A stretch of DNA of 64,000 bases, taken from IMG/VR virus record IMGVR_UViG_3300025141_000016, positions 186,001 to 250,000 of that record; one strand, given 5' to 3'. Positions 1-64,000 of this stretch are shown here, in pieces. A program made the translations under genes and the position numbers. The notes beneath the pieces were generated by a model. The model did not search any database. It saw only the letters and a list, made by a program, of their open reading frames with translations, and was not told where the DNA came from. How positions within the stretch are numbered: the first letter of the stretch is position 1; every line of letters begins with the position of its first letter.

Positions 1-696
1 CTCGCGCTCGGCTTCGGCAAAGAACCCGTCGAGTTCTGCCTCCCTGTCGGTGCCTTCAACCCCCAACACCTGCTTCATCACCTGCCACTTGGCTTGTGAG
101 GGCAGCACGTTGAACCACGGATCGGGCTGCTTTCCCGGCTCCGGGTACGACAGGTAGTTGCAGGCACGGAACCCACACTCCCGATCAATGGCCTTGCGGC
201 TCTTGCCCGAAGCATCGAACAGGGCGCGTAGTTCCTTTTTCAAGACCACGATAGAGACATGGATCCGGCCCTGGTGCTTATCGAGAGCCTTTCCTATGGA
301 CATGGATTTCGGGAACCCGCTTCCGTAGGTCCATGCTTCCAGGCGCAGGTCCACGAGGCCAACCTCGGCCATCGCCGCTGTCATACGGTGAAACGTGCGA
401 GTCCCACTGAACGCCTTGACCACCCCTCCGGGGCGAAGGACACGGTAAATCTCATCCCACAGCGTCAGGGAAAACGCGATGCCAGTACCATCCCAAGTCT
501 TGCCCATGAACCCCCGACGATCCGTGCCCACACGAGCGCGTCCATACGGGTTGTCCACGAACTGACGGGAAGACCCCCCACGGCTCACCGAGGTCAGGTC
601 ATAGGGGGGGTCGCAGACCACAGCCCCAACTGACCCTTCCTCATATTCTCGGAGCACCTTCACGCAATCTCCGTATCGTAAAGTCAACGTCTGCAT
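1..696 (-). CDS. DNA methyltransferase (N4-C/N6-A, beta-class), runs off the left edge
   Basis: Not in the ORF track (no stop in window). My translation from ATG 696: MQTLTLRYGDCVKVLREYEEGSVGAVVCDPPYDL...GFMGKTWDG...YRVLRPGG...WTYGSGFPKS; contains DPPY motif IV. Confidence 0.9.
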   Translation of the reverse strand, partial: MQTLTLRYGDCVKVLREYEEGSVGAVVCDPPYDLTSVSRGGSSRQFVDNPYGRARVGTDRRGFMGKTWDGTGIAFSLTLWDEIYRVLRPGGVVKAFSGTRTFHRMTAAMAEVGLVDLRLEAWTYGSGFPKSMSIGKALDKHQGRIHVSIVVLKKELRALFDASGKSRKAIDRECGFRACNYLSYPEPGKQPDPWFNVLPSQAKWQVMKQVLGVEGTDREAELDGFFAEAERE

Positions 697-706
697 CCCA
701 CCCCCC

Positions 707-1522
707 TCAAAAGCCAAACAGATCGTCAAGAGTCAACGTCACGGGTTTCCCCTCCTGGGCTTTCTTGATGGTGTCCAGATCCGACGTGACCTTCGCAGCG
801 TTCCACCCAGCTTCACGGGTGTTCCAATGACGAACGCGGCCTTCCGCGATGGTGAGGTATTCCTCCCCCATCTCGATACCGATGAACTCATGCCCCGTTC
901 GGAGACAAGCGATACCTGTCGTCCCTGACCCCATGAAGGGGTCGGCCACCACAGCATCCTGGGGCACGTCTGCCAACAGCCTCTCCATGATCCCGATGGG
1001 CTTCACGGTCGGGTGGATGTTCCGGCGTTTCTGGACTCGGTTCAGGCCGATGCCTTGGGCCGCTTCGTAGTCCTCACCATCAGAGATGGCCCCTTGTGCT
1101 CCCCCTGACATGCCGAACACCTGCTCGGGGAGATGGTCGAGCCCTTCCTCTCGCTCGGAACGGCTGGCCTTGGCGACGTAATGAAGGTGGTCCCCATCAC
1201 CGGGCTGGTCGGGGACCATGATGCAATCACGGACCTCAAAGCCTCCGTCCTCGGCGTAGCAAGCCCCCGTGTGTCCCGTGGGCTCGTCGTCGGGTGCCGC
1301 CAACATCAGGTGACCCCCTGGTTTCAGGACGCGGTGCGCTTCCTTGATCGCCTGGAGGTCATCGAGAGGGCTCTCCAACACGATGCCGTGGACGCTCTCA
1401 TCCTCATGCCCGGACCAGTCATAGCCAGGAGTTGCATGGATGAAGACCCCATCGATCCCCTCTGGGTCGCCAGGGGTGATCATCGTCCGCAAGTAGTCCA
1501 CCAGTTCAAAGTGCAGGCTCAT
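707..1522 (-). CDS. DNA methyltransferase-like protein with a degenerate catalytic motif
   Basis: HRVLKPGG, HPTVKP and DPFMGSGTTG (SAM-binding) are present; ESPL occupies the DPPY position. Start taken at ATG 1522. Confidence 0.8.
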   Translation of the reverse strand: MSLHFELVDYLRTMITPGDPEGIDGVFIHATPGYDWSGHEDESVHGIVLESPLDDLQAIKEAHRVLKPGGHLMLAAPDDEPTGHTGACYAEDGGFEVRDCIMVPDQPGDGDHLHYVAKASRSEREEGLDHLPEQVFGMSGGAQGAISDGEDYEAAQGIGLNRVQKRRNIHPTVKPIGIMERLLADVPQDAVVADPFMGSGTTGIACLRTGHEFIGIEMGEEYLTIAEGRVRHWNTREAGWNAAKVTSDLDTIKKAQEGKPVTLTLDDLFGF

Positions 1523-1845
1523 GCGCCCCCCTTGGGCTTCAAGAGTTCTTTCAGCACATCCATGACGGGTTCTCCCCACGCTTCTTCCGTCATCACCGCT
1601 CGGGTCACCGAGGGCGAAGCGTAGGGGCACGCGGGGCACCCCAAGTAGGTACAGATGCCCTTGCCTCCACGGAGTTGGGGCATCTCGGCATCCACAACCA
1701 CGGAACACAAGTGGCCCCCACAGTTGGGACACGGAGGGGTGTCTGCTGGAGCACGCTCCCAAGTAGGGGTGCCTGTGGGTTCGGGGTCAGGGAGTCCGTA
1801 ATCGCGCAGGCTCATGGCTTGTTCCGAGGTCAGAGGGTGTGCCAT
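1519..1845 (-). CDS. small Zn-finger protein
   Basis: CPNC...CPAC pairs; overlaps the next gene by ATGA. Start uncertain (1845 or 1815). Confidence 0.6.
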   Translation of the reverse strand: MAHPLTSEQAMSLRDYGLPDPEPTGTPTWERAPADTPPCPNCGGHLCSVVVDAEMPQLRGGKGICTYLGCPACPYASPSVTRAVMTEEAWGEPVMDVLKELLKPKGGA

Positions 1846-2160
1846 CTGTACCCGAGAGGGAGGGAGCCACAACCCCCCACTACCAGATGGAGTCAGTGCG
1901 AGGCACCGGCTGGCCGTGCTGGCGCACCATCACGATCCCAACGACAATGAGAACCCCCACGCACAACCCCAGATGGACCGGAATGTAGAGGATCTTCTTC
2001 ACCCGAGGGCACTGGAAACGTGAACGGGGTCGGCGGCGGTTACCTCGCATGGGATCACTCCTGGGACCAGTGGGGGGAGATAGCGAGATCCCAGCAAGCG
2101 GGGAGTAGACCACTCGTTTGACGCACGGGAGGAACCTCACATGGCACCACCCTACCCATC

Positions 2161-2175
2161 CGGTGAGGTGTCTAT
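2161..2175 (+). promoter_or_regulatory. class L (putative late) promoter motif
   Basis: CGGT-GAGGTGT-CTAT, 28 nt before ATG 2203. Confidence 0.6.
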
Positions 2176-2202
2176 CCCTTCCCCCATAGGAAGGAGGTGG
2201 CT

Positions 2203-2463
2203 ATGGAAGTCAATCCCAAAGACCCAAAGACCCTGATGGCTGCCGTTGTGGTGGTGGCAGGAGCCCTTGCGGGCGGATCCGTCCTCGGTTTCACTATCGA
2301 ACCAGAGGAAACAACTGCCCTCCGGGTAGCCAATGCGACCCTTACCGAACGGGCTTCCAACTTGGAAGCCCAAGTCGAAGGCTTGGAAGGCCGGGTAGGG
2401 GTGCTGGAGGAGATCGTAGCGGATTGCAGTAGGGTGGTCGCCGCCCTCAACACCCCCCAATAG
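2203..2463 (+). CDS. membrane-anchored coiled-coil protein (possible lysis/spanin-like)
   Basis: GGAGG RBS; hydrophobic N-terminal segment followed by a heptad pattern. Confidence 0.6.
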   Translation: MEVNPKDPKTLMAAVVVVAGALAGGSVLGFTIEPEETTALRVANATLTERASNLEAQVEGLEGRVGVLEEIVADCSRVVAALNTPQ

Positions 2464-2472
2464 AGGTCCACC

Positions 2473-2769
2473 ATGCCCACCAAAACCCCTTCCTTTGTTC
2501 TTGTGCTCGGACTCTCCCTTGCGGTGGTCACAGGTGGGCTCATCGCTGCCTTCCTGCCCCCACCAGTGTACGCCCAGGATAGCGAAGACACCTTGCAACA
2601 GGACGTGAAGTCTCTGGAAGAACGCATCCAGCAATACGGGCAGAACCTACCTGTCCCCCAAGGTCCGACACGCGAGGAACTTCAAGCGCGGATCACCGAA
2701 CTGGAAGCCGAACTGGCAACCTCCAAGGCCGCGTTGACAGCGTGCCAAAAGGCCGCCACAGAGGAATGA
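2473..2769 (+). CDS. signal/TM plus coiled-coil protein
   Basis: Hydrophobic N-terminus, AYA-like cleavage region, coiled-coil C-terminus. Confidence 0.6.
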   Translation: MPTKTPSFVLVLGLSLAVVTGGLIAAFLPPPVYAQDSEDTLQQDVKSLEERIQQYGQNLPVPQGPTREELQARITELEAELATSKAALTACQKAATEE

Positions 2770-2972
2770 TCAAGGTCACGGAAGTTCAATGGGCGGTGTT
2801 GGAAACCATGCGGGGCACTGACCGCATCTACCGGCCTCGGAGCAGCTTGGAACGCCTGGAGAAGAAAGGGCTCGTGAGCGGCAACCGGAAAGCCGGATGG
2901 ACCCTCACCGACAAGGGCAAACTCCTCACCCGTACAGCGGTGTCCTCTCTGTCGGCACACTCAATCGAGTAG
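2766..2972 (+). CDS. small winged-helix-like protein
   Basis: ATGA overlap; SLERLEKKGLV...WTLTDKG wing pattern. Confidence 0.55.
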   Translation: MIKVTEVQWAVLETMRGTDRIYRPRSSLERLEKKGLVSGNRKAGWTLTDKGKLLTRTAVSSLSAHSIE

Positions 2973-2980
2973 GGACTGTT

Positions 2981-3643
2981 TCAGTCAGCCATAAAACCGA
3001 GTTGGACCCCGGCTGGGACCGCCCATGCGTAGGGCTCATCCCAATCCATCTGCCCGTGCTTGACAGCCCACTTTGCCAGCCACAGCAGGTAGGCTTCCAA
3101 CGACTTCTGCATCGGGATCTTGACGTTCGTGGGGAGGCGGATCTCGGTGAGATCCTTGATGTTCTTGAAGATTTGCTTGTCTGGAATCTGGTCCGTCAGC
3201 TTGTACCCCTTTTCTCGGGCGGCCAACTGGTCGAACGAGAGTTTCAGCTTCATCTTTGCCATGAAGGGGAAGATGCGATCTGGGGCGTATTGCGCCGACA
3301 TACCAGCGAGACGGGCCAGTCTCTCCCGACGGGAATCATGCTTCGCCGTTGCGGTGCCGGGACACTTGGATGCGGTACGCTTCATCCCCCGGAGAGCCTT
3401 GCCCACCATAGACAGCGCATCTCCCACAAGGTCATTGACCTCTCCGCTCATGCCCTGGGATTCCAAGTAGCGTGCGGTATCCGTCAAAGCGTCTTCTGCT
3501 TTGGTGAGTTTGGGCTTGGCCGTGGCCCAAACGTAGTCCCAGTTGCCAGCCAACTTCGCCAGGATCTTCCGGCGCGTGGGGTCACCCTTGGGAAGCCCAG
3601 CGGCTTTGTGGATGAGTGCGAAACGGTCGGGGTCAGTAGGCAT
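2981..3643 (-). CDS. tag-A protein, hypothetical
   Basis: N-terminal DRFALIHKAAGLPKGDPTRRKILAKLAG; internal KRTA. Confidence 0.8.
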   Translation of the reverse strand: MPTDPDRFALIHKAAGLPKGDPTRRKILAKLAGNWDYVWATAKPKLTKAEDALTDTARYLESQGMSGEVNDLVGDALSMVGKALRGMKRTASKCPGTATAKHDSRRERLARLAGMSAQYAPDRIFPFMAKMKLKLSFDQLAAREKGYKLTDQIPDKQIFKNIKDLTEIRLPTNVKIPMQKSLEAYLLWLAKWAVKHGQMDWDEPYAWAVPAGVQLGFMAD

Positions 3644-3684
3644 GGAAGGCTCCAGTGCGGGATGCTGCTTACCCTCCCCGCCCT

Positions 3685-3698
3685 ATAGAAAACCTACC
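3685..3698 (-). promoter_or_regulatory. class L promoter motif
   Basis: GGT-AGGTTTT-CTAT, 42 nt before ATG 3643. Confidence 0.55.
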
Positions 3699-3771
3699 CA
3701 CCCCAAAAAACTGACCGACTCGTGTCCGTTTGGCGGTTCTCGTTTCGTTTCCACCTATGGAGGAACGACCC

Positions 3772-4275
3772 ATGACCATCATCGGAACCCTTATCACCCT
3801 GCGCTACCCCCTCTCCGAAGCGGAGATCGAAGCCGTCATCAAAGACCGTGAGCGGACCTACCGCAAGACACGGGAATCCCTCGACCGAGTAGAGGGAGAG
3901 TGGGCCGACCGCATCCGTGCCCACATGGACTCTCCCCGCGCCAAGAAGCGTTGGGAAGTCGAGATGGAAGGGCTCCGTCGCATCTACCGCGTGTCCCCCG
4001 AGGACCGCCTACGGAACGAGTTGGACTTCTGGCAGCGGACGGAGGAGAGGTTGATGGAAGACCGGGAGGAGCCCAACGACTACCCCCTCCTCCCCTGGAT
4101 CTACAGTGCCCAGCGGGCACTGCGAAGGGACGACTTCTGGAAAGCCGTCCTCGTCCTGCGGGAAGCACTGGCTTCGGGCGTTCAAGTCCCCGAGGGCCTT
4201 GATGTTCTCCACGGGGAGATTTGGGAGGACGTGGACGTACCCCCTGTGGTCGATGCCCGAGCATGGCCCTCGTGA
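3772..4275 (+). CDS. hypothetical protein, paralog of 18053-18574
   Basis: GGAGG RBS; shares PLSExEI and PW...RAL...W.DV patterns with 18053-18574. Confidence 0.75.
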   Translation: MTIIGTLITLRYPLSEAEIEAVIKDRERTYRKTRESLDRVEGEWADRIRAHMDSPRAKKRWEVEMEGLRRIYRVSPEDRLRNELDFWQRTEERLMEDREEPNDYPLLPWIYSAQRALRRDDFWKAVLVLREALASGVQVPEGLDVLHGEIWEDVDVPPVVDARAWPS

Positions 4276-4403
4276 CCCCTTCGTATCCGCTTGGGGGCAC
4301 CCACTCCGTCTCTACCTATACAACCCCCGGAGATCCCATGAGCATGAGCACACCCATCTGGGAGATGAAGGACATAGATCCATCACCCATATGACCCCTG
4401 CAT

Positions 4404-4418
4404 CGGTAAGGTGGCTAT
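4404..4418 (+). promoter_or_regulatory. class L promoter motif
   Basis: CGGT-AAGGTGG-CTAT, 33 nt before ATG 4451. Confidence 0.6.
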
Positions 4419-4450
4419 GGACTCGTCACAGGGTAGACGGAGACTCGTCC

Positions 4451-4588
4451 ATGCCTATTACCGCCACCAACCGAAGAACCCTCATCCGAAAAGCTGCTTC
4501 CCTACCCGTGGGATTGGCTCGGGAGGTCCAGTCGGCTCTGGGGGGTGGGAAGCTACCTGACGAGTTCGATGAGCACAGCTTTGAATGA
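4451..4588 (+). CDS. 45-aa peptide consisting mostly of a partial tag A
   Basis: GGAGA RBS; MPITATNRRTLIRKAASLPVG...; stop overlaps ATG 4585. Confidence 0.65.
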   Translation: MPITATNRRTLIRKAASLPVGLAREVQSALGGGKLPDEFDEHSFE

Positions 4589-7500
4589 TGCCCAGGCCCT
4601 CCCATAAACGAGTCGCCCGTCGTTACGCTTCCCGCACCGCGAGTGAAGCAGAGAGGTTCCCCCACGGTCCCAATGGCCCCAAGGCCGATGAGTGGTTCAG
4701 GGCATGGAGAGCACGAATAGGCCCCTACATGAGAGGAGCCTGTTACGACTTGGCGGGGTTCCTTCACGATGAAGGCGGGTTTCCCGTATGGGGGGTGATT
4801 GATGAAGACGGTATCATCGCCCACGCCTTCGCGTACAACCCCCGCATCCGAAAGGGCTTGGATGCTCGGGGTGAGGTAGACCCCGAAGATATGATGGATG
4901 GGGTAATCGGTGCCGAAAGTGTCCGTCCCCTGACCAAGAAAGAGAACCGATCTCTGTGCTCCAGATGGGGCTCCGACGAACGTGACTTCGCCCAACAGTT
5001 CGGGAAATACCTTTGGGATTTACGGGGGAGTCGTCTCGGAGCAGCCTTACGCACCGCGACCTCTACCAAGATCCCCGCAAAGACTGTCTACGCAGGGGGG
5101 TGGGAATGGAACAAGGGAGGCTTCGCGGACTGGCCTTCATTCCGACGCAAGCCCAAAAGAGAGCAGATCGCGTGGGCGAAGGAATACGTTGGCTCTGGTA
5201 TCCGCGAGCCCGTTGAGGTCACCGTGTACTCGGACGGGGGCGTGGGGTTTACGGACGGCCACCATCGAGTCATGGCGGGAACACTGCTCGACATTGAGAT
5301 CCCCGTGCGGGTCAAGTCCCGCAACTTCGACAAAGACCTGTGGCCTGACCTCCTTGCTCTGTTGAAGGCTGGGTACACACCCAAGCAGTACAACCCGCAG
5401 GGGTGGAAGCTAACCAACTCCGGTGTGCCGCCCCTGGAGGTTGTTCGCCGTGGTCCCAACGCCGCTGACGAATGGATCATGTCGAACGAGAGGGTCAAGA
5501 CCGCAGCCCGTCCCATCCGTCTCCCGACACGGGAGATCAAGGCTCTCGCCAAGAAGTTGGCGCAGCGGCTCTACCAGTGGGGGCTGCCGAAGCCCGGTCG
5601 GGTGATCGCACAGGAGTACCTGCCTCTCACCAACGTCATGGGTGACGAGGTGGAGGTCGAGATTCTACTGACGGGTACGCCCAATAAGTGGCGTGACCCG
5701 TTCAGCAGCGAACTGGTCCAAGGCGGATTCGCTCTGACGCATAAGAGGTCCGATAATCCTTTGGTGCGGATCTTTGTGAACCCGGACTTGGGCACCCGGA
5801 CGTTTGAGATGCGACCTCGCAGGATTGTCGAGAGCGAGTTGTACGAAATCCTTGCTCACGAACTCACCCATGCCGCAGACACATGGCTGGGCAAAGGCTC
5901 GGCGGTGGGCGCACTGGAAGGGCTGGGGCCGGGTTCCCACCACAACCACCCGGCAGAGGTCAAGGCACTGATGCGGGACGTGGTGACGCACCTTGAAGAT
6001 GGCGAGTACGTCCGCGAGTTGATGGGCTACGGCATGGACTTCAACACGGCTTTCCGCGAGGCACTGAAGGAAACCCAGTGGCCGGACATTGAGCCCTACC
6101 TGACTCCGAAGAACCAGAAGACCATCCTCAAAGGGGTCTACACCCACCTCCAAGACCAAGGGCTCACCAAGGCCGCGAGCAGGACCGCTGGAGGGTTCCG
6201 TCGGATCATTGATGAGATCGAAGACAAGACAGGCTTGGAGGCCAAGGTCGAGGCCGGGGCTGACAACATCAAGATCGAGTTGAAGCGCGGGACGAAGATA
6301 GTCGGCTACTTCCGAGCCTCGACGGTAGACCCAAACAGCTTCCAATGGAAGGGGGCTCCTCTGGACTGCAAAGAGGCGTGGGGTCAGATAGGGGAGCCGC
6401 CAGTCTGGATTGTCCGAGGAGCCCTGCTGAGTTGGTGGCTCCGAGGCAAGGGGTTCGGCAAGCTGCTCTACAAGGCATTGTTCTCCCACATCGCCTCCAA
6501 GAAGGGCGTTGTGGGTCCGAACCGTTGCTCCGGGGGAAACACATCACCGGATGCACAGCGGGTCTGGAAAAGCCTACGCTCGATGTACCCGAAGCATGGT
6601 CCCTTGATCGACTTGCGGAAGATGGCATCAGCCAGCCGAGTAGCCTCCCGGTTCCGCAGGATGGAAGCGGGAATGAGGACCGTCAAAGACCTTCCTGACG
6701 ACTGGTACGTCGAGATCACCGGTTCACTGTCGAATCTCGGCATCTATCTGCTGGACGGTGATGACAACACCGTAGGAAGTTTGGACATCCACCGGACAGG
6801 GGACTTCCTCCAAATCAACGAGATTCAGGCACGTCAGGGGTGGGGGCCGCTTCTTTACGATCTGGCTATGGAAGTCGCAAACGAGTTCAATGACGAGGGA
6901 CTAATGCCCGACCGTTCCTCGGTTTCGCGTGAAGCACGGGCGGTCTGGGAGCACTACCTCAATCGCCGTTCGGACGTTGAAGCGACCCTCTTGCCAGAGT
7001 GGGTACATGAACTCGCGGGTTCAGGGCACGTTCGCACACACTTGGACCGATATGAACCTGATTCCCCCCTGTCATACTCTTACCGGAAGACCACTGGAAA
7101 CCCGTTCATGCGGCAACTGGCGCTCCAAGGTCAGTTGGAGTCTGACGATTACTCTTTCGACCTCCCACGGGCCGCCGCCAGCCGTGTCGCCTCCCGGTAC
7201 GCAGGCCGAGCCTACTGCATCTGCTGGCCGACTGACGGATTGCTCTACGTCGAGGTGCCCAGCTACGACCACCTCCGCAATCTGTTGTTGACGCAGAAAT
7301 GGCGCGGGGACGCGCATTTGCGAACGAAGGACGGCTATGTCCCGTACTTCGGTGGCGGCATCGCCTTCAGCTTCACGAAGATGCGGATGAAGGGAGTCCA
7401 CCCCGTCTGGTACATCCGCAAGGGCTTCACAAAGCAACAGGCCGTGGCCCATCTGGTGGAGGATGGCTTGTTTGTGAGCGAGCGAGACGCGCTGCGTCAC

Positions 7501-9144
7501 GCTGAAGGGGATTACCCTGGCGAGTGTGAGTGGAAAGGCAAGAAGGGCCTATCGTTTACCCCGGATGCCATCGAATACGTCTGGTTAGGTAAGCGGGCAG
7601 GCAAACCGTTCGATGAGGCGAAGGCCGAGCTTCACCAGTTCATTCCCGACCTCGACGTGCGGTCGGAGGCCCCACCTTCGGGCAACAGTCCGTGCCGAGT
7701 TGCCTCCCGGTTCCGCAGGATGGAAGCGGGGCTCCTACAAGCCCCGCCGAAACTCGTCAAAGCCGTGACCGAATGGGCACAGGCCACCTTCGCTGACCGC
7801 GCCCACCACAACGCCCTGGCCAAACAGGCCAAGTTCGACCGGACAGGAGCCGGAATCATCGGGGGTCAGGACACCCTCGATCTGTGGTTCAAGAGCATGA
7901 AGCCTTGGAAGCGCACCTCCGCTGGGAAAGGGGGTGAGGTGTCCACTACGTTCGACCTCACCGACTACCTTGATGGTTGGCGGTATCGGCACCTCTGGGA
8001 CAACCTCAATGCAGGCGAGCAACGTGCTCTCCGCAAAGGCCCTCTCCGTCCGATCACCGTGACCAACGCTTTTGATGAGGGACGTTCGGGTGCCATGGGT
8101 GCTTGGTCAGACAAGAGACATGAGTTCCAAGTGTGGCTCCCCGCCGATGTCTGGATGCCAGAAGTCATCCCCGACCTTGTGGAGAAGCACGACAAACTCA
8201 TCCCGAAAACCGTTCGCCACGAGTTGCAGCACGCCACCCAAGTCATCCTCGGTGCCTTGACGGGTCAGGATTACGGGGGCCTCCCGAAACGGAAGGTGAG
8301 GCAGCCTCACAGCATCGAGGAACAACGCCAGAAGCAGATTGAGGACAACGCATCCGCATCGCGTGAAACCTTCCGCTTTCCACCAGACACGTCCAGCCCA
8401 CGCGACGACCGACGGCGAGATCGGTATTACCGCTCTGATCTGGAGTACCAGACCTCCCTCACCGATGCCGTGGGCGATTGGGAGTCCGACTCCCTACCTC
8501 CGGTGCAACGATGGTTGGACGAGACGGACCTCAATGACCGCGACAAGGGCAAGGTGCTTCGGTGGGCTGTTCGCACCTTCGTCGGTGAAGGGCGAGCACG
8601 GTTCCCCACCCTTCCGCGTGACTTCAAACGCCCTGACTGGAACCCAGGCAAGATCAAGCCGTCCGAGTTCTTTACGCACATCAAGGGCGACCGGGAGCGG
8701 TGGGCAGATGCCGTGGCGACCTTTTACAAGGAGATCGCCCGCACCACCAAACTCGCCCGCCGTGTAGCTACCCGGTATGCGAAGCGTGACTACCCGAAAG
8801 CCGGAGGCTCCGTGAGTGGGCTGCGGGTCAAAGGGGATGCCCCCAACCAGAACTCCATCAGCGCCTCGTTCTCCGACTATGAAGTGCTCCCCGACGTGCG
8901 AGAGGTACCCCTCTCCGACTTCGATGCCGCACCACATGACATGTTCTACTCGGCAAGTGACCTGGGGAGGGTCCGAGAACTCGCGGAAGCCATCGAACAC
9001 AACGGCTGGATTGCACCTCTCATCGTGGTCATAGACGATGACCCCAAGCCGTACATTCTGGAAGGAGCACACCGACTCGCCGCACTGCACACCCTGTCGA
9101 AACGAACCTTCCCCGCCCTCGTGGTGAGAGACCTCGACGGATGA
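4585..9144 (+). CDS. polyvalent polyprotein: papain-like, ParB-like, zincin, GNAT, GNAT, unknown, zincin, ParB-like; tag-B linkers
   Basis: GACY...AHAF...LDARG; DGHHR; HELTH; LRGKGFGKLLY; QGWGPLLYDL; HELQH; LEGAHRL. Modules are separated by SRVASRF/Y, RRVATRY and [KR]TA. Confidence 0.85.
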   Translation: MMPRPSHKRVARRYASRTASEAERFPHGPNGPKADEWFRAWRARIGPYMRGACYDLAGFLHDEGGFPVWGVIDEDGIIAHAFAYNPRIRKGLDARGEVDPEDMMDGVIGAESVRPLTKKENRSLCSRWGSDERDFAQQFGKYLWDLRGSRLGAALRTATSTKIPAKTVYAGGWEWNKGGFADWPSFRRKPKREQIAWAKEYVGSGIREPVEVTVYSDGGVGFTDGHHRVMAGTLLDIEIPVRVKSRNFDKDLWPDLLALLKAGYTPKQYNPQGWKLTNSGVPPLEVVRRGPNAADEWIMSNERVKTAARPIRLPTREIKALAKKLAQRLYQWGLPKPGRVIAQEYLPLTNVMGDEVEVEILLTGTPNKWRDPFSSELVQGGFALTHKRSDNPLVRIFVNPDLGTRTFEMRPRRIVESELYEILAHELTHAADTWLGKGSAVGALEGLGPGSHHNHPAEVKALMRDVVTHLEDGEYVRELMGYGMDFNTAFREALKETQWPDIEPYLTPKNQKTILKGVYTHLQDQGLTKAASRTAGGFRRIIDEIEDKTGLEAKVEAGADNIKIELKRGTKIVGYFRASTVDPNSFQWKGAPLDCKEAWGQIGEPPVWIVRGALLSWWLRGKGFGKLLYKALFSHIASKKGVVGPNRCSGGNTSPDAQRVWKSLRSMYPKHGPLIDLRKMASASRVASRFRRMEAGMRTVKDLPDDWYVEITGSLSNLGIYLLDGDDNTVGSLDIHRTGDFLQINEIQARQGWGPLLYDLAMEVANEFNDEGLMPDRSSVSREARAVWEHYLNRRSDVEATLLPEWVHELAGSGHVRTHLDRYEPDSPLSYSYRKTTGNPFMRQLALQGQLESDDYSFDLPRAAASRVASRYAGRAYCICWPTDGLLYVEVPSYDHLRNLLLTQKWRGDAHLRTKDGYVPYFGGGIAFSFTKMRMKGVHPVWYIRKGFTKQQAVAHLVEDGLFVSERDALRHAEGDYPGECEWKGKKGLSFTPDAIEYVWLGKRAGKPFDEAKAELHQFIPDLDVRSEAPPSGNSPCRVASRFRRMEAGLLQAPPKLVKAVTEWAQATFADRAHHNALAKQAKFDRTGAGIIGGQDTLDLWFKSMKPWKRTSAGKGGEVSTTFDLTDYLDGWRYRHLWDNLNAGEQRALRKGPLRPITVTNAFDEGRSGAMGAWSDKRHEFQVWLPADVWMPEVIPDLVEKHDKLIPKTVRHELQHATQVILGALTGQDYGGLPKRKVRQPHSIEEQRQKQIEDNASASRETFRFPPDTSSPRDDRRRDRYYRSDLEYQTSLTDAVGDWESDSLPPVQRWLDETDLNDRDKGKVLRWAVRTFVGEGRARFPTLPRDFKRPDWNPGKIKPSEFFTHIKGDRERWADAVATFYKEIARTTKLARRVATRYAKRDYPKAGGSVSGLRVKGDAPNQNSISASFSDYEVLPDVREVPLSDFDAAPHDMFYSASDLGRVRELAEAIEHNGWIAPLIVVIDDDPKPYILEGAHRLAALHTLSKRTFPALVVRDLDG

Positions 9145-10478
9145 TCAAACCCTCTGCCAGCCGTGTTGCCTCCCGGTATGCGGGCCGCTCTGTCCCTCCC
9201 TTCAAGGTTCGGGATGCGGCGGCGAAGACACCTTCGGATCTGCCCGATGGGTGGTATGTGGTTGCCCGCTGGGTCGGCCCGTCGAGGTCATTCCAGTTGT
9301 ACGACGGAAAGAAAGAGGTCGGGTATATCCGAGCGACCCCGAACTCCTCCTGTGGTGGGGCCTATACGGTGCGTCAAGTATGGGCACCCTCCGGTTGGGG
9401 TCCGATGCTCTATGACCTGATGATGGAGGATGCGGGTCGTTATGGGGTGATGCCGGATCGAAGTCAGGTATCGGAAGACTCCGCTCGTGTTTGGTTCCAC
9501 TACCTCACGAAACGCCGCCGTGATGTGACCGCACACCCTTTGTGGGATGACCCCTCCATTCGTGATGATCGGGCGTGCGGCTATCATTATGAAGATACTG
9601 GTCCCGGTGTGTTTGAGTCCTTGGACTATCGGTACGTCAAGGACGGTCGCGGAGTGACGGGCTCACTGGAGCGTGAGGGCAGGCTCTTTGAAGGTGAGCA
9701 TCCCGAGTGGTCCGGTGTCCGAAAAGAAGCTGTGGCGCAGCGGTATGCGAAGCGACCCTTCGACCTCGCCATGAACGGACTGAAAGGTCTGGACGAGGGA
9801 AGGACCGTGACCCTGTACCACGGCACCACACGATCCTTCGACCGCTTTGACCTCACCAAGTCCAGGGACGAACTCGTCAACGACTTCTACGGCAAGGGGA
9901 TCTTCCTGACCCCATCCAAGAACGTCGCCTGGAAGTACGCCAACGCCAACCGGAACATCGGCCTCGACCCCAGCATCATTGGCGAACTGAAACGCAAGAA
10001 GCCCCAGGCCGGAGCCTTTCTGGAAAGCCTCTACTCCCAGGGATCCGATGCCTGGGAACCCATGCTCGCAGAAGCCAAAGCCGCAGGGCACGAACCCTAC
10101 GAGCACGAGGACTTCCTCAACGGGGTGGACGGGAACACCCTCGGTGACATAGCGGGGTACATCGAAGGGAGTGCAGTCCCACCACGCGGGGGCGGCTCAA
10201 CCAACATCTTCTCGACCAGTAGCGGTGCCCCCTACTGGCTCTACGACACCCTCGATGAAGTGGGCCTCGACTCCTCGGCGTACCGACCCAAGGTCTACAC
10301 CGTTGGGGTCACCGTACAGAACCCCCTCATCACCGCAAGCGCATCCGAAGCCCGCAAGGCAAGAGCCAATGGCTACGACAGCGTGGTCTTCCACGGCTCT
10401 CGGCTGGTCGATGGCTGGCCCGAGGTCGCCGTGTTTTCACCCAGGAACGCCAAGATCAAAAAGGTCGAGGTCGAGTAA
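9141..10478 (+). CDS. tag-B protein: GNAT plus ADP-ribosyltransferase-like (ART-PolyVal type) domain
   Basis: SASRVASRY; GWGPMLYDLMME; LYHGT...YGKGIFLT...GYDSV...EVAVF. Confidence 0.8.
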   Translation: MIKPSASRVASRYAGRSVPPFKVRDAAAKTPSDLPDGWYVVARWVGPSRSFQLYDGKKEVGYIRATPNSSCGGAYTVRQVWAPSGWGPMLYDLMMEDAGRYGVMPDRSQVSEDSARVWFHYLTKRRRDVTAHPLWDDPSIRDDRACGYHYEDTGPGVFESLDYRYVKDGRGVTGSLEREGRLFEGEHPEWSGVRKEAVAQRYAKRPFDLAMNGLKGLDEGRTVTLYHGTTRSFDRFDLTKSRDELVNDFYGKGIFLTPSKNVAWKYANANRNIGLDPSIIGELKRKKPQAGAFLESLYSQGSDAWEPMLAEAKAAGHEPYEHEDFLNGVDGNTLGDIAGYIEGSAVPPRGGGSTNIFSTSSGAPYWLYDTLDEVGLDSSAYRPKVYTVGVTVQNPLITASASEARKARANGYDSVVFHGSRLVDGWPEVAVFSPRNAKIKKVEVE

Positions 10479-10494
10479 GCAAGTCACCCCACCC

Positions 10495-10596
10495 ATGAAA
10501 CCGGAACCCCATGAAATCCCCTCGTGGGTACTCATAGTGCTGATAGCAATCGTGGTCGGAGCCGTCCTACTCTCGGATTACTTGCGCCTGAAATGA
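10495..10596 (+). CDS. small single-TM peptide
   Basis: MKPEPHEIPSWVLIVLIAIVVGAVLLSDYLRLK fills the intergenic gap. Confidence 0.4.
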   Translation: MKPEPHEIPSWVLIVLIAIVVGAVLLSDYLRLK

Positions 10597-10598
10597 CC

Positions 10599-10613
10599 CG
10601 GTGACTTCCCTAT
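10599..10613 (+). promoter_or_regulatory. class L promoter motif
   Basis: CGGT-GACTTCC-CTAT, 30 nt before ATG 10643. Confidence 0.65.
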
Positions 10614-11824
10614 CGGACCCGTAGGGTCAGGAGAAACTAACCATGTCCAAGACCATTACCGCTTCTGACCGGAGCCGATTGATTCGACTCGCTTCAACAA
10701 TGTCTGCTGGCTCTCCCGAGCGGAAGGCCATCCTCGCTGGGTTGTCAAAGACCGCTGGAGAACACCCGCTGGGCCGCATGGCAATCGTCTACTTCGATTT
10801 GATCATTGAGGCTTACAACATTGAGGAGGACGCGGAAAACGGTGACGAGTTCGCACAGAGCCTCATGGATGATGGTGGTCGAGGTATGAACAAGTTGGAG
10901 GGTGACGCTCTCAAAAACCTGTCCCGCATGTTCGGACAGCGAATCAGCAACGAGGGGCATGGCCCCGACGGCGCACTTGTCTGCAAGTTCCCAGTGAACT
11001 CGTGGGCAGAGGTCAAGAAAGCCAATGACGTAATCAACAAGAACCACACTGGCGGTGACGATAACATCGACACGGGCGTTCAGTACGTTGAGGCACGGGA
11101 CTTTCGCCTCCACCCGGAGGGCGTGGGACAAAATCAGGCTTTCTACGGTGAGCACTCCCGTGCAGAGGGTGATTGGGACGAGTGGCTGTCCGACCACAAG
11201 TAATCCCTATCGGACCCGTAGGGTCAGGAGAAACTAACCATGCCCAAGACCATTACCGCTTCTGACCGAGCCAGCTTGATCCGGCTCGCTTCCTGTCTAC
11301 CCGTAGAGCGGAAGGCAATCCTGGCTGGGCTCCAGAAGACGGCAGCCATGGAGCCGTGGGATTCCCCCGATTACGTCTTTGAAGACCCAAAGGATGAAGA
11401 TGACTACATCACTCTCTTTGAGGAAGGGACCACACGCCACTACGATGTGAACGTCTCTGGCCGCGTGGATTCAGCGAAGGATGGGCTCCTCCTACTCCAC
11501 AAGGAGTTCGGTCGTGGGGGTAAGGAAAGCCGCGACTTTGAGGGTCAGTACCTCTGGGGGACAGGCTACTCCATCACAGCGATCCCCCCAAACAATCTGT
11601 CCTATGAGCGGTGGCATAACGACAAGGCCCACTTGGCAAAGATCCACAAGGTTCTGGACAGGATCAAGAAGATGCCAGGAGTCAAAAAGGTCAGCTTGGA
11701 GGAACGGCCCGACAGTGCAGACCTGCATAAGAAACAAGGGCAGGCCATGAAGCGGTGGGTCGCCAAGGGTCGGACCCTGCGAACTGCGAAGAAGACACCC
11801 TATCGGACCCGTAGGGTCAGGAGA
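10608..11824 (+). repeat. three exact 27-nt leader repeats CCCTATCGGACCCGTAGGGTCAGGAGA
   Basis: Copies at 10608-10634, 11205-11231 and 11798-11824, each followed by ATG and a tag-A coding sequence; internal hairpin GACCC-GTA-GGGTC. Confidence 0.95.
10643..11203 (+). CDS. tag-A protein, hypothetical cargo
   Basis: MSKTITASDRSRLIRLASTMSAGSPERKAILAGLSKTA. Confidence 0.85.
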   Translation: MSKTITASDRSRLIRLASTMSAGSPERKAILAGLSKTAGEHPLGRMAIVYFDLIIEAYNIEEDAENGDEFAQSLMDDGGRGMNKLEGDALKNLSRMFGQRISNEGHGPDGALVCKFPVNSWAEVKKANDVINKNHTGGDDNIDTGVQYVEARDFRLHPEGVGQNQAFYGEHSRAEGDWDEWLSDHK

Positions 11825-12244
11825 TACACCATGCCCAAGACCCTCACCGCAACTGACCGATCCCGATTGATCCGGCTCGCTTCCACTATGGCTGCTGGCT
11901 CTCCCGAACGGAAAGCGATCCTCGCGGGCTTGGAGAAGCAAGGGGGTGCGTCGAAGACGGCCTACAGCGACAAGTTTGGTCTTCGGTTCAACTTTCGGGA
12001 CGGTTTCTCATTCACGACGGTCCCTGTTGACCCCCCCTACAACCAGACATATTCGGGCTTTATCCTGATAAAGAAGCCCGGACGGGTGAAGGCGTACAGA
12101 GCGGCGATGGCCTACGTCAACCAGAACCGTAGGGAGATCGAACGCATGAAAAGAACAAAAGATGTTCTCGGTGCCATCAACGACTACGCCCGTCAGGTGA
12201 GCGGTAAGGAGCCCTACTGGCACCGATACCTGATGCCAGACTGA
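11240..12244 (+). CDS. double tag-A protein (in-frame fusion of two cassettes; internal start at 11831)
   Basis: Tag A at the N-terminus and again at ATG 11831, which has its own leader repeat and RBS. Confidence 0.85.
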   Translation: MPKTITASDRASLIRLASCLPVERKAILAGLQKTAAMEPWDSPDYVFEDPKDEDDYITLFEEGTTRHYDVNVSGRVDSAKDGLLLLHKEFGRGGKESRDFEGQYLWGTGYSITAIPPNNLSYERWHNDKAHLAKIHKVLDRIKKMPGVKKVSLEERPDSADLHKKQGQAMKRWVAKGRTLRTAKKTPYRTRRVRRYTMPKTLTATDRSRLIRLASTMAAGSPERKAILAGLEKQGGASKTAYSDKFGLRFNFRDGFSFTTVPVDPPYNQTYSGFILIKKPGRVKAYRAAMAYVNQNRREIERMKRTKDVLGAINDYARQVSGKEPYWHRYLMPD

Positions 12245-12259
12245 TTAGGAGATCCCACC

Positions 12260-12784
12260 ATGCCCAAGACCATTACCGCTGCCGACCGATCCCGATTGAT
12301 CCGGCTCGCTTCCTCGATGCCCGTAGGCTCCGATGAGCGGAAAGCCATCCTCGCTGGGTTGAGGGTTGCTGACCGCGCTATCGACAAAGCCGTGGACTAT
12401 CTGGTGAAGGCCCAGCGTATTCTCTCGGGAGTCCCCGGATGGGGCACTGCTCCGTATGGGGGGTATGACCGCTCCCTGACCGAGTTGATCAAGGTCTTAC
12501 GGGCCGGACCCAACAAGAAGGCTTCAGCTTCGTTGAAGGATGTGCTGCGAAAGTGGCCCGAGTTTGCCCCCGAGATCCAAAAGGAACTGCGAGGGCTGCG
12601 GGCGGCGTTGCGAGGCGACCCCGACTTCGGGCGCGTGAGTAATGCCCTCATACAGATCCAGATGCGGCTGGAAGACGACCACCGCAGAGACCCAGCGGCT
12701 TTCCATGCCCGCGCACCCTTCAACAAAGCACTCGCTGACTTTGCAAAGGCCGAGTACGAACACAAGACGGGCAATAAGTGGTAG
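12260..12784 (+). CDS. tag-A protein, hypothetical cargo
   Basis: MPKTITAADRSRLIRLASSMPVGSDERKAILAGLRVA. Confidence 0.85.
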   Translation: MPKTITAADRSRLIRLASSMPVGSDERKAILAGLRVADRAIDKAVDYLVKAQRILSGVPGWGTAPYGGYDRSLTELIKVLRAGPNKKASASLKDVLRKWPEFAPEIQKELRGLRAALRGDPDFGRVSNALIQIQMRLEDDHRRDPAAFHARAPFNKALADFAKAEYEHKTGNKW

Positions 12785-12797
12785 GCAGCGTAACGCC

Positions 12798-13082
12798 CTA
12801 CGCCTCTCCAACCACGTCCGAAGCCTTGTACTGGATGAGGGCATCAATCTCGTCACGGAACTCGATGAGTTCCGTCAGCGTGAACACACGAGCATCCTTC
12901 AACACACTCTCGGGGAACACCGCGATGGTCGATTGCGTGTCCTCATGGATGGAGGTCGCGATCTCACGAACCTCCTCCACCTCGTAGGGAGTAGCATCAT
13001 CCGCTACCACCAACACGATGAGGTCATACCGACCAGCCCGTAAAACCATCTGCCGAACCGCTGCTTGGCAAGCATCACCCAT
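12798..13082 (-). CDS. hypothetical protein
   Basis: Member of a tightly packed minus-strand run. Confidence 0.55.
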   Translation of the reverse strand: MGDACQAAVRQMVLRAGRYDLIVLVVADDATPYEVEEVREIATSIHEDTQSTIAVFPESVLKDARVFTLTELIEFRDEIDALIQYKASDVVGEA

Positions 13083-13097
13083 TGACCAACCCCGTCT

Positions 13098-13427
13098 CTA
13101 TACCTGATCGGGAACGATAGACAGCCTACCTCTGCCGTCCTCGACTGTAGAGCACCGCTCGCATGGCTTCTCCGGGCCACACGTCTCACAACGACCAGCC
13201 AAAGCCCACGGGAAGGTGCCCTGCGGGTTCTGGGAAGCAACCTGAAGGTGACCGCCAGACGCACGGTACTCGTCCGCTGTCACCAAGGCTTGCGCTAACT
13301 CCTCCCCCAACCGCCGTACCTCACCCTCCTGGGCCGGGTCCGTCATGTCGAACAACAGGTGAACACTCTCCTCGTCAGAACGCACACGCTCCGGGTTTAC
13401 AAACACCAACTTCATCCATCTGCTCAT
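13098..13427 (-). CDS. hypothetical protein with C-terminal Zn-ribbon
   Basis: CETC...CERC; GAGG RBS. Confidence 0.65.
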   Translation of the reverse strand: MSRWMKLVFVNPERVRSDEESVHLLFDMTDPAQEGEVRRLGEELAQALVTADEYRASGGHLQVASQNPQGTFPWALAGRCETCGPEKPCERCSTVEDGRGRLSIVPDQV

Positions 13428-13430
13428 CCC

Positions 13431-13775
13431 TCACCTCTCCTGCCCCTCCGGGCCGTTTCTCTCCAACAGCGGAGGGTCGATACGGACAACCTCCCATTGG
13501 TACTCTTCTATGGCTGATACAGGGTCAGGGTCAATGGCGACCATCTCGGCCTTCCACTCACGACCTCCCTGGAGGGCAAGGTCCATCCCGACAAACTCGT
13601 AGGGGAGTTCACCGGAAGCGTGCTCGGTGGACCACACCACCTTGTAGGTGGATGGTCGCTGCTCCTCGACCTCGGCATACCCGAGCATCTTCTCCATCAC
13701 CATGTCGTCCAAGTCCTTTTGGCAAGCCTCGCCCATGATGGACTCGGGACCACCGAACATCGTTCGCTTACTCAT
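13431..13775 (-). CDS. hypothetical protein
   Basis: Packed minus-strand run; start uncertain. Confidence 0.55.
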   Translation of the reverse strand: MSKRTMFGGPESIMGEACQKDLDDMVMEKMLGYAEVEEQRPSTYKVVWSTEHASGELPYEFVGMDLALQGGREWKAEMVAIDPDPVSAIEEYQWEVVRIDPPLLERNGPEGQER

Positions 13776-13971
13776 CCCGCTCATCCTCGACCTCATCGGC
13801 GTTGTACTGGCGCACCGTCCCCAGGACGTGCTGCCCGTCCAGCCATAGGTTGACGACCTCTCGCCCGTTGGGGAGCGTTTCGCGTTCAAGCAGCCGCATA
13901 CGCCGCCCGCCATAAGGGCGCACCCCTCGCTTGATGCGGACGGTCGTGCTCGGTTTGATCTTACTCATCAC
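13768..13971 (-). CDS. small beta-barrel-like hypothetical protein
   Basis: GGAG RBS; overlaps both neighbours. Confidence 0.55.
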   Translation of the reverse strand: MMSKIKPSTTVRIKRGVRPYGGRRMRLLERETLPNGREVVNLWLDGQHVLGTVRQYNADEVEDERDE

Positions 13972-14711
13972 TCACTCCTTCGATCCATGCAGCCAGGATG
14001 AACCCAGCCCAGGTTCCCACCACCCCACACGGGAATCACTCCGTGCGTGGGGTCCAGTAAGGACTCCCCACAGAAAGGACACCGCGTAGGCGAATGGTCG
14101 GCCAAGTCCGCAAGGCTCTCCGCAACCGCAAGACCCGAACGCCACACCCCCAACAACAACTCCGTCTGATACCGGTGTGAACCGTCGGGTCGGTCAAAGA
14201 GGGGCAACGGCAACAACGGGGACACATGAGGTCGCTGTTTGGACCTGACGTAGAGGGGTATCCCCCTCCGAGGGTCCAAGTGATAGACGTGCGGAGCCAT
14301 CTCCGTGGCCAACCGCCTTCCCACGTCAGGAAGGTGGTGGCTCATGGCGTACTCCCGATCAGTGACCGTGAAGGACACCGAGTAGATGGGAGCATCCTGT
14401 TCCGTAGACACCACCTGTTCCGTAGACACCACACGGAGGGTGAAGACCGTAGCGGGGATCCGCTCCCGATACTCCACGTCCAACCGGGTCGTGAGTGTGT
14501 CCCGGTACTTCAAGTGGCCGTGCCCAAAAAGCCTGTTGCCAGATCCGTGCCTGACTTGGACCTCATCACCCCACTTGTCTTGGTGGGCTTCACCGAAACC
14601 GCCCCACATCGCACGGAGTACCCCTTCGATGAGGGGAACCCAGAGCCCTTCCCGCTCGTCGGGAAGAGGGCGAGTGGCGGGGCCTGGGGTCGGGGTGACC
14701 GTGGGGTCCAT
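13968..14711 (-). CDS. hypothetical protein with C-terminal CxxC...HxxC
   Basis: Start at ATG 14711 after GAGGA; CPFC...HPGC. Confidence 0.65.
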   Translation of the reverse strand: MDPTVTPTPGPATRPLPDEREGLWVPLIEGVLRAMWGGFGEAHQDKWGDEVQVRHGSGNRLFGHGHLKYRDTLTTRLDVEYRERIPATVFTLRVVSTEQVVSTEQDAPIYSVSFTVTDREYAMSHHLPDVGRRLATEMAPHVYHLDPRRGIPLYVRSKQRPHVSPLLPLPLFDRPDGSHRYQTELLLGVWRSGLAVAESLADLADHSPTRCPFCGESLLDPTHGVIPVWGGGNLGWVHPGCMDRRSE

Positions 14712-15061
14712 GGGAACGTCCTCTGCTGGGTTCTGGGTTCCTCTACCTGTACCGGCCAACACCCCCTCTCGCACCCCCCTGTAGGAGTCCCCGCCCCCGA
14801 AACGCAATACTTGAAACGTACTTGTGACTACTCGATACATGGCCCATGTGACAGTCACAATCGTGAATGAAGTATTGGGGCTCCTGGGTATCGGGTTTCG
14901 CCCACCGTTAGCGGGGGGTTGGGGAGGCCGAATACAAGGTGGTTGTGATTATCACGAACACGATCCCTCCCTGTGAGGCCCGCCAATCCAGAGAACAAGT
15001 CAAGCCCCCGGAGATTTTTCTGGCATGGGGTTTGCATGGGAAAATACTGTATTGGGTAAAT

Positions 15062-15157
15062 GTAACTGTTAGGTTTGCAAACGTAACTACATGGTATGCA
15101 AACGTAACTGTATTGGTTGCGTTTGTGACAGTCACGATTGGCGTTCGTGACTGTCAC
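15062..15157. repeat. phased array of 11-bp palindromes GTRACWGTYAC (five units, some degenerate)
   Basis: Units start at 15062, 15083, 15104, 15125 and 15147 (spacing 21, 21, 21, 22); a lone copy at 14848. Confidence 0.85.
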
Positions 15158-15175
15158 ACCCAAAACCCCAAACGC

Positions 15176-15211
15176 AAAAAACCCCCGACCGCCACGGAGG
15201 CAGTCGGGGGT
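15176..15211 (-). terminator. intrinsic terminator
   Basis: CCCCCGACTGCC-TCCGT-GGCGGTCGGGGG followed by TTTTTT on the minus strand. Confidence 0.8.
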
Positions 15212-15281
15212 CGGGGGTTGTTGGGGGTTGGGTCAGCGGCGGCTGTCTCGGGTCAGTCCGAGGGTCCGTCAGTTCGTGGGC

Positions 15282-15581
15282 CTACTCGTAGTGCGGAGTC
15301 TCGGTGGGGAAGGTCCGAGCGGGGTGGTCTTCGACGTAGACCTCGACGGCGACCCCGCCGAGGACAGAGTAAATGTCTCCCTCCGCGTGATCGGCGTACC
15401 GCTGTTTGAGTTGGTTGACCATGGTGCCCACGCGCCCATCGTCGGGACCGGTGGGGGTGAACGGGAGCGGCACGGACGCGAGGGGTTCCCCAGCGTTGTA
15501 CCACCACCCGCCTTCCTCGGGTCCACCGAAATGGCGGGTGACCGCGTAGGCGTTGACGTATGTAGAGGTTGCGGTAGGCAT
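15282..15581 (-). CDS. hypothetical phage protein (GGPEEGGWWY motif)
   Basis: GGAGG RBS; FGGPEEGGWWY motif, which I recall from phage hypothetical proteins (not searched). Confidence 0.75.
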   Translation of the reverse strand: MPTATSTYVNAYAVTRHFGGPEEGGWWYNAGEPLASVPLPFTPTGPDDGRVGTMVNQLKQRYADHAEGDIYSVLGGVAVEVYVEDHPARTFPTETPHYE

Positions 15582-15640
15582 GAGAGCCCTCCAGTTTGAA
15601 AGTGTGTCAAACACCGAATGTGAATACTCGGTTCGTAAAC

Positions 15641-15694
15641 GTGACTGTCACAAGGGGTGCCTGTAACAGTCACAAGTGCATCTGTGACTGTTAC
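15641..15694. repeat. phased palindrome array (three units)
   Basis: GTGACTGTCAC 15641, GTAACAGTCAC 15663, GTGACTGTTAC 15684. Confidence 0.85.
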
Positions 15695-15759
15695 AAAGTG
15701 GGACCGCCCAATACACCAAAGGCCCCCTCCAGGGGGGAGGGGGACCGGTGAGGGGGGGA

Positions 15760-16200
15760 TCAGGCAGCGGACTCCTCGTCCTCCGCAGCCGCGACCTCGG
15801 TGGCACTGACCACTGAAACCGACAGAGCCGGGAAGGTCACCTTGCCCTTGCAGTCGGTCAGGGTCGGTCCCTTGACCGCAGCGATAGCGACCTTGGCCCT
15901 CTTCTTGAGGGACGCGATCAGCTTGGGGTCGGCGGTGAGGGCTTCGCGGGTGAGGGAATCGACGGTCACGCCGTTGAGGTGGCTCAATGCCGCAGCCAGG
16001 AGCGTCCAGGGGTCAGCCTTGGCCACGATGGGCTGGGTGTAGTCATCACCGCAACGGGTAGTGGCGACCGTGTGCAGGGTGACGATCTCGTCCACGTCGT
16101 TATCCCCGACGGGGAGGTCAGCGCGGGTCGCGGATTTCGCAGCGGCGAGCGCCTTATGAAGTGCCGCGATGGTCGCGGGGGAGAGGGAAGTGAGGTCCAT
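15760..16200 (-). CDS. hypothetical protein
   Basis: ATG 16200 after hairpin and GGAGA; has its own class E promoter. Confidence 0.75.
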   Translation of the reverse strand: MDLTSLSPATIAALHKALAAAKSATRADLPVGDNDVDEIVTLHTVATTRCGDDYTQPIVAKADPWTLLAAALSHLNGVTVDSLTREALTADPKLIASLKKRAKVAIAAVKGPTLTDCKGKVTFPALSVSVVSATEVAAAEDEESAA

Positions 16201-16274
16201 GAGAAGTCTCCATTGGCCCGTCATTCGGGCTCGTGGGGGGTGTTTTGTGTGGGTAGCGGGGCTCCCTACACTCC

Positions 16275-16307
16275 TATACGGAGAAGCAAGGGGGAGTTGA
16301 ACCCCCC
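16275..16307 (-). promoter_or_regulatory. class E promoter GGGGGGTTCAAC-N15-CGTATA
   Basis: One of eight copies with invariant spacing. Confidence 0.8.
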
Positions 16308-16328
16308 TCCGTCGAGAAAGTTGAGGGT

Positions 16329-16610
16329 TTAGAACGGCATGTCTTGGTCGTCTGCGGCCCAGGCGGGGATGACGGGTTGGTCCTGGGGCACCACAATGTC
16401 ATCCCCCGACGGCGTGTACCCGTAGATTTCGGCGGCAGTGGGCTCCCGCTCGTCCTCGTCCGGTTCGGGTCCGTAGACCACAGCAGCCAGGAGGTCGTGG
16501 CACCGTGCGAGTTCGGCTTCCTGCTGCTCTGGGAGCAGGGAGGGTGAGCGGTAGCCAGCGAGGGCGAAGTACGCCTCGCGGATGGTGGAGAGCAGTTCAG
16601 CGTGGGTCAT
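16329..16610 (-). CDS. hypothetical protein
   Basis: GGAG RBS; acidic C-terminus ending DDQDMPF. Confidence 0.65.
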   Translation of the reverse strand: MTHAELLSTIREAYFALAGYRSPSLLPEQQEAELARCHDLLAAVVYGPEPDEDEREPTAAEIYGYTPSGDDIVVPQDQPVIPAWAADDQDMPF

Positions 16611-16789
16611 GTGGCTCCGGGGGTGGTCTGTTCGGGCGAAGGTGCGTCAGGGTGCCATCCACACTTGAAGCAGCCCTTCCTCGTGTAGATGCCCACCTCT
16701 CCTTTGGGGAGGAAGGTCACGACGTTCTTGATGGCCTTTTTCTTACCGCACTGTTGGCACTTGGTCTTGATGGTCATGGTGCCGGTCAT
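16607..16789 (-). CDS. small Zn-ribbon protein
   Basis: CQQC...CFKC. Confidence 0.55.
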   Translation of the reverse strand: MTGTMTIKTKCQQCGKKKAIKNVVTFLPKGEVGIYTRKGCFKCGWHPDAPSPEQTTPGAT

Positions 16790-16807
16790 GGGAGGTTCCA
16801 GAGAGGG

Positions 16808-16984
16808 TCAAAGGGTGTAGTCGATCTCGACCACCCCCCGCTCGGGGGCGGGGTCCGGTCGTTCCAGCACAGGACGGGGAGGCACAGGACGAGGTGCATA
16901 GAGGGGGAGCCGTCGGCGCTCGCTCTCGCGTTCCTCACGCTCGCGGCGTTCGCGCTCGATGATGGCTGGGTGGATGTGGGTCAT
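16808..16984 (-). CDS. 58-aa charged protein (below the ORF-track cutoff)
   Basis: MTHIHPAIIERERREREERESERRRLPLYAPRPVPPRPVLERPDPAPERGVVEIDYTL; GGAGG RBS directly after a class E promoter. Confidence 0.7.
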   Translation of the reverse strand: MTHIHPAIIERERREREERESERRRLPLYAPRPVPPRPVLERPDPAPERGVVEIDYTL

Positions 16985-17001
16985 AGTAGGGCCTCCACCC
17001 T

Positions 17002-17034
17002 TATACGGAGATAGGGGGGTGAGTTGAACCCCCC
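17002..17034 (-). promoter_or_regulatory. class E promoter
   Basis: GGGGGGTTCAAC-N15-CGTATA. Confidence 0.8.
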
Positions 17035-17052
17035 AAAACCAAGTATTCGGGT

Positions 17053-17138
17053 GTGACAGTCACGTTTTGGGCGCGGTTTTGCCTGTGACAGTCACGTTTG
17101 AAAACGTGACTGTCACGTTTAGGGGGTGTGACAGTCAC
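17053..17138. repeat. palindrome array (four perfect GTGACWGTCAC)
   Basis: Units at 17053, 17085, 17106 and 17128. Confidence 0.9.
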
Positions 17139-17156
17139 GTTTAGGGGGTGTGGGGG

Positions 17157-17453
17157 TCAAGCGGTCCCTGCGGTGGCCTCGACCTCTTCCCAGCCGAAGG
17201 AAGCGCATCGGAGGACACGTCCATCCGACAGGCGGATGCGGTCACCGACGGAGGTGGAGCGGCATCCCTCACCAGGGAAGGTCGAGGTGACCAGAGCGTT
17301 CTCCCACCAGTAGTGTTCGATGGTGTTGGTCAGTTCAAAGACGCGGGGGTAGTCCGCGTCGGGCAGGTCCACATCAGCGACGTGGATGAACTCGGTGGGC
17401 TCCGGCCCGGACCCGAAGGTGGGGCGAGTGGCGTGAAAGACTGCGATGGACAT
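17157..17453 (-). CDS. YodL-like domain protein
   Basis: VFELTN...RSTSVGD...FGWEEV resembles the YodL RS[LM]SVGD motif; ATG 17453. Confidence 0.6.
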   Translation of the reverse strand: MSIAVFHATRPTFGSGPEPTEFIHVADVDLPDADYPRVFELTNTIEHYWWENALVTSTFPGEGCRSTSVGDRIRLSDGRVLRCASFGWEEVEATAGTA

Positions 17454-17514
17454 GGGCGCTCCTGTTGGCCTCTCGATGAGGCTCGTGGGGATGAGGGAAG
17501 GTTCTCTCACCCCC

Positions 17515-17547
17515 TATACGGAGATAGGAGGCCGAGTTGAACCCCCC
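17515..17547 (-). promoter_or_regulatory. class E promoter
   Basis: GGGGGGTTCAAC-N15-CGTATA. Confidence 0.8.
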
Positions 17548-17548
17548 C

Positions 17549-17762
17549 TGTCGTAAATAGGTAGAGCGCCGTCGGCCTTACTCAACCAGAAAGGTCTTTC
17601 GCCCCACCGGAGAGTAGCCTCGGGCGGGTGTCGTAAATCGGAAGGGCACCGTCGGGCTTACTCAACCGGAAAGGTCTTTCGCCCCACCGAGGAGTAGCCT
17701 CGGGTGTCGTAGATAGGCAGAGCCCCGTTGGGCTTACTCAACCGGAAAGGTCTTTCGCCCCA
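17549..17762. repeat. tandem repeat of a 76-80 bp unit (about 2.7 copies), possibly a structured RNA
   Basis: Units at 17549, 17629 and 17705 share CTTACTCAACCRGAAAGGTCTTTCGCCCCA; inverted partial copy at 18035-18060. Confidence 0.85.
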
Positions 17763-18052
17763 ACTTGCGGGGGGTGGAACCACAGGTCCAGTTCTGGAAC
17801 CACAGGTCCAGGGGCGCTCCCCCGTTGTTGTAAAAACCCCTGATCGGGGTGTCATCAGAACGGCGTGCGCGAAAACCCCAGTGAAGGCAAGGGTTTAGCG
17901 AATCGGGCGGCCCCGAGGACATCCCCGAGACCTCGGACGACATCGCTGTGGGAGGCTTGTGGGGTCAGATCGGTGACCCCACGGGTGAGACTACCGCCGT
18001 CTCGGACGGCAGCCGTTCCCCGTGGAACACGGGTCAACGGTGCCCTTCCGAT

Positions 18053-18574
18053 CTACGACACCCACTCGCCCCCACCGATGAAGGCCACGTCGGACCACAT
18101 CTCGGTGTTCAGGTCCAGTTGTCCTGGCACTATCCCACCGAGCGCGGTGTTCAGGTCGCGAATGATGTTGAAGGCGAGGTCGAAGTCTACGTCCTGAATC
18201 GCCCGTAGGGCTCTGCGGAGCCACGGAGCCATGGAGAGCCCTTCCTCCTCGGCCTGCTCTATCTCCTCTTGGGAGAAGACCGAGGGGACTTCCTTGCCGG
18301 TGTCTACATCGGTGCCGTTCACCTCGACGTTCCACCACCACCACACCTCACGGGACAGCCGGAGGTAGGGGTGGGTCTGGAGGTGGCCCCGGATGAGGGC
18401 ATCTCCTCCCACGTCCCTGACGAGCAGGGTCCGTCGGAACGTGCCGAGGGTCGAATCGGGCGGGAAGCTGTCGAGGTTTGCGGCACTCTCCAGCCGTTCG
18501 GCGTGCCGGGTTTCCAGCACGGTGTTGATCTCCATCTCGGAGAGGGGGAACAGGACGCGGATAGGGGTAGTCAT
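18053..18574 (-). CDS. hypothetical protein, paralog of 3772-4275
   Basis: GGAGG RBS; FPLSEMEI...PWLRRALRAI...MWSDV. Confidence 0.75.
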   Translation of the reverse strand: MTTPIRVLFPLSEMEINTVLETRHAERLESAANLDSFPPDSTLGTFRRTLLVRDVGGDALIRGHLQTHPYLRLSREVWWWWNVEVNGTDVDTGKEVPSVFSQEEIEQAEEEGLSMAPWLRRALRAIQDVDFDLAFNIIRDLNTALGGIVPGQLDLNTEMWSDVAFIGGGEWVS

Positions 18575-18641
18575 CGGGCACCTCCACAGGGGTAGACGCA
18601 GGGGGGTGTCCACTTCGCACACTTGGGGGGCCAGAAACGAC

Positions 18642-18673
18642 AAAAGCCCCCACTCCCAGGCGGGAGTGGGGGC
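18642..18673 (-). terminator. intrinsic terminator
   Basis: GCCCCCACTCCC-GCCT-GGGAGTGGGGGC-TTTT. Confidence 0.75.
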
Positions 18674-18764
18674 GGCGGATGTGTAGTCGGGGGGATGGGG
18701 GCTGAAACCCACCGCCCACGACCCCGAACAAGGCATCTGGGGGGCCGTGAGGGCGGGCAGGAGG

Positions 18765-19217
18765 TCAGGTAGGCTTGAAGCCCACCCTGGGAGTGGGTTC
18801 GGCTCGTTCGATGGCTTTGAGCACGTCTGGCACCTCGCCAGAAGCCTTGCGGGTCTTGATGACCGCATCAATGTCCTTGCGAGCGTCGTACCGCACGTTC
18901 GTCACGAAGTAAGTGTCGAAGCAGTCTCCGAGGACGTGGCGCACCACGTCCCAATCAGTGCCCTTGCGAGCCTTGAACCGGGGCGACGGGAACGTCACGG
19001 ACACGCTTCCAGCATCGGTGTCGTAGTGGACGTGGCTCTCGTCCCCCCGCTGGGTAGACGCAAGGTCACGAAGGAGAGCCTTCAGGGGGTCCAGAGCCTC
19101 CTGGGCGTTAGAGATATGGCCCGCGAGGCGGCAAGCCACGCGGGCGATTTCCTGGGCGCTGCCCCCGCGCTTGGCGAGGTCAGTGGCTTCGGTAATGAGG
19201 GGGGTCAGGTCTTTCAT
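18765..19217 (-). CDS. hypothetical protein
   Basis: ATG 19217 after GGAG. Confidence 0.7.
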   Translation of the reverse strand: MKDLTPLITEATDLAKRGGSAQEIARVACRLAGHISNAQEALDPLKALLRDLASTQRGDESHVHYDTDAGSVSVTFPSPRFKARKGTDWDVVRHVLGDCFDTYFVTNVRYDARKDIDAVIKTRKASGEVPDVLKAIERAEPTPRVGFKPT

Positions 19218-19268
19218 GGGGATACTCCAGGGGCCGGTTGGACACCGACCCAAAAGTGGGTCAGGTGT

Positions 19269-20150
19269 CTACAGCGCGATGGCGCACTCCGTGTGGAAGA
19301 CTCCACGCCCTTCAACATGGGCAGCGGTGGCGTTGGCCTCGATGGTGCCCTTGCATCCCTCTGCCGAGCAGACGCAGGCGAAGGGGACCACGACGGTCGA
19401 GTAGTCAACCGAGGAAGTGGTGGCCTCGGGAGTCGGAGCCATGGACGTTTTCAGGGCAGCTACCAACCGCGCACGTTCGGCAGCGAGTTCGGCCTCGGCC
19501 TTGGCGACCTCGGCAGCGAACTCAGCATCGAGTTCGGAGGCCACCGTCGCCAGGGTGGTGATGGTCGATGCTTGGCACAGCCCAGCCAGAGGGCACCCCT
19601 CGCACTGCGAAGACCGTGAGGACCACAGGCTGAAGCAGTGGGTGTTGTCGATGGCCACGCGCCGGAGGTCAGCCTCCGTAGCGTAGGACCCGGCAGTCAC
19701 GGCACCGACGGGGGGCAGGTAAGCCATCCCCGAATCCTCGGTGATCACGGAGATCGCCGCTGGGGCTTCCTCGGTGGCTTCCTCGGTGACCATCTCGGTC
19801 AGGGTGACCGCTGCCATCGTCTCTACCTCGGTAGCCTCGGTGACTTCCGGTGCTGGCGCAGCAGCCAACTCGGAGGCCAAGGCGTAGTACCCGCGACGTG
19901 GGTTGACGGCCATACCGTCCTTCTTCAAGCGCCCACCCGCGAGGGTGACGGCTCGGTGTCCGGCGAAGTAGGGCTTGCCCCGCTTCATCTTCGTGCCCCA
20001 GGTACCCCAGCCAGGGAAATCGGTCAGGGACTCGATATGGGCGATCACGTCGCGGAACCGTACTTCCTCCCCTCGGGGTCCGAGGGCGCGGAGCGCGGCC
20101 AGGACATAGGGCATCCAAGCCGTGGTTTCCAGGGTGGTCGGGAAGTTCAT
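19269..20150 (-). CDS. Mrr-N-like winged-helix protein with Cys-rich C-terminal domains
   Basis: VLAALRALG...RLKKDG...PRRGYYAL; CEGCPL...C; CVC...HTEC. Confidence 0.6.
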   Translation of the reverse strand: MNFPTTLETTAWMPYVLAALRALGPRGEEVRFRDVIAHIESLTDFPGWGTWGTKMKRGKPYFAGHRAVTLAGGRLKKDGMAVNPRRGYYALASELAAAPAPEVTEATEVETMAAVTLTEMVTEEATEEAPAAISVITEDSGMAYLPPVGAVTAGSYATEADLRRVAIDNTHCFSLWSSRSSQCEGCPLAGLCQASTITTLATVASELDAEFAAEVAKAEAELAAERARLVAALKTSMAPTPEATTSSVDYSTVVVPFACVCSAEGCKGTIEANATAAHVEGRGVFHTECAIAL

Positions 20151-20226
20151 GGGGTGTCTCCAGTTGCCTCGCTCGATGCGGGTCATGGGGATGGGGTGAA
20201 AGGGTGCGGGGACGCCCCTACACTTC

Positions 20227-20259
20227 TATACGGAGAAGCAAGGGGGGGTTGAACCCCCC
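20227..20259 (-). promoter_or_regulatory. class E promoter
   Basis: GGGGGGTTCAAC-N15-CGTATA. Confidence 0.8.
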
Positions 20260-20271
20260 TGCCTGTTGGTT

Positions 20272-21489
20272 TCAGTCAGTTTCCTCGTCAGTGAAGCAAC
20301 CGCCGGTCACCACAGCGTCGATCAGGCGCATCGCGATGGTCCGAGAGTCCTTGTCCAGCCGGTGCAACCACGCTGCGAAACCCCTCTTCAAGAGGTTGGC
20401 AGGAGGGGTGCCGTCGGACAGCCAGAGCACGTCTTCGCACTCCGACAGGACTTCACACAGACCACGGTGGGTGAACTCCGCGTAGAGTTCTTCCGACTCG
20501 ATAGCCGCACGAATCTTGTCCGTAGCCTTGCCCAACTGGTCGATGACGGCAGGTGCCGCTTCTACCAGCGCCGGGTACTTCGACCGCAGGATCGCGGACT
20601 CATCATCCCAGTGCATGTGGGTGAACTCAACGAACCGACCCATCCGGTCGAGGATCGAAGCATCCATCCGCTGACTCGACATACGACCCGTCTCGTCACC
20701 CGTACCGCAGGAGTTCGCGGTGAAAGCGAACTGCGTTCCAGGGAACAAGGTGTGGACTTCACCCGTCGGACCAACGATCCGCTTGGAGGTGGTGTCCAGG
20801 GTCAACCGGAACTCCTCAATCTGCTCGGGGGTGCCCCGGTCAACATCGGAGAACAGGATCAGCGCGGGACGCGCAACACCGTCGGTTCCAACAACACCGT
20901 TGACGATGGCGTTCCAGAGAGTCCCGTAGGACCATGAGGTGCCAGCGTCGGTGATCTCGCGGGAGTAGAACCACCGCTTCACTTCCGTACCCGGAGTGAA
21001 GGTGTAGGCGAACGCCGGAGTGCGGGTGTAGCTGGAGAAGGCGTGAACCACCGCATCCTTACCGGTTCCGGGGCCACCCCAGATGAACACGGCACGCTTC
21101 TTGGCGAGGGCCAGGAGCGCACGCTGGTAAGCGGTGCGTGCCTTCCCTTTGGTGGGGAACGCATAGGCCCAGGGGAGGGGCAGGCAGAAGTGGAGGGGAA
21201 TCCCATGGTCCACTCGACACACGACTCCGAGGAGATCGCGGGTCAGGTCGGTGACCTCGGGAGCCGCCTTACGCCGCTTCCCTTTGAGGGCGCGGTCAAA
21301 GGCATCCAGAGCCTTGGTGCTGACGGTGAGAGCGCCAGGGTGAGCATCGAGGTACGCCTCGGGGGTCATCCCGTGAGCCTCGACCACATGGTCGAGCAGG
21401 GAGTGGGCGCGGTGTCCACACTCGATGCACTCGACGCGACCATCAACCACCGTGAGGTTGGGCGCGAGAGCAGTTGCAGCAGCAGGCAT
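20272..21489 (-). CDS. MoxR/CobS-like AAA+ ATPase with N-terminal C2H2 Zn finger
   Basis: CIEC...H...H; Walker A GGPGTGKD; atypical Walker B LILFSDVD; TANS; ASILDR. Confidence 0.85.
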   Translation of the reverse strand: MPAAATALAPNLTVVDGRVECIECGHRAHSLLDHVVEAHGMTPEAYLDAHPGALTVSTKALDAFDRALKGKRRKAAPEVTDLTRDLLGVVCRVDHGIPLHFCLPLPWAYAFPTKGKARTAYQRALLALAKKRAVFIWGGPGTGKDAVVHAFSSYTRTPAFAYTFTPGTEVKRWFYSREITDAGTSWSYGTLWNAIVNGVVGTDGVARPALILFSDVDRGTPEQIEEFRLTLDTTSKRIVGPTGEVHTLFPGTQFAFTANSCGTGDETGRMSSQRMDASILDRMGRFVEFTHMHWDDESAILRSKYPALVEAAPAVIDQLGKATDKIRAAIESEELYAEFTHRGLCEVLSECEDVLWLSDGTPPANLLKRGFAAWLHRLDKDSRTIAMRLIDAVVTGGCFTDEETD

Positions 21490-21574
21490 TGGGAGTCTCC
21501 AGTTGGCCTCTCGATGAGGCATAGGGAAGATGAAAGGGAACAGGATGGGGGGGTGTGCTCACCCCCTGCACCCA

Positions 21575-21607
21575 TATACGGAGATAGGGGGGTGAGTTGA
21601 ACCCCCC
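21575..21607 (-). promoter_or_regulatory. class E promoter
   Basis: GGGGGGTTCAAC-N15-CGTATA. Confidence 0.8.
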
Positions 21608-21626
21608 TGGAGGAAGAAAAGGTAAG

Positions 21627-21653
21627 AAAACTGACCCCCCGGAGGGGGTCAGT
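21627..21653 (-). terminator. intrinsic terminator
   Basis: ACTGACCCCC-TCCG-GGGGGTCAGT-TTT immediately after the VWA gene. Confidence 0.7.
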
Positions 21654-21657
21654 GAGA

Positions 21658-23307
21658 TTAGCGGAACCCGCCACTGGCCATCAGGCCGTCCAATGCGGCC
21701 TTCTTGGCGTGCTTCGGGAACACGATGGTCGAGATAGTCTCCATCATGCGCTTGGCCAGGGTATCCAAACTCGGGACCGTGACGTGCAACGGGAACAGGT
21801 TGGTCACAGCGTACCCGTCCTCGCCAATGCCCACGCCGATGACGAAGATGCCAGCCTCGGCAGCGAGCCGAATCTGGCGACGAACGACGCGGGGGCAGTC
21901 GGGCTGACCGTCAGTGAGCACCAGAATCACCCGATACCGCTCCTCGCGAGTGGACAACTCCTGCATGGCGAACTGGATGCCGTCAGACAGAGGCGTGCCC
22001 CCAGAAGCCGTGTAGCTACCGAAGCGGTCCTTGCAGGTTCGGAAGGGCTCATCCCAATCCTTGAAAAGATCGATCCGAGCACCCGAGATCCGGTGGAACG
22101 AAGCGTCGTCTTCGTTGTACTGCTCGGTCGTCGTGTAGGGAGCCCGACGACCGTTCCGAGGACCACAGCACATGACCGGAGAACCCAGGGTGTCGAACGC
22201 CTCGGCCATAGCGACCATCGCTGTCGCTGCCGACCGAGCGCGACTACCACGCATCGAGCCCGACTGGTCACCAACGACTGCGACCGCGATGGACACATCG
22301 TCCGACTTGACGTTCTGGAAGTAGGGGCGGCTGGGCCGGATACCCGACTTGATCTCGATGAACGACTCAACCAGACGACGCTCCGAGAGATCCTTTCCAC
22401 GGCGGGTGCCATGAATGACCTTCTTGGTCTTGGCCATCAGGAACTTCGCCCGGAACTGCGAGCGGATGCCCGCAGTCAGGAGTCGGGCATCATCCCGGTA
22501 AATCTTGGCCATGCCATTGTAGCCCCCGCTGGGACGAACGATCTCATCCAGGCTCGGGTCGAAGGGTCGCCAAACCTGCTCATAATCGAGGCAATCGTCA
22601 TCGCGCTCACCCTCGGTGGCACTACCCATCGCCTCGTTGTTGTCGAGCAGGTCCGTGTCGTTCGCTTCCAGAGCAGCCAGGAGGCCATCGAGAAACGCCT
22701 TGGGATCATCGCCCAGGTCGCAGTGACCCCCAGCCAGTGCATCCGAACCGGCACCCTCGGCACCGGGGTCACCGAAGTCATCGGAACCGTCACCGGCTGC
22801 GCCATCGGAGTCACCACCGGAGTCGCCACCGGAGTCACCACCGGAGTCGCCATCGGAGTCGCCGTCACCGTCTCCGTCTCCGTCGCCCGAGCCTTCGCCC
22901 TCACCGTCGGAGTCATCACCCTCGGAGTCGCCATCACCGGAGCCTTCACCGTCGGTGTCTTCGTCGGTATCCTCACCGCCCTCACCGTCGGAGCCTTCAC
23001 CGTCGGAGCCTTCACCGTCGGCATCAGTGTCGGCATCTTCACCGTCGCCTTCACCGTCGCCTTCACCGTCGCCTTCACCGTCGGTGTCTTCGTCGGTATC
23101 CTCGGTGTCTTCGTCGGTATCCTCGGTGTCATCACCCTCCGAGCCCTCGCCACCCTCGGGGGTGCCGTCGGTCTCGTCGGACTTCTCACCGTCGCCGTCG
23201 CCGTCGCCGGACCCGTCGCTGTCATCCTCGCGGGGCAGCGGAGCGAGGTCCATGTTGGACCCCACCAACTCGGTTCCGAGTCGGAGCATGTAATCGAAAA
23301 GAGCCAT
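21658..23307 (-). CDS. CobT-like VWA (MIDAS) protein with a long D/E/G/S-rich linker
   Basis: DQSGSM, GGTPL, VLTDGQP, IGVGIG; acidic low-complexity tract at about 22730-23225. Confidence 0.85.
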   Translation of the reverse strand: MALFDYMLRLGTELVGSNMDLAPLPREDDSDGSGDGDGDGEKSDETDGTPEGGEGSEGDDTEDTDEDTEDTDEDTDGEGDGEGDGEGDGEDADTDADGEGSDGEGSDGEGGEDTDEDTDGEGSGDGDSEGDDSDGEGEGSGDGDGDGDGDSDGDSGGDSGGDSGGDSDGAAGDGSDDFGDPGAEGAGSDALAGGHCDLGDDPKAFLDGLLAALEANDTDLLDNNEAMGSATEGERDDDCLDYEQVWRPFDPSLDEIVRPSGGYNGMAKIYRDDARLLTAGIRSQFRAKFLMAKTKKVIHGTRRGKDLSERRLVESFIEIKSGIRPSRPYFQNVKSDDVSIAVAVVGDQSGSMRGSRARSAATAMVAMAEAFDTLGSPVMCCGPRNGRRAPYTTTEQYNEDDASFHRISGARIDLFKDWDEPFRTCKDRFGSYTASGGTPLSDGIQFAMQELSTREERYRVILVLTDGQPDCPRVVRRQIRLAAEAGIFVIGVGIGEDGYAVTNLFPLHVTVPSLDTLAKRMMETISTIVFPKHAKKAALDGLMASGGFR

Positions 23308-23414
23308 CTGTGTCTCCGGGGCCTCTCGATGAGGCGGGGAAGAAAGGAAAGGAGTCGGGTCTTATTTAGGTCGAACCCGAGAAACGACCGGGGGTGTGCT
23401 CACCCCTACACTTC

Positions 23415-23447
23415 TATACGGAGATACCCAAGGGAGTTGAACCCCCC
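23415..23447 (-). promoter_or_regulatory. class E promoter
   Basis: GGGGGGTTCAAC-N15-CGTATA. Confidence 0.8.
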
Positions 23448-23461
23448 TGGGCATAGGTTTT

Positions 23462-24562
23462 TTAGTCGTCTATGACCACCGCAAACTTCAAGCCCTGACG
23501 GCCATCAGCATCCGGCAGACCAGCGAAGGTCACCTCGACAATCTCGCCAGCGTGGGGTCCGACCTTGGCGCGAGCCCTGTCACCCACCCGGAAGACGGGG
23601 AACTTCGGGGCCTTGCCAGAGCCGCCCTCACCCTCGCCTTCCGACGGGGGACCGGGAGGTCCAGGCTCACTCTCACCACCACCATCGTTGGAGGGGGGTG
23701 GGGAAGCCGGGGGTGTGTCGTGGCCCAACGCCACCAGCAGGGCAACGATTTCCATCGCCAGCCACCAGTGCCCAAGGTCATCCTCGGGGGTCAGTGCAAT
23801 CGCACGGTCGAGCAAGGGCTTCAACGGACCCTCCGTCACCAGACGCCAACCAGCCGGGGACCGCTCACGGTAACCAGCCAGGGCTTCGTTCTGGCGGTCG
23901 GTGTCGTAGCCGAGTCCGAGATCACGGAAAGCACCCATCACGACCGAGAGGTCGTTGTGGGGGTCAATCCCTCGGTGCTCGGAAGCCTCACGACCCTCGG
24001 ACTCCATCTTCAAGATCAAATCCTGCAAGTCAGCCATCTTGTCAGGGGCACCAGGGTACTTGGCACACCCACACCGCTCGATGCGAATGTCCTCAATGAT
24101 GTTGCCCCAGGTCAACACGGCACCGATGTAGGGTCGCCAGTCAGCCAGGAGTGTCCAACGCTCGGACAGCGGACCCCACACGTCTTCTATGGTGAGGTCA
24201 CGACGGCAGGAGTATTCGGTGTGCCACGCCTCGTGGTAGTCACCACCGATCCCCGCACGCGCCAGCCAGAGGGGGATGCGGTCGGGGTTGGTCGCCACGA
24301 CGATGTGGGGGTCAGAGACATAGGTGGCGTTGGCAGCGTTGAGGGCATCCTCGACCATCTCATAGCTGAACTCGTTGCCATAAGACACCGATTCACACAG
24401 CTTCCCCTGCATCACGCGGCAAGTCCACTTGTCCTTGTTGAAGAAGGAGGAGCCTCGTGCGAGTACCTTACGAGCATCCGCTGTCCGAGGGTCAAGGATA
24501 GCGTTGACCGAAGCCTGATGGCTCGCGGCCCACTTCTTGCCGTTGATGGTGAGTTCAGCCAT
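23462..24562 (-). CDS. HExxH protein resembling the N-terminal half of CobT-like VWA partners
   Basis: YHEAWH...NIIEDIRIE...YPGA; ATG 24562. Confidence 0.7.
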   Translation of the reverse strand: MAELTINGKKWAASHQASVNAILDPRTADARKVLARGSSFFNKDKWTCRVMQGKLCESVSYGNEFSYEMVEDALNAANATYVSDPHIVVATNPDRIPLWLARAGIGGDYHEAWHTEYSCRRDLTIEDVWGPLSERWTLLADWRPYIGAVLTWGNIIEDIRIERCGCAKYPGAPDKMADLQDLILKMESEGREASEHRGIDPHNDLSVVMGAFRDLGLGYDTDRQNEALAGYRERSPAGWRLVTEGPLKPLLDRAIALTPEDDLGHWWLAMEIVALLVALGHDTPPASPPPSNDGGGESEPGPPGPPSEGEGEGGSGKAPKFPVFRVGDRARAKVGPHAGEIVEVTFAGLPDADGRQGLKFAVVIDD

Positions 24563-24637
24563 GGGGTGTCTCCGGGCCTCTCGGTGAGGCGTGGGAAAAG
24601 GTGAAAGGGGTGGGGGTGTAGATGACCCCCGCACCCC

Positions 24638-24670
24638 TATACGGAAATGCCAGGGGTAGTTGAACCCCCC
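24638..24670 (-). promoter_or_regulatory. class E promoter
   Basis: GGGGGGTTCAAC-N15-CGTATA. Confidence 0.8.
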
Positions 24671-24761
24671 TCCGGCAAGTTTTCTGCTGGAGGCCCAAAA
24701 TAAGTGGTGGTGGCTGACCCCCTGTGTGCGACAAGCCCCCCGACCCTCGGGCGTAGCCCAA

Positions 24762-24806
24762 GGGGAGAACCGTCCATCCCCCTAAAGGGGATGGACGGTT
24801 CTCCCC
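24762..24806. repeat. perfect 20-bp inverted repeat
   Basis: GGGGAGAACCGTCCATCCCC-CTAAA-GGGGATGGACGGTTCTCCCC. Confidence 0.95.
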
Positions 24807-24857
24807 GACCGGGGGTGCCAGCCGGGGGTGCCAGCCGTGCGGCCCGTCCCCCCTCCG

Positions 24858-24893
24858 GTGCATGAGTATGCACCCCCACGCATACTCATGCAC
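24858..24893. repeat. perfect 14-bp inverted repeat
   Basis: GTGCATGAGTATGC-ACCCCCAC-GCATACTCATGCAC. Confidence 0.95.
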
Positions 24894-25087
24894 GGTCTGT
24901 TCAGTGCCACAACGTCCGATAACGTACATTATGTCAAGTAGCGGGAACGGGCGAACCTGGGTTTTCGCCGTCCGTTCAGGTGAACACCTGTTCACACTGA
25001 ACACCCCTCTGTTCAGTGTCCCGTATGCACCGAATATGCAGGGACGGGGCCTACCCCCCTGGGGTAACCGTTACTTTTCTTGCCGAA

Positions 25088-25120
25088 GGGGGGTTCAACT
25101 CGGGCCGGTATCTCCGTATA
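25088..25120 (+). promoter_or_regulatory. class E promoter (divergent copy)
   Basis: GGGGGGTTCAAC-TCGGGCCGGTATCTC-CGTATA. Confidence 0.8.
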
Positions 25121-25182
25121 GAAGTGGAAGGACACCCCCCACCGATTCCCGCGCCCCATCGAGGGGCCATAGGAGACACCCC

Positions 25183-25776
25183 ATGAAGAAAGGACTCACC
25201 GTCGTCGTGCGCGAGCACGCTGACCTCTGGCGACCCGTCACTGCCGAGGAGACGGCAGAGTGGTACGCATCCCCCGAGAGTAAGGGGATGGACTGCGCTG
25301 GCGAGAGCAAGCTGCCACCCAGGTCTGTCTACCGCCGTGACACCAGCGGCACCTACACTGTCACACGCGCCCGCGTGAACGCTCCCCGTGGCTGGGGCTC
25401 GCTGCCCAAGTGCTCGGAGATCATGGACCTCGATGGAGTCCTCTGGTTCTGCCGCCGCCGTGACCTGCACTCCCTGACCCCCGTGACCCCCACGGTCAGC
25501 ACGATGGCCCCCGCGAGGGACGGCCTCGACGCGGAGATCGAGGAGTGGGTCGCCAAGGTCAACGCCAAGTACCCTGGCAGTCGCACCATCGAGTGGGGCC
25601 GCAAGTACGCCAAGGTCGTCCGTGGTGGCTCGGTCTACTGCTTCGTGGTCCGAAGCAACGGGGACATTATGAAGGCAGCCAACTGGCGAGCCCCGGCCAA
25701 GCACGCTCGCGGCAACATCCGTGACGCTGACCCGCTGGCTGGCGTGACCGACTACGGCGCAGCGTACCTCCGATGA
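25183..25776 (+). CDS. two-domain hypothetical phage protein
   Basis: ATG 25183 after hairpin and GGAGA; C-terminal GSVYCFV...GDIMKAANWRAPAKHARGNI motif, which I recall from phage proteins (not searched). Confidence 0.75.
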   Translation: MKKGLTVVVREHADLWRPVTAEETAEWYASPESKGMDCAGESKLPPRSVYRRDTSGTYTVTRARVNAPRGWGSLPKCSEIMDLDGVLWFCRRRDLHSLTPVTPTVSTMAPARDGLDAEIEEWVAKVNAKYPGSRTIEWGRKYAKVVRGGSVYCFVVRSNGDIMKAANWRAPAKHARGNIRDADPLAGVTDYGAAYLR

Positions 25777-25992
25777 TGGCGGCTGCACTCTCCCTCATCC
25801 TCCCTGGCTCGGGCCAGTTCCTCGCCGGGAGGCCAGGGAGGGCCATCTACTTCTTCTCCCTCATGGTCCTGGCGTGGCTCATGTCCTGTGGGCTTCTTCG
25901 GATGGGTCATCCACATCTGTGCCGCTCTCGACGCATGGCACCTCACCACGACCAACGACACCTAACCACTCACCACCTTACCGGAGGATCCA

Positions 25993-26256
25993 ATGGCTAC
26001 CATGTGCCCCACCTTCAAGGCTGCTGTCTGTGCAGTCATGGCCAAGCATGAGGCTCGCACTCACTTCATGGAGGGTGGCCGTGGTGTCTGCTGCTACGTC
26101 TGGGTCACTGGCCCTGCCGTGACCCCAAAGGGCAACCCCAGCAAGAGGCTGGTCAAGGCGTGCTTCTCCAGCAACGGCCTGGACCTCACGGGCACCCTGG
26201 CCGCAGACATGAAGGCCATCCCAGGTTACGTTGGCCACTACGTCAACATCGACTGA
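25993..26256 (+). CDS. hypothetical protein
   Basis: GGAGG RBS; followed by a terminator. Confidence 0.65.
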   Translation: MATMCPTFKAAVCAVMAKHEARTHFMEGGRGVCCYVWVTGPAVTPKGNPSKRLVKACFSSNGLDLTGTLAADMKAIPGYVGHYVNID

Positions 26257-26302
26257 CCCTCCCGCATAGGGCTGACCGTCATGGTCATTCCCTCCCACCC
26301 AT

Positions 26303-26340
26303 AAGGGGCACAGGACCATTCTCGGTCCTGTGCCCCTTTC
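26303..26340 (+). terminator. intrinsic terminator
   Basis: AAGGGGCACAGGACC-ATTCTC-GGTCCTGTGCCCCTT-TC. Confidence 0.7.
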
Positions 26341-26430
26341 TCTGTATCTGCCCGCCGCGCCCACGCATAGGGGGGTAGGCCCCCACGGGGGACCGGGTAA
26401 TATGGGGTGACACCTACCAGGGAGGTCCAC

Positions 26431-26646
26431 ATGAAGGACTCACCACAGGACTTGCTCCTCACTCTCTCCAAGCCGACCGGCATCATGGGGAGCAAGGACT
26501 CCCTCGACGCTGCCCAGGTATGGGCAAGGGCCGTCTGCCATTCTATCCTCGGACCAGAGGAAGGAGAGAGGTACTACAGGCAGATGCCAGCCCTCTCCAC
26601 CCTCCTGGCCTACAAGGCCATGCTCGCGTCAGGCGAGTGGCATTAG
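26431..26646 (+). CDS. hypothetical protein
   Basis: GGAGG RBS before ATG 26431. Confidence 0.55.
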   Translation: MKDSPQDLLLTLSKPTGIMGSKDSLDAAQVWARAVCHSILGPEEGERYYRQMPALSTLLAYKAMLASGEWH

Positions 26647-26669
26647 TCGTTACTCAATACACGGAGGGT

Positions 26670-26765
26670 GTGACTGTCACAAACGTAAACGTAACAGTCA
26701 CACTCGGTAAACGTAACAGTATGGTATGCAAACGTAACAGTTAGGTATGCAAACCTAACAGTCAC
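26670..26765. repeat. phased palindrome array (five units, some degenerate)
   Basis: Units at 26670, 26691, 26713, 26734 and 26755; shares GGTATGCAAACGTAAC with the 15062 array. Confidence 0.85.
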
Positions 26766-27223
26766 AAACACACCCCAACGCCGACCTGTCAGAACCGACG
26801 ACAAAACCCCTGGGGGGGTACCGGCCCCCCCTGTTGGCCACATTGAAACCGCGTCCAAAATCGGAACGCTAATCCCAACCCCCCTTGGACAAACCCTTTG
26901 AAGGGTTGACCTCCACACAGACCCCCCTTCGCTGGAAGGCCCCCCTTTCTGTGTGCGTCCGAGGGGCGACTCCCCGAATGGCAAGTGGCTGTTGGTGGCC
27001 CTTTCTTATCTGGCGGTCACAGGTGTCCTCCCCCCGGTCACAGGTGTCCGGGCGTGATCCCACGATCCCTTTCGTCGCCGGTACGGTCCAGGGCACCATG
27101 GGAACCGACAGGAACCCATAGGAAATGACAGGCAAGCAGTTGAAACATAGGCGCTTTCTATCGGGGGGTGGTGTCGTCTGGGGTCTGGGTACAGATGAAG
27201 CGCACCCCTCACCAGAAGCACCC

Positions 27224-27652
27224 ATGCCTGACCTCATCACTCTCGACATATTCACCTTGTTTGGCCGTGATGATGGCCTCGGGGTCGAAGTCCAACCCGT
27301 CATCCCTGTGCGAACAAAAGGCGACACGGAACAAAGGTTTGAGGCGTTCCACAGGATGAACCCGCATGTCTACGGCCACATTGTTGAGATCGCCCTTGAC
27401 CTCAAAGGCCGGGGTTTCGGTCGCTGTAGCATCTGGCTCATCTTCAACCGCCTGCGGTGGCTCTACGCCCTCCAGACGCAAGGGGACGAGTTCAAGCTCA
27501 ACAACAACTACACGGCGTACTACGCCCGGTTGGTGATGGCGACCGTCCCCGACCTCGACGGGTTCTTTGAGACGCGGTTGCACAAAGGGCAAGACCCTTA
27601 CGTTCCCGATCTTGTGGCGTTGGGCTTCGGCGCGAGATTGACCCATGAATGA
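27224..27652 (+). CDS. hypothetical phage protein (FKLNNN..AYYAR motif)
   Basis: FEAFHRMNPHVY...RW...FKLNNNYTAYYAR...FFETR. Confidence 0.7.
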   Translation: MPDLITLDIFTLFGRDDGLGVEVQPVIPVRTKGDTEQRFEAFHRMNPHVYGHIVEIALDLKGRGFGRCSIWLIFNRLRWLYALQTQGDEFKLNNNYTAYYARLVMATVPDLDGFFETRLHKGQDPYVPDLVALGFGARLTHE

Positions 27653-28262
27653 CGTTGTGGATTTACTGTTCGATTGGCAGGACGAGGCAGAGGCCCGTAG
27701 GCGCGAGGCTGCTGAAGCCCCCGTCGAGCGTGGTACAAAAGGCAGTGGCCCAGCCCCACTCCCTTGGCCTCCCCGCGAGGTCACGGAGGAAGAACTCGCC
27801 AGTGGTTCGACCCGGACATGCAAGACGTGTCGGGGGACGTACCCCGAAACCCCCGAGTTCTACGTCATACGTCAAAGCGGCCCGAGGAAAGGATATGCGG
27901 GAACGGAGTGTCGGGAGTGCCAAAACCAGCGAACCCGCCACTTCACCGCGCAGAAGACACTTCCCTTTCGCTGTAGGAGGATTCACGGGGAAGCAAAGAG
28001 GCGTGGGATCGAGTGGGCCTTCGATTCCCCCGAAGTCCTACGCGAGTTCTACGGTGCTCCCTGTCATTACTGCGGGGGCGAGGTCGAGCACCGTCTTGGT
28101 CTGGACCGGGTGGACAACGACAAAGGCTACGTTCCCGGCAACGTGGTTCAATGTTGTGCGAGGTGCAACTGGATGAAAAGGGAACTCGCCGTAGACGAGT
28201 GGCTGGCTCACATGCGGCGGGTGTTGGATCACACCTCTCAATCAGGAAGCGGTTGTGAGTGA
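27645..28262 (+). CDS. HNH endonuclease
   Basis: CHYCG...LDRVDNDKGYVPGNVVQCCARCNWMK. Confidence 0.85.
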   Translation: MNDVVDLLFDWQDEAEARRREAAEAPVERGTKGSGPAPLPWPPREVTEEELASGSTRTCKTCRGTYPETPEFYVIRQSGPRKGYAGTECRECQNQRTRHFTAQKTLPFRCRRIHGEAKRRGIEWAFDSPEVLREFYGAPCHYCGGEVEHRLGLDRVDNDKGYVPGNVVQCCARCNWMKRELAVDEWLAHMRRVLDHTSQSGSGCE

Positions 28263-28944
28263 CCGCGAAGTCCTCACCCTCAACATGCTCATTGAGGACG
28301 CTGTGGTCGAGGGCGAGTCTGATTCCCACCGCGTATGGATGCGGAAACACCGAGAGGTCGCCGCGACAGGGAACGGGCTTCGACGGGCGTGGCCGTGGCC
28401 TCCCCGTGTGGTCTTTCCTTCGGAAAGGGCAGGTCCGTGTCGCCAGTGCGTAGTGTGCGACGAGGTGTACCCCCTCACAGACGAGTTTTTCCCAGCCAAC
28501 AAGAACCGCCAGAAGACCCGGATCGTCTCCCATCGGAAGGAGTGCCGTGGTTGTGCTCGTATCCGTCACAGGAACCTTGAACGCCACAAGGTCCGAGACA
28601 CCCCCTTGCAGTATCGCTACAGAATGATCCGAAAGGGTGCGCTACGACGGGGGCATCGGTGGGGGTTCAAGTCTCCCGAGGGTTTGCGTGGGTATCTGGA
28701 TGCTCCCTGCCACTATTGCGGGGGAGAGGTGGAGACTCGACTTGCCCTCGACCGCATCGACAGCATGAAGGGGTACACCCCCGGCAACGTGGTTTCGTGT
28801 TGCTGGCGGTGTAACCGCTGCAAGGTCGATCTCTCCACGGACGAGTGGTACGCCCACATGGAGAAGATCCTGGCTCACCGGAAGGGGGGTGGAGAAGACC
28901 TTTCACCGAGTAATGGAGGGAGTCTATCTGACCCCAGGAGTTGA
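28255..28944 (+). CDS. HNH endonuclease, tandem paralog
   Basis: CHYCG...LDRIDSMKGYTPGNVVSCCWRCNRCK. Confidence 0.85.
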   Translation: MSDREVLTLNMLIEDAVVEGESDSHRVWMRKHREVAATGNGLRRAWPWPPRVVFPSERAGPCRQCVVCDEVYPLTDEFFPANKNRQKTRIVSHRKECRGCARIRHRNLERHKVRDTPLQYRYRMIRKGALRRGHRWGFKSPEGLRGYLDAPCHYCGGEVETRLALDRIDSMKGYTPGNVVSCCWRCNRCKVDLSTDEWYAHMEKILAHRKGGGEDLSPSNGGSLSDPRS

Positions 28945-28947
28945 GCC

Positions 28948-29499
28948 ATGAGCCATCAGGACATTTTCGAGATTTTCAGTATGCCTGACCCTTCGGATGC
29001 GAAGCCCGAGCCTCGGGTTGTCCACGCGCCACCTCCAGCGTGGGCGACGTTGGAGGATGCTGTAGCCTTTGTGCAAGCCAATCTCGATGATGGTGTGGAG
29101 TGTCCTTGCTGCAATCAGTATGCCCGTCGTTACAAGCGGAGGTTCAACGCTACGATGACCCGTTCCCTCATCTGGCTGGTTCGGGAGTGGGAGGACAACG
29201 GGAACACCTGGGTAGAGGTGCCCAAACACGGTCCTCGTTGGCTTGTTCGGTCTAACCAGCTTCCGACGGTACGGTGGTGGGGTTTGGTCAAGCGTCCTCC
29301 GAGTAACGATCCGGCCTTGAAGCATGAGGGCCTTTGGTGTCCGACGCAGAAGGGTGTGGATTTCGCTCATGGTCGCATCAAGGTGCCGGAGCGTGCGGTT
29401 ACCTACCGGGGTGTTGTAGAAGACCTCATTGGAAAGGACGTGGCTGTACAGGACACTCTGGGCAAGAAGTTCAACTATGCCGAGTTGATGTCAACGTAG
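28948..29499 (+). CDS. hypothetical protein (CPCC; winged-helix-like)
   Basis: CPCCNQ; RWWGLV...GLWCPTQKG. Confidence 0.7.
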   Translation: MSHQDIFEIFSMPDPSDAKPEPRVVHAPPPAWATLEDAVAFVQANLDDGVECPCCNQYARRYKRRFNATMTRSLIWLVREWEDNGNTWVEVPKHGPRWLVRSNQLPTVRWWGLVKRPPSNDPALKHEGLWCPTQKGVDFAHGRIKVPERAVTYRGVVEDLIGKDVAVQDTLGKKFNYAELMST

Positions 29500-29565
29500 C
29501 CAAGAGGAGGGGGGTCCATTGTTGCTCCGTTCCGGTAAGGGGATTCTGACACGGAGGACTCCCCT

Positions 29566-29985
29566 ATGGCAGAAAAGATCCCTGACTTCTCTTGGTTGAA
29601 AGACCTTCCTCCCCCTGACCCAAAGATCGCGGCTGCTCTTGCCGAGAAACATGCGGCGAAGTGGGACCACCAGACCTGGGACGTAGTGATCTCCGACCGG
29701 GAGATGATCCTGCGACACTTGGAACGCTCTTGTGGGGGCAAGCACCCCAAGCCCTTCATGTCCACCGAGGGACACAACGACGTAGCAGTGGGCGAAGGCC
29801 CGACTCCCAAAGGGTTGCTCTACTCCCTCGACATGTTGATGACCCTCCGCGATGAGGGGCTCGTGACCTCATGGAAGGACGGCAAAGTCTACGTCACGAC
29901 GAACAGCCCTTCCACGACCATTGAGTGGTGGCTCGGAGATGAAGAGTTTGAGGGACCGGGTGTCCTCAACGGGGAGGAAATCTGA
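29566..29985 (+). CDS. hypothetical protein
   Basis: GGAGG RBS; part of a coupled operon. Confidence 0.7.
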   Translation: MAEKIPDFSWLKDLPPPDPKIAAALAEKHAAKWDHQTWDVVISDREMILRHLERSCGGKHPKPFMSTEGHNDVAVGEGPTPKGLLYSLDMLMTLRDEGLVTSWKDGKVYVTTNSPSTTIEWWLGDEEFEGPGVLNGEEI

Positions 29986-30452
29986 TGGGTCACGCGCATT
30001 TAGGAAACATCTCCGAGTTCGTCATTCGATACCTGTACGCCAAGGGGCAGGTGAGCATTGATGACATTCTCAATCAGATGCACCGGAAAGGGGAAACCCT
30101 CCATGCCTCCGAAGATGAGTACGACGACTACGGGACGATGGGCAGCGGCGTAGAGTCGGTCATTACGTTTCACCGGGGGAAAGGGGTGATTGAGCCCGCT
30201 GACCCCACTCCAGAGGAAACGGCTCTGTTGGATTACCCAGACAAACTCACCAACAGCAACTTCACTCAATCATGCGAGGGCTTTGGGTTCCCGTCCGATG
30301 CCGAACTGGTTGGCTATGGCTTCGCCAAAGAGGACAACAAGTTGTGGGAGGCTTTCTACAACATCAAGTGGCGATTCTGTGAGGGCCAGCGCAACCGCTA
30401 CAAGAACGGTGGCACATCCAACTACGACCACCTCGGGTCAATCACTGTTTGA
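29985..30452 (+). CDS. hypothetical protein
   Basis: TGATG coupling to the upstream gene. Confidence 0.7.
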   Translation: MGHAHLGNISEFVIRYLYAKGQVSIDDILNQMHRKGETLHASEDEYDDYGTMGSGVESVITFHRGKGVIEPADPTPEETALLDYPDKLTNSNFTQSCEGFGFPSDAELVGYGFAKEDNKLWEAFYNIKWRFCEGQRNRYKNGGTSNYDHLGSITV

Positions 30453-30461
30453 GGGGAAGTC

Positions 30462-31238
30462 ATGCTTTTGTACCACGGCACATCGGAGCGTGTTGCTCGC
30501 CTTGCTTTGAAGGAGGGGTTGTCCCCTCGGAACGAACTGGATGAGGACGGCAACTGGGAGGAGCACCCGTCATGTGGGGCGATGGTCTACCTGACGACTG
30601 CCTACGCTGGGTTCTTCGCTCTCAACGCCACGAAAGAGGGTGAGCGGTGGGGGATCATCGAGATCGACTCCGACCGCTTGGACGAGGACAACCTGCGCCC
30701 GGACGAGGACTTCTTGGAGCAGGCATCCCGCTCGGAGGAGAACCGGAAGGCATTTCACGCCATGGGCCTGGAACATGACCCCGAGGATGTGCTTGCCATG
30801 GATGCGTCCATGGCGGAACGGACTCGTTGGATTCGTGACCACATCGAGTTCTTCGGCCCTTGGTGGGGGAACGGCGACTTCTGGAAGAAGTCTATCGACG
30901 GCATTGGGAACTGCGCCCACTTCGGCTGGATTCCGGTCGAGGCGATTACGCGGGTGGGGCTGTTTGACCCCGAGTCGAACGGCACCATCGCCATGGTTGG
31001 TCTGGACCCCTCCATCTCGCTGATGAACTTCGCCATCTGCGAGGGGAAGTATCGTGCTCACACTCAATGGCTGGTGGGCGACGAGATCGATCCGGGTGCT
31101 CTCCTGGGCGCGACATGGACCAAGGAAGCCGTGGCCGACAACCCCCACGTCGCTGACAGTATGCAGCCCCACATCGAGCGGATGCGGGAGGCCCTGGCGT
31201 TCCGTGATGGCCTGGAGGTGATCCGTGCTGTTCGATAA
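30462..31238 (+). CDS. ADP-ribosyltransferase-fold protein (untagged)
   Basis: LLYHGTS...EGLSPR...VYLT...IPVEAI. Confidence 0.65.
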   Translation: MLLYHGTSERVARLALKEGLSPRNELDEDGNWEEHPSCGAMVYLTTAYAGFFALNATKEGERWGIIEIDSDRLDEDNLRPDEDFLEQASRSEENRKAFHAMGLEHDPEDVLAMDASMAERTRWIRDHIEFFGPWWGNGDFWKKSIDGIGNCAHFGWIPVEAITRVGLFDPESNGTIAMVGLDPSISLMNFAICEGKYRAHTQWLVGDEIDPGALLGATWTKEAVADNPHVADSMQPHIERMREALAFRDGLEVIRAVR

Positions 31239-31932
31239 TCTCCATGCGTTGCTCCAAGGCGGCGACCTGCGGACAGCCCGCGCTGTCTACCGGAAGATAC
31301 GATCCCAGATGGCTCCCGAGTGGCTGGCCAACCTCTACGGTGATTGCATCGCGGTGGAGATTGGCCTCACCCGCATCTCGGAGTCTCCAGTGAACCTGTA
31401 TCGGGTGTCGGCCCAGGTGATCCTGCTCGGGGATACCGAAGACAAGCCCGTAGGAACCGTCAGGAAGGGGCTCTACGCCCCCCACACCCTTTCTTATGAG
31501 GACGGGGAAGCCATCGAGGTTGGGGTGGGGGAGATCGCTGACGCATTGGACGTGGCTGCTGCCAGGGGCGGTGCCCTGTACGACTCCCTTCGACGGGAGG
31601 GGGAAGTAGAACCCATGTCTTCGGGCTGGCTGCACCTGGGTCAGATCGAACTGTTGCCCGCGTATCGGGGGCTGGGGATCTCCCACTATGTGATGAAGGA
31701 GATCGTCGCGGCGTTGGGTTCCAACGCGGTGGTGACTCTCCAGCCGTTCCCGCTTGGAACTGACCTGACCCCAACGCAGACCGATGCGGCAGCCGCCGCG
31801 TTGGAGGAGCACTGGGTTCGGTTCGGGGTCAAGAACGTGAGCATCGCCCACGATGGTTCTCGGATGCTGTGGTTTGACATGGCTTGTGTCAATCACGGCT
31901 CTCTACTGACTTATGAAGGAGCCCTCCCATGA
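31225..31932 (+). CDS. GNAT-family acetyltransferase (untagged)
   Basis: LHLGQIELLPAYRGLGIS acetyl-CoA motif; LEEHWVRFG. Confidence 0.7.
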   Translation: MLFDNLHALLQGGDLRTARAVYRKIRSQMAPEWLANLYGDCIAVEIGLTRISESPVNLYRVSAQVILLGDTEDKPVGTVRKGLYAPHTLSYEDGEAIEVGVGEIADALDVAAARGGALYDSLRREGEVEPMSSGWLHLGQIELLPAYRGLGISHYVMKEIVAALGSNAVVTLQPFPLGTDLTPTQTDAAAAALEEHWVRFGVKNVSIAHDGSRMLWFDMACVNHGSLLTYEGALP

Positions 31933-32279
31933 ATGACCCCTCCCTGCTGATCGAGCACGCACTCACCGAGGGGGAGTGTTTGGCTTTCCTCGACAGGTTC
32001 ACGGGCCTCAATCCCCACTGGAAGGGGGCCAGGGTTGCGGACGTGCTGGCGGTGCTCGATGACACGGACTCTCACTGTGGGGACATTGAGCAGGTCGTTG
32101 ACCACTTCAAGCCCACGGACACAGTAGAAAGTGCCCTGTACCGGATGGCTTCTTATGCGGTCCTCTACTCGGCCCACGGGGAGACGGTGGCCTCGCCCGT
32201 TGGTCTTCGTGACTTGGACGCACCCGGCAACCGGAACCGCATCCAGGCTCTCGTGGCAAAGGCACAGGGTCAGCCGTGA
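31929..32279 (+). CDS. hypothetical protein
   Basis: Overlaps both neighbours in the operon. Confidence 0.6.
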   Translation: MNDPSLLIEHALTEGECLAFLDRFTGLNPHWKGARVADVLAVLDDTDSHCGDIEQVVDHFKPTDTVESALYRMASYAVLYSAHGETVASPVGLRDLDAPGNRNRIQALVAKAQGQP

Positions 32280-32971
32280 CTGCCAAGCGTCATAGGTGGG
32301 TCTGCCCTACCTGCGAGGCAGGGGTGCTGGCTCCGAGCAAGCCTCGGCGTGATGATGTGCGGAGGTTCTGTCTGCCGTGCTCTGCCGAGACGGGTCGGAT
32401 GGTTGAGCGGACATGTCCTTCCCTGGACAAGAAGCGTGAACAGCGCCGTGTGAGCCGGAGCGAGCAGGACAAGAAGAAGCGGGCTACCGCCAAGCGCAAG
32501 GCCGAAGCCGAGGCCAAGGCACGGCATGAGCGGGAGGAGTCCCGTTGGTTCGTGGAGGGCCACGACATTCGCGAGGAGTTCGTTCGGCTGACTCGCTTCA
32601 CTCGGGTCTGGGCATCCATCCGAGGGAAGCCCACCCTGATGAGGTGGTGGAAGGGCTGGACGTTGACCACCTCGTATCGGTCGAAGGGAACACGAAGCCA
32701 GAGCGGCTACTGCAACGTGTACGGTCGCCAGATCAACATCTCGGTTTCGGACCATTCCAACTGGGCCTGTGTTCGCGAGACGCTGCTTCACGAGATGGTT
32801 CATGCGGTGCTGCCCCCGGAGGAAAACCACGGTGACCGGTTCCGCTACGGGCTGGCCCAGGCAGCACATGGGGTCGGCTACGTCCCCGAGGGAACGGTGA
32901 TCCCCGTGTCGGGGGCAACACACAAGGCCGACAACCTCATTGAACAATGCTTGATGGACATGGACAAATGA
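32276..32971 (+). CDS. SprT-like zincin metalloprotease with N-terminal Zn-ribbon
   Basis: ETLLHEMVH...HGDRF; CPTC...CLPC. Confidence 0.75.
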   Translation: MTAKRHRWVCPTCEAGVLAPSKPRRDDVRRFCLPCSAETGRMVERTCPSLDKKREQRRVSRSEQDKKKRATAKRKAEAEAKARHEREESRWFVEGHDIREEFVRLTRFTRVWASIRGKPTLMRWWKGWTLTTSYRSKGTRSQSGYCNVYGRQINISVSDHSNWACVRETLLHEMVHAVLPPEENHGDRFRYGLAQAAHGVGYVPEGTVIPVSGATHKADNLIEQCLMDMDK

Positions 32972-33405
32972 CCACCCCCAAACTCACCATCGAACTTGTG
33001 CCCAAGGGCCAGTGGGGCATGAACCTACGAAGCGAGTTGCCACGGGCAGCCTGGAACCGGCTCCGCAGGGACACCTACAAGGCGGCTGACTACCACTGCG
33101 AGGTCTGTGGTGGTGTGGGCAGCAAGCATCCAGTGGAGTGCCACGAGCGATGGCGCTACGACGACGACACCAAGACCCAGGTGTTGGAGGGGTTGATCGC
33201 CCTGTGCCCTGCGTGCCACGAGGTCAAGCACATTGGCCGTGCCGGTGCCGTGGGTCGGTTGGAGCACGCTGTCGCCCATCTGATGAAGGTGAATGGTTGG
33301 GAAGCTGACCGTGCCTTGGAGTACATAGACGATGCGTTCTCGCTCTGGGCGAAGCGGTCGCAAGCAGAGTGGACCCTGGACCTATCCTGGCTCCACGAAG
33401 GGTAG
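32968..33405 (+). CDS. HNH endonuclease
   Basis: CEVCG...ECHERW...LCPACHEVKH. Confidence 0.8.
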   Translation: MTTPKLTIELVPKGQWGMNLRSELPRAAWNRLRRDTYKAADYHCEVCGGVGSKHPVECHERWRYDDDTKTQVLEGLIALCPACHEVKHIGRAGAVGRLEHAVAHLMKVNGWEADRALEYIDDAFSLWAKRSQAEWTLDLSWLHEG

Positions 33406-33575
33406 GGTGGGGGTGTGTTCACCAAGACGGCCAGTTCCTTGTATTCACGAACCCCATTCCTTGTAATCACATTTCCAATCGTGACTTTCACACCCTGGAG
33501 GGGGGTTGTGGGGTTTCCGAATCCGGTAATACCGATTTGGAAACTTGACTGTCACAACCCTCCGAGGGAGAGAAC

Positions 33576-34187
33576 ATGAAGCTGATTCTGGAGTTCCGGT
33601 CGATGGAGGAGATGCGGGCATTTTGCCGGGAGCAGATGAGCCAAGAGGTTGTTGCTCCCCAGCGCGAGGTGCCTGTCAATGGGAGTTCCGATGCCCCGGT
33701 GTTGGAGGTTCCCGAGGACCAAGAGTCCATTACGGGGTTGGGCAAACGCCAAGTAGCTGTGTTGCGTGCCCTTGCTGATGGGGCGCACCGCCCAACGAAG
33801 TGGATCTCGGAGGAGATTGGTCTTGCCGTCCCCGCCCTCTCCACGACCCTCACAAGCCTCGCCAAGCGTGGATTGGTGAACAGGGTCAAGTGGGGCACCT
33901 GGGCCAAGGCTGACGGCGCTCCTGGGGTTCCCGAGGCCCCCGAGCCGGTAGTGGAGCCGGAGGTGGTTGAGACTCCCCCTGTGGAAGTGGGGGTCACCCC
34001 TCCCCCACCCAAGCCCAAGCGAAAGGCGAAGCCCAAGCCCAAGCCCAAGCCCAAGCCCAAGGCGAAAGAGAAAGAGAAAGAGAAAGAGAAGACCGAGCCG
34101 CCCACGACCCCTTTCCCTCCGTGGACCGGATATGAGGGTGAGGAGCAGGTGTTCTCGACGGTCGATCAGATCCTCGGAGACATTTGA
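33576..34187 (+). CDS. winged-helix DNA-binding protein with a KP/KE-repeat tail
   Basis: RQVAVLRAL...ISEEIGL...LSTTLTSLAKRGLV...GTW; KPKPKP/EKEKEK tract. Confidence 0.75.
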   Translation: MKLILEFRSMEEMRAFCREQMSQEVVAPQREVPVNGSSDAPVLEVPEDQESITGLGKRQVAVLRALADGAHRPTKWISEEIGLAVPALSTTLTSLAKRGLVNRVKWGTWAKADGAPGVPEAPEPVVEPEVVETPPVEVGVTPPPPKPKRKAKPKPKPKPKPKAKEKEKEKEKTEPPTTPFPPWTGYEGEEQVFSTVDQILGDI

Positions 34188-34188
34188 G

Positions 34189-34410
34189 ATGGTCATGGAC
34201 ACGGAGAGGTTCGTGCGTGAGGAGTCCTCGTTCACGACTCCCGCAGGTAAGACCGTTCCCGTCGGGGGGTCGGTCTATCTCGTAGGCTCGCCAAGCAAGG
34301 TGGCCACATTTACGGTGAAGACCATCTGGGATGATGGGAACGTAACCCTCACCCGTCTCTACGACGGTTCTATCCACTACCGTCAGACCTCCGAGTTGGA
34401 AGCCCCGTAG
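34189..34410 (+). CDS. small SH3/KOW-like hypothetical protein
   Basis: Fills the gap up to the convergent gene. Confidence 0.5.
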   Translation: MVMDTERFVREESSFTTPAGKTVPVGGSVYLVGSPSKVATFTVKTIWDDGNVTLTRLYDGSIHYRQTSELEAP

Positions 34411-35205
34411 CTACGCAGCGGTCATTTCGGCTACGTCCTGCTCAAAGTCGGACTTCCAGTTGGGGCGCTTCCGCATAAGGCCCAGGTACAGCAGCCGCCC
34501 TTTCTTGGGATTGATGCTGACTGGGTAGGGGCGTTGCTGGGACATGATGGTGAAGATCACGTCACCGCCTTTGGTGTACTTGAAGCCCATGATGTAGCCG
34601 GAGTAGTACGGTCCCTTGCGGTCCTCACCCTTCGCCGTGCCTCGTTCCTGATACTGTTGGACGACGTGCTTGCGGTAGGGTTCGACCTCGCCAGCCTTGG
34701 CGAAGTAGACCACTTCCATGTGCTGCTTCGCGGTGCCTTCGCTGTACTGGCTCTTGGGGCTGTAGCGGTAGAGGCCGGTCTTGGTTCCGGTGGAGTGTCC
34801 GAAGAAGCGAGCGGTCTGGCCGTTCTCAAACTTGACGAGAACGCCATCCTCATCAATCTTCTCGACGGTACAGGGCTTGTACTTGAACTGGTCGGCTACG
34901 TCTTGGTTTTGGGGCGGGGCCTTGTCGGGCTTGGGTAGGAGCATGTCGCCCACCTGAATGTTCGGCCCGCGCTTGGTCTTCTTGGTGTACGGGGTCGGCT
35001 CTCTGCCGAGGATCTTCTCCAGATACGTTTCCATGGCGCGTGGGGACATGGGGTCTTGGTTGAGGACGACCCAATCAATGAACTGGGAGGTTTCTGCTTT
35101 GAGGGCAGTCCTCTGGTGCAGCCCGGACAGGATCTCTCGCCGCTCCTCTGACCCCACCGGAAGTGTGGCGGCCTTACGAATGAGGGTTCTCCGGTCAGTG
35201 CTCAT
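34411..35205 (-). CDS. tag-A protein, hypothetical cargo
   Basis: MSTDRRTLIRKAATLPVGSEERREILSGLHQRTA. Confidence 0.85.
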   Translation of the reverse strand: MSTDRRTLIRKAATLPVGSEERREILSGLHQRTALKAETSQFIDWVVLNQDPMSPRAMETYLEKILGREPTPYTKKTKRGPNIQVGDMLLPKPDKAPPQNQDVADQFKYKPCTVEKIDEDGVLVKFENGQTARFFGHSTGTKTGLYRYSPKSQYSEGTAKQHMEVVYFAKAGEVEPYRKHVVQQYQERGTAKGEDRKGPYYSGYIMGFKYTKGGDVIFTIMSQQRPYPVSINPKKGRLLYLGLMRKRPNWKSDFEQDVAEMTAA

Positions 35206-35558
35206 CACAGCCCCTTGATCTTGTCGTCAATGTCCCTGGCGATAGGGGCGAGTTTCTTCAGCGCGGAGTCGAGGTTGCTGATGATCTCCTCTCGGAGTGC
35301 GCGGAGCCCTTTCTGGTCGCTGCCGTGTTCCTCAATCCAGAGGGCTAAACCATCCTCGGGGTCATCGAGGTAGGTCCACTTGGCCGCATCATGCACAGCC
35401 TTGACGACCCCCTTGTAGAACTCGGCATTGAGTTTCTGGATCTCGCGGGAAGGCGGGTCAGACCGACCTCCCCGCTTCAGGGCAGCGAGGATTTCCCGGC
35501 GCTCCTCTGACCCCTTGGGGAAGGAGGCAGCTTTTCGGATAAGGGTTCGGCGGTTCAT
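35205..35558 (-). CDS. tag-A protein, hypothetical cargo
   Basis: MNRRTLIRKAASFPKGSEERREILAALKRG. Confidence 0.85.
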   Translation of the reverse strand: MNRRTLIRKAASFPKGSEERREILAALKRGGRSDPPSREIQKLNAEFYKGVVKAVHDAAKWTYLDDPEDGLALWIEEHGSDQKGLRALREEIISNLDSALKKLAPIARDIDDKIKGL

Positions 35559-35578
35559 CGGTTCCTCACTTCTTTGGG

Positions 35579-35944
35579 CTACGAGAGGTAGGCCACGACC
35601 TCAAATCTGTGTTCATCAAGTTCGTGATACTGGAGATAGAGCATCGAGTTGGAGATCGCTGCTCCCGGCATGAAGGGGTTGGGGTCAGTGCTGACGAACT
35701 CGATGTCCGACCTCACTGTTCCGCTGGGGCGTGGGGTGAACTGGTGGGATGAGGTAAGCCCATCCACGGTGACCCCGAACTTCTGCATGATCTCGGCGGC
35801 CTTTGCGTAGCCTCTGGTGGGGCTGGCAAAGCGGCCATTCCCGTCCAGACCTGCCCGCTCCATCGCCTTGTTGATCTTCATGCGGAGGCTGCGGTCGATC
35901 TTCTGGACCAAACCCTCGGCGGCAAGAATCTTTCGGAGGCTCAT
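35579..35944 (-). CDS. hypothetical protein
   Basis: Starts MSLRKILAAEGL; ATGA overlap with the tag stub upstream. Confidence 0.75.
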   Translation of the reverse strand: MSLRKILAAEGLVQKIDRSLRMKINKAMERAGLDGNGRFASPTRGYAKAAEIMQKFGVTVDGLTSSHQFTPRPSGTVRSDIEFVSTDPNPFMPGAAISNSMLYLQYHELDEHRFEVVAYLS

Positions 35945-36015
35945 TTTGACCCCTTGGGGAAGGATGCTCGGCGGATCAATCGGCTTCGGTCAGCGGCGGT
36001 CAGGCTCTTGGACAT
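35941..36015 (-). CDS. 24-aa tag-A stub
   Basis: MSKSLTAADRSRLIRRASFPKGSK*; TAATG and ATGA couplings; not in the ORF track. Confidence 0.6.
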   Translation of the reverse strand: MSKSLTAADRSRLIRRASFPKGSK

Positions 36016-37886
36016 TAGTACAGGCTCTCTTCAGCGCGGTGTAGGACTGCGTTCAAGGTGACCAAGGTATCGAGAACCCTCCCCACCTCGGAGGACTCCC
36101 CATGCTTTCGGGCAAAGGCTTTCATCGTCTTGTGGAGAGAATCCACAGCCCTACGATCTGGGTCACTCACGGAGGGGAAATCGACCTTGGCACTGGAAGC
36201 GGTCTTCAGGGCAGCGAGGATGGATCGCCGTTCCTCTGACCCTTTGGGGAGGCGCGAGGCGAGTCGGATGCGGGCGGCCCGAGCGGTGGGGTCACGGCGC
36301 TTCGACCCGTACTTGTCCATCGAGCCGGTGGTTTCGTAGGCGGCTTCTTCCAGGGCTTCGTTGATCGAACCCCCACCAGTGTCGTCGGCGTACTGGCCGA
36401 GTTTCTGTTTCAGATACCGTTCCAGAACCTTGATGCCCCGGTCCCCATCTACGAAGTAGTGGTCCCAGTCACCGTCCCAGATGCCGACTCCCTCACCACG
36501 GAGGGTCATCAGCACGAGGTAGGCGGCCCCGTCGTCCAAGAGATCATCGACCTCCATGTCTTCAACGAGAGCATCGGCGTTCTTGCGGTGCCACTCCTCC
36601 ATCGCCTTTTCCAAATCCTGCTCAAACTTCTTGGCGAGAGCCTTCACGGCGCTGGTAGCTTCCGCATCACGGCTGTTGTCAAGGTCAGCGGATTCCGCCG
36701 CCCCTTCGGCCAACCAATCAAGTGTTCGGGGGGAGAGCCCCCGTTCGTGTCGGCCAGCCGTTCGTGTTGCTGCCATCCTTTCCGAGTGGCCGCCTTTCTC
36801 TGCTTGCTTCACGAGCCAGTCGGCACCGTCGCCGTACATCTGGTGGGATCTCCCTGACTGACCCTCAAACTTCTTGCCTCGCATCCGGTCGAAGTCCACG
36901 CGGCCCTTGGGGGTTTCGGCGTAGAACTCTCCGAAGCCCATGTGATGCACGGAGACTCCAGAGACACGCTGGCACTTGTTGATGAACGCGGTGTCCACAT
37001 ACCACTTGCGGTCGGAACCTTGGTGGTGGCCTGCTGTCTTGCCTGGGGCATGGGGCTTGGAGAAGTCCACAACCCCTTCGTTGAGGAGTTTGGCAGCCGA
37101 GGGCACTTGTTTGGGGTCAATGACAGGCATCTGCTTCCGGTCGGGTGCCCAACCGGGAACCTTCTGGCTCATCAGCTTGACGTTTTCCGCCATCTGGTCG
37201 ATGCCCGCCTCTACGGATCCGAAGGCTTTTTCCAGGGTGGCCTTCACGGCATCGGCGGTAACAGGGAACTCCCCTCCGATGCCCGTTGTCGTGTACTCTT
37301 CCAGCAGCTTTCGGACGTTCCCCGGCTTGAAGTCAGCGATTGCTCCCTTCCCCGCGTTGCCGTTGCGGACCTTGAACTTGCCCTTGCTGATGATGTTGAG
37401 GACTTTCAGCAACTCCTTACCGGGAAGGCCCGCAGCGTATCCTCCAACCTTGCCTTTGGAGCCGCCCGCGAGGATGGTCGCTGCCCAACGATGGTGACCG
37501 TCCAGAATGTGTTTGTCTTTTGAGACGATAGCTCCAAGGTCACCACCAATCTTGTCTTTCTTCAACATCCCCAAGGCCATCCCGATAGCCTTGGGGAGAA
37601 CCATTGTCTTCTGGGATGGGTTGAGGGCGGTAGCTGCCCAGGATCCCTTCCCGGCGCTGACCACATCGTCCCCCGAGTTGCCGTCACTCAGTCCCGACTG
37701 GACAATGTATTTGGCCACTGTGGGGTCAACTGCGTCCAGCTTGCCTGCGCTCGCGACTGCCTTTTCGATCTCCTCGGGCGTAGGAACACCTGAATATGCG
37801 GTGAGGTCGGAAGCCAGACGCACAAGGGCAGAACGGTATTCTGGGTGCTGGAGTGCGAGGTTCAGAATGAGGCGGCGGTTGAGCAT
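36015..37886 (-). CDS. multi-module tag-A protein with a ParB/Srx-like domain
   Basis: ILDGHHRWAA; GKTAG and TRTAG junctions; internal RIRLASRLPKGSEERRSILAALKTA. Confidence 0.8.
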   Translation of the reverse strand: MLNRRLILNLALQHPEYRSALVRLASDLTAYSGVPTPEEIEKAVASAGKLDAVDPTVAKYIVQSGLSDGNSGDDVVSAGKGSWAATALNPSQKTMVLPKAIGMALGMLKKDKIGGDLGAIVSKDKHILDGHHRWAATILAGGSKGKVGGYAAGLPGKELLKVLNIISKGKFKVRNGNAGKGAIADFKPGNVRKLLEEYTTTGIGGEFPVTADAVKATLEKAFGSVEAGIDQMAENVKLMSQKVPGWAPDRKQMPVIDPKQVPSAAKLLNEGVVDFSKPHAPGKTAGHHQGSDRKWYVDTAFINKCQRVSGVSVHHMGFGEFYAETPKGRVDFDRMRGKKFEGQSGRSHQMYGDGADWLVKQAEKGGHSERMAATRTAGRHERGLSPRTLDWLAEGAAESADLDNSRDAEATSAVKALAKKFEQDLEKAMEEWHRKNADALVEDMEVDDLLDDGAAYLVLMTLRGEGVGIWDGDWDHYFVDGDRGIKVLERYLKQKLGQYADDTGGGSINEALEEAAYETTGSMDKYGSKRRDPTARAARIRLASRLPKGSEERRSILAALKTASSAKVDFPSVSDPDRRAVDSLHKTMKAFARKHGESSEVGRVLDTLVTLNAVLHRAEESLY

Positions 37887-37940
37887 GGCAGGATCTCCTG
37901 TTCACCCCCACGGGAGGTATAGGAGAAGTATTACCCGACC

Positions 37941-37955
37941 CGGTATTCCCCCTAT
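37941..37955 (+). promoter_or_regulatory. class L promoter motif
   Basis: CGGT-ATTCCCC-CTAT, 38 nt before ATG 37993. Confidence 0.6.
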
Positions 37956-37992
37956 ACGCAAGGGAGGGTGGCTACCCGTGGAGGAACCCCTC

Positions 37993-38694
37993 ATGCGCCT
38001 ACTGATGATCATCTGCACCCTCATCCTTTCGGCGTGCATCAAGAAGCCTGTCCCGACCAGCCCAGTGGAGTCACCGGATCCGATTCCGGTGGTGTTGATC
38101 TCATTGGAGTCCGCGAGTTCCATCAGTGCTGTAGCGGGGCAGTTTGCCCAACAGTCTGGCGACTATGTGGGTTGTGTGACCGGCCTTGCCCTATCGGCGG
38201 CTTTGACCACAGCCCGCGACGGGGTGGCTGGGAACATTGAGGGTGGCCTCATCCCTGGCGTGGACCTCGATGTGGGTGTGTGCTTGGACCTCGCAGAGTC
38301 GCAACCCGAGGGCGAGGATGTTCCGGCGCTTGTCCAGCCCCTTGTGGATGTTGGGCTCCAGACAGTCAAGACTGTCCTCGACATTTACGGCAGTCAGATC
38401 GACTGCGCGGCGTTGGCATGGACCCAGGCTGGTCTGACCTACGCGGGTCAGGTGGTGGGTGCTGCGGTTGCAGAGATCGAAAGCCCCGACGGTAAGGTGA
38501 CCTTGGGTGAGGTCAGCGTGGACCTTGCAGACTGTGAACCTGCTCCCGAGGAACCTGCTCCCGAGGAAGCCCCTGTCGAGGAACCTGCTCCCGAGGAACC
38601 TGCTCCCGAGGAACTTGCTCCCGAGGAACCTGCTCCCGAGGAACCTGCTCCCGAGGAACCTGCTCCCGTCGAGGAGTCTACCGACTCACCGTGA
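37993..38694 (+). CDS. lipoprotein with C-terminal EEPAP repeats
   Basis: MRLLMIICTLILSAC lipobox; GAGGA RBS. Confidence 0.75.
   Translation: MRLLMIICTLILSACIKKPVPTSPVESPDPIPVVLISLESASSISAVAGQFAQQSGDYVGCVTGLALSAALTTARDGVAGNIEGGLIPGVDLDVGVCLDLAESQPEGEDVPALVQPLVDVGLQTVKTVLDIYGSQIDCAALAWTQAGLTYAGQVVGAAVAEIESPDGKVTLGEVSVDLADCEPAPEEPAPEEAPVEEPAPEEPAPEELAPEEPAPEEPAPEEPAPVEESTDSP
38536..38675 (+). repeat. 15-bp coding tandem repeat GAGGAACCTGCTCCC (EEPAP)
   Basis: About nine near-identical units. Confidence 0.9.
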
Positions 38695-39751
38695 TGCGGT
38701 CAGCGAGGAAGGTGACATCTGCCTTCCCCCATGGTGCCCATATCTGTTCCCAGTTGCCGCGTTTGCCCGCCGTGGGGGGGATGTAGAGCAAGACCATCTT
38801 GACCTTGGCTTCCCCGAGCATGACCATATCCGCTCCCTGGAAGGGGATCGCTGTGTTGGCCATGACCCCAAACACCAGGGAGAATGAGTCTATCCCGTCC
38901 GACCGATGTGGATGGGCCTGGGTGAAAGCCTTGCCGGACGAAGATTCCCACCAGGGAATCGCCCCTCTCCCCAGGTAGGAAAAGAGCAGGCGACCCAGGC
39001 GGTCGGATTCCATCGGCGTTGCTTGCAACTCTCGTCTCCGTCGGACTTTCTCTCGGCGGTCGAGAGGGCGACCATCGGGGCCAAAGCCGTACTGCACGGT
39101 TTCATATCGGAGTGCCCGTTTGAGTTTGCCGGGTAAGTCGCTGGGGCCGAAATACTCTCCGTACCAGAGTTCTACGTCGCGGGGCTTCAAGCCCAGTTCG
39201 TTGATCATGTCGTCTACTTCGTCAGCAGACACCTTACGGATCTTCCCGTTCTCACCCACGGCGTACCACTGTCTCACGTCACCCTTGCTGGCGTGGACCG
39301 AGCACCCGAGCCCGGTGTAGCAGAAGTCGGGGTCAATCGAAATGGTGCCAGAGTCCGGCTTCAGTTCGCCATCAGCCCCCGTAAGATGGGCGAAGACGCG
39401 CCCGTTGCCGTCGATCTCCGCGACGAACAACTCGTGGCCAAGCCGTTTGCCTTGCTGGCTGACCCCCCACTTCGCCACCTTGTCCCTGTCGGCACCCCAT
39501 TGAGCCCCAAAGGCTCGCTCCCCCTCAACGGAGTAGGAGCCGCCCTTGATCTCACCTGTGTCCCAAATGTCCCTGACTTCTTCGCCGTCCATGACCCGGA
39601 ACAGCGGCACCGAGGAGAGGAACTTCCCCACGGCGATGTTCCCACCGAAGCGGGATTGGGCTTTCTCGGTAGCTTCGGGGATCACCTCGACCTTCACGCT
39701 TCCAGCGGAGAGGTGACGGGCTGCAACTCGGCTGCAACTCGGACGGGTCAC
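38678..39751 (-). CDS. tag-B protein, possible ART-like N-terminal domain
   Basis: MTRPSCSRVAARHLSA; LFRVMDGEE...GEI. Confidence 0.7.
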   Translation of the reverse strand: MTRPSCSRVAARHLSAGSVKVEVIPEATEKAQSRFGGNIAVGKFLSSVPLFRVMDGEEVRDIWDTGEIKGGSYSVEGERAFGAQWGADRDKVAKWGVSQQGKRLGHELFVAEIDGNGRVFAHLTGADGELKPDSGTISIDPDFCYTGLGCSVHASKGDVRQWYAVGENGKIRKVSADEVDDMINELGLKPRDVELWYGEYFGPSDLPGKLKRALRYETVQYGFGPDGRPLDRREKVRRRRELQATPMESDRLGRLLFSYLGRGAIPWWESSSGKAFTQAHPHRSDGIDSFSLVFGVMANTAIPFQGADMVMLGEAKVKMVLLYIPPTAGKRGNWEQIWAPWGKADVTFLADRITVSR

Positions 39752-40044
39752 AGGCTGTTCTCAAAGGCGACGAACCAGTCCCGCAGGGCGACCTCCGTGG
39801 CTTCACCATAGGTCGAGTCGTAGACACCCTCCGGCGAGGACTCATGTCCTACGACCGTGGCCGAGTAGCGGGGGCGCGTGCCTGCCATCAACGTGTCGAT
39901 GGTGTAGACCTCTCCTGCCGGAACCTCGATCTTGACCACAAGGCTCTCTGGTTCCTCAAAGGTGACGCTGTAGGACGGAAGCCCAGCGACCACCGCCACC
40001 CAGCGACCTTTCCAACACTCATTGGCGATCTCTTGGAGACTCAT
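39748..40044 (-). CDS. hypothetical protein
   Basis: GGAGA RBS before ATG 40044. Confidence 0.65.
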   Translation of the reverse strand: MSLQEIANECWKGRWVAVVAGLPSYSVTFEEPESLVVKIEVPAGEVYTIDTLMAGTRPRYSATVVGHESSPEGVYDSTYGEATEVALRDWFVAFENSL

Positions 40045-40052
40045 CTCTCCCC

Positions 40053-40946
40053 CTAAATGAAGCTGCGCGGGCTCAACACGCCCCGCCCCACGTTCGGGCC
40101 AAACGCGGATCTGACCCCACGCCCGAATCGGGGCTGCGCGAGTCCACGCATGTACTTGGTTGTGCGAGACTTGGCCTCGCATAGCTTGTCCCACTGGTCT
40201 TCGGCGTTCTGCTTCATGCCCTCGTACTTGCTGGACTTCTCGACGGAGAGGCTGATCCCACCGATGCTGTAGTCGAACTCGTTGGCAATCCAGTTGTAGG
40301 TGAGGGCTTGGGCCGCATTGACCAGAGCCCCCCAGAGCATCGCTGCTTTCCATGAGGGCTTCTGGGCGCAAAGCACCTCCAGTGTCCGCAGTTCCTCCGT
40401 TTCGGGGGGCTGCATGTTCCACTTCCACAAGGCCATCTCCAAATACTCCGCGAACTCCTCGTCCGTCCAGATGTAGCCAAAGACTTGGTTGAAGCACCCG
40501 ACCGTGCCTTCGCCCTCGGGGGGCATGAAGCGGTAGTTGCGGTCGGGGTTGTTATCCCTGGTGAGGAACCGCATCTTGCGGATGAGGTCAGTCACGCAGG
40601 TCGAGTAGGTGGACGAGGTGGTCACCGCGTCAGACACCACCCCCCATTCTTGGACTGCCCCTTCCTCGGGATCGACTGCTGTCTCACGGAAGCGCCATCG
40701 GATCACATAGTCACCGGGGACCGCACTCGCAGGGACTTGGAGGCTCGCGTAGTATTCCCCAACAGCCGGGTTGACCGGGGTACGGGTGGCTGACCCGATC
40801 AAGACCTCATCGCTCGTGTCAGGGTCCACGAGGTAGATGGCGTAGGAGATGCTGAAAGCGTTGACCGGATTCCCCGTATCGTTGGACAGGAAAATGTCGA
40901 GATCCCCTCGCTGTAGGGTTTCTCCTTGTGTGAAGACGACGCTCAT
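40053..40946 (-). CDS. probable virion structural protein (Ig-like N-terminus plus neck/connector-like helical part)
   Basis: AGGAGG RBS; beta-rich N-terminus (VGEYYA...PGDYVIRW); FDYSIGGISLSV. Function is inferred. Confidence 0.5.
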   Translation of the reverse strand: MSVVFTQGETLQRGDLDIFLSNDTGNPVNAFSISYAIYLVDPDTSDEVLIGSATRTPVNPAVGEYYASLQVPASAVPGDYVIRWRFRETAVDPEEGAVQEWGVVSDAVTTSSTYSTCVTDLIRKMRFLTRDNNPDRNYRFMPPEGEGTVGCFNQVFGYIWTDEEFAEYLEMALWKWNMQPPETEELRTLEVLCAQKPSWKAAMLWGALVNAAQALTYNWIANEFDYSIGGISLSVEKSSKYEGMKQNAEDQWDKLCEAKSRTTKYMRGLAQPRFGRGVRSAFGPNVGRGVLSPRSFI

Positions 40947-40974
40947 AGACGGACCTCCTGCCCCCTGCCCCTTC

Positions 40975-40989
40975 ATAGACGACCTACCG
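40975..40989 (-). promoter_or_regulatory. class L promoter motif
   Basis: CGGT-AGGTCGT-CTAT, 29 nt before ATG 40946; back-to-back with the 40999 copy. Confidence 0.65.
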
Positions 40990-40998
40990 CCCCCCAAT

Positions 40999-41013
40999 CG
41001 GTAGGCCGCCTAT
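40999..41013 (+). promoter_or_regulatory. class L promoter motif
   Basis: CGGT-AGGCCGC-CTAT, 43 nt before ATG 41056. Confidence 0.65.
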
Positions 41014-41055
41014 ACCTTCCGACAGACCAAAGACGATTTTACGGAGCCATCTCCT

Positions 41056-44000
41056 ATGGACAAAGAAGCCGCTCGGCCACCCTCGGTGACTCCTCAAAAT
41101 ATGAGCGAGTTGATCCTTTTTCTCCTGGCCTTCCGCTCCTATGTGCTCTTGAAGGGAGAGGAAGACCCTCACACGGCTCTGGGGAAGAAGATTGCTCAAC
41201 GGTACCGCAACCTCTCGGAAGCGGGGTTCGCCAGATACTTTGAACCCCTCATCGAAGGGGACCAGAAGTTCTCCCGGTTCAAGCCCTTCTACCGCAGGGC
41301 GACGATGGGAGCCCCTTTGCAGGCAGCACTTTCACAAGGGGAGTTTCTGACTGAACTCCTCCCGCTCCTTTCACAACGCGCCACCGTGTTGCAGGAGACG
41401 TTCTCGGATTCCCGCGCTGTCCAAGTTGTCCGTAAGGCTGGGCTGGCTTGCCACGAGGAAGACCCCGCAGTAGTGCTGCGGGGGATCGCCCTTGTGCCCT
41501 CTGCCGCCAAGTTGAAGATTCCCCGCGCTTGGGTTCGGGAAGCGGTTGCTTTGGCAGACGTGTCGATTGAGCCAGCCGAAGGAGTGTTGGCTGATTCGGA
41601 GACAGCCCAGACCATCGGAGAAGAACTCCGCGAGGTCGAGGCTCACATCCTTCAAGTGGACCCTCTTACGGAGGAGGGTGTTGCCCTCCGTGAAGCCAAA
41701 GAGGAGATCATTGACCGTATCGACGGTGTGGCAGCGGAGAGCGAAGTGCCCTCTGCCGTTTTTGGTGCCGCAGCGGGAGCGGCGGCACAACCCAAAGAGT
41801 ATCGAACCGCGACAGGAGCCACACGGAAGCTGCTCCCTGACAAGGAAGCGGCGATGATGATTCGTGGTCGTGGGATCATCGCGGCTGGGGCCGGAGCAGG
41901 GAAGACGATGACCCTGGCCTCCAAGGTCGTCTACCACATCAATGAGTTGGGGGTTCCGGCGAGCAGCGTGATCGCCACCTCTTTCTCCCGAAAGAGTGCG
42001 GCGGAACTACGGAAGCGTATCGAGAAATATGGGGCCTCCTTGGGGAGCAAGCGGGCTGCCGCAGGGTTCGGAACCACCCACTCGGTCGTCTCCCAACTGA
42101 TGCAACAGTACGGGAACGGCGAAAGGAAGGAAGGGCTCAAAGACTATGGTGTGACGACGCTGGTTCGTTTGGCGATGGAGCAGGTACAGATGGGGGGAGG
42201 GGGAACACCCCCCGAGGCCATGAGTCTGTTTGCTGGGCTTTCCGCAACTGCTCCCACTCCTGCGGACGTGGACTCTCCTGATTCGGCTCCTGGGATTGGC
42301 CTCACGTTCATGGAGGCCCTTCAGTTAGCCGCAGACCGGAAGCAGAAGATCAAGTGGAACAACTTTCTTTATGGCTACCTCCGAGGCTTCTTTGACTCGC
42401 GGGACCAGTGGCATCGTTTCAAGATGCGTAGCACCAAGAACATGACTGACCCTCGTGGGATGAACGACAAGAACAAGGGCATCGTGGAGCAAATCTTCCA
42501 GTATACGGGAGTGGACTACGACATTTGGAACCCCGAGCAGAAAGACCCCAACCTCTCGGGGACCACGCGCACGGGTGCCCCGAAGAAAAAGAAGCGGGAC
42601 AAGGACAAGGGGCTTCGTGAGAAGTACGAGTTCTTTGGCCGTCCGGCTCGGGAGTGGTTCAACCTCGGCTTGGACCTGACGACGGAAGGCGCGGATGGGG
42701 AAAAGACCCCCATGCCGGTGGGGGAGTTCAAGGGGGCCATCACGAAGATGAAGGGGAAGCTCATTTCCCCCACCGAGGCTTGGCATGATGATGCTCACGA
42801 GGATGCCCACGCTGCGGTGTACGCGGCGTATGAGTGGTTGAAAGGCCCTTACGGCGAGGAGGATTTCCAGAATCACGGCGACTTTGACGACGTATTGATT
42901 GATATGTCGAAGATGATGCTTCGTGACCCCAGAGCCCGAAAGAAGATCCAATCACGCTTCCGTGTCCTGCTCATTGACGAGGCCCAGGATCTCAACCGCG
43001 CACAGCACCTCATGTTTGGCCTGATGGCTGGCTTCATCGATCCCGATAAGGTCGATCAGGTCGCATCCGTGGACAACATCATGGATCTCGCAAACGACGA
43101 CGGCTCCATGACCGCTGACACATTCTGCTTCATCGGAGATGACAAGCAGGCCATCTACGAGTTCCGTGGTGCCGACCCCGAAGCCTTCATTGGCTTGTCT
43201 GATCTGGTGGAGGGGGGCGCAGGGTTTGAAACCCATGTGCTGGAAACCAACTTCCGCTCGGGCAAGCTGATTGTGGAAGCAGCCAACCGTCTCATGGCGT
43301 ACAACACACGTCAGATTCCAATGGTGTGCAACGCCAACCCGGATCGGGCCGACGAAGGTGGAATCAAGGCCATCTCTTTCGCGCCTGTAGAGGGTTCCGA
43401 TTTCAGTGAGCCCGCCGATTGGGTGGCTGGCCACATTCAGGAACAGATGGGGTTGGGGGCGGGAAACAGCGAGGACGCTCCTTCCTGGGATGCCTTTGGC
43501 ATCGGGTTGAGGACCAACGGCGAAGCCATGGCGTATGGGTTGGAACTGATCCGGCGCGGCATCCCCTTCCGGTCCAAGGTCAACTTCTTCAGTGACCGCA
43601 CCACGAAGGCTCTGCTCGGATGGCTGACTATCGCAGACGAAGGGGTCAACGGGAACCCCGACCGTATCAACGCGGCTGTGATAAACGTGAAGAACGCTCC
43701 CGTGACCATGTTGGGCAAGACCTTCGTGGAGCGGCTTGGGGAGAACGCCACAGGGAACTACATCGAATGGCTCCAGTCAGACGGGCCGAGCATCTATGGC
43801 CCGCGTGCCAGATGGACCAAGAACGTCAATGACTTCACGGCCAATCTGGTGGCGATAGCCGCATTGAAGGGTGCGGGGATGGACGCGAAGGAAATCCTCC
43901 ATGAGATTTTCCAACTCCAAGGATTCGATGGCACCAACATCAAGGAAACCCTCATTGACGCTGTGCGAGAGGACAAAGACCGCATGGCCGAGTTGATGGC

Positions 44001-44637
44001 CGCCGCTCCTGGGGGAGTGGTGTCCGATGAACAGGTAGAGGAGGAAGCCATGGGGGCTATCGGCCCCCTCCTGGGGCTCTTGGAGTCCCGTGCGGACTTG
44101 CCCGAGGCCATGGAATATGTACGACAGTTGGAGCGAGCCAACGAGAAACTGGCCGCCTACGATGATCCCGACAACGCCAAGGCACGAGAACCAGCGGTGA
44201 CGTTGGGGACCATGCACTCATGGAAGGGCTTGGAAGTCCCCAACATGTACATCCCCATGGTCGGGGGGCGCTTCCCTCGCTTCGACAAGCAGAGCGAAGA
44301 AGACCTTGCCTCTGAACGGCGGCTCGCCTACGTCGCGGTCACTCGCGGTGAGGACAACGTGTTCGTTCTCGACATTCCAACAGCGCGGACGACCAAGGCG
44401 GGAACGGTCATTCAACGGAGTCAGTTCGTCGGGGAACTGTGTGTCCCTGACCTCTCCGCTGGGGCTCGTATCGCTTCCGATGCCGCCGAGGCGGATGAGG
44501 AGGAGATGCAGCAACTTACCGAGGACATGGATGCCATGATCGATGTGTACCTTGCTTCGGATGAGGCCACACCACCGGAACAGAGACTCGCCGTATCCTG
44601 GGGATCTACCCTCTTTGCCCCTCGGGGTGAGGGATGA
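41056..44637 (+). CDS. uvrD: UvrD/PcrA-family SF1A DNA helicase with N-terminal extension and insertion
   Basis: AGAGAGKT, LIDEAQD, IGDDKQAIYEFRGADP, LETNFRS, TMHSWKGLE, ERRLAYVAVTRG. Confidence 0.93.
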   Translation: MDKEAARPPSVTPQNMSELILFLLAFRSYVLLKGEEDPHTALGKKIAQRYRNLSEAGFARYFEPLIEGDQKFSRFKPFYRRATMGAPLQAALSQGEFLTELLPLLSQRATVLQETFSDSRAVQVVRKAGLACHEEDPAVVLRGIALVPSAAKLKIPRAWVREAVALADVSIEPAEGVLADSETAQTIGEELREVEAHILQVDPLTEEGVALREAKEEIIDRIDGVAAESEVPSAVFGAAAGAAAQPKEYRTATGATRKLLPDKEAAMMIRGRGIIAAGAGAGKTMTLASKVVYHINELGVPASSVIATSFSRKSAAELRKRIEKYGASLGSKRAAAGFGTTHSVVSQLMQQYGNGERKEGLKDYGVTTLVRLAMEQVQMGGGGTPPEAMSLFAGLSATAPTPADVDSPDSAPGIGLTFMEALQLAADRKQKIKWNNFLYGYLRGFFDSRDQWHRFKMRSTKNMTDPRGMNDKNKGIVEQIFQYTGVDYDIWNPEQKDPNLSGTTRTGAPKKKKRDKDKGLREKYEFFGRPAREWFNLGLDLTTEGADGEKTPMPVGEFKGAITKMKGKLISPTEAWHDDAHEDAHAAVYAAYEWLKGPYGEEDFQNHGDFDDVLIDMSKMMLRDPRARKKIQSRFRVLLIDEAQDLNRAQHLMFGLMAGFIDPDKVDQVASVDNIMDLANDDGSMTADTFCFIGDDKQAIYEFRGADPEAFIGLSDLVEGGAGFETHVLETNFRSGKLIVEAANRLMAYNTRQIPMVCNANPDRADEGGIKAISFAPVEGSDFSEPADWVAGHIQEQMGLGAGNSEDAPSWDAFGIGLRTNGEAMAYGLELIRRGIPFRSKVNFFSDRTTKALLGWLTIADEGVNGNPDRINAAVINVKNAPVTMLGKTFVERLGENATGNYIEWLQSDGPSIYGPRARWTKNVNDFTANLVAIAALKGAGMDAKEILHEIFQLQGFDGTNIKETLIDAVREDKDRMAELMAAAPGGVVSDEQVEEEAMGAIGPLLGLLESRADLPEAMEYVRQLERANEKLAAYDDPDNAKAREPAVTLGTMHSWKGLEVPNMYIPMVGGRFPRFDKQSEEDLASERRLAYVAVTRGEDNVFVLDIPTARTTKAGTVIQRSQFVGELCVPDLSAGARIASDAAEADEEEMQQLTEDMDAMIDVYLASDEATPPEQRLAVSWGSTLFAPRGEG

Positions 44638-45500
44638 ACACCTCTCGCACAGCGGCGGGAACCTACGTCCAGATCACTCGGCAGGAGTTTGAGGATTGGC
44701 TGGACTCCCTCGGGTTCCGGGGGAAGTGGCGACTCAAACCCGGTCGGGGCGGGATGTACCAACTCTTTTTGAGCCCCCAGGTGATGATTGAGATCAACAG
44801 CACCACGGGGTCACAGGCCCAGGTGATGCAACGGGGCCGCGCCTCCATGTCGTTGAAACTCGTCTCGCGGATCACGGGGAAGGTGCTGAACAAGAAAGCC
44901 ATGGGACAGCGACACTTCGCGAGAACAACGAACTGGCGTAAGAACTGGGCCAAGGGCGTTGAGCGGATGAAGACCGCCTACGAGGGGTCAAGGGGCTGGT
45001 ACGACCAGATTGCCGAGATTGAAGACCGCGACAAGTACAAGGCTGAAATGATGGGGCGTATCGAAGCCATCCCTGACTGGGACGGTGACGCTTTTCTCAC
45101 GAGCCTCCACGAACGGCTGGGGAAGGGTGGTGTCCTGACGGGCAAGCAAAAGGCAGCCCTGGAAAGAACAGAGGGAAGACGGCAGCCTGCACGGGAGCCG
45201 GAACAACCCCCCCGGCCTCGACGCGAGCGCCCGGAACCACCTACCCGTTCGCGGGTCCGAGAGCCGGAGCCCCCAGCGGAGCCCGCATGGCAACCTCCTG
45301 ACATTGAGACGGTACGGGAACTCTATCGCAGGGCTCGTGCTTCCAACGACACTTGGACCTTGGGGTTCGTGGAGTCTGTGGGGAAGATGATCAAGGGGGG
45401 TCGTCCATTGAGCGACCGCCAACAAAAGGTGCTTGATGAGAAGCTGGAAGACTACCGGCTCGGCCCGAACTCCCGGCGTGCCCATATCGTAGGGTGGTGA
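44634..45500 (+). CDS. hypothetical protein with two F..S.......L[TS].[KR]Q helical repeats
   Basis: MNTSRTAAG; FLTSLHERLGKGGVLTGKQ and FVESVGKMIKGGRPLSDRQ. Confidence 0.75.
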   Translation: MNTSRTAAGTYVQITRQEFEDWLDSLGFRGKWRLKPGRGGMYQLFLSPQVMIEINSTTGSQAQVMQRGRASMSLKLVSRITGKVLNKKAMGQRHFARTTNWRKNWAKGVERMKTAYEGSRGWYDQIAEIEDRDKYKAEMMGRIEAIPDWDGDAFLTSLHERLGKGGVLTGKQKAALERTEGRRQPAREPEQPPRPRRERPEPPTRSRVREPEPPAEPAWQPPDIETVRELYRRARASNDTWTLGFVESVGKMIKGGRPLSDRQQKVLDEKLEDYRLGPNSRRAHIVGW

Positions 45501-45504
45501 CCCC

Positions 45505-48500
45505 ATGGCACCCTTCCCCCAGCGTCTTCGATGCCAGGAGGACGGTGACTTCTACTTGATGGATCTGGCGAAGGATACCTTCGTTCACTTCACGCCCCCC
45601 GAACGGGCCGAGCAGATCATCCGGTCAGGTAAGTTGCTGATGCGACCGCCGTACAAGAAGTTCGGGATCGACGCGGTGACGGCGGTGTCAGCGGTATGGG
45701 GTAGCTTCGTACCCGGTGTGCAAACCACCCACAGCAAGCGTGATGATCTTGTCGCGGTGGTGTTTCAGACCAGAACTCTTCCCCAGGTCGGTCACCCCGA
45801 GGAGGTCATCTGGAAGCGCGATGTGGCTCTCGTCAACCCCAAGATCGTGTCCTACTCCAAGGGCAAGGGGATGCTGCGAAGTGGGTTCGACGGTCAGGTC
45901 TACTACTCGATGCCCTCGTGGTGCGATGGGGTCGAGAGTCGAACGGCCTCCCTGCTTTGCAATCCCAATGCTCTCTCGGGAGCATGGATTGACCCCACGG
46001 GGAAGGTATACGAGATACGGCGTGGGCTGACACATGACCAGTGGGCTGACGACCACCTCACCAACGACAGGGAATACCAGCAACAGATGTGGGATGTTGG
46101 TGCAGGTTCTCTCCTCCAAGATCGAGGATGGGTCCGGTTCGTCAACTTCATCAACATGGCTGTTGGAACCCGACCCTCTCGGGCAGCGATGGAAGCGGCT
46201 GCTGACCTCGTAGCTGATTGTGTGCTCTCCAGGCGTGATGTTGACCCCGAGAAGGACACCCTTTGGCTTGAGACGGGGCCGATGCCCCATGCCCGTGAAC
46301 TGTCTATATCCACCTTCATAGAGGAATACGGTTCCAAGGCCACGGAGGAGAAAATGTGGGAAGGTTTGCTGGCCCGCTTGGCTTCCCGAGTCACTGCTCG
46401 TTATCTCGATGCCGCCTGTGGTCCGGTGCCTCGGATCGTGGTTGCAGCCAACCTCAAAGCGTTGAAGCCGAACGACTGGCTGACCGTCTACCACGGCACT
46501 ACGCTGTCCACGGCCCCGAAACTACTCAACGGGTTCGACTCTACGAGAGTCAAGTCCCGACAGTTCGGGGGGCCGCGTCATAAAGGGCTGTTCGTCACCC
46601 CCACCTTCCGCACGGCACGCAACTTCGCCTCGTATGGACCAACCGTGCTGGAAATGGTGGTCCGGGCCAAGAACCTCCACGGCACGGACTACTCCGGGGT
46701 CACTGGACGGGATGATCCCAGAAGGGAAGAGATTTGGCGAGACAAGTACCCCGACTCCTTTCGGCCTTACTTGTCCCAGACATTGACACAGGGACATGAA
46801 CCGCAGGCGCTACTTCAAGGGCTCGTCGCACCGCGCCAGATCAAACGGGTTTGGCACGCACCGGGCCAGAATGAGCCGGGACAGTGGTATTCCCGTAAGG
46901 AGTTCCTCGATCTGGGGCTGGACCCCTCGGCCAACCCACGGGACAAGCAAGACCCCCTGCGGGATCTGGGCATTGACCTCTCCTACCCCAACTACGACTA
47001 TGACGAGTTCATAGAAGCCCTCGGGGTAGCCTATGGAAAACCCGGCAAGCCAATGAGCCGTGAACGCATCGAGAAGACGCTCACCATGCACGCTGAAATC
47101 TCGATGATTCCGGGGCGTTCTGACACATTACTGGAACTGATTGAGGGGGCGGGGTTCCAAGGACGCGCAGCACAGCGTTACGCCGACCGATTCCGTGAAA
47201 CCCTCGCTCAACAAAGCCGAGAGGTTGCCGCCAGCGCAAGTCGAGTCGCTGCCCGCTACCTCGTCGCAGACTGCAATCTGCGGCTTCCCTCTCATTCATG
47301 GATTGACCCCAAGGGGAAGGTTCATTTGGTTCCCCTTATGCACGATGTCTGGGCCGAGGAAAAGATACGATCTACGCCCTCGATGCTGCGTTCGTTTGTG
47401 AAACGCTACAGGGAATACTATCCCGATGAACTCTATGAGATCGACCATCCGTGGACCAGTTTTCTGGTTGACCAAGGTTGGGTGAGGGTGGCGAACTTTC
47501 TGAACTTTGAGGGGAGAGATCACCTTGTTTCCCCGCACGCTTGGGAGTCAGCCGCAGACCTCATCATCAACTGTGTGGTCAAGAAGCAGCTTGACCCCGA
47601 GACTACTGTCGTGACGGTCGCTGGATATGGGAAGCAGCGATACTCGGTGTCCCAGATCGTCAGGGAATGGGGTGGGCGCAAGGCCGAGGATCGGTTGTTT
47701 GGGGCACTCATGGCCCGCACCGCTGCCCGACTTTGGTATCACGGGACTGAAAAGCGTTTTGAAGAGTTCAAGACCTTTGAGAGCCACACGTTTGGGTCTG
47801 ACCCCTCCGAAGTGCCTCTGTTCTTCTCGCCCTCCAAGTCCTTTGCAAAGATGCACGCCCAAGGACCGAAGGGGGTCATCTACACGGCGCGGCTGAAGTG
47901 GCGCAAGGTGTTTGATAGCGCCAACTTGTATCGGGAATCTCGGTACTGGCCCCCCGAACGTGACGCTCTGACCCAAGAGGGGAAGGCCCTGTACGACGAC
48001 CTCGTAGGGGGCAAGGTGTTTCCCGGCATTGATGAAGACGATCTGCTTGACGGGTATCCGAGTCTTTGGTCGCAGGTGCTCCGTATGGATTACGATGTGA
48101 TTGAAACGACGGAGTTCAAGCGGTGGCTCAAAAAGAACGGTTACGACGCGGCTTATGTCACGGGAGATGGTGAGCAGAACGTGTTTGTCTTCTCCCCGAG
48201 ACAGGTCGAGGTTGTGGGCGTGCAAAGGGCCTCCGCATCCGTTTCTGCTTCCCGTGTCGCTGCTCGCCATCCCGTCGTGGACATTGACCCCAGCAAAGTA
48301 AAGTTCAAGATCCGATCCAGTAGCGATGCTGTGGCTGTGGAAATGCGGTATGGCGGTAAGCGCATTGGCGGCATGAACGCCCACAAGGTCCGTTATCCAG
48401 AAGAGAAGGACTGCCCTCGGGACGTTACCGCGTTGGCTGAACGCTTCCCCGAGTTGGTGACGGGAGAATGGAAGCGCAGCGATGGTGAGGTGTGGCGATA

Positions 48501-49248
48501 CATCACCGCGCTGGCCGTCTTCAAAGCGTTCATCACCGAGGAGGAGTTTCGGGGGTATGGGCTCGGCAAGAAGATGTATAAGGCACTGATGGGGGCTTGG
48601 TTCAAGAAGGTCGGACCATTTCTTTTCATGCCCTATAAGTGTGACGGGGGTTCGGGCACGTCACCAGACGCGATGCGGGTTTGGCACTCTTTAGCCAAGG
48701 AGTTTCCATCAAGTGGCGACGTGGTTGCGGTGATGAAGAATCCGCGTGTGGCTCGGGGGCAGTTACCCCAGTACCGAAAGAGGGCACACACCCCCGACTC
48801 CAGCGAGGAGGTCGAGAACTGGGTGGATGACTTTGGGCGGGAAAACAACTACACGCCTGGAACCTGTGACCTCAACCGTGGCGACTGCGACATGATGTCA
48901 AACGTCTTCGCGGACTGGTTTGAGGACCAGACTGGCGTGGGGCTTCAGATATGGGCCGGTCAGGGGTTCATCCCTCCTCTCGGGAAGGATGCCAATGACC
49001 TCTGGGTCATGCTTTCGGGGGACAAAGCCCACAAGAAAGGCGAGAAACCCCTCTCCCATGTGGTCGTCGTCTGGGGGGATTGGGTCATTGACCTTACAGG
49101 TCGTCAGTTCGGTTCCAAGTACAAGGCCCCTGTGTACTCTCTTTCGGAGTTCAAGAAGCGGTGGGCCACCGTTGGGAAGGCCCGTCGGGCTGACCGAGGG
49201 ATCAACAACCTCCGACGGATGATGCTCCAGAACTCCAGCGATTGGTAG
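45505..49248 (+). CDS. polyvalent polyprotein: three ART-like domains, two WIDPxG repeats, GNAT, papain-like; tag-B linkers
   Basis: FVHFT...EEVIW; VYHGT...GLFVT; WYHGT...LFFS...GYDA; FRGYGLGKKMY; GDCD...SHVVV...VIDLTGRQF; linkers SRVTARY, SRVAARY, SRVAARH and RTA. Confidence 0.85.
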   Translation: MAPFPQRLRCQEDGDFYLMDLAKDTFVHFTPPERAEQIIRSGKLLMRPPYKKFGIDAVTAVSAVWGSFVPGVQTTHSKRDDLVAVVFQTRTLPQVGHPEEVIWKRDVALVNPKIVSYSKGKGMLRSGFDGQVYYSMPSWCDGVESRTASLLCNPNALSGAWIDPTGKVYEIRRGLTHDQWADDHLTNDREYQQQMWDVGAGSLLQDRGWVRFVNFINMAVGTRPSRAAMEAAADLVADCVLSRRDVDPEKDTLWLETGPMPHARELSISTFIEEYGSKATEEKMWEGLLARLASRVTARYLDAACGPVPRIVVAANLKALKPNDWLTVYHGTTLSTAPKLLNGFDSTRVKSRQFGGPRHKGLFVTPTFRTARNFASYGPTVLEMVVRAKNLHGTDYSGVTGRDDPRREEIWRDKYPDSFRPYLSQTLTQGHEPQALLQGLVAPRQIKRVWHAPGQNEPGQWYSRKEFLDLGLDPSANPRDKQDPLRDLGIDLSYPNYDYDEFIEALGVAYGKPGKPMSRERIEKTLTMHAEISMIPGRSDTLLELIEGAGFQGRAAQRYADRFRETLAQQSREVAASASRVAARYLVADCNLRLPSHSWIDPKGKVHLVPLMHDVWAEEKIRSTPSMLRSFVKRYREYYPDELYEIDHPWTSFLVDQGWVRVANFLNFEGRDHLVSPHAWESAADLIINCVVKKQLDPETTVVTVAGYGKQRYSVSQIVREWGGRKAEDRLFGALMARTAARLWYHGTEKRFEEFKTFESHTFGSDPSEVPLFFSPSKSFAKMHAQGPKGVIYTARLKWRKVFDSANLYRESRYWPPERDALTQEGKALYDDLVGGKVFPGIDEDDLLDGYPSLWSQVLRMDYDVIETTEFKRWLKKNGYDAAYVTGDGEQNVFVFSPRQVEVVGVQRASASVSASRVAARHPVVDIDPSKVKFKIRSSSDAVAVEMRYGGKRIGGMNAHKVRYPEEKDCPRDVTALAERFPELVTGEWKRSDGEVWRYITALAVFKAFITEEEFRGYGLGKKMYKALMGAWFKKVGPFLFMPYKCDGGSGTSPDAMRVWHSLAKEFPSSGDVVAVMKNPRVARGQLPQYRKRAHTPDSSEEVENWVDDFGRENNYTPGTCDLNRGDCDMMSNVFADWFEDQTGVGLQIWAGQGFIPPLGKDANDLWVMLSGDKAHKKGEKPLSHVVVVWGDWVIDLTGRQFGSKYKAPVYSLSEFKKRWATVGKARRADRGINNLRRMMLQNSSDW

Positions 49249-49470
49249 CTACCGTTTGAGGAAGGCGGCGGCGACACCCCATCCCTTCGACGTGAGCCGA
49301 CGGGGCTCTTTCTTGGTGATCCAGCCCTTTGTCAGTGCATGGTGGTGGTAGGGGCAAGGCCCCGAAACCGGGATGGAACCCAGAGGGTTTTTCAAGCAGT
49401 GGTCGGCCCACTTGATCATCACCTTCCGAGTCATCTGGTTGATGAACGCCTCTTCGCCTTTCGATCTCAT
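49249..49470 (-). CDS. small winged-helix-like protein
   Basis: GGAGA RBS; KGWI...LTSKGW. Confidence 0.6.
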   Translation of the reverse strand: MRSKGEEAFINQMTRKVMIKWADHCLKNPLGSIPVSGPCPYHHHALTKGWITKKEPRRLTSKGWGVAAAFLKR

Positions 49471-49520
49471 AGGTATCTCCTGCCCCACTATACCGAGGGG
49501 GTGCGCTTCATCTGTACCCC

Positions 49521-49535
49521 CGGTACTCATGCTAT
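49521..49535 (+). promoter_or_regulatory. class L promoter motif
   Basis: CGGT-ACTCATG-CTAT, 30 nt before ATG 49565. Confidence 0.65.
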
Positions 49536-49564
49536 GGGCACACGAGAATGAGAGAGCACCGCCT

Positions 49565-50578
49565 ATGTCCGAACTTCACCTGTATGACTTCGACGGAACA
49601 CTGTTCCGAAGTCCCCATGAGCCTGCGGTGTGGGATGGTCAGTGGTGGAACGACGTGCGCTCCCTGATCCCCCCGTGTGTCCCACAGAAGCCGGGGGCTG
49701 ATTGGTGGGTCAACCAAACTGTCAGCAGTGCCAAGCAGTCGATCTCCGACCCAGACGTGTTTGCCATGATGATCACAGGGAGGAATGCAAACTCGGGTCT
49801 TCGGTTCCGGGTGCCAGAACTCCTCAAACAGCGAGGGCTCAACTTCGATGAGGTCCATCTGACCCCCGTTAGCAGCACCCTGGGGTACAAGAAGAAGCTG
49901 CTGGGGAATACGTTGGGGCGGTATCCCCTCATCGACACCGTGCGGATGTGGGACGACAGACCCTCACACCTCCGAGCCTTCGCGCAGGTTGCGGAGAAGA
50001 TGGGGATTGACCCCGAAAACATCCATGCCACCCAGGTCCGGGCCAAGTCCAAAGACCCCGAGTGCGAAGAAGACAGCCCAGCAGGGGGTGGTTTCCTGTC
50101 AGACCCCCCTCCAATCGGAGACGTGTGCCGATATGTAGGGGTTTTTCTTGATGCTTCTTCCAAGGCAGCCCTGTCACATGCGTTCCCTTTTGCCCACAAC
50201 AAGATCAAGAACGACCATGTGACCCTCTGCCTTGGCCCCGCTCTTGGGGGAAACATAGCGGAGGGTGCCCTCGATCTCCTGGGAACGAAGGTACGCATGA
50301 AGGTGATTGGCTACGCCGAGGATGAGGATGGGCAAGCAGTAGTGGTTTCTGTTCCCCCCGGACTCATCTCGGACGCTTCCAGAATCCCTCATGTCACCTT
50401 GTCCATCTCGGACTCGGTGCAGTCCAAGTACAGCAACACTCTCCTCCGCAAAGGGTGGGAGCGTGTTCGCGGCCCCGCCATCAGTGGGGTGATTGATATG
50501 TTTCCGCGCTCCATGCGAAGGCAAGCAAGTGCAGTTCGGGTAGCCTTCCTGCATTCTCGCTTGGGCCGTAGCGGGTAG
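49565..50578 (+). CDS. HAD phosphatase (Swiss-Army-knife RNA-repair type) fused to a 2H phosphoesterase
   Basis: LYDFDGTLFRSP, ITGR, MWDDR; two HVT motifs; C-terminal RQASAVRVAFLH. Confidence 0.8.
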   Translation: MSELHLYDFDGTLFRSPHEPAVWDGQWWNDVRSLIPPCVPQKPGADWWVNQTVSSAKQSISDPDVFAMMITGRNANSGLRFRVPELLKQRGLNFDEVHLTPVSSTLGYKKKLLGNTLGRYPLIDTVRMWDDRPSHLRAFAQVAEKMGIDPENIHATQVRAKSKDPECEEDSPAGGGFLSDPPPIGDVCRYVGVFLDASSKAALSHAFPFAHNKIKNDHVTLCLGPALGGNIAEGALDLLGTKVRMKVIGYAEDEDGQAVVVSVPPGLISDASRIPHVTLSISDSVQSKYSNTLLRKGWERVRGPAISGVIDMFPRSMRRQASAVRVAFLHSRLGRSG

Positions 50579-50587
50579 CCTCTCTAT
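50574..50587 (+). promoter_or_regulatory. class L promoter motif
   Basis: GGT-AGCCTCT-CTAT, 30 nt before ATG 50617. Confidence 0.65.
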
Positions 50588-50616
50588 CAAGGCTCCCACC
50601 GTAGAGGTATTCGTTT

Positions 50617-51942
50617 ATGGCCCATGACGACGATGCAAAGAAAACCAGTGAGACTCCGTTTTCTCTGACGCAGAACCCCGCTCCGAACCCTGTGACGGGG
50701 TTGGCGTACAAGACCCAGAAACGGGATCTTGTAGAGAAGATCCTGGCGACGTTCCGGTCTGTGCTGCCGAGCAACTATGTCGCACAGGTCAATGGCCCCT
50801 GGTACTCGTTGCAGTTTCAGGCGATGGCCGAGCAGTTGGCCGAGATCCAAATCTTGGGGACCGAGGTCTACAAAGACTCTGATTGGGACTTCACGCGCAC
50901 AGACTTCTTGTGGCAAGTGCTGGGGTCACTCGTTTTTCCAGGGGCGACTGACCGCTCGGGCATCCCGGCCATCGACGGGGACACCGCCTATCGGCAGTTC
51001 CTACATAAGATGGTGTTGTTTCTGTTGGACGGAGCCACCAAAGCCAGCCTGGAAAGAGGGTTAGAGGCCCTTGATCCCGATGTGGTGGCCACCATCACCG
51101 AGAGGTATCTGGAGTCCCCCCCTCGTGATGAAGATGGGGCCTTCACCATTGATGACCAGTTCGTCATCGACGTTTTCATCGAGGGGGCAGCACCCAACAC
51201 CTTCCCTGCTGACCCCTTCGTTCTCCAGCAGAACGCGGAACTGGTGCTGGCAGCCTTGAAGCCAGCGCACGTCATCTATTCGTACTCCTACTTGTTCCGC
51301 GATGCCTTCGACAAGATCGCGGATGACAGTGGGGGCCTTTCCCTTGATCTCGACTCCTATTACTACGCCGACCTGCGGAAGTGGTGTCTGGGTGCCCAGC
51401 GCATCACCGGATCCGGGGACACCCTCACCAACCGGATGCACTTTTCGGACCCCACCAAGTCCTTCCAGAACGTCCGGGCTGGGGCAATCCTCACCTTATC
51501 CGCTGGTGCTAACAAGGGTCGCTATCGGGTGGTGTCAAAGAGGGTTCTCCTGGGGGGCATCGACCCAACATCAGTGACCTACACCCTCTCCACGTCCCTT
51601 GTTCTCACAGGGACTCTGACCGCTCCTGGCGTGGATACGGTGACATTGAGCGCGGCCCCTGATTGGAGCCTCATCCCAGTGGACACCACCATCACCATTG
51701 GAAGTGGGATCAACGCTGGGACGTATCGCTTGGACACAGTGCTGGGGCCAACGGGAGGACCAGTGGGAACTGTTGGGATCAGTGGCGCACAGGTGCGCCT
51801 GTCCCCCAGCATCCTTCAGGTGGAACGCCGAATGTTGAGCACGTTGAATGCTCAAGCCTATGAGGTCGGTGTGGATCGACTCGGGGTACAACTCCCCCAC
51901 GTTGTTGCTGGTGAGAACGTCTCCACCCAGTTCCTTTTGTGA
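50617..51942 (+). CDS. baseplate wedge-like structural protein
   Basis: LPSNY...DTAYRQFL...GAT...LKPAHV as in P2 gpI/Mu gp48-type proteins; T/G-rich beta C-terminus. Confidence 0.65.
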   Translation: MAHDDDAKKTSETPFSLTQNPAPNPVTGLAYKTQKRDLVEKILATFRSVLPSNYVAQVNGPWYSLQFQAMAEQLAEIQILGTEVYKDSDWDFTRTDFLWQVLGSLVFPGATDRSGIPAIDGDTAYRQFLHKMVLFLLDGATKASLERGLEALDPDVVATITERYLESPPRDEDGAFTIDDQFVIDVFIEGAAPNTFPADPFVLQQNAELVLAALKPAHVIYSYSYLFRDAFDKIADDSGGLSLDLDSYYYADLRKWCLGAQRITGSGDTLTNRMHFSDPTKSFQNVRAGAILTLSAGANKGRYRVVSKRVLLGGIDPTSVTYTLSTSLVLTGTLTAPGVDTVTLSAAPDWSLIPVDTTITIGSGINAGTYRLDTVLGPTGGPVGTVGISGAQVRLSPSILQVERRMLSTLNAQAYEVGVDRLGVQLPHVVAGENVSTQFLL

Positions 51943-51949
51943 GGCGGCG

Positions 51950-52771
51950 ATGACCCCTTCAAGCCAACGTGTAGCTTCCCGGTGGGCGAAGTCCCAAGCC
52001 AACTGGACGCTGCCCTATCTGGAAAAACTCATCAAGGCAGCCGAGGGTGACCCCACAGGGTGGGGGGAGAGTAGTCCTGCCGCCCGCGTCCTGCGGCAGA
52101 TGATCAAGTCCTCCGGGTTCGGGAACCTTGACCCGTTCCCAGTAGGTGAACTGTGGGACTACTTGACCTCATACGATGTGGACTCCGACGAGATCGCGGT
52201 GTTGAAGAAAGTTCGACCCCCCCGAGCACGGAAAAGGAAGGTAGGTCCGACATTCTACGAAGCACTACGCGCCTTTGAGCAGGCAACGGGGAAACACACG
52301 ACCACATCCCGCATTGACTGGGACAACGACCACCACTTGGCCCCGGCATTGTTGGCGATCACCAAAGCCGTCTCCAAGTTGCCCAAGCGGGCTGCCCGCC
52401 TCTGGCAGTCGGAAGTCAAGGAGGTGATGCTGGTCGGGCGCAACAAGAGCACCGAGGATGCCTCTTGGCGGGCCGGTGGCGTGATGCGTTTAGTGCTCGG
52501 AAAGAGTGGTTTCCACTCTGTGTCCCAAAGCGTTCCCCCCTGGCGCTCCCACATTGTCCATGAACTCGGGCACGCACTGGAGGACAAGTTGAATCTGGTG
52601 GTGACCGCTTGGTCCTCGGACCCCTACGGCCATGAACCATACATTTCGGCATACGCGGACACGAACGCCTCGGAGGACTTTGCCGAGACGTTTCAGGCTT
52701 TGGAGATGGAGCCGAGCCGCCTACGACGAGTAGCCCCTGCCAAGTATGAGGACATGAAGGCTCGCTTTTGA
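51950..52771 (+). CDS. tag-B zincin metallopeptidase
   Basis: MTPSSQRVASRW; IVHELGHALE...ISAYADTNASEDFAE. Confidence 0.8.
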   Translation: MTPSSQRVASRWAKSQANWTLPYLEKLIKAAEGDPTGWGESSPAARVLRQMIKSSGFGNLDPFPVGELWDYLTSYDVDSDEIAVLKKVRPPRARKRKVGPTFYEALRAFEQATGKHTTTSRIDWDNDHHLAPALLAITKAVSKLPKRAARLWQSEVKEVMLVGRNKSTEDASWRAGGVMRLVLGKSGFHSVSQSVPPWRSHIVHELGHALEDKLNLVVTAWSSDPYGHEPYISAYADTNASEDFAETFQALEMEPSRLRRVAPAKYEDMKARF

Positions 52772-52777
52772 GGGGTG

Positions 52778-52792
52778 CGGTAAGTCCTCTAT
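52778..52792 (+). promoter_or_regulatory. class L promoter motif
   Basis: CGGT-AAGTCCT-CTAT, 32 nt before ATG 52824. Confidence 0.65.
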
Positions 52793-52823
52793 TGATTGGT
52801 GTGGCGTAGAGGAGACTTCTCGT

Positions 52824-53201
52824 ATGTCTGACCAACCCAGTACCCGGCGAGTGGCCCGTGCGTTCCAAGCGGCACGAAACACCCGCCGCCTCAAAGAAGC
52901 CCTGGAGGCATACCTCCACTCCATCCAAATCGAATCCGAGCAGATGATGGATGACCCCAAGTGGGGGAAGGGGGGCAAGTATGACCCCGTAGCGGATGCC
53001 GGTGTTTGGATCGGGGACCGGGCCAAGGACGAAGCGGGGGCCGATGTGGTGCTCCACTTTGATGGGGCTGGGTATGACTATTTCTACTACGGGTCACGCA
53101 TGGCTGAACCTCACCGCAAGGCGGTGAGGGCCATCGCCAAGAAGCTGGGCTACGAGATGGAAGACAACACCAACTGGAACATCGGCTTCTACCCGAGATA
53201 A
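52824..53201 (+). CDS. tag-B protein, hypothetical cargo
   Basis: MSDQPSTRRVARAFQAA. Confidence 0.75.
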   Translation: MSDQPSTRRVARAFQAARNTRRLKEALEAYLHSIQIESEQMMDDPKWGKGGKYDPVADAGVWIGDRAKDEAGADVVLHFDGAGYDYFYYGSRMAEPHRKAVRAIAKKLGYEMEDNTNWNIGFYPR

Positions 53202-53238
53202 CCGCTAAAGGAGAGGCCAATGCCCACCAACGACGGAC

Positions 53239-53631
53239 CTACGCCGAGTCAGATACAGCGGGGGTAGCCAGCGCACCCACCCGAACCAGAACTTCCTCAC
53301 ACGCCGCATCTATGAAGGTGTCGGTCATCCGAAGTAGTCGTAGTCGGACTCGTTCGGCCAAGTCCTTCCGGTCCAGGGGCTCTGCGGATCCATTCTCCCG
53401 CTCGGAAATCGTGACGAGAGCCAAGAGATAGGCTTCATGCCGAAGCATCTCCACGAACAGAGAATGACCTGCTTGGGCCAGACCCCCAGAGGGCCACCCC
53501 CCCATCACTTCTGCATCAGTGTCCGAGGCTGGGCGATGTGAGGTCTGGAGGGAACCGTCGTTGAGGTTGTGCCTCATCTCCAAGATGAGACGCACGACTT
53601 CCACATCAGCTTCGGGGGTTTTGTTTTCCAT
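53239..53631 (-). CDS. hypothetical protein
   Basis: ATG 53631, downstream of nrdJ. Confidence 0.6.
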   Translation of the reverse strand: MENKTPEADVEVVRLILEMRHNLNDGSLQTSHRPASDTDAEVMGGWPSGGLAQAGHSLFVEMLRHEAYLLALVTISERENGSAEPLDRKDLAERVRLRLLRMTDTFIDAACEEVLVRVGALATPAVSDSA

Positions 53632-53704
53632 GCTGCACCTTACCCGGAGGGGTCGCCTTTCAGACCCCTGTGGCCGCTCGCGCAATCATCACGGACACCG
53701 CTGT

Positions 53705-55735
53705 TTAGGGGGTGCTGGCGTGGGCATCGAAGTCAATCTCGCAGGAACCCCCCATGCAAGCAAGGGTCTGTGCGCCCTGGCCCATGTCCTCTGTCTCGTA
53801 GCGGGAGAGGAGTCCGTAATCGACGGTGGGAAAGTCCTCACTCAACCGTAGGTATTCTTCCTCGGTGATCTTCGTGTAGGGGGCGAGTTCGTAGTTGCCC
53901 CCATCGTAGGGGAGAAACGAGAGGCCGGTCACTTCATCGAAGTGCGTGTAGAGCCAGTTCCCTACCTCGTCCCACTCATGGTCACGAACGTAGACGGTGG
54001 CACTCTGGTTGTGGCCGCGCCGAGAGCACCACGTCTGCATGATGTGAAGGTAGCGTCCAAGCTGTTCCAAAGCAGTCTCATCGTCGCGGGTCATGCACCC
54101 CTTGGGGGCCTTCACGGGGAACTCGACCACCCATGTAGGACATTCATCATCAGGTCCGTCCTTGTATTTCACGTCCTTGTGGACAGGAGCACCCGAGTCG
54201 CGAATGAGGTGGAAGAGAGGATCGGTGGCACTGACCCGCACGCGACGGATGTAGAACGGTGACCACCGTGTGTGGAACCCGCTCGCACAATCCACAGCCT
54301 GTGAACTGTTGCCACTCGGCTTCCCACAGGCCACCGAAGCGGGCATCGGAATGTTGAGGTGAGCCGAGGCTGCGGCAGCAGTTTCCAGGGCCACGCGGTT
54401 GAAGTAGGTCATGGCCTTGGGGTCATTGGACAGGGTGGGGTTGTCACAGTGCCCGGTAATGTCCACTCCCAGGAGCCGGTCCTCATCACAGTGCTTCTTC
54501 CAAGCCGGACGGAGGTACGGGAAGTGGGTGAAGGACGCTTGAATCGCGCCGATCCAAGTAGCCACCTTGACCTTTTCAGCGAAGGAATGAACAGTGTCGT
54601 CGGCTCGCATGACAGCAGCCGAGAGATTGCAGAACTGGCCTCCACCCCCTTCGCCGGTCCAGGGGTCTTCCGCTACCGCGTAGCGGAGTAGGATCTCCCC
54701 ACACGGGTTGGAGCGCATGTCTCCACGGCGTTCTCGACGCTTGGCGCTCGGGATCATGTAAAACCCACGCTCACCGCTGCCGCTGTTCCGTAGGGCGGCC
54801 CACTCTGCATCGAAGGTCTGACGGTCAGGCTTATCGCTCCAGAATGCAGACAGGTTCGCCATGTATCGGTGCTCGGGAAACTTGCCTCGGCTCCAGTCTT
54901 TCGCGTGGCGCATCTCCTCGTCGTCAGGGTCAGAGAAGCAGATGAGAGCAGCACGACGCACACCCCCTGCCTTGACGATCTCTCCGATCATGCAGCAAAT
55001 GTCGCTGACCTCCAACGAGGTCAGGTGTCGGCCCGAGGCCCCGTCGATGACCTCCTGGCAGAACTCCAAGAGAAGACGTAGAGGTTTTGGCCCGGAAGCC
55101 CTGCCCCCTTTCGTCATGCACCGTGAACCTTCAAGTCGGATCAGGGAGTAGTCGAACTCGACCGTATAGCCCTTCCACATGGAGGTGAGTCCGTGGAACA
55201 CCGCGTCGGCCCAACCCTCCGTTGAGTCTGGGATCAGGTACGAGACTGTCTTCCCGTTACGGGGGGCAACCAACGGTAGATTGCTGACGAACTTCCGTTC
55301 GACGGAGTAGCCAACGCCAGTGCCCATCATCAAGATGTAGAGCATCTCCGCGAAGGCCCGCAGGTTGTCCATCGGCAGGAAGGAGCAGTTGTAGATCATC
55401 GTGTTGTCGCGCTCTGCCGCAGGACCAGCCGACCACAATGCCCGCATCGACGGCAGCGTCCCCATCTCCAGCATCCCCTCACGCACTGACTTCAACACCG
55501 CTGATGGAATGTCCCGATTCCGGTCGATGAAATCCACATATCGGTCCACCGCTTCGGGGTAGACCTCACGCCGAGAGTCCTCTTCCCGCCATCGCAGGTA
55601 GGAGCGTGTGATCACGAACTGGGAGAGGGGGTTGGCGAAGGAGAAGGTAGGTTTGAGGTCCGCATGGAAAACCGTCCCCGGAAGCGTCTGTAGGCCATCT
55701 GTATTGTGTGCGGCGGGGGGGCGTGGTTGGTCCAT
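53705..55735 (-). CDS. nrdJ: class II (adenosylcobalamin-dependent) ribonucleotide reductase
   Basis: PSMRALW, YNCSF, GTGVG, GGVRRAA, SNPCGEI, FCNL, KPSG, C-terminal CMGGSC. Confidence 0.92.
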   Translation of the reverse strand: MDQPRPPAAHNTDGLQTLPGTVFHADLKPTFSFANPLSQFVITRSYLRWREEDSRREVYPEAVDRYVDFIDRNRDIPSAVLKSVREGMLEMGTLPSMRALWSAGPAAERDNTMIYNCSFLPMDNLRAFAEMLYILMMGTGVGYSVERKFVSNLPLVAPRNGKTVSYLIPDSTEGWADAVFHGLTSMWKGYTVEFDYSLIRLEGSRCMTKGGRASGPKPLRLLLEFCQEVIDGASGRHLTSLEVSDICCMIGEIVKAGGVRRAALICFSDPDDEEMRHAKDWSRGKFPEHRYMANLSAFWSDKPDRQTFDAEWAALRNSGSGERGFYMIPSAKRRERRGDMRSNPCGEILLRYAVAEDPWTGEGGGGQFCNLSAAVMRADDTVHSFAEKVKVATWIGAIQASFTHFPYLRPAWKKHCDEDRLLGVDITGHCDNPTLSNDPKAMTYFNRVALETAAAASAHLNIPMPASVACGKPSGNSSQAVDCASGFHTRWSPFYIRRVRVSATDPLFHLIRDSGAPVHKDVKYKDGPDDECPTWVVEFPVKAPKGCMTRDDETALEQLGRYLHIMQTWCSRRGHNQSATVYVRDHEWDEVGNWLYTHFDEVTGLSFLPYDGGNYELAPYTKITEEEYLRLSEDFPTVDYGLLSRYETEDMGQGAQTLACMGGSCEIDFDAHASTP

Positions 55736-55792
55736 GTGGTTCCTCTCGGCAGAGCGTGGAGATGATAGGGATTCAGTGCATAAGGGTAAGGG

Positions 55793-56794
55793 CTATCGAC
55801 CCGTTACCGAACGGCAACCTTGAAGGAGAGAGGCTACACAAGCCACCCATGGGGCAGGGATGCCTTTGAGTAGCCCTCGGTCGGTGAAGGCAAGATTTCT
55901 TACGAGTTGCTGGAGGGATTTTACCCCCCATTTTCTCGCAGCGGGGATGTGGTCACGACGAACGGCCCATTCGGGCACACCAATGCCGGAGGCGATCCTT
56001 TGCCCATCCCAACCTCGGGCCAGGAGCAGGGACACGCGGAGCCATTGATAAGCCAGATCAGCGGGGCCACCCCGAGCCCGCAATAGGAGCATCGTGGGGT
56101 CAGTGACACTCTTTGCTCGGATCTTGGCGAGGGCTTTCGCAACCCTTACCTCGTCTGCGTTGGCCAATGCTTCCCGTAAGGGTTGCATGTCGGCATCGGG
56201 GGATCCCCGAACGGTAGCGCGTACATGCTCCACTGTGATGGTGGGTGTTCCCTCTGACCTTGCCAGTGCAGATGCCTTGGCCACTTCAAACGCCAACGTC
56301 CCGAGATCGGTGCCCACCGCTTCGACCCAGCGTTCCCCGAGACGTGGATCGATAGCGTTCTTCTGGCCCATCAGACGTGCCGATTCGGCCACCATAAAAC
56401 GACCTGCCAACTTACGTTGGTCCTTACGTTGGGTGGGCCATTTGAAGATGGTCTGGTAAGCCCCGTGGATGGGGGCTGTGGCGGGAAGTTTCTTCTCATC
56501 CACGGCCCCCCTTGCGGTGAGGAGCAAGCATGTCTGGGAAGGCTTCCCCTCGACTTGGACTTTGACCGTCTCGGGGTTCGCGTTCTTGGCCTCGGCTACG
56601 ACAAAGGTGGGGAGTCCAAAGGTTGCCCCCATGGAGAGCGCAGCACAGATTTCATCGTCGTCAGCGGCATGAACCACCTCAAACCCGGCGACATGCGCTC
56701 CGAGTATCGCCTCGCGAACCCAGCGCCGTCGCACAAAAGCATTGTCCCCTCCCACAACCATGGCTGCGGGAGGCTTGGCCCAAGACAGCTTCAC
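55793..56794 (-). CDS. holA: DNA polymerase III delta-like clamp-loader subunit
   Basis: VGTDLGTLAFEVAK, ITVEHVR, IGVPEWAV, DRGLLKG match the HolA layout. Confidence 0.7.
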   Translation of the reverse strand: MKLSWAKPPAAMVVGGDNAFVRRRWVREAILGAHVAGFEVVHAADDDEICAALSMGATFGLPTFVVAEAKNANPETVKVQVEGKPSQTCLLLTARGAVDEKKLPATAPIHGAYQTIFKWPTQRKDQRKLAGRFMVAESARLMGQKNAIDPRLGERWVEAVGTDLGTLAFEVAKASALARSEGTPTITVEHVRATVRGSPDADMQPLREALANADEVRVAKALAKIRAKSVTDPTMLLLRARGGPADLAYQWLRVSLLLARGWDGQRIASGIGVPEWAVRRDHIPAARKWGVKSLQQLVRNLAFTDRGLLKGIPAPWVACVASLLQGCRSVTGR

Positions 56795-57405
56795 GGCATG
56801 GCCTCCATCAACGCGGAGGCTGCCACCAAGTGTGATCCCTTGCCGTCGAGGAGAGGGCGGATTGCAACCCAGGCACGCACCATCGCAGCATCTTCCGTGC
56901 CTCGTCTGGCCATGACCTCACTGAACCCCACCAAGAGGCCACCCCACTCTTTCTTGCGGTCATGCAGGATTTCCAGACAAGTAGCTGCGTCCCCTGCTTG
57001 GAACGCATCGAACAATCGCTCGGCGTGCTCATCGAGGAAGGGTGAAGCCCACTTTGCGTCTGGGGGGCACCATCGAGGGAGGGTGCGGGATTGGATGGTG
57101 CCCGTGACCCCGCCCAGGTAGTCAGCCCAGAGAATGACCCCCAGAGGTCCGTCTGCCAGATCCTCCAGGGTCTTCAAGAGAGCGTCGGAAGCCTCGGGGG
57201 TGGCACGGTCGATGGGACCAAGCACTACTACGGGAGGTCGGTCCCCAACCCCAGAGTTCCCAGCCAGTTCCACAACCCGTCGGGAGTCATCCACTTTGAG
57301 CCCATCGTCTCCGATGGGGTCGAGGATCATCCGTCCTGTCTCCCGTGCATGGGAGATGGCGAGCCCTCTGGCGAGGGGTCCATGAAACAAGATCGGAGTG
57401 CTCAT
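56791..57405 (-). CDS. holB: short DNA polymerase III delta'-like clamp-loader subunit
   Basis: ILFHGP, KVDDSR, ASDALLKTLED, TIQSRT; Walker A lysine absent. Confidence 0.7.
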   Translation of the reverse strand: MSTPILFHGPLARGLAISHARETGRMILDPIGDDGLKVDDSRRVVELAGNSGVGDRPPVVVLGPIDRATPEASDALLKTLEDLADGPLGVILWADYLGGVTGTIQSRTLPRWCPPDAKWASPFLDEHAERLFDAFQAGDAATCLEILHDRKKEWGGLLVGFSEVMARRGTEDAAMVRAWVAIRPLLDGKGSHLVAASALMEAMP

Positions 57406-57587
57406 CAGAACACAATCTGGAAGAGGCGCTTACACGTCAAGCACCGATAGCGGAGGGTCATCGGATTGATGCCCTTGGGGGGCTTGAAGACTTGGATGAG
57501 TTCTGATTGTCGGCCTTCACACGCTGCAACCGCTCGACAAGCGATCCATTCCACCTTGCCTACTACTGGTCCTTTGCGCTGTGCCAT
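57405..57587 (-). CDS. small Zn-ribbon protein
   Basis: C...C and CLTC; TGATG coupling. Confidence 0.6.
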   Translation of the reverse strand: MAQRKGPVVGKVEWIACRAVAACEGRQSELIQVFKPPKGINPMTLRYRCLTCKRLFQIVF

Positions 57588-57638
57588 TTGCCATCCTCGT
57601 GAGCACTACTACCCAGATGCGGTGCGGGCCAACCCCCC

Positions 57639-58175
57639 TCAATAGCCCGCGTTTTCAGCTACGACCTGAATGATGCCAGCCATCGCCTCGATGTACTCTT
57701 TTGATGCGTACAAGGGGGATGGCAGTTGGCGGGAGACGCGGGCCATTCCTGCATCGTCTCCCTCGGAGTAGACAACCTCTCCGTCAGGACCGACCACATC
57801 ATTGGGGAGAGGCAACGGCTGACCCCATCCGCCGTCAGGTGAACTCACAACCACCCCATCGGTGACAGTGCGGGGAGAGAACTGCTTTGCCCACTGGAGA
57901 GTCCTCGCGTCAGACATGATGGGAACAACGACGTTCTCCCACTGGGTCCAGTGGACCCATATCGGGAGTGCCGACTCCAACGACTGTAGGGCTGGGGGCA
58001 GTTCCGCCAAAGGGATGACCTTCACCGCCAAGGAAGGAGCAGGTCGCCCGTTATTGGGAAACAACGGGCCAGCAAGACCTGTGGCTAACAGGTAGATGGT
58101 TCCAGGGAGGAGTTCTGCCAGTTCTGTGGCAGAACGGATCGGAGCCCTGCCCTTACGGTAGTCAGCCCTGCCCAT
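57639..58175 (-). CDS. hypothetical protein
   Basis: AGGAGG RBS. Confidence 0.7.
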   Translation of the reverse strand: MGRADYRKGRAPIRSATELAELLPGTIYLLATGLAGPLFPNNGRPAPSLAVKVIPLAELPPALQSLESALPIWVHWTQWENVVVPIMSDARTLQWAKQFSPRTVTDGVVVSSPDGGWGQPLPLPNDVVGPDGEVVYSEGDDAGMARVSRQLPSPLYASKEYIEAMAGIIQVVAENAGY

Positions 58176-58823
58176 GGTGAACCTCCTTTACAGGAGGGGA
58201 CGATAGACGATCTACGGAACGAAGGCGCAGTTGGACCCGGACAGCGAGTCCGTGATCGGAAAAGCGGAGTGGGATGGATAGGTGTAGGTGTATGGGTGGT
58301 GTTGCTACTACTACGGGAAGGAGTCTTTTGATGAAGGATCGGAGGATCATTATTGAGTGTCTGATTTATTTTGAATCGGTCAACCTAACGGTTTCCCTCT
58401 CCTAAACAGAGTCTATTGAGTCTGTCGTCCCCCTCCTGCGCCAGTGAGGGGGTAGAGGATGCCGAAGGTGAAGGATCCGATTTCCGAGCAGCACGCCTTT
58501 TGACTCCCTCTCTCCTTTCCCGAGGTGAGAGGGGTGGTGTCAAAAGGGCCGAGCGAAGACTGATCCCGAGAACCCGTCCCCTTTACAGGGGGGTGGGTCA
58601 ACCCTTGAAGTTCCGAATGGGAAAGAGCGAGCAAGCGGGGGTGTTCCTTACCCCTCGGGTTTCCCCGATCAAACAACCCAAAGATTCAGTCAAGCACCGA
58701 TCTGGCGACCGGCCTAAATGTCCCGTGAGTTTCTGACACCCCCTCCGAAGAGGGGGACTTACCGGGTAGGGTCTACTCGGATCGGGGGGTCTTCGCAACC
58801 CCCCTTCTCCGGGGAGGGGCGCT

Positions 58824-59135
58824 GTGTACCGATTATGGATTGTGGACCGGGATCTGAAACCGACCGTGCTGAGTGCGGCTTACCTGACCGTCCATGAGGC
58901 GATGGGGTCGGCAGCGCGTTTGATGAAGGGGTTTGGTGCCCCGGCGTTGGATGCCAGGAACATTCTGATGTGGGCAGGGAAGCCCAGCCTTGTGGTCTTT
59001 GACCCCACCTTTTCGGTCGTTGTGTCGGCGGTCATCGAGGGAGGTCAACTGGTGTCGAGTGGTGACGATCCTGTCCCCCTTGATCCTGACGACAACGTGG
59101 GTCCATGCCAGACGACCCCTTCAATCTCCGAGTAG
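58824..59135 (+). CDS. hypothetical protein
   Basis: GGAGG RBS before GTG. Confidence 0.5.
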   Translation: MYRLWIVDRDLKPTVLSAAYLTVHEAMGSAARLMKGFGAPALDARNILMWAGKPSLVVFDPTFSVVVSAVIEGGQLVSSGDDPVPLDPDDNVGPCQTTPSISE

Positions 59136-59150
59136 CGGTAGGAGCCCTAT
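59136..59150 (+). promoter_or_regulatory. class L promoter motif
   Basis: CGGT-AGGAGCC-CTAT, 29 nt before GTG 59179. Confidence 0.65.
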
Positions 59151-59178
59151 AGGTTCCGAGGGGTCAGGAGCCCTCATC

Positions 59179-60201
59179 GTGAATCACCCGGACCCCAAAC
59201 GAGTTGCTATCGCTGTGTCTCCGCAGCATCAGGCGGCTCGGGTAGCGGCTCGCTACGCCTCCTCCCCTCTGATAAAGGAGTTGGAGGAAGACTACCATTC
59301 CCTCTGGCATGACAAGCATGAAAGGGAGGACGGAAAGCCTCGGCTGTGCCCACTGAAAGCTGGGGTGCCCGATTGTGAGAAGATGACCCTCAAAGAGTTC
59401 GTTGCCAAGTGGAAGAGGCACGGGCTGAAGGCGGTAAAGGTCCAACGGCTTCCTACCACCTACTCCTACTATGACTGTGGGAGCCACGCCACGCTGCGGA
59501 CGGAACAGATCCATGGCAGCCGACTTTACCCCCAAGGCGACATCACGGTTGACTTGAACACCCCCATTCCTTGGAGCAAGGCGAAGAAAGGCGACTGGGT
59601 TCAATGGCCATGGCACCACGGAGTGGTGATTGATCCCAAGCGCAAGATTGTGGAGAGTTGTTGGGGGGTAGACGGATGGGTGTTTCAACACCCCGTAGAC
59701 CTTTCTACTTATGGGGCGAAGCCTACGGTTCATTCCGTGCATCCAAAAGAGAAGACCAAGACCGCCAGTTCTGATGGTCAGTGTATCGTCGGAGGCCAGT
59801 GCTTCCGCTACGCTGTCATGTGGGATGGCAAAGGCCCAGGATCATCCCCTGACGACATTGTTGTTCACGGGAACGTGCATGGCTTGGTCGGTCCTCACGC
59901 CTGGGTCGAGCGGAAGGACGGTCGCGTATTTGACTGGCAGACGGTTGAGGGGATCTGGGAGACGCTTGGCCGTCAACCTGACCCCAGCTACACCAAGCGC
60001 GGCTGGCCGAAGCGTGAGTTCTACGCGGAGTTCAAGCCGCGCAAGATGAAGCGGTACACCGCCGAAGACGCGCTGATCAACGGGATACGGAACCGGCACT
60101 ACGGTCCCTGGGACGCGGATGAGGAGTACCGTCCTCCAATCCGATCAGCATCGCGGGTTGCCGCTCGCTACTTGATGGCTTCTCGGCGGCAACGCCGGTA
60201 G
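59179..60201 (+). CDS. tag-B protein with two papain/transglutaminase-like (Cys-His-acid) domains
   Basis: AARVAARY; YDCGSHA...HHGVV...VESCWG; KTKTAS junction; GQCFRYA...PHAWVE...VFD; C-terminal SASRVAARY. Confidence 0.75.
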   Translation: MNHPDPKRVAIAVSPQHQAARVAARYASSPLIKELEEDYHSLWHDKHEREDGKPRLCPLKAGVPDCEKMTLKEFVAKWKRHGLKAVKVQRLPTTYSYYDCGSHATLRTEQIHGSRLYPQGDITVDLNTPIPWSKAKKGDWVQWPWHHGVVIDPKRKIVESCWGVDGWVFQHPVDLSTYGAKPTVHSVHPKEKTKTASSDGQCIVGGQCFRYAVMWDGKGPGSSPDDIVVHGNVHGLVGPHAWVERKDGRVFDWQTVEGIWETLGRQPDPSYTKRGWPKREFYAEFKPRKMKRYTAEDALINGIRNRHYGPWDADEEYRPPIRSASRVAARYLMASRRQRR

Positions 60202-60210
60202 CTTCTTTAT
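60196..60210 (+). promoter_or_regulatory. class L promoter motif (TTAT variant)
   Basis: CGGT-AGCTTCT-TTAT, 34 nt before ATG 60244. Confidence 0.55.
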
Positions 60211-60243
60211 CTCTCCGATAAGGTCAAGTACCGGAGACAACCC

Positions 60244-60693
60244 ATGTCCAAGACCCTTACTGGATCTGACCGTAAACGCCTCATCCGCCTTGCTTCTACC
60301 CTCCCCACGGGGTCAGATGAGCGGAAGGCTATCCTTGCTGGGCTTCACCATGTCGCCGTCCACAAGACCGCCTCCAAGAAGACCACCCTCTCGGCAGATT
60401 TGAAGTTGAAGGACGGGACCGTGTACGCGAAGGGATCGCGTGCAGAGGTGTTCTTCTCGGAGCGCAACCCCTCCATGTCCGAGGTGGAGATTGAGGGTAG
60501 GAAGATCAAACTCCGCACGGTCAGTCTCCACAAGTACCTCCGTGGTTTTCCAAAGCCCCCCTCCACGAGAGCCTTGCAGAAGATGGACAGTGAGGCTTCC
60601 GGGCCAACGGTCAGTGGGGTACGCAACGTCGAGATGGACGGCTATGGTCCCGATGGGTCACCCTCGTGGATGCTGGCCATGGGGCTCATCTGA
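60244..60693 (+). CDS. tag-A protein, hypothetical cargo
   Basis: MSKTLTGSDRKRLIRLASTLPTGSDERKAILAGL...HKTAS. Confidence 0.85.
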   Translation: MSKTLTGSDRKRLIRLASTLPTGSDERKAILAGLHHVAVHKTASKKTTLSADLKLKDGTVYAKGSRAEVFFSERNPSMSEVEIEGRKIKLRTVSLHKYLRGFPKPPSTRALQKMDSEASGPTVSGVRNVEMDGYGPDGSPSWMLAMGLI

Positions 60694-60773
60694 CCCTGTG
60701 CGCCTCGGTGGTCGCTCCGTGAAGGGGGTCAACCACCTACCGAATGTCCGTAGAGGGCACAACGGAGAATGGT

Positions 60774-61229
60774 ATGAGCGCATCCCCCCAGAAAGTAGCC
60801 GAGCGGTGGGCCTCCGAAGCCAAGTTCTTCCGTGGCCTCCACAGTCGCAACAAGGGCATCTTCTTTCGTGGGGCCAAGAACCCCGGTGCCGGTGGCGGGG
60901 CTGGCTTTGGTGCTCTGGGACGTGGCCTTTATCTCGCGTGGGACAAGGGGATCGCCCAGTTCTTTGCTGACCGAGCCGGGGGTCAGGTATACGCCTACAA
61001 GATTCCGTCCAGCCTCAAACTGCTCGATGCCCAGAGCAGCGAGATGGCGACGATCAAGGAAGGGATGGGATTCAAGCCCTGGCAGTATTCAGACGATCCC
61101 ATGTACGCCGCTGTCGTCACAGCCGAGGTAAAAGACCTTGGATACGACGGGGTGATCTCCGACAAAGCGGCAGATGGCCTTGTCTTGTTCGATCCCCGTA
61201 AAGCGAAGCTGGTGGACCTACCGGAGTGA
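60774..61229 (+). CDS. tag-B ADP-ribosyltransferase-like protein
   Basis: SPQKVAERW; FFRG...LGRGLYLA...GYDGVI...LVLFDP. Confidence 0.7.
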   Translation: MSASPQKVAERWASEAKFFRGLHSRNKGIFFRGAKNPGAGGGAGFGALGRGLYLAWDKGIAQFFADRAGGQVYAYKIPSSLKLLDAQSSEMATIKEGMGFKPWQYSDDPMYAAVVTAEVKDLGYDGVISDKAADGLVLFDPRKAKLVDLPE

Positions 61230-62384
61230 TGCAGCGACGGCGTAGGACTCGCCGGGAGCCTCGTCCAGAAGCCCCTGCTCACAGAGGTATGCGATTGCGC
61301 GGCGGGTGTCGGCAGCGTCGAGCCGGAGGTCTGACTGGATTTCCTCGCGGGTTGACCATGGCTCATCGGCCACGAGCCGCAGGATGCGTTCGGCGTTTCC
61401 AACGGTGACTGGACCGTCACGAAGAGACTTGCGAACTCGTCCGGCAAGGTGGGCTGCTCGGAGGGTGGAGACACCTTCGCTGGCAGCGATCTCATCGCGG
61501 GTAGCCCCAGCGATCAAAGCGTCGTAGACCCGCTGATAACGCTCGGCGGCTCCTCGGTGGGCAGCACGGACGAGAGCACGACCGCCTGTGGTCTGGATTG
61601 TGTCTTCGTCGGTGAGGATGAGCATATCTTCCGGGCTCGGGCTCCGAGAGATGATCACCTCATGGAGATCATCCTCGTCTCCCTCGTAGGCGACTTCCCA
61701 CTCGGTCCCCTGGTTGGCCCGCTGGCAAACGTACTCGGGGGATTCTGTCTCGACGCGAACTCGGATCTCGTGCTGGGTCCGTGCCCCACGCATCCGAGCG
61801 AGGGGTTCTGCGCCTCGGACGAAGACGCTGGAGAAGTGCTTGCGCTTCAGAAACTTGTAGAGCGTGGAGAGCGATACGGTGCCTTTCTCGGCCAGTGCCT
61901 TGTCGAAGGTGCCACCTGCGGCCCATTTGGCGATCCAGAGCCCCGTCAACGAGAGACATTCGGCGTAGTCTTCGGAGGGGTAGTCGCGGGAGAGCAGCGC
62001 GGCGAGTCGGCGGTCCAGGGCGCGGTCGCGCAGTTGGGCTTCCAGCCATTCTGATGAGGTCAGCGGTGCGGCTTCATCGACCAGGGAGGAGAGGTGGGTC
62101 GTCACCGTCTCGTGGTCGTCTGACCGGAGGTGGGAGAGCAGCCCAGCCGCGTCACCCTGGAGAGCAGACCAGAGGTCAGCGCAGAGGAGGGCTTGTGAGC
62201 CGGTGCCCCGGTAGCCGTTCTGGTTCACGGAGTCGCGTCGAACGATACTCCGTTTGCGGGCCGTGGCTTTGGCGAGGTCGGTGATCCCGGCTGCGACCAG
62301 CGATTCAACTTCGCTGGGAGTCTGGGGGGAAGCACCGTGGATGAGATCGAGCAGGGAGAGCAGGTATGAGAGTCGTCGGGTCAT
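61218..62384 (-). CDS. sigma-factor-like protein (region 4 HTH) with an extra C-terminal winged helix
   Basis: PSPEDML...RVYDALIAGATRDEIAASEGVS...RVRKSLR; STREEIQSDLRL...LCEQGLL. Confidence 0.6.
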   Translation of the reverse strand: MTRRLSYLLSLLDLIHGASPQTPSEVESLVAAGITDLAKATARKRSIVRRDSVNQNGYRGTGSQALLCADLWSALQGDAAGLLSHLRSDDHETVTTHLSSLVDEAAPLTSSEWLEAQLRDRALDRRLAALLSRDYPSEDYAECLSLTGLWIAKWAAGGTFDKALAEKGTVSLSTLYKFLKRKHFSSVFVRGAEPLARMRGARTQHEIRVRVETESPEYVCQRANQGTEWEVAYEGDEDDLHEVIISRSPSPEDMLILTDEDTIQTTGGRALVRAAHRGAAERYQRVYDALIAGATRDEIAASEGVSTLRAAHLAGRVRKSLRDGPVTVGNAERILRLVADEPWSTREEIQSDLRLDAADTRRAIAYLCEQGLLDEAPGESYAVAASLR

Positions 62385-62497
62385 GGGATTCCTTGGAGTT
62401 CCGATGCCAGCAAGCTGGACAGGATGGGTGAGTGGTTTTTGGTCGAGGACGGGGACGGTGCTCTTACCGAGCGGGTCAAGGTCTGCGACTTCTCAAC

Positions 62498-62526
62498 ATC
62501 CTATCCGCCGTGACCCTATGGGTCAA
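62498..62526 (-). promoter_or_regulatory. sigma70-like promoter for the 62384 gene
   Basis: TTGACC-N17-TAGGAT. Confidence 0.45.
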
Positions 62527-62625
62527 CCCCACCTTGGCCATCAAGTGGATCGAAGTGGGCCAGATGCGGCCCCGTGCCCCATGCTTATTTTTTGGCGGGG
62601 GGATCACCCCTGATCAGGGTGGTGT

Positions 62626-62640
62626 CGGTAGGTCGTCTAT
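62626..62640 (+). promoter_or_regulatory. class L promoter motif
   Basis: CGGT-AGGTCGT-CTAT, 45 nt before ATG 62685. Confidence 0.65.
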
Positions 62641-62684
62641 CTGGGTAGTGGGGGTAGAAGAGAAGTCCCTTTGGAGAGATCCCC

Positions 62685-64000
62685 ATGAATCGCTACGCTG
62701 CCGCTTTGGTTCGTTTGGCGGTATCCCTGCCGTCAGGGAGCCGTGACCGCCGAGTGATCCTTGCTTTGATCAAAGAGGCGGGAGCCCGTGAGGATTTTCT
62801 GGCTCGCTACGAGTTCCTTGGGGGGCTCACCGGCAAGTCGGGTGATCGGGTCAAGAGTGATCTGAAGCAGGGCGACTACGAGCCGTATGTGAAGGCACTT
62901 GCCGCTAATGGCTGGGACGAGGGCACCGCACAGCGCCCCGGAGAGGCCCTTACGTTCGTTGACCCCACGGCCAACATGGGGCTGTGGACGGCTTTGGTGA
63001 GGGGCGGAAACTCGGCCTTGGGCCGTGCCGTGGACGAGGTGGCCAAGTGGCAACCTGCCCTGTCAGGAATCTCTGGTGAGGATGTTGCCCAGGTACTCTC
63101 ACACGGGGGTCAACACTGGCCTGGGATGCGCTTCGACTCTCGCGTGAAGAATGAGAAAGGTGGCTTTGGTGATTATGTCGAGCGCGTGAGCGGCGAGGAG
63201 CCCTACGCGACTGGAGACAACATCTTCCGGTCTGTCGGGAAGGAACTGAAGTCCAAGAAGTTCAACCTCGCTTTCATTATCAAGAGGTTGATGGGGATTG
63301 CCCGCAACAAGACGAAGGATTGGGTCCGCTCGGTGGATGCCGGGAAGTGGGAGGGACCATTCCCCGAAACCGAGGAAGGCCAGCAGATTGTCCCGAGGGG
63401 ATACACACCCCCGGACCCTGCTGACATGCTCACCAAGGAGTTGTATCTGAAAGCCATCGATCCCGTGATGAAGCGGGTGTTGGCTGATGCCCCTGCACAG
63501 GCTCGGATTTGGGAGGCTCTGTTGGCTTCCGTCCAGGCCAACAAGAACTTTCTTGGGGTATCCGCGAGAGGAAAGGGGGAGGGTGATGTGACCCTGGAGG
63601 GCACGAAGTTCCGTCCCTTCATGGAGAAGTATTTTGAGGGGCAGACGGATGAAGACGACAACCCCATCCGAATCCCCACCACCCAGAAGATCGCCGCAAA
63701 CTTCCAGAAACTCCTGAAGAAGATGAGGGCTGCGTTGGCGGGTCTTTCCGACGCAGAGTTGGCCAAGGGGCTCCCGAGACAAGACCGTGAGATCCTGAAA
63801 GACCGTGACATAGCGAGTGTCTACTGGTCGGAGGTCCATCGTCGCCGTCGGGCTTTGCTCATTCGTATGGCTTCCACGTTCCCCGTGGGGTCAGAACACC
63901 GCAAGGTGTTGCTCCGGCAGGCATCGGATGTGGGGGCGAAGGACGTGTTGACCGAGAAATCGCTCATCAAGTATTTGAAGGCGACGGGGGATACTGTCTC
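62685..64000 (+). CDS. tag-A protein with a possible ECF-sigma-like domain, runs off the right edge
   Basis: Not in the ORF track; open from ATG 62685 to the window end. Tag A at the N-terminus and at about 63850; SGEDVAQ, RLMGIARNKTKDWVR, KLLKKMRAAL between them. Confidence 0.75.
   Translation, partial: MNRYAAALVRLAVSLPSGSRDRRVILALIKEAGAREDFLARYEFLGGLTGKSGDRVKSDLKQGDYEPYVKALAANGWDEGTAQRPGEALTFVDPTANMGLWTALVRGGNSALGRAVDEVAKWQPALSGISGEDVAQVLSHGGQHWPGMRFDSRVKNEKGGFGDYVERVSGEEPYATGDNIFRSVGKELKSKKFNLAFIIKRLMGIARNKTKDWVRSVDAGKWEGPFPETEEGQQIVPRGYTPPDPADMLTKELYLKAIDPVMKRVLADAPAQARIWEALLASVQANKNFLGVSARGKGEGDVTLEGTKFRPFMEKYFEGQTDEDDNPIRIPTTQKIAANFQKLLKKMRAALAGLSDAELAKGLPRQDREILKDRDIASVYWSEVHRRRRALLIRMASTFPVGSEHRKVLLRQASDVGAKDVLTEKSLIKYLKATGDTV

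Follow-up and report, generated by a model that had tools for sequence, protein, structure and literature searches.

A short peptide, here called tag B, recurs in the proteins encoded by the window analysed in this work, a 64-kb stretch of DNA from an uncultured 297-kb phage (an IMG/VR viral contig; the genome is 60% GC). The motif is real and not a product of chance: it is modular, it stands at module boundaries and it is selected as a peptide. It keeps a fixed distance from the N-terminus, is structurally unanchored and is exchangeable with two other leaders. We give roughly even chances to the reading in which tag B is a portable leader docking effector modules on one common phage receptor, most likely in the interior of the procapsid. 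The consensus spans about 12-15 residues, (P/A)-S-(A/P)-x-R-V-A-x-R-(Y/F)-(A/L)-x-A; at positions +6 to +11, A, L, Q, N, R and K are favoured. Information in the PSSM peaks at R0, V1, A2, R4 and Y5, that is with helical periodicity, and the core positions are conserved at 3.1-3.7 bits each across genomes of 33-77% identity. Of 57 N-terminal copies, about 46 have their Arg at residue 7-9, C-terminal copies end 3-9 residues ahead of the stop codon, and tandem or C-terminal tags were found in four independent proteins.

All motif copies listed in the original prediction were located in the ORFs given there, and its gene starts at 49565, 51950, 59179 and 60774 match database gene calls (Table 1). 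Comparison with shuffled proteomes, which it had proposed as a check, revealed strong enrichment. The pattern RVA[AS]R[YFH] occurs 9 times in the window proteome versus 0.007 expected (Poisson P ~1e-25), and it did not appear in any of 300 shuffles. This pattern was chosen post hoc, after inspection of the data; the independent test employed a PSSM trained solely on 92 tags from other genomes, and it yielded 12 matches in the window proteome as opposed to 0.02 in shuffles. Moreover, 13 of the 15 six-frame motif matches fall in the coding frame. A proteome rich in Arg, Ala and Val (7.5%, 9.0% and 6.8%, respectively) in a genome of high GC content could be suspected of producing such strings fortuitously, yet in the light of these counts, of the regular positions of the copies and of their conservation in orthologues this explanation has a practically negligible probability. 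Codon usage varies among the copies, and the longest DNA run shared by two tags has a median length of 7 nt; one pair (6637 / 7696) shares an exact run of 29 nt, and the remaining pairs share no more than 13 nt. Different codons combined with such short shared runs indicate selection at the peptide level. Separate translation of the polyprotein units was also considered and rejected, since no consistent start codons were found ahead of the internal tags.

Table 1. Proteins bearing tag B and individual tag copies in the window (positions are those of the window)
Feature	Position	Strand	Remarks
p4585 polyprotein, 1519 aa	4585..9144	+	~8 modules
RVARRY, N-terminal, p4585 residues 9-14	4609..4626	+	PSSM 23.0 bits
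RVKTAA, decayed, start of p4585 M1	5491..5508	+	stand-alone homologue comparison
KAASRTAGG, decayed/deleted, start of p4585 M2	6169..6195	+	stand-alone homologue comparison
RVASRF, internal, start of p4585 U2	6637..6654	+	PSSM 29.0 bits
RVASRY, internal, start of p4585 U3	7183..7200	+	block boundaries, AlphaFold
RVASRF, internal, start of p4585 U4	7696..7713	+	AlphaFold pLDDT ~41
RVATRY, internal, start of ParB-like U5, p4585	8761..8778	+	homology blocks
p9141, 445 aa	9141..10478	+	tag B, U2-like module, degenerate tag, ART-PolyVal domain
RVASRY, N-terminal, p9141 residues 8-13	9162..9179	+	PSSM 31.9 bits
AVAQRY, degenerate, ahead of p9141 ART domain	9729..9746	+	canonical place
p39751, 357 aa	38678..39751	-	tag B + two-part body
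RVAARH, N-terminal, p39751 residues 8-13	39713..39730	-	PSSM 30.9 bits
p45505 polyprotein, 1247 aa	45505..49248	+	U1 (untagged), U2, U3, U4
RVTARY, internal, start of p45505 U2	46387..46404	+	motif, paralogy
RVAARY, internal, start of p45505 U3	47242..47259	+	PSSM 18.6 bits
RVAARH, internal, start of p45505 U4	48253..48270	+	motif, paralogy
RVAFLH, weak, C-terminal, HAD_SAK_1 protein (ORF 49565-50578)	50537..50554	+	7 residues before stop; uncertain as tag B
p51950, 273 aa	51950..52771	+	tag B + zincin-like module (HELGH); gene call confirmed
RVASRW, p51950	51968-51985	+	PSSM 38.8 bits
p52824, 125 aa	52824..53201	+	
RVARAF, weak, N-terminal, p52824	52848-52865	+	under PSSM threshold
p59179, 340 aa	59179..60201	+	N-terminal tandem tag, two modules, C-terminal tag
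RVAIAV, degenerate, p59179 residue 8	59200-59217	+	first of tandem
RVAARY, p59179	59239-59256	+	second of tandem
RVAARY, C-terminal, p59179	60154-60171	+	9 residues before stop
p60774, 151 aa	60774..61229	+	gene call confirmed
KVAERW, weak variant, N-terminal, p60774	60792-60809	+	PSSM 24.1 bits

The arrangement of tag B is best seen in p4585. A HMMER search with this polyprotein against 1.84 billion representatives gave 2117 matches, and the starts and ends of the homology blocks cluster at residues ~300, 530, 685, 867, 1038 and 1393. The modules follow in the order N-terminal region (containing a ParB-like stretch, DGHHR), M1, M2, U2, U3, U4 and U5, of which M1 (HELTH) and U4 (HELQH) are zincin-like, M2 is GNAT-like and U5 is ParB-like; Pfam gave sub-threshold matches only, to Peptidase_M91, GNAT and (weakly) ParB_N. 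The 5 gaps between modules contain all four intact internal tags (permutation P ~0.004). In the AlphaFold model (pTM 0.39) three tags appear as low-confidence helices between well-folded cores, as exemplified by the tag of U3, whose helix (pLDDT ~46) immediately precedes a core of pLDDT above 90. Thus, the claim that the motif marks N-termini, a few C-termini and the boundaries between modules, rather than folded interiors, agrees with the mapped positions: internal tags lie where homology blocks begin or end and where model confidence drops. At the tag of U5, 91 homology blocks start within 20 residues; this is the weakest internal case, since many U5 homologues lack the tag.

Single polyprotein units have stand-alone relatives on other huge-phage contigs, and these start with the same tag, which implies that the long ORFs arose by fusion of units each made up of tag and module. 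The U2 homologue P0159 and the U4 homologue P0155 both open with tag B. Homologues of M1 (P0153, P0178, P0215) carry an intact tag followed by a shared ARPIRLP stretch, and those of M2 (P0212, P0169) a tag followed by a shared GGFR+I..EIE stretch; it is from these comparisons that the copies ahead of M1 and M2 in p4585 can be recognised as decayed. Stand-alone U3 homologues start directly after the point occupied by the tag, without it, and some members of the cargo families likewise open directly at the fold. The order and combination of modules vary widely across contigs; in P0057 the tag separates a zincin from an ART. Together with the block boundaries and the dips in AlphaFold confidence, these stand-alone tagged proteins uphold the proposal that the long ORFs are concatenated units of tag and module.

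The same organisation is evident in the two proteins with an ART-PolyVal domain, p9141 (Pfam PF18760, 42.7 bits versus a cut-off of 31.2) and p45505 (46.3 bits), which is paralogous to both p9141 and p4585. Residues 5-207 of p9141 align with residues 682-877 of p4585, and the degenerate AVAQRY further downstream is separated from LxLxxxGLxGL, with which the ART domain begins, by the spacing seen for intact tags in 39 homologues. In p45505, U2 is ART-like, U3 contains the ART-PolyVal domain (residues 745-901) and the first part of U4 is M2-like. Among the 30 homologues of p39751 (33-77% identity) nearly all begin M-x-x-(P/A)-S-x-x-RVA-x-R-(Y/F). The AlphaFold model of p39751 has a mean pLDDT of 88 but falls below 50 at residues 1-4 and 9-15, so that the body is predicted confidently and the helical tag is unplaced; this body may perhaps be ART-like. 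A search for p39751 relatives in GTDB species genomes, made for a clue to the host, found none. As to the remaining proteins, p51950 has a weak Peptidase_Mx match, and relatives of p59179 possess tandem tags (P0303) or a C-terminal tag (P0304). The copy at 50537 is preceded by ASAV, as good copies are, yet has Leu in place of Arg, and its standing as a genuine tag B is uncertain. Altogether, about 20 tagged proteins are encoded in the 64 kb, and tag B fronts modules as unrelated as ART, two zincin-like, GNAT-like, U2 and Cys/His ones.

The original prediction had further suggested that tag B and a second motif, tag A, divide the cargo between two loading routes, with mostly recognisable enzymes behind tag B. 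This did not hold. Within the ART-PolyVal family the leader differs from genome to genome, being tag B in at least 39 of 120 cases, tag-A-like in ~10 and YSYDRR in ~30, and in the p39751 family, too, one homologue has a tag-A-like leader. Most tag-B cargo is not recognised by Pfam at its thresholds: apart from ART-PolyVal and HAD_SAK_1, all annotations are sub-threshold, and no Pfam match was found either for tag-A proteins or for the tagged proteins of the genome LR745208, in which ~9 tag-A-like and ~10 tag-B-like leaders were counted. Foldseek comparison of both AlphaFold models with the PDB returned nothing significant, with weak DarT-, GNAT- and toxin-ART-like hints.

Could the tag be a recognition site at which a prohead protease, or the embedded zincin-like modules, cuts the polyproteins? 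Such processing would free individual enzymes and trim short propeptides, and it would be compatible with targeting, as in the T4 capsid targeting sequence. Tags do lie in inter-module linkers (in P0057 between zincin and ART), HExxH modules are present (two in p4585, one in p51950), the small residues S-A-S ahead of the core would suit cleavage, and autoproteolysis by metallopeptidase domains has been proposed for polyvalent proteins by Iyer et al. (PMC5512222). On the other hand, most copies belong to single-module proteins and are 6-8 residues from the N-terminus, so that little would be gained by cutting, others lie just before the stop codon or in tandem, and p45505 bears three tags without any HExxH. 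The conserved positions 0, 1, 2, 4 and 5 are spaced as in a helix and not an extended strand, position -1 is variable, and a Glu-type site such as T4 and phiKZ-like prohead proteases recognise is absent. Tags near stops, tandem copies and helical spacing are better accommodated by a docking peptide, and the evidence leans toward docking or targeting rather than cleavage, which we consider unlikely. Still far less probable is that tag B is mainly a junction left by, or used for, cassette shuffling, similar to the demarcation motifs of polymorphic toxins and devoid of a binding function. The many module orders across contigs, and the 29-nt run in one p4585 tag pair, suggestive of conversion between tags, would be expected from such a junction; the short DNA identity and differing codons of all other pairs, the degree of peptide conservation and the fixed distance to the initiator Met would not, and a neutral scar should decay, as two p4585 copies did.

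Another explanation would retain docking but place it on a non-capsid hub. This could be a host target (the machinery of transcription or translation, for example), a chaperone or AAA+ loader of the phage, or a phage compartment inside the cell. The short-linear-motif features of tag B would serve there equally well. The tagged genes are not adjacent to head genes: neither the window nor 24 kb of its flanks yielded a structural or capsid-like gene (the genes read outside the window are replication, recombination and nucleotide genes only), and in two other huge phages tagged ART genes likewise lie among accessory genes. The window also encodes a MoxR/CobS-like AAA+ protein and a VWA protein. 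However, tag B is absent from RNR, the UvrD-like and RecD2-like helicases, RecA, the SbcCD-like proteins, TK and the CobS/T-like proteins. Proteins for replication, recombination and nucleotide metabolism being untagged, a role of tag B in import into a replication compartment is disfavoured. Furthermore, the leader on the same cargo changes with the phage clade (B, A-like or YSYDRR), and from such clade-specific leaders a phage-encoded, co-evolving receptor would be expected rather than a conserved host hub. We hold a hub outside the capsid to be improbable. A Tat signal peptide, in which S/T-R-R-x-F-L-K precedes a hydrophobic stretch and an A-x-A site, was rejected as well; the two Arg residues of tag B are split by V-A-x, and no hydrophobic stretch follows in any copy.

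The mechanism that we favour, docking on a common phage receptor, would operate as follows. Tag B would be a short amphipathic helix outside any fold, found in one clade of uncultured huge phages, which heads effector-type modules (ART, zincin-like, GNAT-like, ParB-like, Cys/His) and occasionally ends one. Its partner in the assembling procapsid might be the scaffold, the portal or the capsid protein (on its inner face); docked modules would then be packaged and injected along with DNA. Capsid loading is perhaps the role of tag B. Free-standing tagged genes have been fused repeatedly, giving polyproteins built as strings of tag-plus-module beads, in which several tags would provide avidity and internal copies are either retained or left to decay.

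Precedents for short loading peptides exist in encapsulins, whose shells have the phage capsid fold, and in bacterial microcompartments. Their cargo-loading and encapsulation peptides are short, conserved, often form an amphipathic helix, are terminal or placed between domains, are joined by poorly conserved linkers, and dock diverse enzymes on the inner face of the shell. Tag B resembles them in that it lies outside the folded domain (low pLDDT beside cores above 90) at N-terminal, internal and C-terminal positions; its helix is predicted at pLDDT below 55 only, and the spacing of R0/R4 and V1/Y5 fits two helix faces. There is no sequence similarity between these peptides and tag B, and the shell gene that stands beside cargo in those systems has no counterpart adjacent to tag-B genes in the window and flanks. 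Unlike an encapsulin, the putative shell would be a DNA-filled phage head, and docking is here proposed from sequence. Phage T4 also packages an ART (Alt). The capsid targeting sequence is the sole common element of the T4 internal proteins (PMC3012670), and tag B is likewise a short N-terminal leader common to otherwise unrelated proteins. The T4 proteins enter the particle and are injected to act on the host (PMC3012670), whereas for tag-B cargo packaging is a proposal. The two leaders are unrelated in sequence; that of T4 guides proteins to the scaffolding core of the prohead, ends in a prohead-protease site (hydrophobic/small, x, Glu) and is removed. No Glu is conserved in or after tag B. 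Tag B, unlike the T4 sequence, also occurs inside polyproteins, in tandem and near C-termini, and its cargo family has at least three alternative leaders. Effector loading signals of PVC particles, which are extracellular contractile injection systems, comprise ~50 residues and are not known to have a sharp consensus, as opposed to the sharp ~12-residue motif of tag B, and the particle is a tail-like tube, not a head. Nevertheless, like tag B, they are N-terminal and transferable, and they load unrelated effectors into a phage-derived particle (PMC9054023). Junctions of polymorphic toxins are conserved at the DNA level for recombination, and tag B is not.

The cargo of tag B corresponds to the domain repertoire of polyvalent proteins, for which packaging in the virion is predicted (PMC5512222, PMC9503650). 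As described by Iyer et al. 2017 (PMC5512222), these are long fusions of ART (including ART-PolyVal), metallopeptidase, ParB-like, GNAT and other disparate domains, and ORFs of the p4585 type are alike. Disparate domains are combined in p45505 and p9141, where ART-PolyVal above the Pfam cut-off is joined to other modules, and also in p4585, with its two HExxH and ParB-like stretches, albeit at sub-threshold Pfam scores. They are encoded by a phage, as indicated by the origin of the contig, by an RNR of the window that matches the phage family phrog_367, and by the single GenBank relative retrieved with tblastn of p9141, an unannotated metagenomic 485-kb uncultured phage. No match in GenBank phages was obtained by megablast of 10 kb or by tblastn of p45505 or of the tag-A leader. 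A term search of Iyer et al. 2017 (PMC5512222) found no short recurring leader at domain starts, and classic polyvalent proteins of up to 3203 aa with the same ParB-like module are without tag B; 150 representatives contained only 21 copies, concentrated in close relatives. No description of the tag was met in the papers searched, an incomplete selection dealing with huge phages, polyvalent proteins, packaged effectors and capsid targeting sequences.

Nearly all that is known of huge phages comes from metagenomes, and the majority of their genes are dark matter. Tentatively, and with less than even confidence, we suggest that one phage clade possesses an address code of at least three exchangeable leaders (tag B, the LIRLA-type tag A and YSYDRR), by which dozens of effector modules would be loaded, in an encapsulin-like manner, into the DNA-filled capsid. 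In that case, the sequence of an uncultured phage would directly reveal its injected proteome, and polyprotein fusion would be a means of co-loading modules. Tag B would also account for the construction of polyvalent proteins, by fusion of pre-tagged genes, and would give a short handle with which foreign proteins could be loaded into large phage heads. It marks effector-type modules (ARTs, putative peptidases) and would thereby flag the proteins likeliest to be deployed against the host early in infection. The presence of three leaders on one cargo family, together with the number of tagged proteins in the window, points to an unrecognised hub in huge phages, which could be fished with a 15-residue peptide also in the event that tag B binds something other than the capsid. 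Tagged modules take up about one third of the coding capacity of the 64-kb region.

A stretch inside the ART, PSKRVAxKYAxANRN, fits loose versions of the motif and should be left out of counts. When IMG/VR was searched with a DNA pattern for the exact 9-mer SASRVAARY, the matches were confined to the two contigs of this genome and to non-coding or junk-frame positions; thus, the exact 9-mer is genome-specific, while the looser motif is widespread.

Tag B, a peptide of about 12 residues with the core R-V-A-x-R-(Y/F), is a portable, fold-independent leader placed at the start, and rarely at the end, of mobile protein modules, and it is maintained by selection on the peptide. All motif copies listed in the original prediction were found, and a six-frame scan of the window (GC content of about 60%) for RV[AT]xR[YFHW] gave 15 matches, 13 of them in the frame of real genes. 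The fuller consensus reads (P/A)-S-(A/P)-x-R-V-A-(S/A)-R-(Y/F)-(A/L)-x-A. In the window proteome (about 16,000 residues), the pattern RVA[AS]R[YFH] was seen nine times against an expectation of 0.007 (0 in 300 shuffles). Since this pattern was defined post hoc, on data already inspected, an independent test was made with a position matrix trained solely on 92 tags from other genomes; at a threshold of at least 14 bits it returned 12 sites in the window proteome, compared to 0.02 per shuffle. The copies consist of the same residues encoded by differing codons, and the longest DNA run common to two copies has a median of 7 nt, which indicates that the conserved entity is the peptide and not a DNA repeat. 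In one gene, two tag copies are identical over 29 nt that span the tag end and the following RRMEAG, apparently after a recent conversion event between tags of this gene; all other pairs have at most 13 nt in common.

The first Arg of the core (position 0) is residue 7-9 in the N-terminal copies of the window proteins, as in about 46 of the 57 N-terminal copies of relatives, and the gene starts proposed previously for 49565, 51950, 59179 and 60774 agree with the database gene calls. Tandem copies are present in ORF 59179 and in three proteins among the relatives (P0303, P0085 and P0097). In four independent proteins (ORF 59179, P0162, P0304 and an ORF of contig locus L033) a copy lies 3-9 residues ahead of the stop codon.

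A consistent start codon was looked for ahead of the internal copies and was not found, thus these copies are genuinely internal. Comparison of residues 320-1519 of p4585, the 1519-aa polyprotein encoded at 4585-9144, with 1.84 billion representative proteins yielded 2117 matches, of which the best 150 were re-aligned. Among these 150, starts and ends of homology blocks cluster at residues ~300, 530, 685, 867, 1038 and 1393, and five gaps (509-550, 667-702, 830-894, 1012-1059 and 1368-1391) are crossed by at most one match. All four intact internal tags fall inside these gaps, a result equalled by four random positions in about 0.4% of trials. The boundaries near residues 303 and 531 lack a good tag and contain decayed ones; stand-alone homologues of the two modules behind them start with an intact tag, after which the sequence continues with the same residues as in p4585. 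An AlphaFold model of residues 680-1392 (alignment of 22 sequences) consists of well-folded cores (pLDDT >90), the three tags being helices at pLDDT 41-54, and its pTM of 0.39 indicates that the cores are arranged as beads on a string. For p39751, a 357-aa tagged protein encoded on the minus strand at 38678-39751, mean pLDDT is 88 and residues 1-4 and 9-15 are below 50; its tag is nevertheless among the best-conserved parts of the family alignment. The earlier proposal that the motif marks termini and domain boundaries is supported, and the homology-block gaps, the stand-alone tagged homologues and the dips in AlphaFold confidence uphold the view of the long ORFs as concatenated tag plus enzyme units: they are fused genes, each of which was already tagged. 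One of the p4585 modules, U3, comprises about 170 residues, starts with YCICxxxDGLLYVE and has a conserved Cys at its end. It occurs stand-alone in many contigs and has a weak Foldseek match to DarT (probability 0.80, E 0.18).

Tag B can be exchanged for two other leaders. Homologues of the ART-PolyVal half of ORF 9141 are numerous, and most of them stand alone as proteins of about 260 aa, the contigs that encode them reaching 530 kb; among the 120 listed, at least 39 start with tag B, about 30 with a YSYDRR leader and about 10 with a tag-A-type leader (LRSxVIRLAHxxPxLRPxLLPLLK), and in some the fold starts directly. Where another domain lies upstream, the tag is found between that domain and ART. 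Nearly all of the 30 homologues of p39751 (33-77% identity) begin M-x-x-(P/A)-S-x-x-RVA-x-R-(Y/F), and one has a tag-A-type leader instead. Tag B also starts stand-alone homologues of both zincin-like modules, the GNAT-like module, U2 and the Cys/His module of ORF 59179. LR745208, a 485-kb uncultured phage genome, has about 10 leaders of the tag B kind and about nine of the tag A kind, at a lower density. Tag B is absent from classic polyvalent proteins in which the ParB-like module is also found.

The third leader, (A)YSYDRR(V)AAK, occupies the place of tag B before the ART-PolyVal fold (P0007, P0009, P0024, P0025 and about 26 others) and is also internal, after another domain, in P0045 and P0087. 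At about residue 70 of the ART fold, a conserved PSKRVAxKYAxANRN (KNVAWKYA in the window gene 9141-10478) resembles tag B (P-S-x-R-V-A-x-K/R-Y-A); this likeness may have arisen by chance, may reveal where the tag came from or may be mimicry, and the element should be left out of tag counts. In the p39751 family, Arg52 is invariant and S-T-G at residues 145-147 nearly so. Weak Foldseek matches of p39751 are to DarT and toxin ARTs (probability at most 0.11), and the family may represent another divergent ART.

The leader called tag A, (T)xTxSDRxxLIRLASxxPxGSxERKAIL, is about 30 residues long and has no Pfam match. It stands at N-termini and internally in three proteins, hence, like tag B, it is placed by the rule of marking unit starts. 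Its variant LRSxVIRLAHxxPxLRPxLLPLLK is found in other huge phages, and one protein of contig locus L022 bears both variants in tandem. The suggestion that the two tags represent two loading routes with different cargo was not supported, as the same cargo families bear either leader type in different genomes, and tag A is internal too. Likewise, describing tag B cargo as mostly recognisable enzymes was an overstatement: no assignment other than ART-PolyVal and HAD_SAK_1 reaches its Pfam cut-off, and the zincin, GNAT and ParB assignments come from motifs and sub-threshold matches.

What could such a leader do? Processing of the polyproteins by cleavage at the tags was one possibility, but we consider a docking peptide more likely. 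The conserved positions of the matrix (0, 1, 2, 4 and 5) are spaced as on a helix, position -1 being variable; trimming a single-module protein by 6-8 residues, or a C-terminus by 3-9, would achieve little; tandem copies point to avidity; and HExxH is missing from ORF 45505 despite its three tags. We infer that tag B would dock the modules onto a single phage-encoded partner. For the putative destination of such docking, the capsid is favoured, because the cargo modules match the repertoire of polyvalent proteins, for which packaging and injection are predicted (PMC5512222, PMC9503650), and because the internal proteins of T4, diverse anti-host proteins with a capsid targeting sequence as the sole shared element (PMC3012670), provide a worked precedent. 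Moreover, in the window and 24 kb of flanking sequence the tag is absent from the reductase, both helicases, RecA, the SbcCD-like pair, thymidine kinase and the methyltransferases, which favours the capsid and makes import into a replication compartment a less likely role for the signal. Against the capsid stands the location of tagged genes away from head genes, both here and in two other huge phages.

Short leaders that target packaged phage proteins are already known as a kind. As far as can be told, new are the tag B motif itself, its presence at every polyprotein bead, its C-terminal and tandem forms, and the interchangeable leader set across the huge-phage clade. Term searches in the Aravind-group papers dealing with polyvalent proteins, with jumbo phages and with NAD-ADPr systems turned up no such leader, and neither did literature searches that covered capsid targeting sequences, packaged effectors and huge phages.

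The window spans bases 186001-250000 of a 297,104-bp IMG/VR viral contig, and a second, identical copy sits on a 150-kb contig; no close relative was found in 50,697 GenBank phage records. It encodes a class II ribonucleotide reductase (phrog_367, 43% identity with Streptomyces phage proteins), a UvrD-like helicase of 1193 aa, SprT-like and MarR-like proteins and a HAD_SAK_1 RNA-repair protein. Neither tRNA genes nor structural genes were recognised in it. An AAA+ ATPase gene adjoins one for a VWA-domain protein, and one might speculate that this pair acts as a chaperone or loader; two other huge phages also have a VWA protein of this kind in the neighbourhood of tagged ART genes. ORF 30462-31238 begins MLLYHGTSERVARLAL; with LYHGT it has a start characteristic of ART-PolyVal folds. 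It has neither a Pfam match nor a leader, and it may be an untagged ART paralogue. Just beyond the window end, on a 240.6-kb assembly (locus L036), a gene for a 751-aa RecD2-like helicase precedes a recombination block.

Features of the window (window positions) and of the adjoining L036 assembly
Feature	Position	Strand	Remarks
MoxR/CobS-like AAA+ ATPase and adjoining VWA-domain protein	20272-21522 and 21658-23307	-	phrog_249, phrog_1576
Tag A sites	10643-10750; 11240-11340 and ~11831; 12260-12360; 60244-60350; 62685-62790 and ~63850	+	
Tag A N-terminal sites	34411-35208; 35205-35558; 36015-37886; 2981-3643	-	36015-37886 with an internal copy near residue 534
29-nt exact repeat	6646-6674 and 7705-7733		
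Module U3	7183-7695	+	
Possible untagged ART paralogue	30462-31238	+	
Recombination block	L036 12385-17071		RecA-like, SbcC-like (AAA_15/AAA_23), SbcD-like (Metallophos), PD-(D/E)xK nuclease

What the first reader, a model, noticed from the sequence alone, without database searches (positions are those of the whole stretch)
4585..60400. [KR]-[TVEQ]-A as a candidate prohead-protease cleavage site
Seen: SRTA, LRTA, VKTA and SRTAG at junctions in 4585-9144; SKTA, QKTA, LRTA and LRVA in the 10.6-12.8 kb cluster; QRTA (35.1 kb); GKTAG, TRTAG and LKTAS (36-37 kb); SRTAA (44634); SRTAS and ARTAA (45505); KTKTAS (59179); HKTAS (60244). They sit right after tags or between modules. Established: head-maturation proteases cut short motifs, usually ending in Glu in T4 and phiKZ. 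Inference: this phage's protease cuts after K/R-x-A, releasing single domains and removing the tags.
Basis: partly seen in the sequence, partly recalled or inferred. Interest (0 to 1): 0.62.

Follow-up and report, generated by a model that had tools for sequence, protein, structure and literature searches.

The report
Candidate capsid-protease cut sites in cargo tags
A huge phage marks about 40 of its proteins with two short peptide tags built around Lys/Arg-x-Ala, and the same motif sits at conserved positions in the phage's own capsid-maturation protease and scaffold, so it is probably where that protease cuts; no protein chemistry has tested this.

Summary
The enrichment is real, but only for [KR]-[TV]-A. 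The E and Q forms are at chance in this genome. The RVA hits are the core of a 16-residue tag (Tag A, PSAS-RVA-[AS]-R-[YFWH]). Most KTA hits end a 40-residue helix-turn-helix tag (Tag B). Forty of 256 proteins carry a tag. Outside the tags, [KR]TA[SAG] occurs 15 times against 1.9 expected in tagged proteins, and 9 against 10.9 in untagged ones. The record encodes a prohead protease with the herpes-assemblin/T4 gp21 fold (Z 10.1/9.6), outside the window. In 120 homologues, [KR]-x-A-S is near-invariant at both ends of the protease. It also lies 20-23 residues from the scaffold C-terminus in 112 of 120. In all three places P2 varies while P3 and P1 are fixed. In the window proteins the sites fall at module junctions and in predicted disordered linkers. 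ADP-ribosyltransferase orthologues carry interchangeable leaders that nearly all contain the motif. Best reading (0.55): this protease cuts after [KR]-x-A, removing capsid-targeting leaders and cutting polyvalent proteins into single domains, as for T4 capsid-targeting sequences but with assemblin-like Ala|Ser specificity. Cleavage itself is untested. The capsid protein has no propeptide.

The parts
4585..9144 (+). 1519-aa polyvalent protein with five Tag A copies and four further [KR]TA sites, which cut it into segments of about 125-350 aa; ParB-like nuclease matches at aa 204-251 and 1437-1518
4591..4638 (+). Tag A (PRPSHKRVARRYASRT), followed directly by SRTAS (4633-4644)
5050..5061 (+). 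RTAT site, aa 156
5497..5508 (+). KTAA site, aa 305
6181..6192 (+). RTAG site, aa 533 (AASRTAGGFRRI, a V-to-T variant of Tag A); a homology block ends at aa 527
6619..6666 (+). Tag A (KMASASRVASRFRRME); homology blocks end and begin here
7165..7212 (+). Tag A (PRAAASRVASRYAGRA)
7678..7725 (+). Tag A (SGNSPCRVASRFRRME)
8743..8790 (+). Tag A (TTKLARRVATRYAKRD), ahead of the C-terminal ParB-like module
9144..9191 (+). N-terminal Tag A (IKPSASRVASRYAGRS) of the 445-aa ART-PolyVal protein (gene 9141-10478); a second site/tag variant, RKEAVAQRY, at aa 195 precedes the ART domain
10643..10768 (+). N-terminal Tag B ending AILAGLSKTAG (gene 10643-11203)
11240..11356 (+). N-terminal Tag B ending AILAGLQKTAA (gene 11240-12244)
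11831..11956 (+). Internal Tag B of the same gene, followed by GGASKTAY
12260..12385 (+). N-terminal Tag B ending AILAGLRVAD (gene 12260-12784)
3542..3640 (-). Weak N-terminal Tag B (gene 2981-3643); RTAS site at 3368-3379
35095..35208 (-). N-terminal Tag B ending ILSGLHQRTAL (gene 34411-35208)
35454..35558 (-). N-terminal Tag B (gene 35205-35558)
36015..37886 (-). 623-aa four-module protein. All three sites lie in, or at the edge of, predicted disordered linkers.
37029..37040 (-). KTAG, aa 283. Module 1 ends at 278-281. Module 2 starts at 287, which matches residue 3 of stand-alone proteins beginning MAHH...
36735..36782 (-). Tag A variant ERMAATRTAGRHERGL (aa 369-384) in the low-confidence linker 368-406. 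Homologues carry RAAS, RVAS or RTAG at the same place.
36183..36308 (-). Internal Tag B (two predicted helices, 533-545 and 551-564) ending ILAALKTASS; a disordered stretch follows
39701..39748 (-). N-terminal Tag A (TRPSCSRVAARHLSAG) of gene 38678-39751
44646..44657 (+). RTAA at aa 5 of gene 44634-45500 (MNTSRTAAGTY); a possible degenerate Tag A, below my HMM threshold
45940..45951 (+). RTAS, aa 146 of the 1247-aa protein 45505-49248
47227..47271 (+). Tag A (AASASRVAARYLVAD). The block homologous to the C-terminal end of another protein stops at aa 574, just before it.
47716..47727 (+). RTAA, aa 738
48235..48282 (+). Tag A (ASVSASRVAARHPVVD)
59221..59268 (+). Tag A (PQHQAARVAARYASSP) in gene 58990-60201
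59758..59769 (+). KTAS, aa 257. A homology block ends at aa 253.
60136..60183 (+). C-terminal Tag A (PIRSASRVAARYLMAS), 5 residues from the stop
60244..60375 (+). N-terminal Tag B followed by VHKTASKK (gene 60244-60693)
60774..60821 (+). Near-N-terminal Tag A variant (MSASPQKVAERWASEA) of gene 60744-61229
62688..62795 (+). N-terminal Tag B ending ILALIKEAGA (the gene starts at 62685 and runs off the window)
63822..63947 (+). Internal Tag B of the same gene, ending VLLRQASD

Best explanation
[KR]-x-A followed by S, A or G, usually with I, V or L at P5, is probably the recognition and cleavage motif of this phage's capsid-maturation protease. The protease is encoded outside the window at genome 19549-21045. 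In canonical head proteins the motif marks three places: an N-terminal and a C-terminal autoprocessing site of the protease, and a site 20-23 residues from the scaffold C-terminus. Cutting that last site would free the scaffold from the shell, as the herpesvirus M-site does. In the window the same motif is embedded in two families of short peptides. Tag A is a 16-aa peptide and Tag B a 40-aa helix-turn-helix. They sit at N-termini, at inter-module junctions and sometimes at C-termini of about 40 proteins. These include polyvalent proteins with ParB-nuclease and ADP-ribosyltransferase modules. The proposed mechanism is that the tags bring the cargo into the procapsid, and the protease then cuts after the Ala. 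This would remove N-terminal leaders and separate polyvalent proteins into single domains that are ejected with the DNA.

Shown here: the motif, its specificity to tagged proteins, its conservation in the protease and the scaffold, the fold of the protease, the junction and linker positions, and the interchangeability of the leaders.

Inferred, not shown: cleavage itself, capsid targeting, and ejection.
For: 1. A prohead protease gene lies in a head module ordered portal, cargo genes, protease, acidic scaffold, decoration candidate, 294-aa major capsid protein. Its modelled catalytic domain matches pseudorabies virus assemblin (Z 10.1), T4 gp21 (Z 9.6) and the HCMV, HSV-1, KSHV and EBV proteases (Z 7.5-8.2); these fill the top 23 rows.
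2. Protease sites in 120 homologues. N-site: P3 K82/R18, P2 V/T/Q/A, P1 A100, P1' S87. C-site: P3 R84/K14, P1 A100, P1' S86, P2' S79. The N-site lies in the disordered first 31 residues.
3. Scaffold. 112 of 120 homologues have K-x-A-[SAG] 20-23 aa from the C-terminus, with P2 varying among E, A, T, K, Q, S, G, D and V. Two further K-[KR]-A-[AS] sites lie just upstream. The same is seen in LR745208, Tunturi_5 gp332 and contig k141_1955163.
4. Phage G gp19, Tunturi_5 gp331 and Catera gp94 carry KVAS, KIAS or KTAG just after the protease domain. Phage G head-module proteins hold about 29 K-x-A-[SAG] against about 6 expected.
5. Specificity. [KR]TA[SAG] outside the tags is 15 vs 1.9 in tagged proteins and 9 vs 10.9 in untagged ones. 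In LR745208 tagged proteins, [KR][TVEQ]A[SAG] is 18 vs 4.9.
6. A PSSM trained only on homologues' canonical sites ranks post-Tag-B sites high. Of 24 non-canonical hits at 8.5 bits or more, 11 fall in the 19.6% of residues that belong to tagged proteins (p 0.003).
7. Junctions. Homology-block ends coincide with sites (20/96 vs 7.3). KTA|GHH in window protein 36015-37886 corresponds to the N-terminus MAHH of stand-alone homologues, and a second fusion has RFA|GHH at the same point. The end of that module is followed by RAAS, RVAS or RTAG in all homologues seen.
8. The AlphaFold model places the three sites of that protein in, or at the edge of, low-confidence linkers.
9. Of 109 ART-PolyVal orthologues with short leaders, the same domain is preceded by Tag-A-like (47), YDRR[VA]AAK-type (32) or Tag-B-like (7) peptides. 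88 of the 109 leaders contain [KR]xA.
10. Tag B is widespread: 1802 clusters at 50% identity. N-terminal copies are usually followed by x-K-x-A-[ASG].
Against: - There is no proteomic or biochemical evidence for cleavage in this phage or in any relative I could read.
- Tag A is conserved beyond the protease logo. It has P-S-A-S upstream and R-[YFWH] at P2'-P3', where the canonical sites have Ser at P2'. It scores poorly with the canonical PSSM. It may therefore be a binding peptide rather than, or as well as, a substrate.
- Three tags lie at C-termini, and many C-terminal Tag B copies in metagenomes end right after helix 2 with no K-x-A. Cleavage there would achieve little.
- The protease C-site sits at a helix-helix junction inside a confidently predicted helical domain, not in a disordered loop.
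- The major capsid protein has no propeptide.
- E and Q at P2 are not enriched in this genome's tagged proteins.
- Some Tag B copies are followed by K-T-S or nothing similar.
Confidence: 0.55

Rival explanations
1. The tags are only targeting or docking peptides (capsid loading or assembly into a complex). [KR]-x-A is part of their binding surface or helix cap. The protease may cut its own ends and the scaffold, but not the tagged proteins, which stay intact as polyvalent proteins.
For: - Tag A and Tag B are conserved over 16 and 40 residues, far more than a protease subsite needs.
- Tags occur at C-termini.
- Different leaders are interchangeable in front of one domain, as expected of address labels.
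- Tag A fits the canonical site logo poorly.
- Some phage polyvalent proteins, such as the N4 virion RNA polymerase, are packaged uncut (PMC5512222).
Against: - [KR]TA[SAG] is also enriched in tagged proteins outside the tags (15 vs 1.9).
- These sites lie exactly at module junctions that equal the natural N-termini of stand-alone homologues.
- The same three fixed positions (P3, P1, P1') with a free P2 recur in the protease and the scaffold, which have no tags.
Confidence: 0.27
2. The motif and tags serve something unrelated to the capsid. Examples are a site for another phage or host protease, a modification site (R-x-x-S resembles a basophilic kinase site), a secretion or localisation signal, or a shared host-factor-binding peptide.
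For: - No direct evidence places tagged proteins in virions.
- Many tagged genes in the window lie far from the head module.
- P1' is often Ser.
Against: - P1' is frequently Ala or Gly, which cannot be phosphorylated.
- The motif's best-conserved copies are in the protease and the scaffold.
- Tagged genes fill the space between portal and protease in the head module, as in a third phage.
- The tags are not hydrophobic like signal peptides.
- The domains carried (ParB nuclease, ART-PolyVal, nucleotidyltransferase) are those predicted to be packaged and injected (PMC5512222).
Confidence: 0.13
3. Chance, amino-acid composition, or a DNA-level recombination linker that happens to encode these residues.
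For: The genome has 60% G+C and is rich in Ala and Arg. The loose pattern [KR][TVEQ]A is expected about 210 times by chance.
Against: - Shuffle z-scores of 8-12.
- The enrichment is confined to tagged proteins.
- Synonymous codons differ between copies.
- The motif is conserved in a 55% G+C relative and in phage G, reported at 29% G+C.
Confidence: 0.02

Closest known systems
T4 capsid targeting sequences (CTS) of internal proteins, cut by prohead protease gp21
   Same: Short N-terminal leaders shared by unrelated cargo proteins, ending in the protease motif. The protease fold is the same (gp21 Z 9.6). Cargo includes an ADP-ribosyltransferase, as T4 packages Alt (PMC5512222).
   Different: T4 cuts after Glu in (L/I)-x-E (my knowledge). 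Here the fixed residues are Lys/Arg at P3 and Ala at P1. The tags here also occur internally and at C-termini, and there are at least two or three unrelated tag families. Nothing here has been shown experimentally.
phiKZ gp175 / SPN3US gp245 processing of head and ejection proteins
   Same: A giant phage with many internal head proteins, where the protease trims propeptides from a set of them (PMC10052503).
   Different: Those proteases cut after Glu (A/S/G-x-E, my knowledge). SPN3US propeptides are long and not a shared tag. This phage belongs to a different clade, the relatives of phage G.
Herpesvirus assemblin with its R-site and M-site
   Same: The fold matches (Z 8-10). Ala at P1 and Ser at P1' are conserved. 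One site lies about 20-25 residues from the scaffold C-terminus, and others flank the catalytic domain. Assemblin specificity, (V/L/I)-x-A|S, is from my knowledge.
   Different: Protease and scaffold are separate genes here. An invariant basic P3 is not an assemblin feature. Assemblins do not process dozens of cargo proteins.
Polyvalent proteins of phages (Iyer et al. 2017) and phage P1 Dar/DdrB cargo
   Same: Multi-domain proteins with ParB-like nuclease and ART-PolyVal modules, encoded near virion genes and predicted to be packaged and injected.
   Different: That work proposes processing by MPTase peptidase domains built into the proteins. My Pfam and PHROG scans of the tagged proteins returned no peptidase family. 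The junctions carry a motif that matches the prohead protease's own sites.
Encapsulin cargo-loading peptides
   Same: Short peptides, interchangeable between cargo proteins, at either terminus, that load cargo into an HK97-fold shell (my knowledge).
   Different: No sequence relationship was shown. Encapsulin peptides are not removed by a protease.

Membership tests
Prohead protease of the assemblin / T4 gp21 / HK97 gp4 fold | Characteristic beta-barrel catalytic fold | tested here: met
   AlphaFold model from 56 sequences. Residues 48-268 align to pseudorabies virus pUL26N (Z 10.1, rmsd 2.7, 119 aa), T4 gp21 (Z 9.6, 137 aa) and HCMV, HSV-1, KSHV and EBV proteases (Z 7.5-8.2). The top 23 rows are all from this family. 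Foldseek alone was weak (gp21 E 0.028).
Prohead protease of the assemblin / T4 gp21 / HK97 gp4 fold | Conserved His and Ser catalytic residues with a third His/acid about 25 residues after the Ser | tested here: inconclusive
   H128 (FQEH) and S179 (LSMG) are invariant and H205 is at least 90% conserved in 56 sequences. The spacings are 51 and 26 residues. I did not superpose them on a solved active site.
Prohead protease of the assemblin / T4 gp21 / HK97 gp4 fold | Gene lies between portal and major capsid protein, next to a scaffold | tested here: met
   Portal 2986-4707, protease 19549-21045, acidic repeat protein 21055-22431, major capsid protein 23342-24226. The order is the same in Tunturi_5 and in contig k141_1955163.
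Prohead protease of the assemblin / T4 gp21 / HK97 gp4 fold | Cleaves head proteins at a defined short motif | not testable with these tools
   Comparative conservation only.
Capsid-targeting leader peptides (T4 CTS type) | A common short N-terminal peptide on otherwise unrelated proteins | tested here: met
   27 of 55 tag copies start within the first 30 residues of proteins with different domains. Of 109 ART orthologues with short leaders, 86 carry one of three interchangeable leader types.
Capsid-targeting leader peptides (T4 CTS type) | The leader ends in the protease's cleavage motif | tested here: met
   8-9 of 22 Tag B copies are followed within 12 aa by [KR]TA. In LR745208 the tag is followed directly by KEA, KTA, KQA or RQA, and in metagenomic homologues by x-K-x-A-[ASG]. 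This matches the logo of the canonical sites.
Capsid-targeting leader peptides (T4 CTS type) | Directs the protein into the prohead and is removed there | not testable with these tools
   No virion proteome is available. The one complex prediction (protease with a Tag A peptide) gave no answer.
Polyvalent proteins (Iyer et al. 2017) | Several unrelated effector domains in one polypeptide, from the known repertoire | tested here: met
   PF18760 ART-PolyVal (E 1.2e-10) in 9141-10478. ParB-like nuclease matches in 4585-9144 and in four tagged proteins outside the window.
Polyvalent proteins (Iyer et al. 2017) | Built-in MPTase or other peptidase domain for autoprocessing | tested here: not met
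   No peptidase family appeared in the Pfam or PHROG scans of the tagged proteins. This feature is common in the family but not obligatory.

The most novel reading that the evidence does not exclude
A clade of huge phages (relatives of phage G, with genomes of about 220-500 kb, plus many uncultured ones) may use a general system of leader peptides to load the capsid. At least three interchangeable tags, present in more than 1800 protein clusters, would send about one sixth of the phage's proteins into the procapsid. An assemblin-fold protease with an undescribed [KR]-x-A|[SAG] specificity would then strip the tags and cut polyvalent polyproteins into single-domain effectors for injection.
Probability: 0.4. 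Interest if true: 0.8.

Novelty: new variant of a known kind. Interest (0 to 1): 0.68.

Why it matters
If correct, one short rule would let anyone read, from sequence alone, which proteins of these huge phages travel inside the capsid and where they are cut. This would apply to phage G and to hundreds of uncultured soil and water phages. It would turn about 40 'hypothetical' genes per genome into a defined set of injected effectors, including nucleases, ADP-ribosyltransferases and RNA-repair enzymes. It would suggest how polyvalent proteins without a built-in peptidase could be released into separate domains. It would offer portable tags for loading foreign proteins into large capsids. It would also link a phage protease to the Ala|Ser specificity of herpesvirus assemblins, which bears on the shared ancestry of the two maturation systems. 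The prediction can be tested on phage G (proteomic data published), on Tunturi_5 (isolated on a Tunturiibacter host) and on cluster C mycobacteriophages (isolated on M. smegmatis).

Tried and rejected
- Megablast of 8 kb of the window and tblastn of the 1519-aa protein against INPHARED phages gave no match. Relatives were found only through the capsid protein and the protease.
- Pfam families for T4-type (PF03420) and HK97-type (PF04586) proteases and for Terminase_6N were absent from the record. PF05065 gave only a sub-threshold hit. PHROG profiles found the genes instead.
- phmmer of the protease against PDB sequences found nothing useful.
- Complex prediction of the protease catalytic domain with the Tag A N-terminus of 9141-10478 returned 'no answer' (score 0.09 against a mark of 0.32). 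I count it neither for nor against.
- I suspected that the protease C-terminus carries half a Tag B. The Tag B HMM does not support this (E > 1). It instead aligns LIRLAS of Tag B to the protease C-site LVRVAS, which I treat as a weak hint only.
- No Tag A or Tag B HMM hit appeared in the 40-kb head regions of Tunturi_5 and phage G, apart from a weak Tag-A-like N-terminus in phage G gp13.
- The ESM Atlas feature search on Tag B gave no usable hit.
- Literature searches for the motif strings and for cleavage data in phage G or cluster C mycobacteriophages found nothing. The phage G structure paper (PMC7316594) is not held.
- A DNA-level recombination linker was considered and rejected, because codons differ between copies.
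- A signal-peptidase or lipobox reading of ILAGL-x-KTA was rejected, because the tag has no hydrophobic core and no Cys.
- I did not use the sequencing-run or read-laying tools, and no other genetic code was needed.


Full report
WHAT THE WINDOW IS

The window is bases 186001-250000 of a single 297,104-bp IMG/VR virus record. The record is linear and CheckV estimates it at 67% complete. G+C is 60%. I called 256 genes with a codon-usage model trained on the record itself; 63 of them touch the window. The window has no tRNA genes.

THE OBSERVATION

The loose pattern [KR][TVEQ]A occurs 323 times against 210 expected from per-protein shuffles (z 8.1). Nearly all the excess is RVA (82 vs 39), plus RTA in the window (16 vs 7). 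KEA, RQA and KQA are near chance.

- Tag A is [PA]-S-[AP]-S-R-V-A-[AS]-R-[YFWH]. It has 27 strict matches and 33 HMM matches.
- Tag B is a roughly 40-residue peptide, MSKTITAsDRSrLIRLASTLPvGSxERKAILAGLxKTA, with 22 copies at E < 1e-5.

Codons at synonymous positions differ freely between Tag A copies, so the conservation is on the peptide and not on the DNA.

Forty proteins carry a tag; together they hold 19.6% of all residues. Of the 55 tag copies, 27 are N-terminal, 25 internal and 3 C-terminal. Fifteen tagged genes lie in the window.

It is not.

| Set | Motif | Observed | Expected |
|---|---|---|---|
| Untagged proteins | [KR]TA | 42 | 44.3 |
| Untagged proteins | [KR]TA[SAG] | 9 | 10.9 |
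| Tagged proteins, outside the tags | [KR]TA | 26 | 8.7 |
| Tagged proteins, outside the tags | [KR]TA[SAG] | 15 | 1.9 (z 9.6) |
| Tagged proteins, outside the tags | [KR][EQ]A | 19 | 18.8 |

The class II RNR-like protein (NrdJ-like) has no KTA or RTA. The AAA_5 ATPase has one.

THE HEAD MODULE AND THE PROTEASE

The record starts with the large terminase (122-2050) and the portal (2986-4707). Further on lie:

- a 498-aa ORF matching a head-maturation-protease PHROG (E 1e-12; the called product is 478 aa);
- an acidic repeat protein (21055-22431) that I take to be the scaffold;
- a 212-aa decoration candidate;
- a 294-aa major capsid protein (phrog_2522, E 9e-55). The profile match begins at residue 8, so the protein has no delta domain or propeptide.

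These assignments rest.

By capsid-protein similarity the relatives are the uncultured 485-kb phage LR745208.1 (83% identity), Tunturiibacter phage Tunturi_5 (50%), Bacillus phage G (41%) and cluster C mycobacteriophages (about 29%).

An AlphaFold model of the protease (56 sequences, mean pLDDT 77) has these parts:

- a disordered N-terminus (1-31);
- a confident catalytic domain (about 32-268);
- a disordered acidic linker;
- a confident helical C-terminal domain.

The catalytic domain aligns to pseudorabies virus assemblin (Z 10.1), to T4 gp21 (Z 9.6) and to other herpesvirus proteases (Z 7.5-8.2). These fill the top 23 rows.

THE MOTIF IN CANONICAL SUBSTRATES

This is the key evidence. In 120 protease homologues two positions carry a near-invariant motif.

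| Site | Position | Homologues | P3 | P2 | P1 | P1' | P2' |
|---|---|---|---|---|---|---|---|
| Protease N-site | res 26-29 | 107 of 120 | K82/R18 | V/T/Q/A | A100 | S87 | mostly S (61) |
| Protease C-site | res 390-393 | 108-114 of 120 | R84/K14 | mostly V | A100 | S86 | S79 |
| Scaffold site | 20-23 aa from the C-terminus | 112 of 120 | K (R in 2) | E, A, T, K, Q, S, G, D, V | A | S, A or G | mostly S |

The commonest scaffold forms are KEAA (39), KAAS (19), KEAS (17) and KTAS (8). Two more K-[KR]-A-[AS] sites lie just upstream, and the conserved tail is SEVxDLSKLWESAPDVSKFF.

All three sites share I, V or L at P5. A fixed P3 and P1 with a free P2 is what a protease subsite pattern looks like, not what a structural helix looks like.

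The placement, at both ends of the catalytic domain and about 21 residues from the scaffold C-terminus, parallels the R-site and M-site of herpesvirus assemblin, which cuts Ala|Ser. That specificity is established knowledge and was not tested here.

The same arrangement is seen in single genomes:

- LR745208: scaffold KVAS, protease KQAS.
- Tunturi_5: gp332 KVAS, gp331 KVAS.
- Phage G: gp19 KVAS and KIAS.
- Catera: gp94 KTAG straight after its protease domain, and RTAG 20 residues from its end.
- A third uncultured phage, contig k141_1955163.

In phage G, whose genome is reported at 29% G+C, head-module proteins hold about 29 K-x-A-[SAG] against about 6 expected.

LINKING THE CANONICAL SITES TO THE WINDOW

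A PSSM built only from the homologues' canonical sites, with this phage's own proteins left out, ranks this phage's three canonical sites first and then many post-Tag-B sites. Of 24 other hits at 8.5 bits or more, 11 lie in tagged proteins (p 0.003). Tag A scores poorly with this matrix.

In LR745208, Tag B has diverged to MTTLRSKLIRLAHENPALRPHLLPLL. It is still followed directly by KEA[AGM] (7 copies), or by KTAG, KQAG or RQAG; in one copy RTAA follows two residues later (LLPLLADRTAA). Tagged proteins there have [KR][TVEQ]A[SAG] 18 times against 4.9 expected.

A profile of Tag B finds 1802 clusters at 50% identity (849 at E <= 1e-10) among 1.84 billion proteins. The ten clusters I looked up are all metagenomic, named 'hypothetical protein' or unnamed. 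N-terminal copies are typically followed by x-K-x-A-[ASG]. Many C-terminal copies stop right after helix 2.

One such protein lies on the same 222-kb contig as a protease-scaffold-capsid module of this family.

JUNCTIONS AND LINKERS

Ends of BLAST homology blocks in tagged proteins lie within 8 residues of a [KR][TV]A site 20 times out of 96, against 7.3 +/- 2.4 for random sites.

The clearest case is window protein 36015-37886(-).

- Module 1 ends at residue 278-281.
- KTA|G is at 283-286.
- Module 2 begins at 287 with GHHQGS. It corresponds to residue 3 of stand-alone proteins that begin MAHH.
- An independent fusion has RFA|GHH at the same point.
- The end of module 2 is followed by RAAS, RVAS or RTAG in every homologue examined.

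An AlphaFold model of this protein puts the three sites in, or at the edge of, low-confidence stretches: 261-284, 368-406, and the residues after 564. It also shows Tag B as two helices.

INTERCHANGEABLE LEADERS

The ADP-ribosyltransferase domain of window gene 9141-10478 (PF18760) has many stand-alone orthologues of about 260 aa. Of 109 with a short leader:

- 47 begin with a Tag-A-like peptide;
- 32 begin with a third type, YSYDRR[VA]AAK;
- 7 begin with Tag B of either subtype, for example ...HLLPLLKTASGFDPSHYGLEGL;
- 88 of the 109 leaders contain [KR]xA.

Unrelated peptides that replace one another in front of the same domain, and that nearly all keep the same three-residue motif, behave like removable address labels.

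INTERPRETATION

The best-supported reading is that [KR]-x-A|[S/A/G] is the cleavage motif of this assemblin-fold prohead protease, that the tags are capsid-targeting leaders or linkers, and that polyvalent proteins are cut at these sites into single domains. The nearest working parallel is the T4 capsid targeting sequence with gp21, but with an assemblin-like Ala|Ser bond and a basic P3. I put this at 0.55.

The main rival (0.27) is that the tags are only address or docking peptides, and that the protease cuts just itself and the scaffold.

Points against the cleavage reading:

- Tag A is conserved beyond the logo (P-S-A-S upstream, R-aromatic downstream).
- Some tags are C-terminal.
- The protease C-site sits at a helix-helix junction.
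- There is no proteomic evidence at all.

The single complex prediction allowed (protease with a Tag A peptide) gave no answer and is not used.

COMPARISON WITH WHAT IS KNOWN

Iyer et al. (PMC5512222) predicted that phage polyvalent proteins are packaged, and proposed processing by built-in MPTase domains. My Pfam and PHROG scans of the tagged proteins here returned no peptidase family. The SPN3US work describes Glu-specific processing of head proteins in a different clade (PMC10052503). Searches for the motif strings and for cleavage data in phage G or cluster C phages found nothing. As far as these libraries show, the motif and both tags are undescribed. I class the finding as a new variant of a known kind: prohead-protease processing of tagged capsid cargo.

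LIMITS

- Gene calls are my own and some starts are uncertain. For example, the 4734 gene probably starts at Met29, and the protease starts at Met21.
- The record may be incomplete.
- Tag counts depend on HMM thresholds.
- Repeated paralogous segments inflate some site counts, such as the three GLKTAS copies in one protein.
- All statements about cleavage, packaging and ejection are inference.

Noticed in passing
L001:4734-5834 (genome coordinates, outside the window): The gene just after the portal carries Tag B and three copies of GLKTAS. Two of them are followed by an identical STRTRTAKYNTKLRATD. The called N-terminus is an Arg-Ser repeat that probably lies upstream of the true start (Met29).
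   Followed up: partly
L002:3055-4431 (genome 21055-22431): The scaffold candidate is built of acidic repeats alternating with a basic helix (EEASDEEEAKGKKARALRAKALRMLRLAD). The xLRLAD helix loosely resembles the LIRLAS helix of Tag B.
   Followed up: no
L001:14816-18583 and window 49373-50578: A 1255-aa protein between portal and protease combines a HAD 'Swiss-army-knife RNA repair' domain with a eukaryotic-type topoisomerase IB catalytic core (PF01028, E 3e-24). A second HAD_SAK_1 protein lies in the window. A 905-aa protein with a nucleotidyltransferase match and a Tag-A-like N-terminus lies next to the first (genome 11563-14280).
   Followed up: partly
window 20272-23307 (-): A MoxR-type AAA_5 ATPase (with a Ros/MucR-like N-terminus) lies next to a von Willebrand A protein. 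This is a pair usually seen in cellular genomes. Both are untagged.
   Followed up: no
window 41056-44637: A UvrD/Rep-family helicase of 1193 aa with an N-terminal extension of about 260 aa that matches no family. It is followed by a 288-aa protein starting MNTSRTAAG and by the 1247-aa tagged protein.
   Followed up: no
L027 (Bacillus phage G, NC_023719.1 3283-44131): gp13, just before the portal, begins MKRLISKTAARYAAS, which resembles Tag A. gp4, gp7, portal gp14 and protease gp19 are several-fold enriched in K-x-A-[SAG] despite the genome's reported 29% G+C.
   Followed up: partly
L028 (Mycobacterium phage Catera, gp93 and gp94): Two proteins of about 1350 aa lie upstream of the capsid gene. 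gp94 starts with the protease domain. Both are rich in R-T-A-[AG] and look like polyproteins of the head module.
   Followed up: partly
P0402-P0520 (orthologues of window 9141-10478): A third leader type, (M)xYSYDRR[VA]AAK, precedes the ART-PolyVal domain in 32 of 109 orthologues. I did not search this phage's own genome for it.
   Followed up: partly
L002:5342-6226 (major capsid protein) and its homologues: The N-arm holds GRxKLAAS, conserved in this phage, LR745208, Tunturi_5 and contig k141_1955163 but not in phage G. It fits [KR]-x-A-[SAG] and could be a cut site or simply structural.
   Followed up: no
L030:16246-17337 (contig k141_1955163): A related huge phage encodes a protein with an AcrVA2-like Pfam match (anti-CRISPR family) next to its replication genes.
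   Followed up: no
window 1-64000: No tRNA or tmRNA gene in the whole window.
   Followed up: yes

What the first reader, a model, noticed from the sequence alone, without database searches (positions are those of the whole stretch)
10608..12370. Cassette array caught in the act of forming a polyprotein
Seen: the 27-nt leader CCCTATCGGACCCGTAGGGTCAGGAGA precedes tag A three times. At 11205 it follows a TAA stop. At 11798 there is no stop, so the leader is translated in frame (PYRTRRVRRYT) and fuses two cassettes, while the internal RBS and ATG 11831 remain intact. A fourth tag-A gene follows at 12260 without the full leader. The pattern is a constant leader+tag (about 130 bp) alternating with unrelated cargo. 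Inference: a cassette array maintained by homologous recombination, with stop-codon loss explaining how internal tags and long polyproteins arise.
Basis: partly seen in the sequence, partly recalled or inferred. Interest (0 to 1): 0.78.

Follow-up and report, generated by a model that had tools for sequence, protein, structure and literature searches.

The report
Tagged phage gene cassettes fusing together
In a giant uncultured marine phage, small genes that all start with the same 35-residue helical tag sit in a swap-prone array, and two of them have merged into one reading frame, which shows how this phage group can build its long multi-part proteins.

Summary
Three exact 27-nt leaders precede tag-A starts. 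The third leader is read in frame inside a 334-aa ORF, with its ribosome-binding site and ATG 11831 intact. An independent assembler reproduces that junction at about 31x depth. The cargos share only the tag. In a 93-99% identical strain, window 10695-12246 is replaced by two other cargos, with breakpoints in the tag and at the ribosome-binding site. Cargo 3 is free-standing in at least four relatives and is fused to a different partner in a fifth. The window fusion is therefore probably young. It needs a spacer 1-2 nt shorter, not just a lost stop before the leader. Tag A is an uncatalogued helix-loop-helix module found in 1,758 protein clusters. It occurs at N-terminal, internal and C-terminal positions, and a third of non-N-terminal copies keep a fossil Met. 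The leader is the 3' part of a general promoter-like box, CGGTAG-N5-CTAT. No cleavage is shown, so 'polyprotein' is unproven. I infer, by analogy with T4 capsid-targeting sequences, that the tag is a shared docking or delivery handle. This is a new variant of known phage cassette shuffling.

The parts
10495..10596 (+). 33-aa predicted membrane protein gene; conserved left flank of the variable site
   Evidence: Sequence read; conserved in L040.
10599..10642 (+). Leader copy 1: degenerate box CGGTGA-N5-CTAT, the exact 27-nt repeat at 10608-10634 including AGGAG, and a 9-nt gap between AGGAG and the ATG
10643..11203 (+). Cassette 1: tag A (10643-10744) plus unrelated cargo 1; 186 aa; TAA stop
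11205..11239 (+). Leader copy 2, 35/35 identical to copy 1; lacks the upstream CGGTAG half of the box
11240..12244 (+). 334-aa fused ORF: tag A + cargo 2 + translated leader + tag A + cargo 3
11798..11830 (+). Leader copy 3, translated in frame as an 11-residue linker; the spacer is 2 nt shorter than in copies 1 and 2 and has no TAA; AGGAG retained
11831..12244 (+). Cassette 3 (tag A + cargo 3). It could also be made alone as 137 aa from its own ATG. Model: tag helices 7-18 and 25-37, low-confidence linker 38-48, alpha/beta cargo
   Evidence: free-standing homologues P0103 and P0152.
12245..12259 (+). Remnant leader before cassette 4: AGGAG plus spacer only
   Evidence: The L040 orthologue has the full box plus leader.
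12260..12784 (+). Cassette 4: tag A + helical cargo 4; 174 aa; conserved at 99% in L040
10695..12246 (+). Segment replaced in strain L040 by 1,293 bp that carry two other cargos
   Evidence: blastn breakpoints.
60196..60693 (+). Fifth close tag-A gene (149 aa) with a near-consensus promoter-like box (CGGTAG-N5-TTAT, 1 mismatch) at 60196-60210
34411..37886 (-). Second tag-A array: a 623-aa protein with an internal tag, a tag split by a frameshift (35944-36030), and 121-aa (the cargo of the split tag), ~117-aa (start 35558) and 265-aa genes
62685..64000 (+). Multi-tag ORF with an N-terminal tag and an internal tag at 63822; runs off the window
   Evidence: Its orthologue P0008 carries an extra fused N-terminal tag.

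Best explanation
Window 10.6-12.8 kb is a hypervariable cassette site in a huge uncultured marine phage. Each cassette has four parts. The first is a regulatory leader: the CTAT half of a phage promoter-like box, a short 5' region and a ribosome-binding site. The second is a 35-residue helix-loop-helix module, tag A. The third is a flexible linker, and the fourth is an unrelated cargo domain. Cassettes are gained, lost and reordered between strains by recombination inside the shared leader and tag sequence (shown by strain comparison). In this strain a 1-2 nt length change in the spacer before ATG 11831 put the upstream ORF in phase with cassette 3. The leader is now translated as a linker, and two cassettes form one two-tag ORF. 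The downstream ribosome-binding site and ATG remain (shown by sequence), so both a 334-aa and a 137-aa product are possible (inferred). Repeating this step is the likely route to the multi-tag proteins of up to 934 aa that are common in this phage clade. The tag itself is under protein-level selection. I infer that it is a common docking or targeting handle that sends any attached cargo to the same destination, most likely the virion for delivery into the host. That inference rests on the T4 capsid-targeting sequences on internal proteins and Alt, and on virion-packaged polyvalent proteins.
For: The junction is reproduced by an independent assembler at depth 31.6 and shows no mismatch in two IMG/VR contigs; a 552-kb JGI contig encodes the identical flanking 445-aa protein. 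The cargos share only the tag. In strain L040 the flanks are 93% and 99% identical, 10695-12246 is replaced, the breakpoints lie in the tag and at the SD, and its two cargos are themselves fused in a 436-aa ORF. Contigs from runs X4 and X8 show further arrangements, including cargo 3 placed after cargo 4 behind its own leader. Cargo 3 is free-standing in P0103 (24 contigs, a different genome neighbourhood, its own leader), in P0152 and in L003. It is fused to an unrelated 400-aa partner in P0188. The tag profile finds 1,758 clusters. Among the top 150 proteins there are 133 N-terminal, 79 internal and 35 C-terminal tags. Many cargo families occur both as first and as internal modules. Met is enriched 2.5-fold at the fossil start position of non-N-terminal tags (33 of 103, p=2e-6). 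Tag pN/pS is 0.2-0.4 with pS 0.27-0.47, while the leader is 27/27 identical. The tag model has pLDDT 90.8. Tag and cargo are separated by a low-confidence linker. The box CGGTAG-N5-CTAT has 13 hits against 1.15 expected, each 26-45 nt before a start codon. Recognisable cargos are effector-like: an ADP-ribosyltransferase, pentapeptide repeats, DUF2958, and a fusellovirus VP2-like virion protein. Neighbouring genes are ART-PolyVal and ParB-like polyvalent proteins. The T4 CTS and polyvalent-protein precedents are in PMC9026906 and PMC5512222.
Against: There are no expression, proteomic or virion data, so production of the fusion and the role of the tag are both inferred. Cargo 2 has no homologue other than itself, so the ancestral state of this exact junction cannot be read. 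A stop lost by recombination at the leader edge is not excluded. C-terminal tags precede no cargo, so the tag is not simply a leader peptide. The tag has no match in Pfam, in PDB sequences or among PDB folds. The loop Glu that would fit a prohead-protease site is not invariant. Leader copies 2 and 3 lack the CGGTAG half of the box, so they may not be promoters. The leader hairpin has no thermodynamic support and only weak covariation support.
Confidence: 0.65

Rival explanations
1. The fusion is an assembly or sequencing artefact: the real genome has a stop or a longer spacer at the third leader.
For: The leader and tag are repeats, and de Bruijn contigs do break at copies 1 and 2.
Against: Copy 3 shares only 27 nt, shorter than Logan's 31-mers. 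One contig of depth 31.6 crosses it cleanly. Two IMG/VR assemblies show no mismatch across the junction. Similar in-frame two-tag ORFs exist in L040 and in many database proteins.
Confidence: 0.03
2. This is an ordinary paralogous family. Tandem duplication was followed by divergence of the C-terminal parts. The tag is simply the conserved N-terminal domain, and no cassette exchange occurs.
For: The genes are tandem, on the same strand and share an N-terminus. The tags are old, with pS about 0.4.
Against: The cargos show no detectable similarity and differ in length and predicted fold class. A nearly identical strain carries different cargos between the same flanks. Cargo 3 sits in an unrelated neighbourhood in L033 and behind a different partner in P0188.
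Confidence: 0.08
3. These are true polyproteins. Tags A and B are recognition or cleavage sites for a phage protease (a prohead protease, or the zincin-like domains in the neighbouring 1,519-aa protein). Fused cassettes are cut back into single cargos, which makes fusion selectively neutral.
For: Most tags carry S-x-E in the loop. This resembles the S/A/G-x-E rule of giant-phage prohead proteases, which I recall from memory. Tag B sits at module borders in a protein with two HExxH motifs. Polyvalent proteins are proposed to be autoprocessed (PMC5512222).
Against: The Glu is not conserved, whereas Ala, Pro, Gly, Arg and Leu of the fold are. A confidently folded 35-residue hairpin is more than a cleavage site needs. 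No protease link was tested.
Confidence: 0.2
4. The read-through is a recent neutral or mildly harmful accident. Cargo 3 works only as the 137-aa product from its own start, and the 334-aa product has no role.
For: The ribosome-binding site and ATG are intact. The leader is unchanged, so the event is young. The fused protein is known only from this phage.
Against: Multi-tag ORFs are common and include old fusions with diverged tags and no Met, so such fusions are often retained.
Confidence: 0.3
5. The leader acts mainly as an RNA element (a terminator, a processing site or a stabilising hairpin) rather than as part of a promoter.
For: The leader contains an inverted repeat directly before the ribosome-binding site. 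Pairing exceeds shuffles in 22 relatives (65.8% against 58%, covariation 0.20 against 0.11).
Against: Folding z-scores are near 0. RNAalifold predicts no consensus structure. Sliding the partners by one column gives a similar covariation score. There is no T-run and no Rfam match. The most conserved letters are CTAT and an upstream CGGTAG, at a fixed distance from start codons of many genes.
Confidence: 0.15

Closest known systems
T4-type internal proteins and Alt with capsid-targeting sequences (CTS)
   Same: A short shared N-terminal peptide is attached to otherwise unrelated, fast-changing small proteins and to an ADP-ribosyltransferase. The peptide is thought to let phages load varied cargo into the head for injection (PMC9026906). 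In the window, tagged genes lie beside ART-PolyVal and ParB-like genes.
   Different: The CTS is 10-19 residues, N-terminal and cleaved by gp21. Tag A is a folded 35-residue helix-loop-helix. It also occurs at internal and C-terminal positions, shows no sequence similarity to the CTS, and neither packaging nor cleavage is shown for it.
PeSL mobile regulatory cassettes of T4-type phages (PMC2839356, PMC4122927)
   Same: Repeated promoter-containing intergenic motifs flank orphan genes in hyperplastic regions. They serve as crossover sites for insertion, deletion and replacement between close strains.
   Different: A PeSL is a sigma-70-like promoter plus a G/C stem-loop terminator and is non-coding. 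Here the shared unit has a different box (CGGTAG-N5-CTAT) and no terminator features. It extends about 100 nt into the coding sequence, so recombination and small indels can also join proteins.
Polyvalent proteins of phages and conjugative elements (PMC5512222)
   Same: These are long proteins that string together many unrelated effector domains and are predicted to be delivered with the DNA. ART-PolyVal, ParB-like and HExxH modules lie next to the array.
   Different: No recurrent border module and no stepwise origin from single-module genes was found in that paper by a term search. Here each module carries a recognisable tag, and an intermediate fusion state is visible.
Polymorphic toxin loci with orphan modules (Rhs, CDI); recalled from memory, not tested here
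   Same: A constant region is followed by variable C-terminal cargo, and arrays are swapped by recombination in the constant part.
   Different: Those orphans are promoterless fragments paired with immunity genes. Here each unit is a complete gene with its own leader, and no immunity-like partner is seen.

Membership tests
PeSL cassettes (T4-type phages) | Sigma-70-like early promoter in the repeat | tested here: not met
   No sigma-70-like site in 10300-13200. A different conserved box is present.
PeSL cassettes (T4-type phages) | Adjacent stable stem-loop that acts as a terminator | tested here: inconclusive
   A short inverted repeat is present, but folding z is about 0, there is no T-run and covariation is weak.
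PeSL cassettes (T4-type phages) | Repeats flank orphan genes, and strain differences have end points in the repeats | tested here: met
   L040 against the window: breakpoints at 10694 (in the tag) and 12247 (at the SD). Further arrangements appear in X4 and X8.
T4 capsid-targeting sequence proteins | Short N-terminal propeptide of 10-19 residues shared by unrelated cargos | tested here: not met
   The shared part is a 35-residue folded hairpin. Among the top hits it is also internal (79 copies) and C-terminal (35 copies).
T4 capsid-targeting sequence proteins | Removal by the prohead protease at a conserved site | not testable with these tools
   No proteomic data exist. The candidate S-x-E in the loop is not invariant.
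T4 capsid-targeting sequence proteins | Presence in the virion and ejection into the host | not testable with these tools
   No cultured phage carries the tag.
Polyvalent proteins (Iyer et al. 2017) | Two or more distinct effector domains in one polypeptide | tested here: inconclusive
   The 334-aa ORF joins two unrelated cargos, but neither has a recognisable effector domain.
Polyvalent proteins (Iyer et al. 2017) | Domain repertoire such as ART-PolyVal, ParB and zincin peptidase in a phage context | tested here: met
   This holds for the neighbours, not the array. ORF 9141-10478 and ORF 45505-49248 hit ART-PolyVal. ORF 4585-9144 hits ParB-like PHROGs.
Integron gene cassettes | attC-type imperfect inverted repeat at the 3' end of each cassette | tested here: not met
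   The inverted-repeat scan found none at cassette borders. The shared unit lies 5' of each gene and is partly coding. An integrase was not searched for.

The most novel reading that the evidence does not exclude
Tag A, and the shorter RVAxR[YFW] tag B, are address labels of a previously undescribed protein-delivery system in a clade of huge marine phages. Any domain that carries the label is docked to a common partner, is loaded into the virion and is injected. Because the label is encoded together with the regulatory leader, cassettes can be exchanged freely and then welded by 1-2 nt spacer changes into polyvalent effectors. This would make the birth of polyvalent proteins directly observable.
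Probability: 0.3. Interest if true: 0.8.

Novelty: new variant of a known kind. Interest (0 to 1): 0.62.

Why it matters
Long polyvalent proteins are a hallmark of large phages and conjugative elements, but how they are assembled from parts is not known. Here the parts are marked by a recognisable 35-residue module. Free, freshly fused and long-fused states of the same cargo can be lined up across relatives. That turns an evolutionary conjecture into countable events. The tag is uncatalogued, and it is large (1,758 clusters at 50% identity) and almost absent from cellular genomes: one hit in 185,579 species genomes, on a contig of a metagenome bin. If it proves to be a targeting handle, it would identify the delivered effector repertoire of a whole clade of uncultured huge phages from sequence alone. 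It could also serve as a portable loading signal.

Tried and rejected
1. Sequence searches with cargo 2 found only the protein itself.
2. IMG/VR scans with the 445-aa flanking gene and with the leader DNA found only the source contigs.
3. The 12-sequence tag alignment was too diverse for a locus scan. A 5-sequence alignment worked.
4. No family could be assigned to the tag. A PDB profile search gave only a chance 16-residue match in NADH dehydrogenase. Pfam scans of 92 isolated tags, a Foldseek search with the tag model and the ESM Atlas feature search all gave nothing usable.
5. A resemblance of the tag to helix-extension-helix DNA-binding motifs (SAP, Rho N-terminus) is only recalled from memory and was not confirmed, so it is not claimed.
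6. The cargo 3 model (pLDDT 77) has no significant PDB or AlphaFold DB neighbour.
7. The leader hairpin was tested as an RNA structure and not supported. An alternative upstream pairing showed no covariation.
8. There were no Rfam hits and no attC-like repeats.
9. No GenBank phage carries the tag.
10. Concerted evolution of the tags is rejected because they differ at 27-47% of synonymous sites.

Full report
**Observation.** The 27-nt leader occurs exactly three times in the 64-kb window, at 10608, 11205 and 11798. None is expected by chance. Each copy is followed by AGGAG, a short spacer and an ATG that opens a conserved peptide, tag A. The genes are 10643-11203 (186 aa), 11240-12244 (334 aa) and 12260-12784 (174 aa). 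A TAA stop lies one base before leader copy 2. No stop lies before copy 3. Copy 3 is read as PYRTRRVRRYT and runs into a second tag that starts at ATG 11831. Gene 12260 keeps only the AGGAG-plus-spacer end of the leader. Beyond the first 34-39 residues the products show no similarity to each other.

**Is the junction real?** In the probable source run, an independent assembly (Logan) gives one contig of 2,385 nt at depth 31.6. It covers 11239-13400 with a single base difference. Contigs break at leader copies 1 and 2, which share more than 31 identical bases, but not at copy 3. Two IMG/VR contigs (297 kb and 150 kb) show no mismatch over a 17-kb comparison. A 552,571-bp JGI contig encodes the identical flanking 445-aa protein. 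These assemblies may share reads, so they rule out misassembly but not a population minority.

**How the frames were joined.** The leader-to-ATG distance is 35 nt in copies 1 and 2 and 33 nt in copy 3.
- In the 35-nt form, the frame used in copy 3 ends at a TAA inside the spacer. ORF 11055-11237 ends exactly there.
- The frame in phase with the ATG hits TAG inside the leader.
- The third frame stops a few codons into the tag (ORF 11173-11265).

The normal leader therefore closes every incoming frame. Copy 3 lacks the TAA and is two bases shorter, so one small indel both removes the stop and puts ATG 11831 in phase. The spacer of copy 3 also resembles the 34-nt type seen before gene 4, in which case a 1-nt change would do the same. 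Cargo 2 has no homologue other than itself, so the ancestral junction cannot be read directly.

**Cassette exchange.** Locus L040 comes from another marine sample. It matches the window at 93% up to 10694, which is inside the first tag, and at 99% from 12247, which is at the AGGAG before gene 4. Between those points, 1,552 bp of the window are replaced by 1,293 bp that encode two other cargos. Those two cargos are themselves joined in one 436-aa two-tag ORF. In L040, gene 4 has a complete leader preceded by CGGTAG. Contigs of runs X4 and X8 show further arrangements. In X8, cargo 3 lies after cargo 4 behind its own leader, and cargos 1 and 2 are absent from that contig. The tags in the array differ at 27-47% of synonymous sites, with pN/pS of 0.2-0.4, while the leader is identical. 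The tags are therefore old and constrained as protein. They are not homogenised. The leader is constrained as DNA or RNA, or was recently converted.

**Polarity of the fusion.** Cargo 3 exists in three states across relatives.
- Free-standing: P0103 (137 aa, 74% identity, 24 contigs) lies in a different neighbourhood next to helicase and RNA-repair genes, each tag gene there having its own repeated leader. P0152 (138 aa) is free-standing. So is a 123-aa gene in L003 with a diverged tag.
- Old fusion: in P0188 (536 aa) the same module is the C-terminal part of an unrelated protein, with a diverged tag and no Met.
- Young fusion: the window, with leader, ribosome-binding site and ATG all untouched.

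**The tag family.** A profile of 12 window tags finds 1,758 representative proteins at E<=0.001 and 623 at E<=1e-10. Among the 150 best hits plus the window's own fused protein (151 sequences):
- 81 proteins carry two or three tags.
- 133 tags are N-terminal, 79 internal and 35 C-terminal.
- Many cargo families occur as first modules in some proteins and as internal modules in others.
- Met is enriched 2.5-fold at the position where a free cassette would start (33 of 103 non-N-terminal tags, p=2e-6).

The tag is found on 24 IMG/VR loci, many from contigs of 100-297 kb. It was found once in 185,579 species genomes, on a 15.5-kb contig of a metagenome bin, and in no GenBank phage. AlphaFold with 92 sequences gives helix 7-18, a loop and helix 25-39 at pLDDT 90.8. 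In the cassette 3 model, a low-confidence linker separates the tag from an alpha/beta cargo. No Pfam, PDB or fold match exists for the tag or for cargo 3. The recognisable cargos among the 150 are:
- an ADP-ribosyltransferase;
- pentapeptide repeats;
- DUF2958;
- DUF3846;
- a fusellovirus VP2-like domain.

**The leader.** Aligning 22 upstream regions from relatives gives the consensus CGGTAG-N5-CTAT. In the window this box has 13 hits against 1.15 expected. The hits lie on both strands, each 26-45 nt before a start codon, and in front of both tagged and untagged genes, including the UvrD-like helicase. The 27-nt repeat is the CTAT half of this box plus the 5' region. Copies 2 and 3 lack the CGGTAG half. 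The small inverted repeat in the leader has no thermodynamic support and only weak covariation support. No Rfam family matches.

**Interpretation.** Three things are shown: a cassette site, exchange at the shared sequence, and a young in-frame fusion. Three things are inferred: that such fusions feed the multi-tag proteins, that both products are made, and what the tag does. The context includes ART-PolyVal and ParB-like polyvalent genes next door, and a second short tag at module borders of those genes. With the T4 precedent (PMC9026906, PMC5512222), this makes a shared docking or virion-delivery handle the most likely role. The tag also occurs at C-termini and its loop Glu is not conserved, so it is neither a simple signal peptide nor a mere cleavage site. 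The closest known systems are T4 CTS proteins, PeSL cassettes (PMC2839356) and polyvalent proteins. The window element works like a combination of these but meets the defining features of none in full.

Noticed in passing
window 4585-9144, 9141-10478, 52824, 59180; L003 9924 and 11027; L033 1965-2927 and 4080-4850: A second short tag, RVAxR[YFW], often preceded by S/A/P. It occurs five times inside the 1,519-aa ORF, at the N-terminus of the ART-PolyVal gene and of other genes, and at the C-terminus of an RNA-repair HAD protein in a relative. The tag-B module at the start of the 445-aa protein is 40% identical to an internal module (residues 682-803) of the 1,519-aa protein.
   Followed up: partly
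window, 13 sites such as 40975(-), 40999(+), 50573(+), 62626(+): A promoter-like box, CGGTAG-N5-CTAT, lies 26-45 nt before start codons on both strands (13 hits against 1.15 expected). It includes a divergent pair at 40975/40999. No sigma-70-like sites were found near the array.
   Followed up: partly
window 35944-36030 (-) and 35579-35944 (-): A tag-A gene is split by a frameshift in the tag loop near an A-run. The first helix ends as a 24-aa orphan ORF. The second helix plus cargo restarts at an ATG in another frame.
   Followed up: partly
window 4451-4588 (+): A 45-aa ORF made of a tag with a degenerate second helix. Its stop overlaps the ATG of the 1,519-aa polyvalent ORF (ATGA). ORFs 4585-9144 and 9141-10478 overlap in the same way.
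   Followed up: no
L039 (Ga0080013_1000001): The window's 445-aa ART gene (100% protein identity) lies on a 552,571-bp metagenome contig, so the element may be one of the largest phage genomes. Completeness and possible chimerism were not checked.
   Followed up: no
window 16260-24670: Seven copies of a 48-nt intergenic repeat that ends in a G-run, TTGAAC and a C-run (family D5). They lie between minus-strand genes that include the MoxR-like AAA and VWA proteins.
   Followed up: no
window 15055-15160, 17043-17160, 26681-26767, 33533-33557: Clusters of short repeats built on GTGACAGTCAC and AAACGTAAC (families D9, D11, D12 and D14). They may be operator or origin-like arrays.
   Followed up: no
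L040 811-2121: The close strain carries its own two-tag fusion (436 aa) at the same site with different cargos. Its junction keeps the Met but has no recognisable leader.
   Followed up: yes
P0005, P0006, P0009, P0018, P0033 and others: Many multi-tag proteins share two further short motifs after the tags. One is a Cys-containing AGCEKLP...C stretch. The other is an NPNPxGxDxDGDGxTNE stretch that resembles a calcium-binding repeat. A subclass of tags (KKAALVRLAA...) is always at the extreme C-terminus.
   Followed up: no
window 22780-23230 and 38517-38696: Coding tandem repeats: 12- and 15-nt periodic acidic Gly/Asp/Glu-rich repeats in the VWA-domain gene (minus strand), and a 15-nt repeat, apparently Pro/Glu/Ala-rich, at 38517-38696.
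   Followed up: no
window 27645-28944: Two adjacent paralogous endonuclease VII / HNH-like genes.
   Followed up: no
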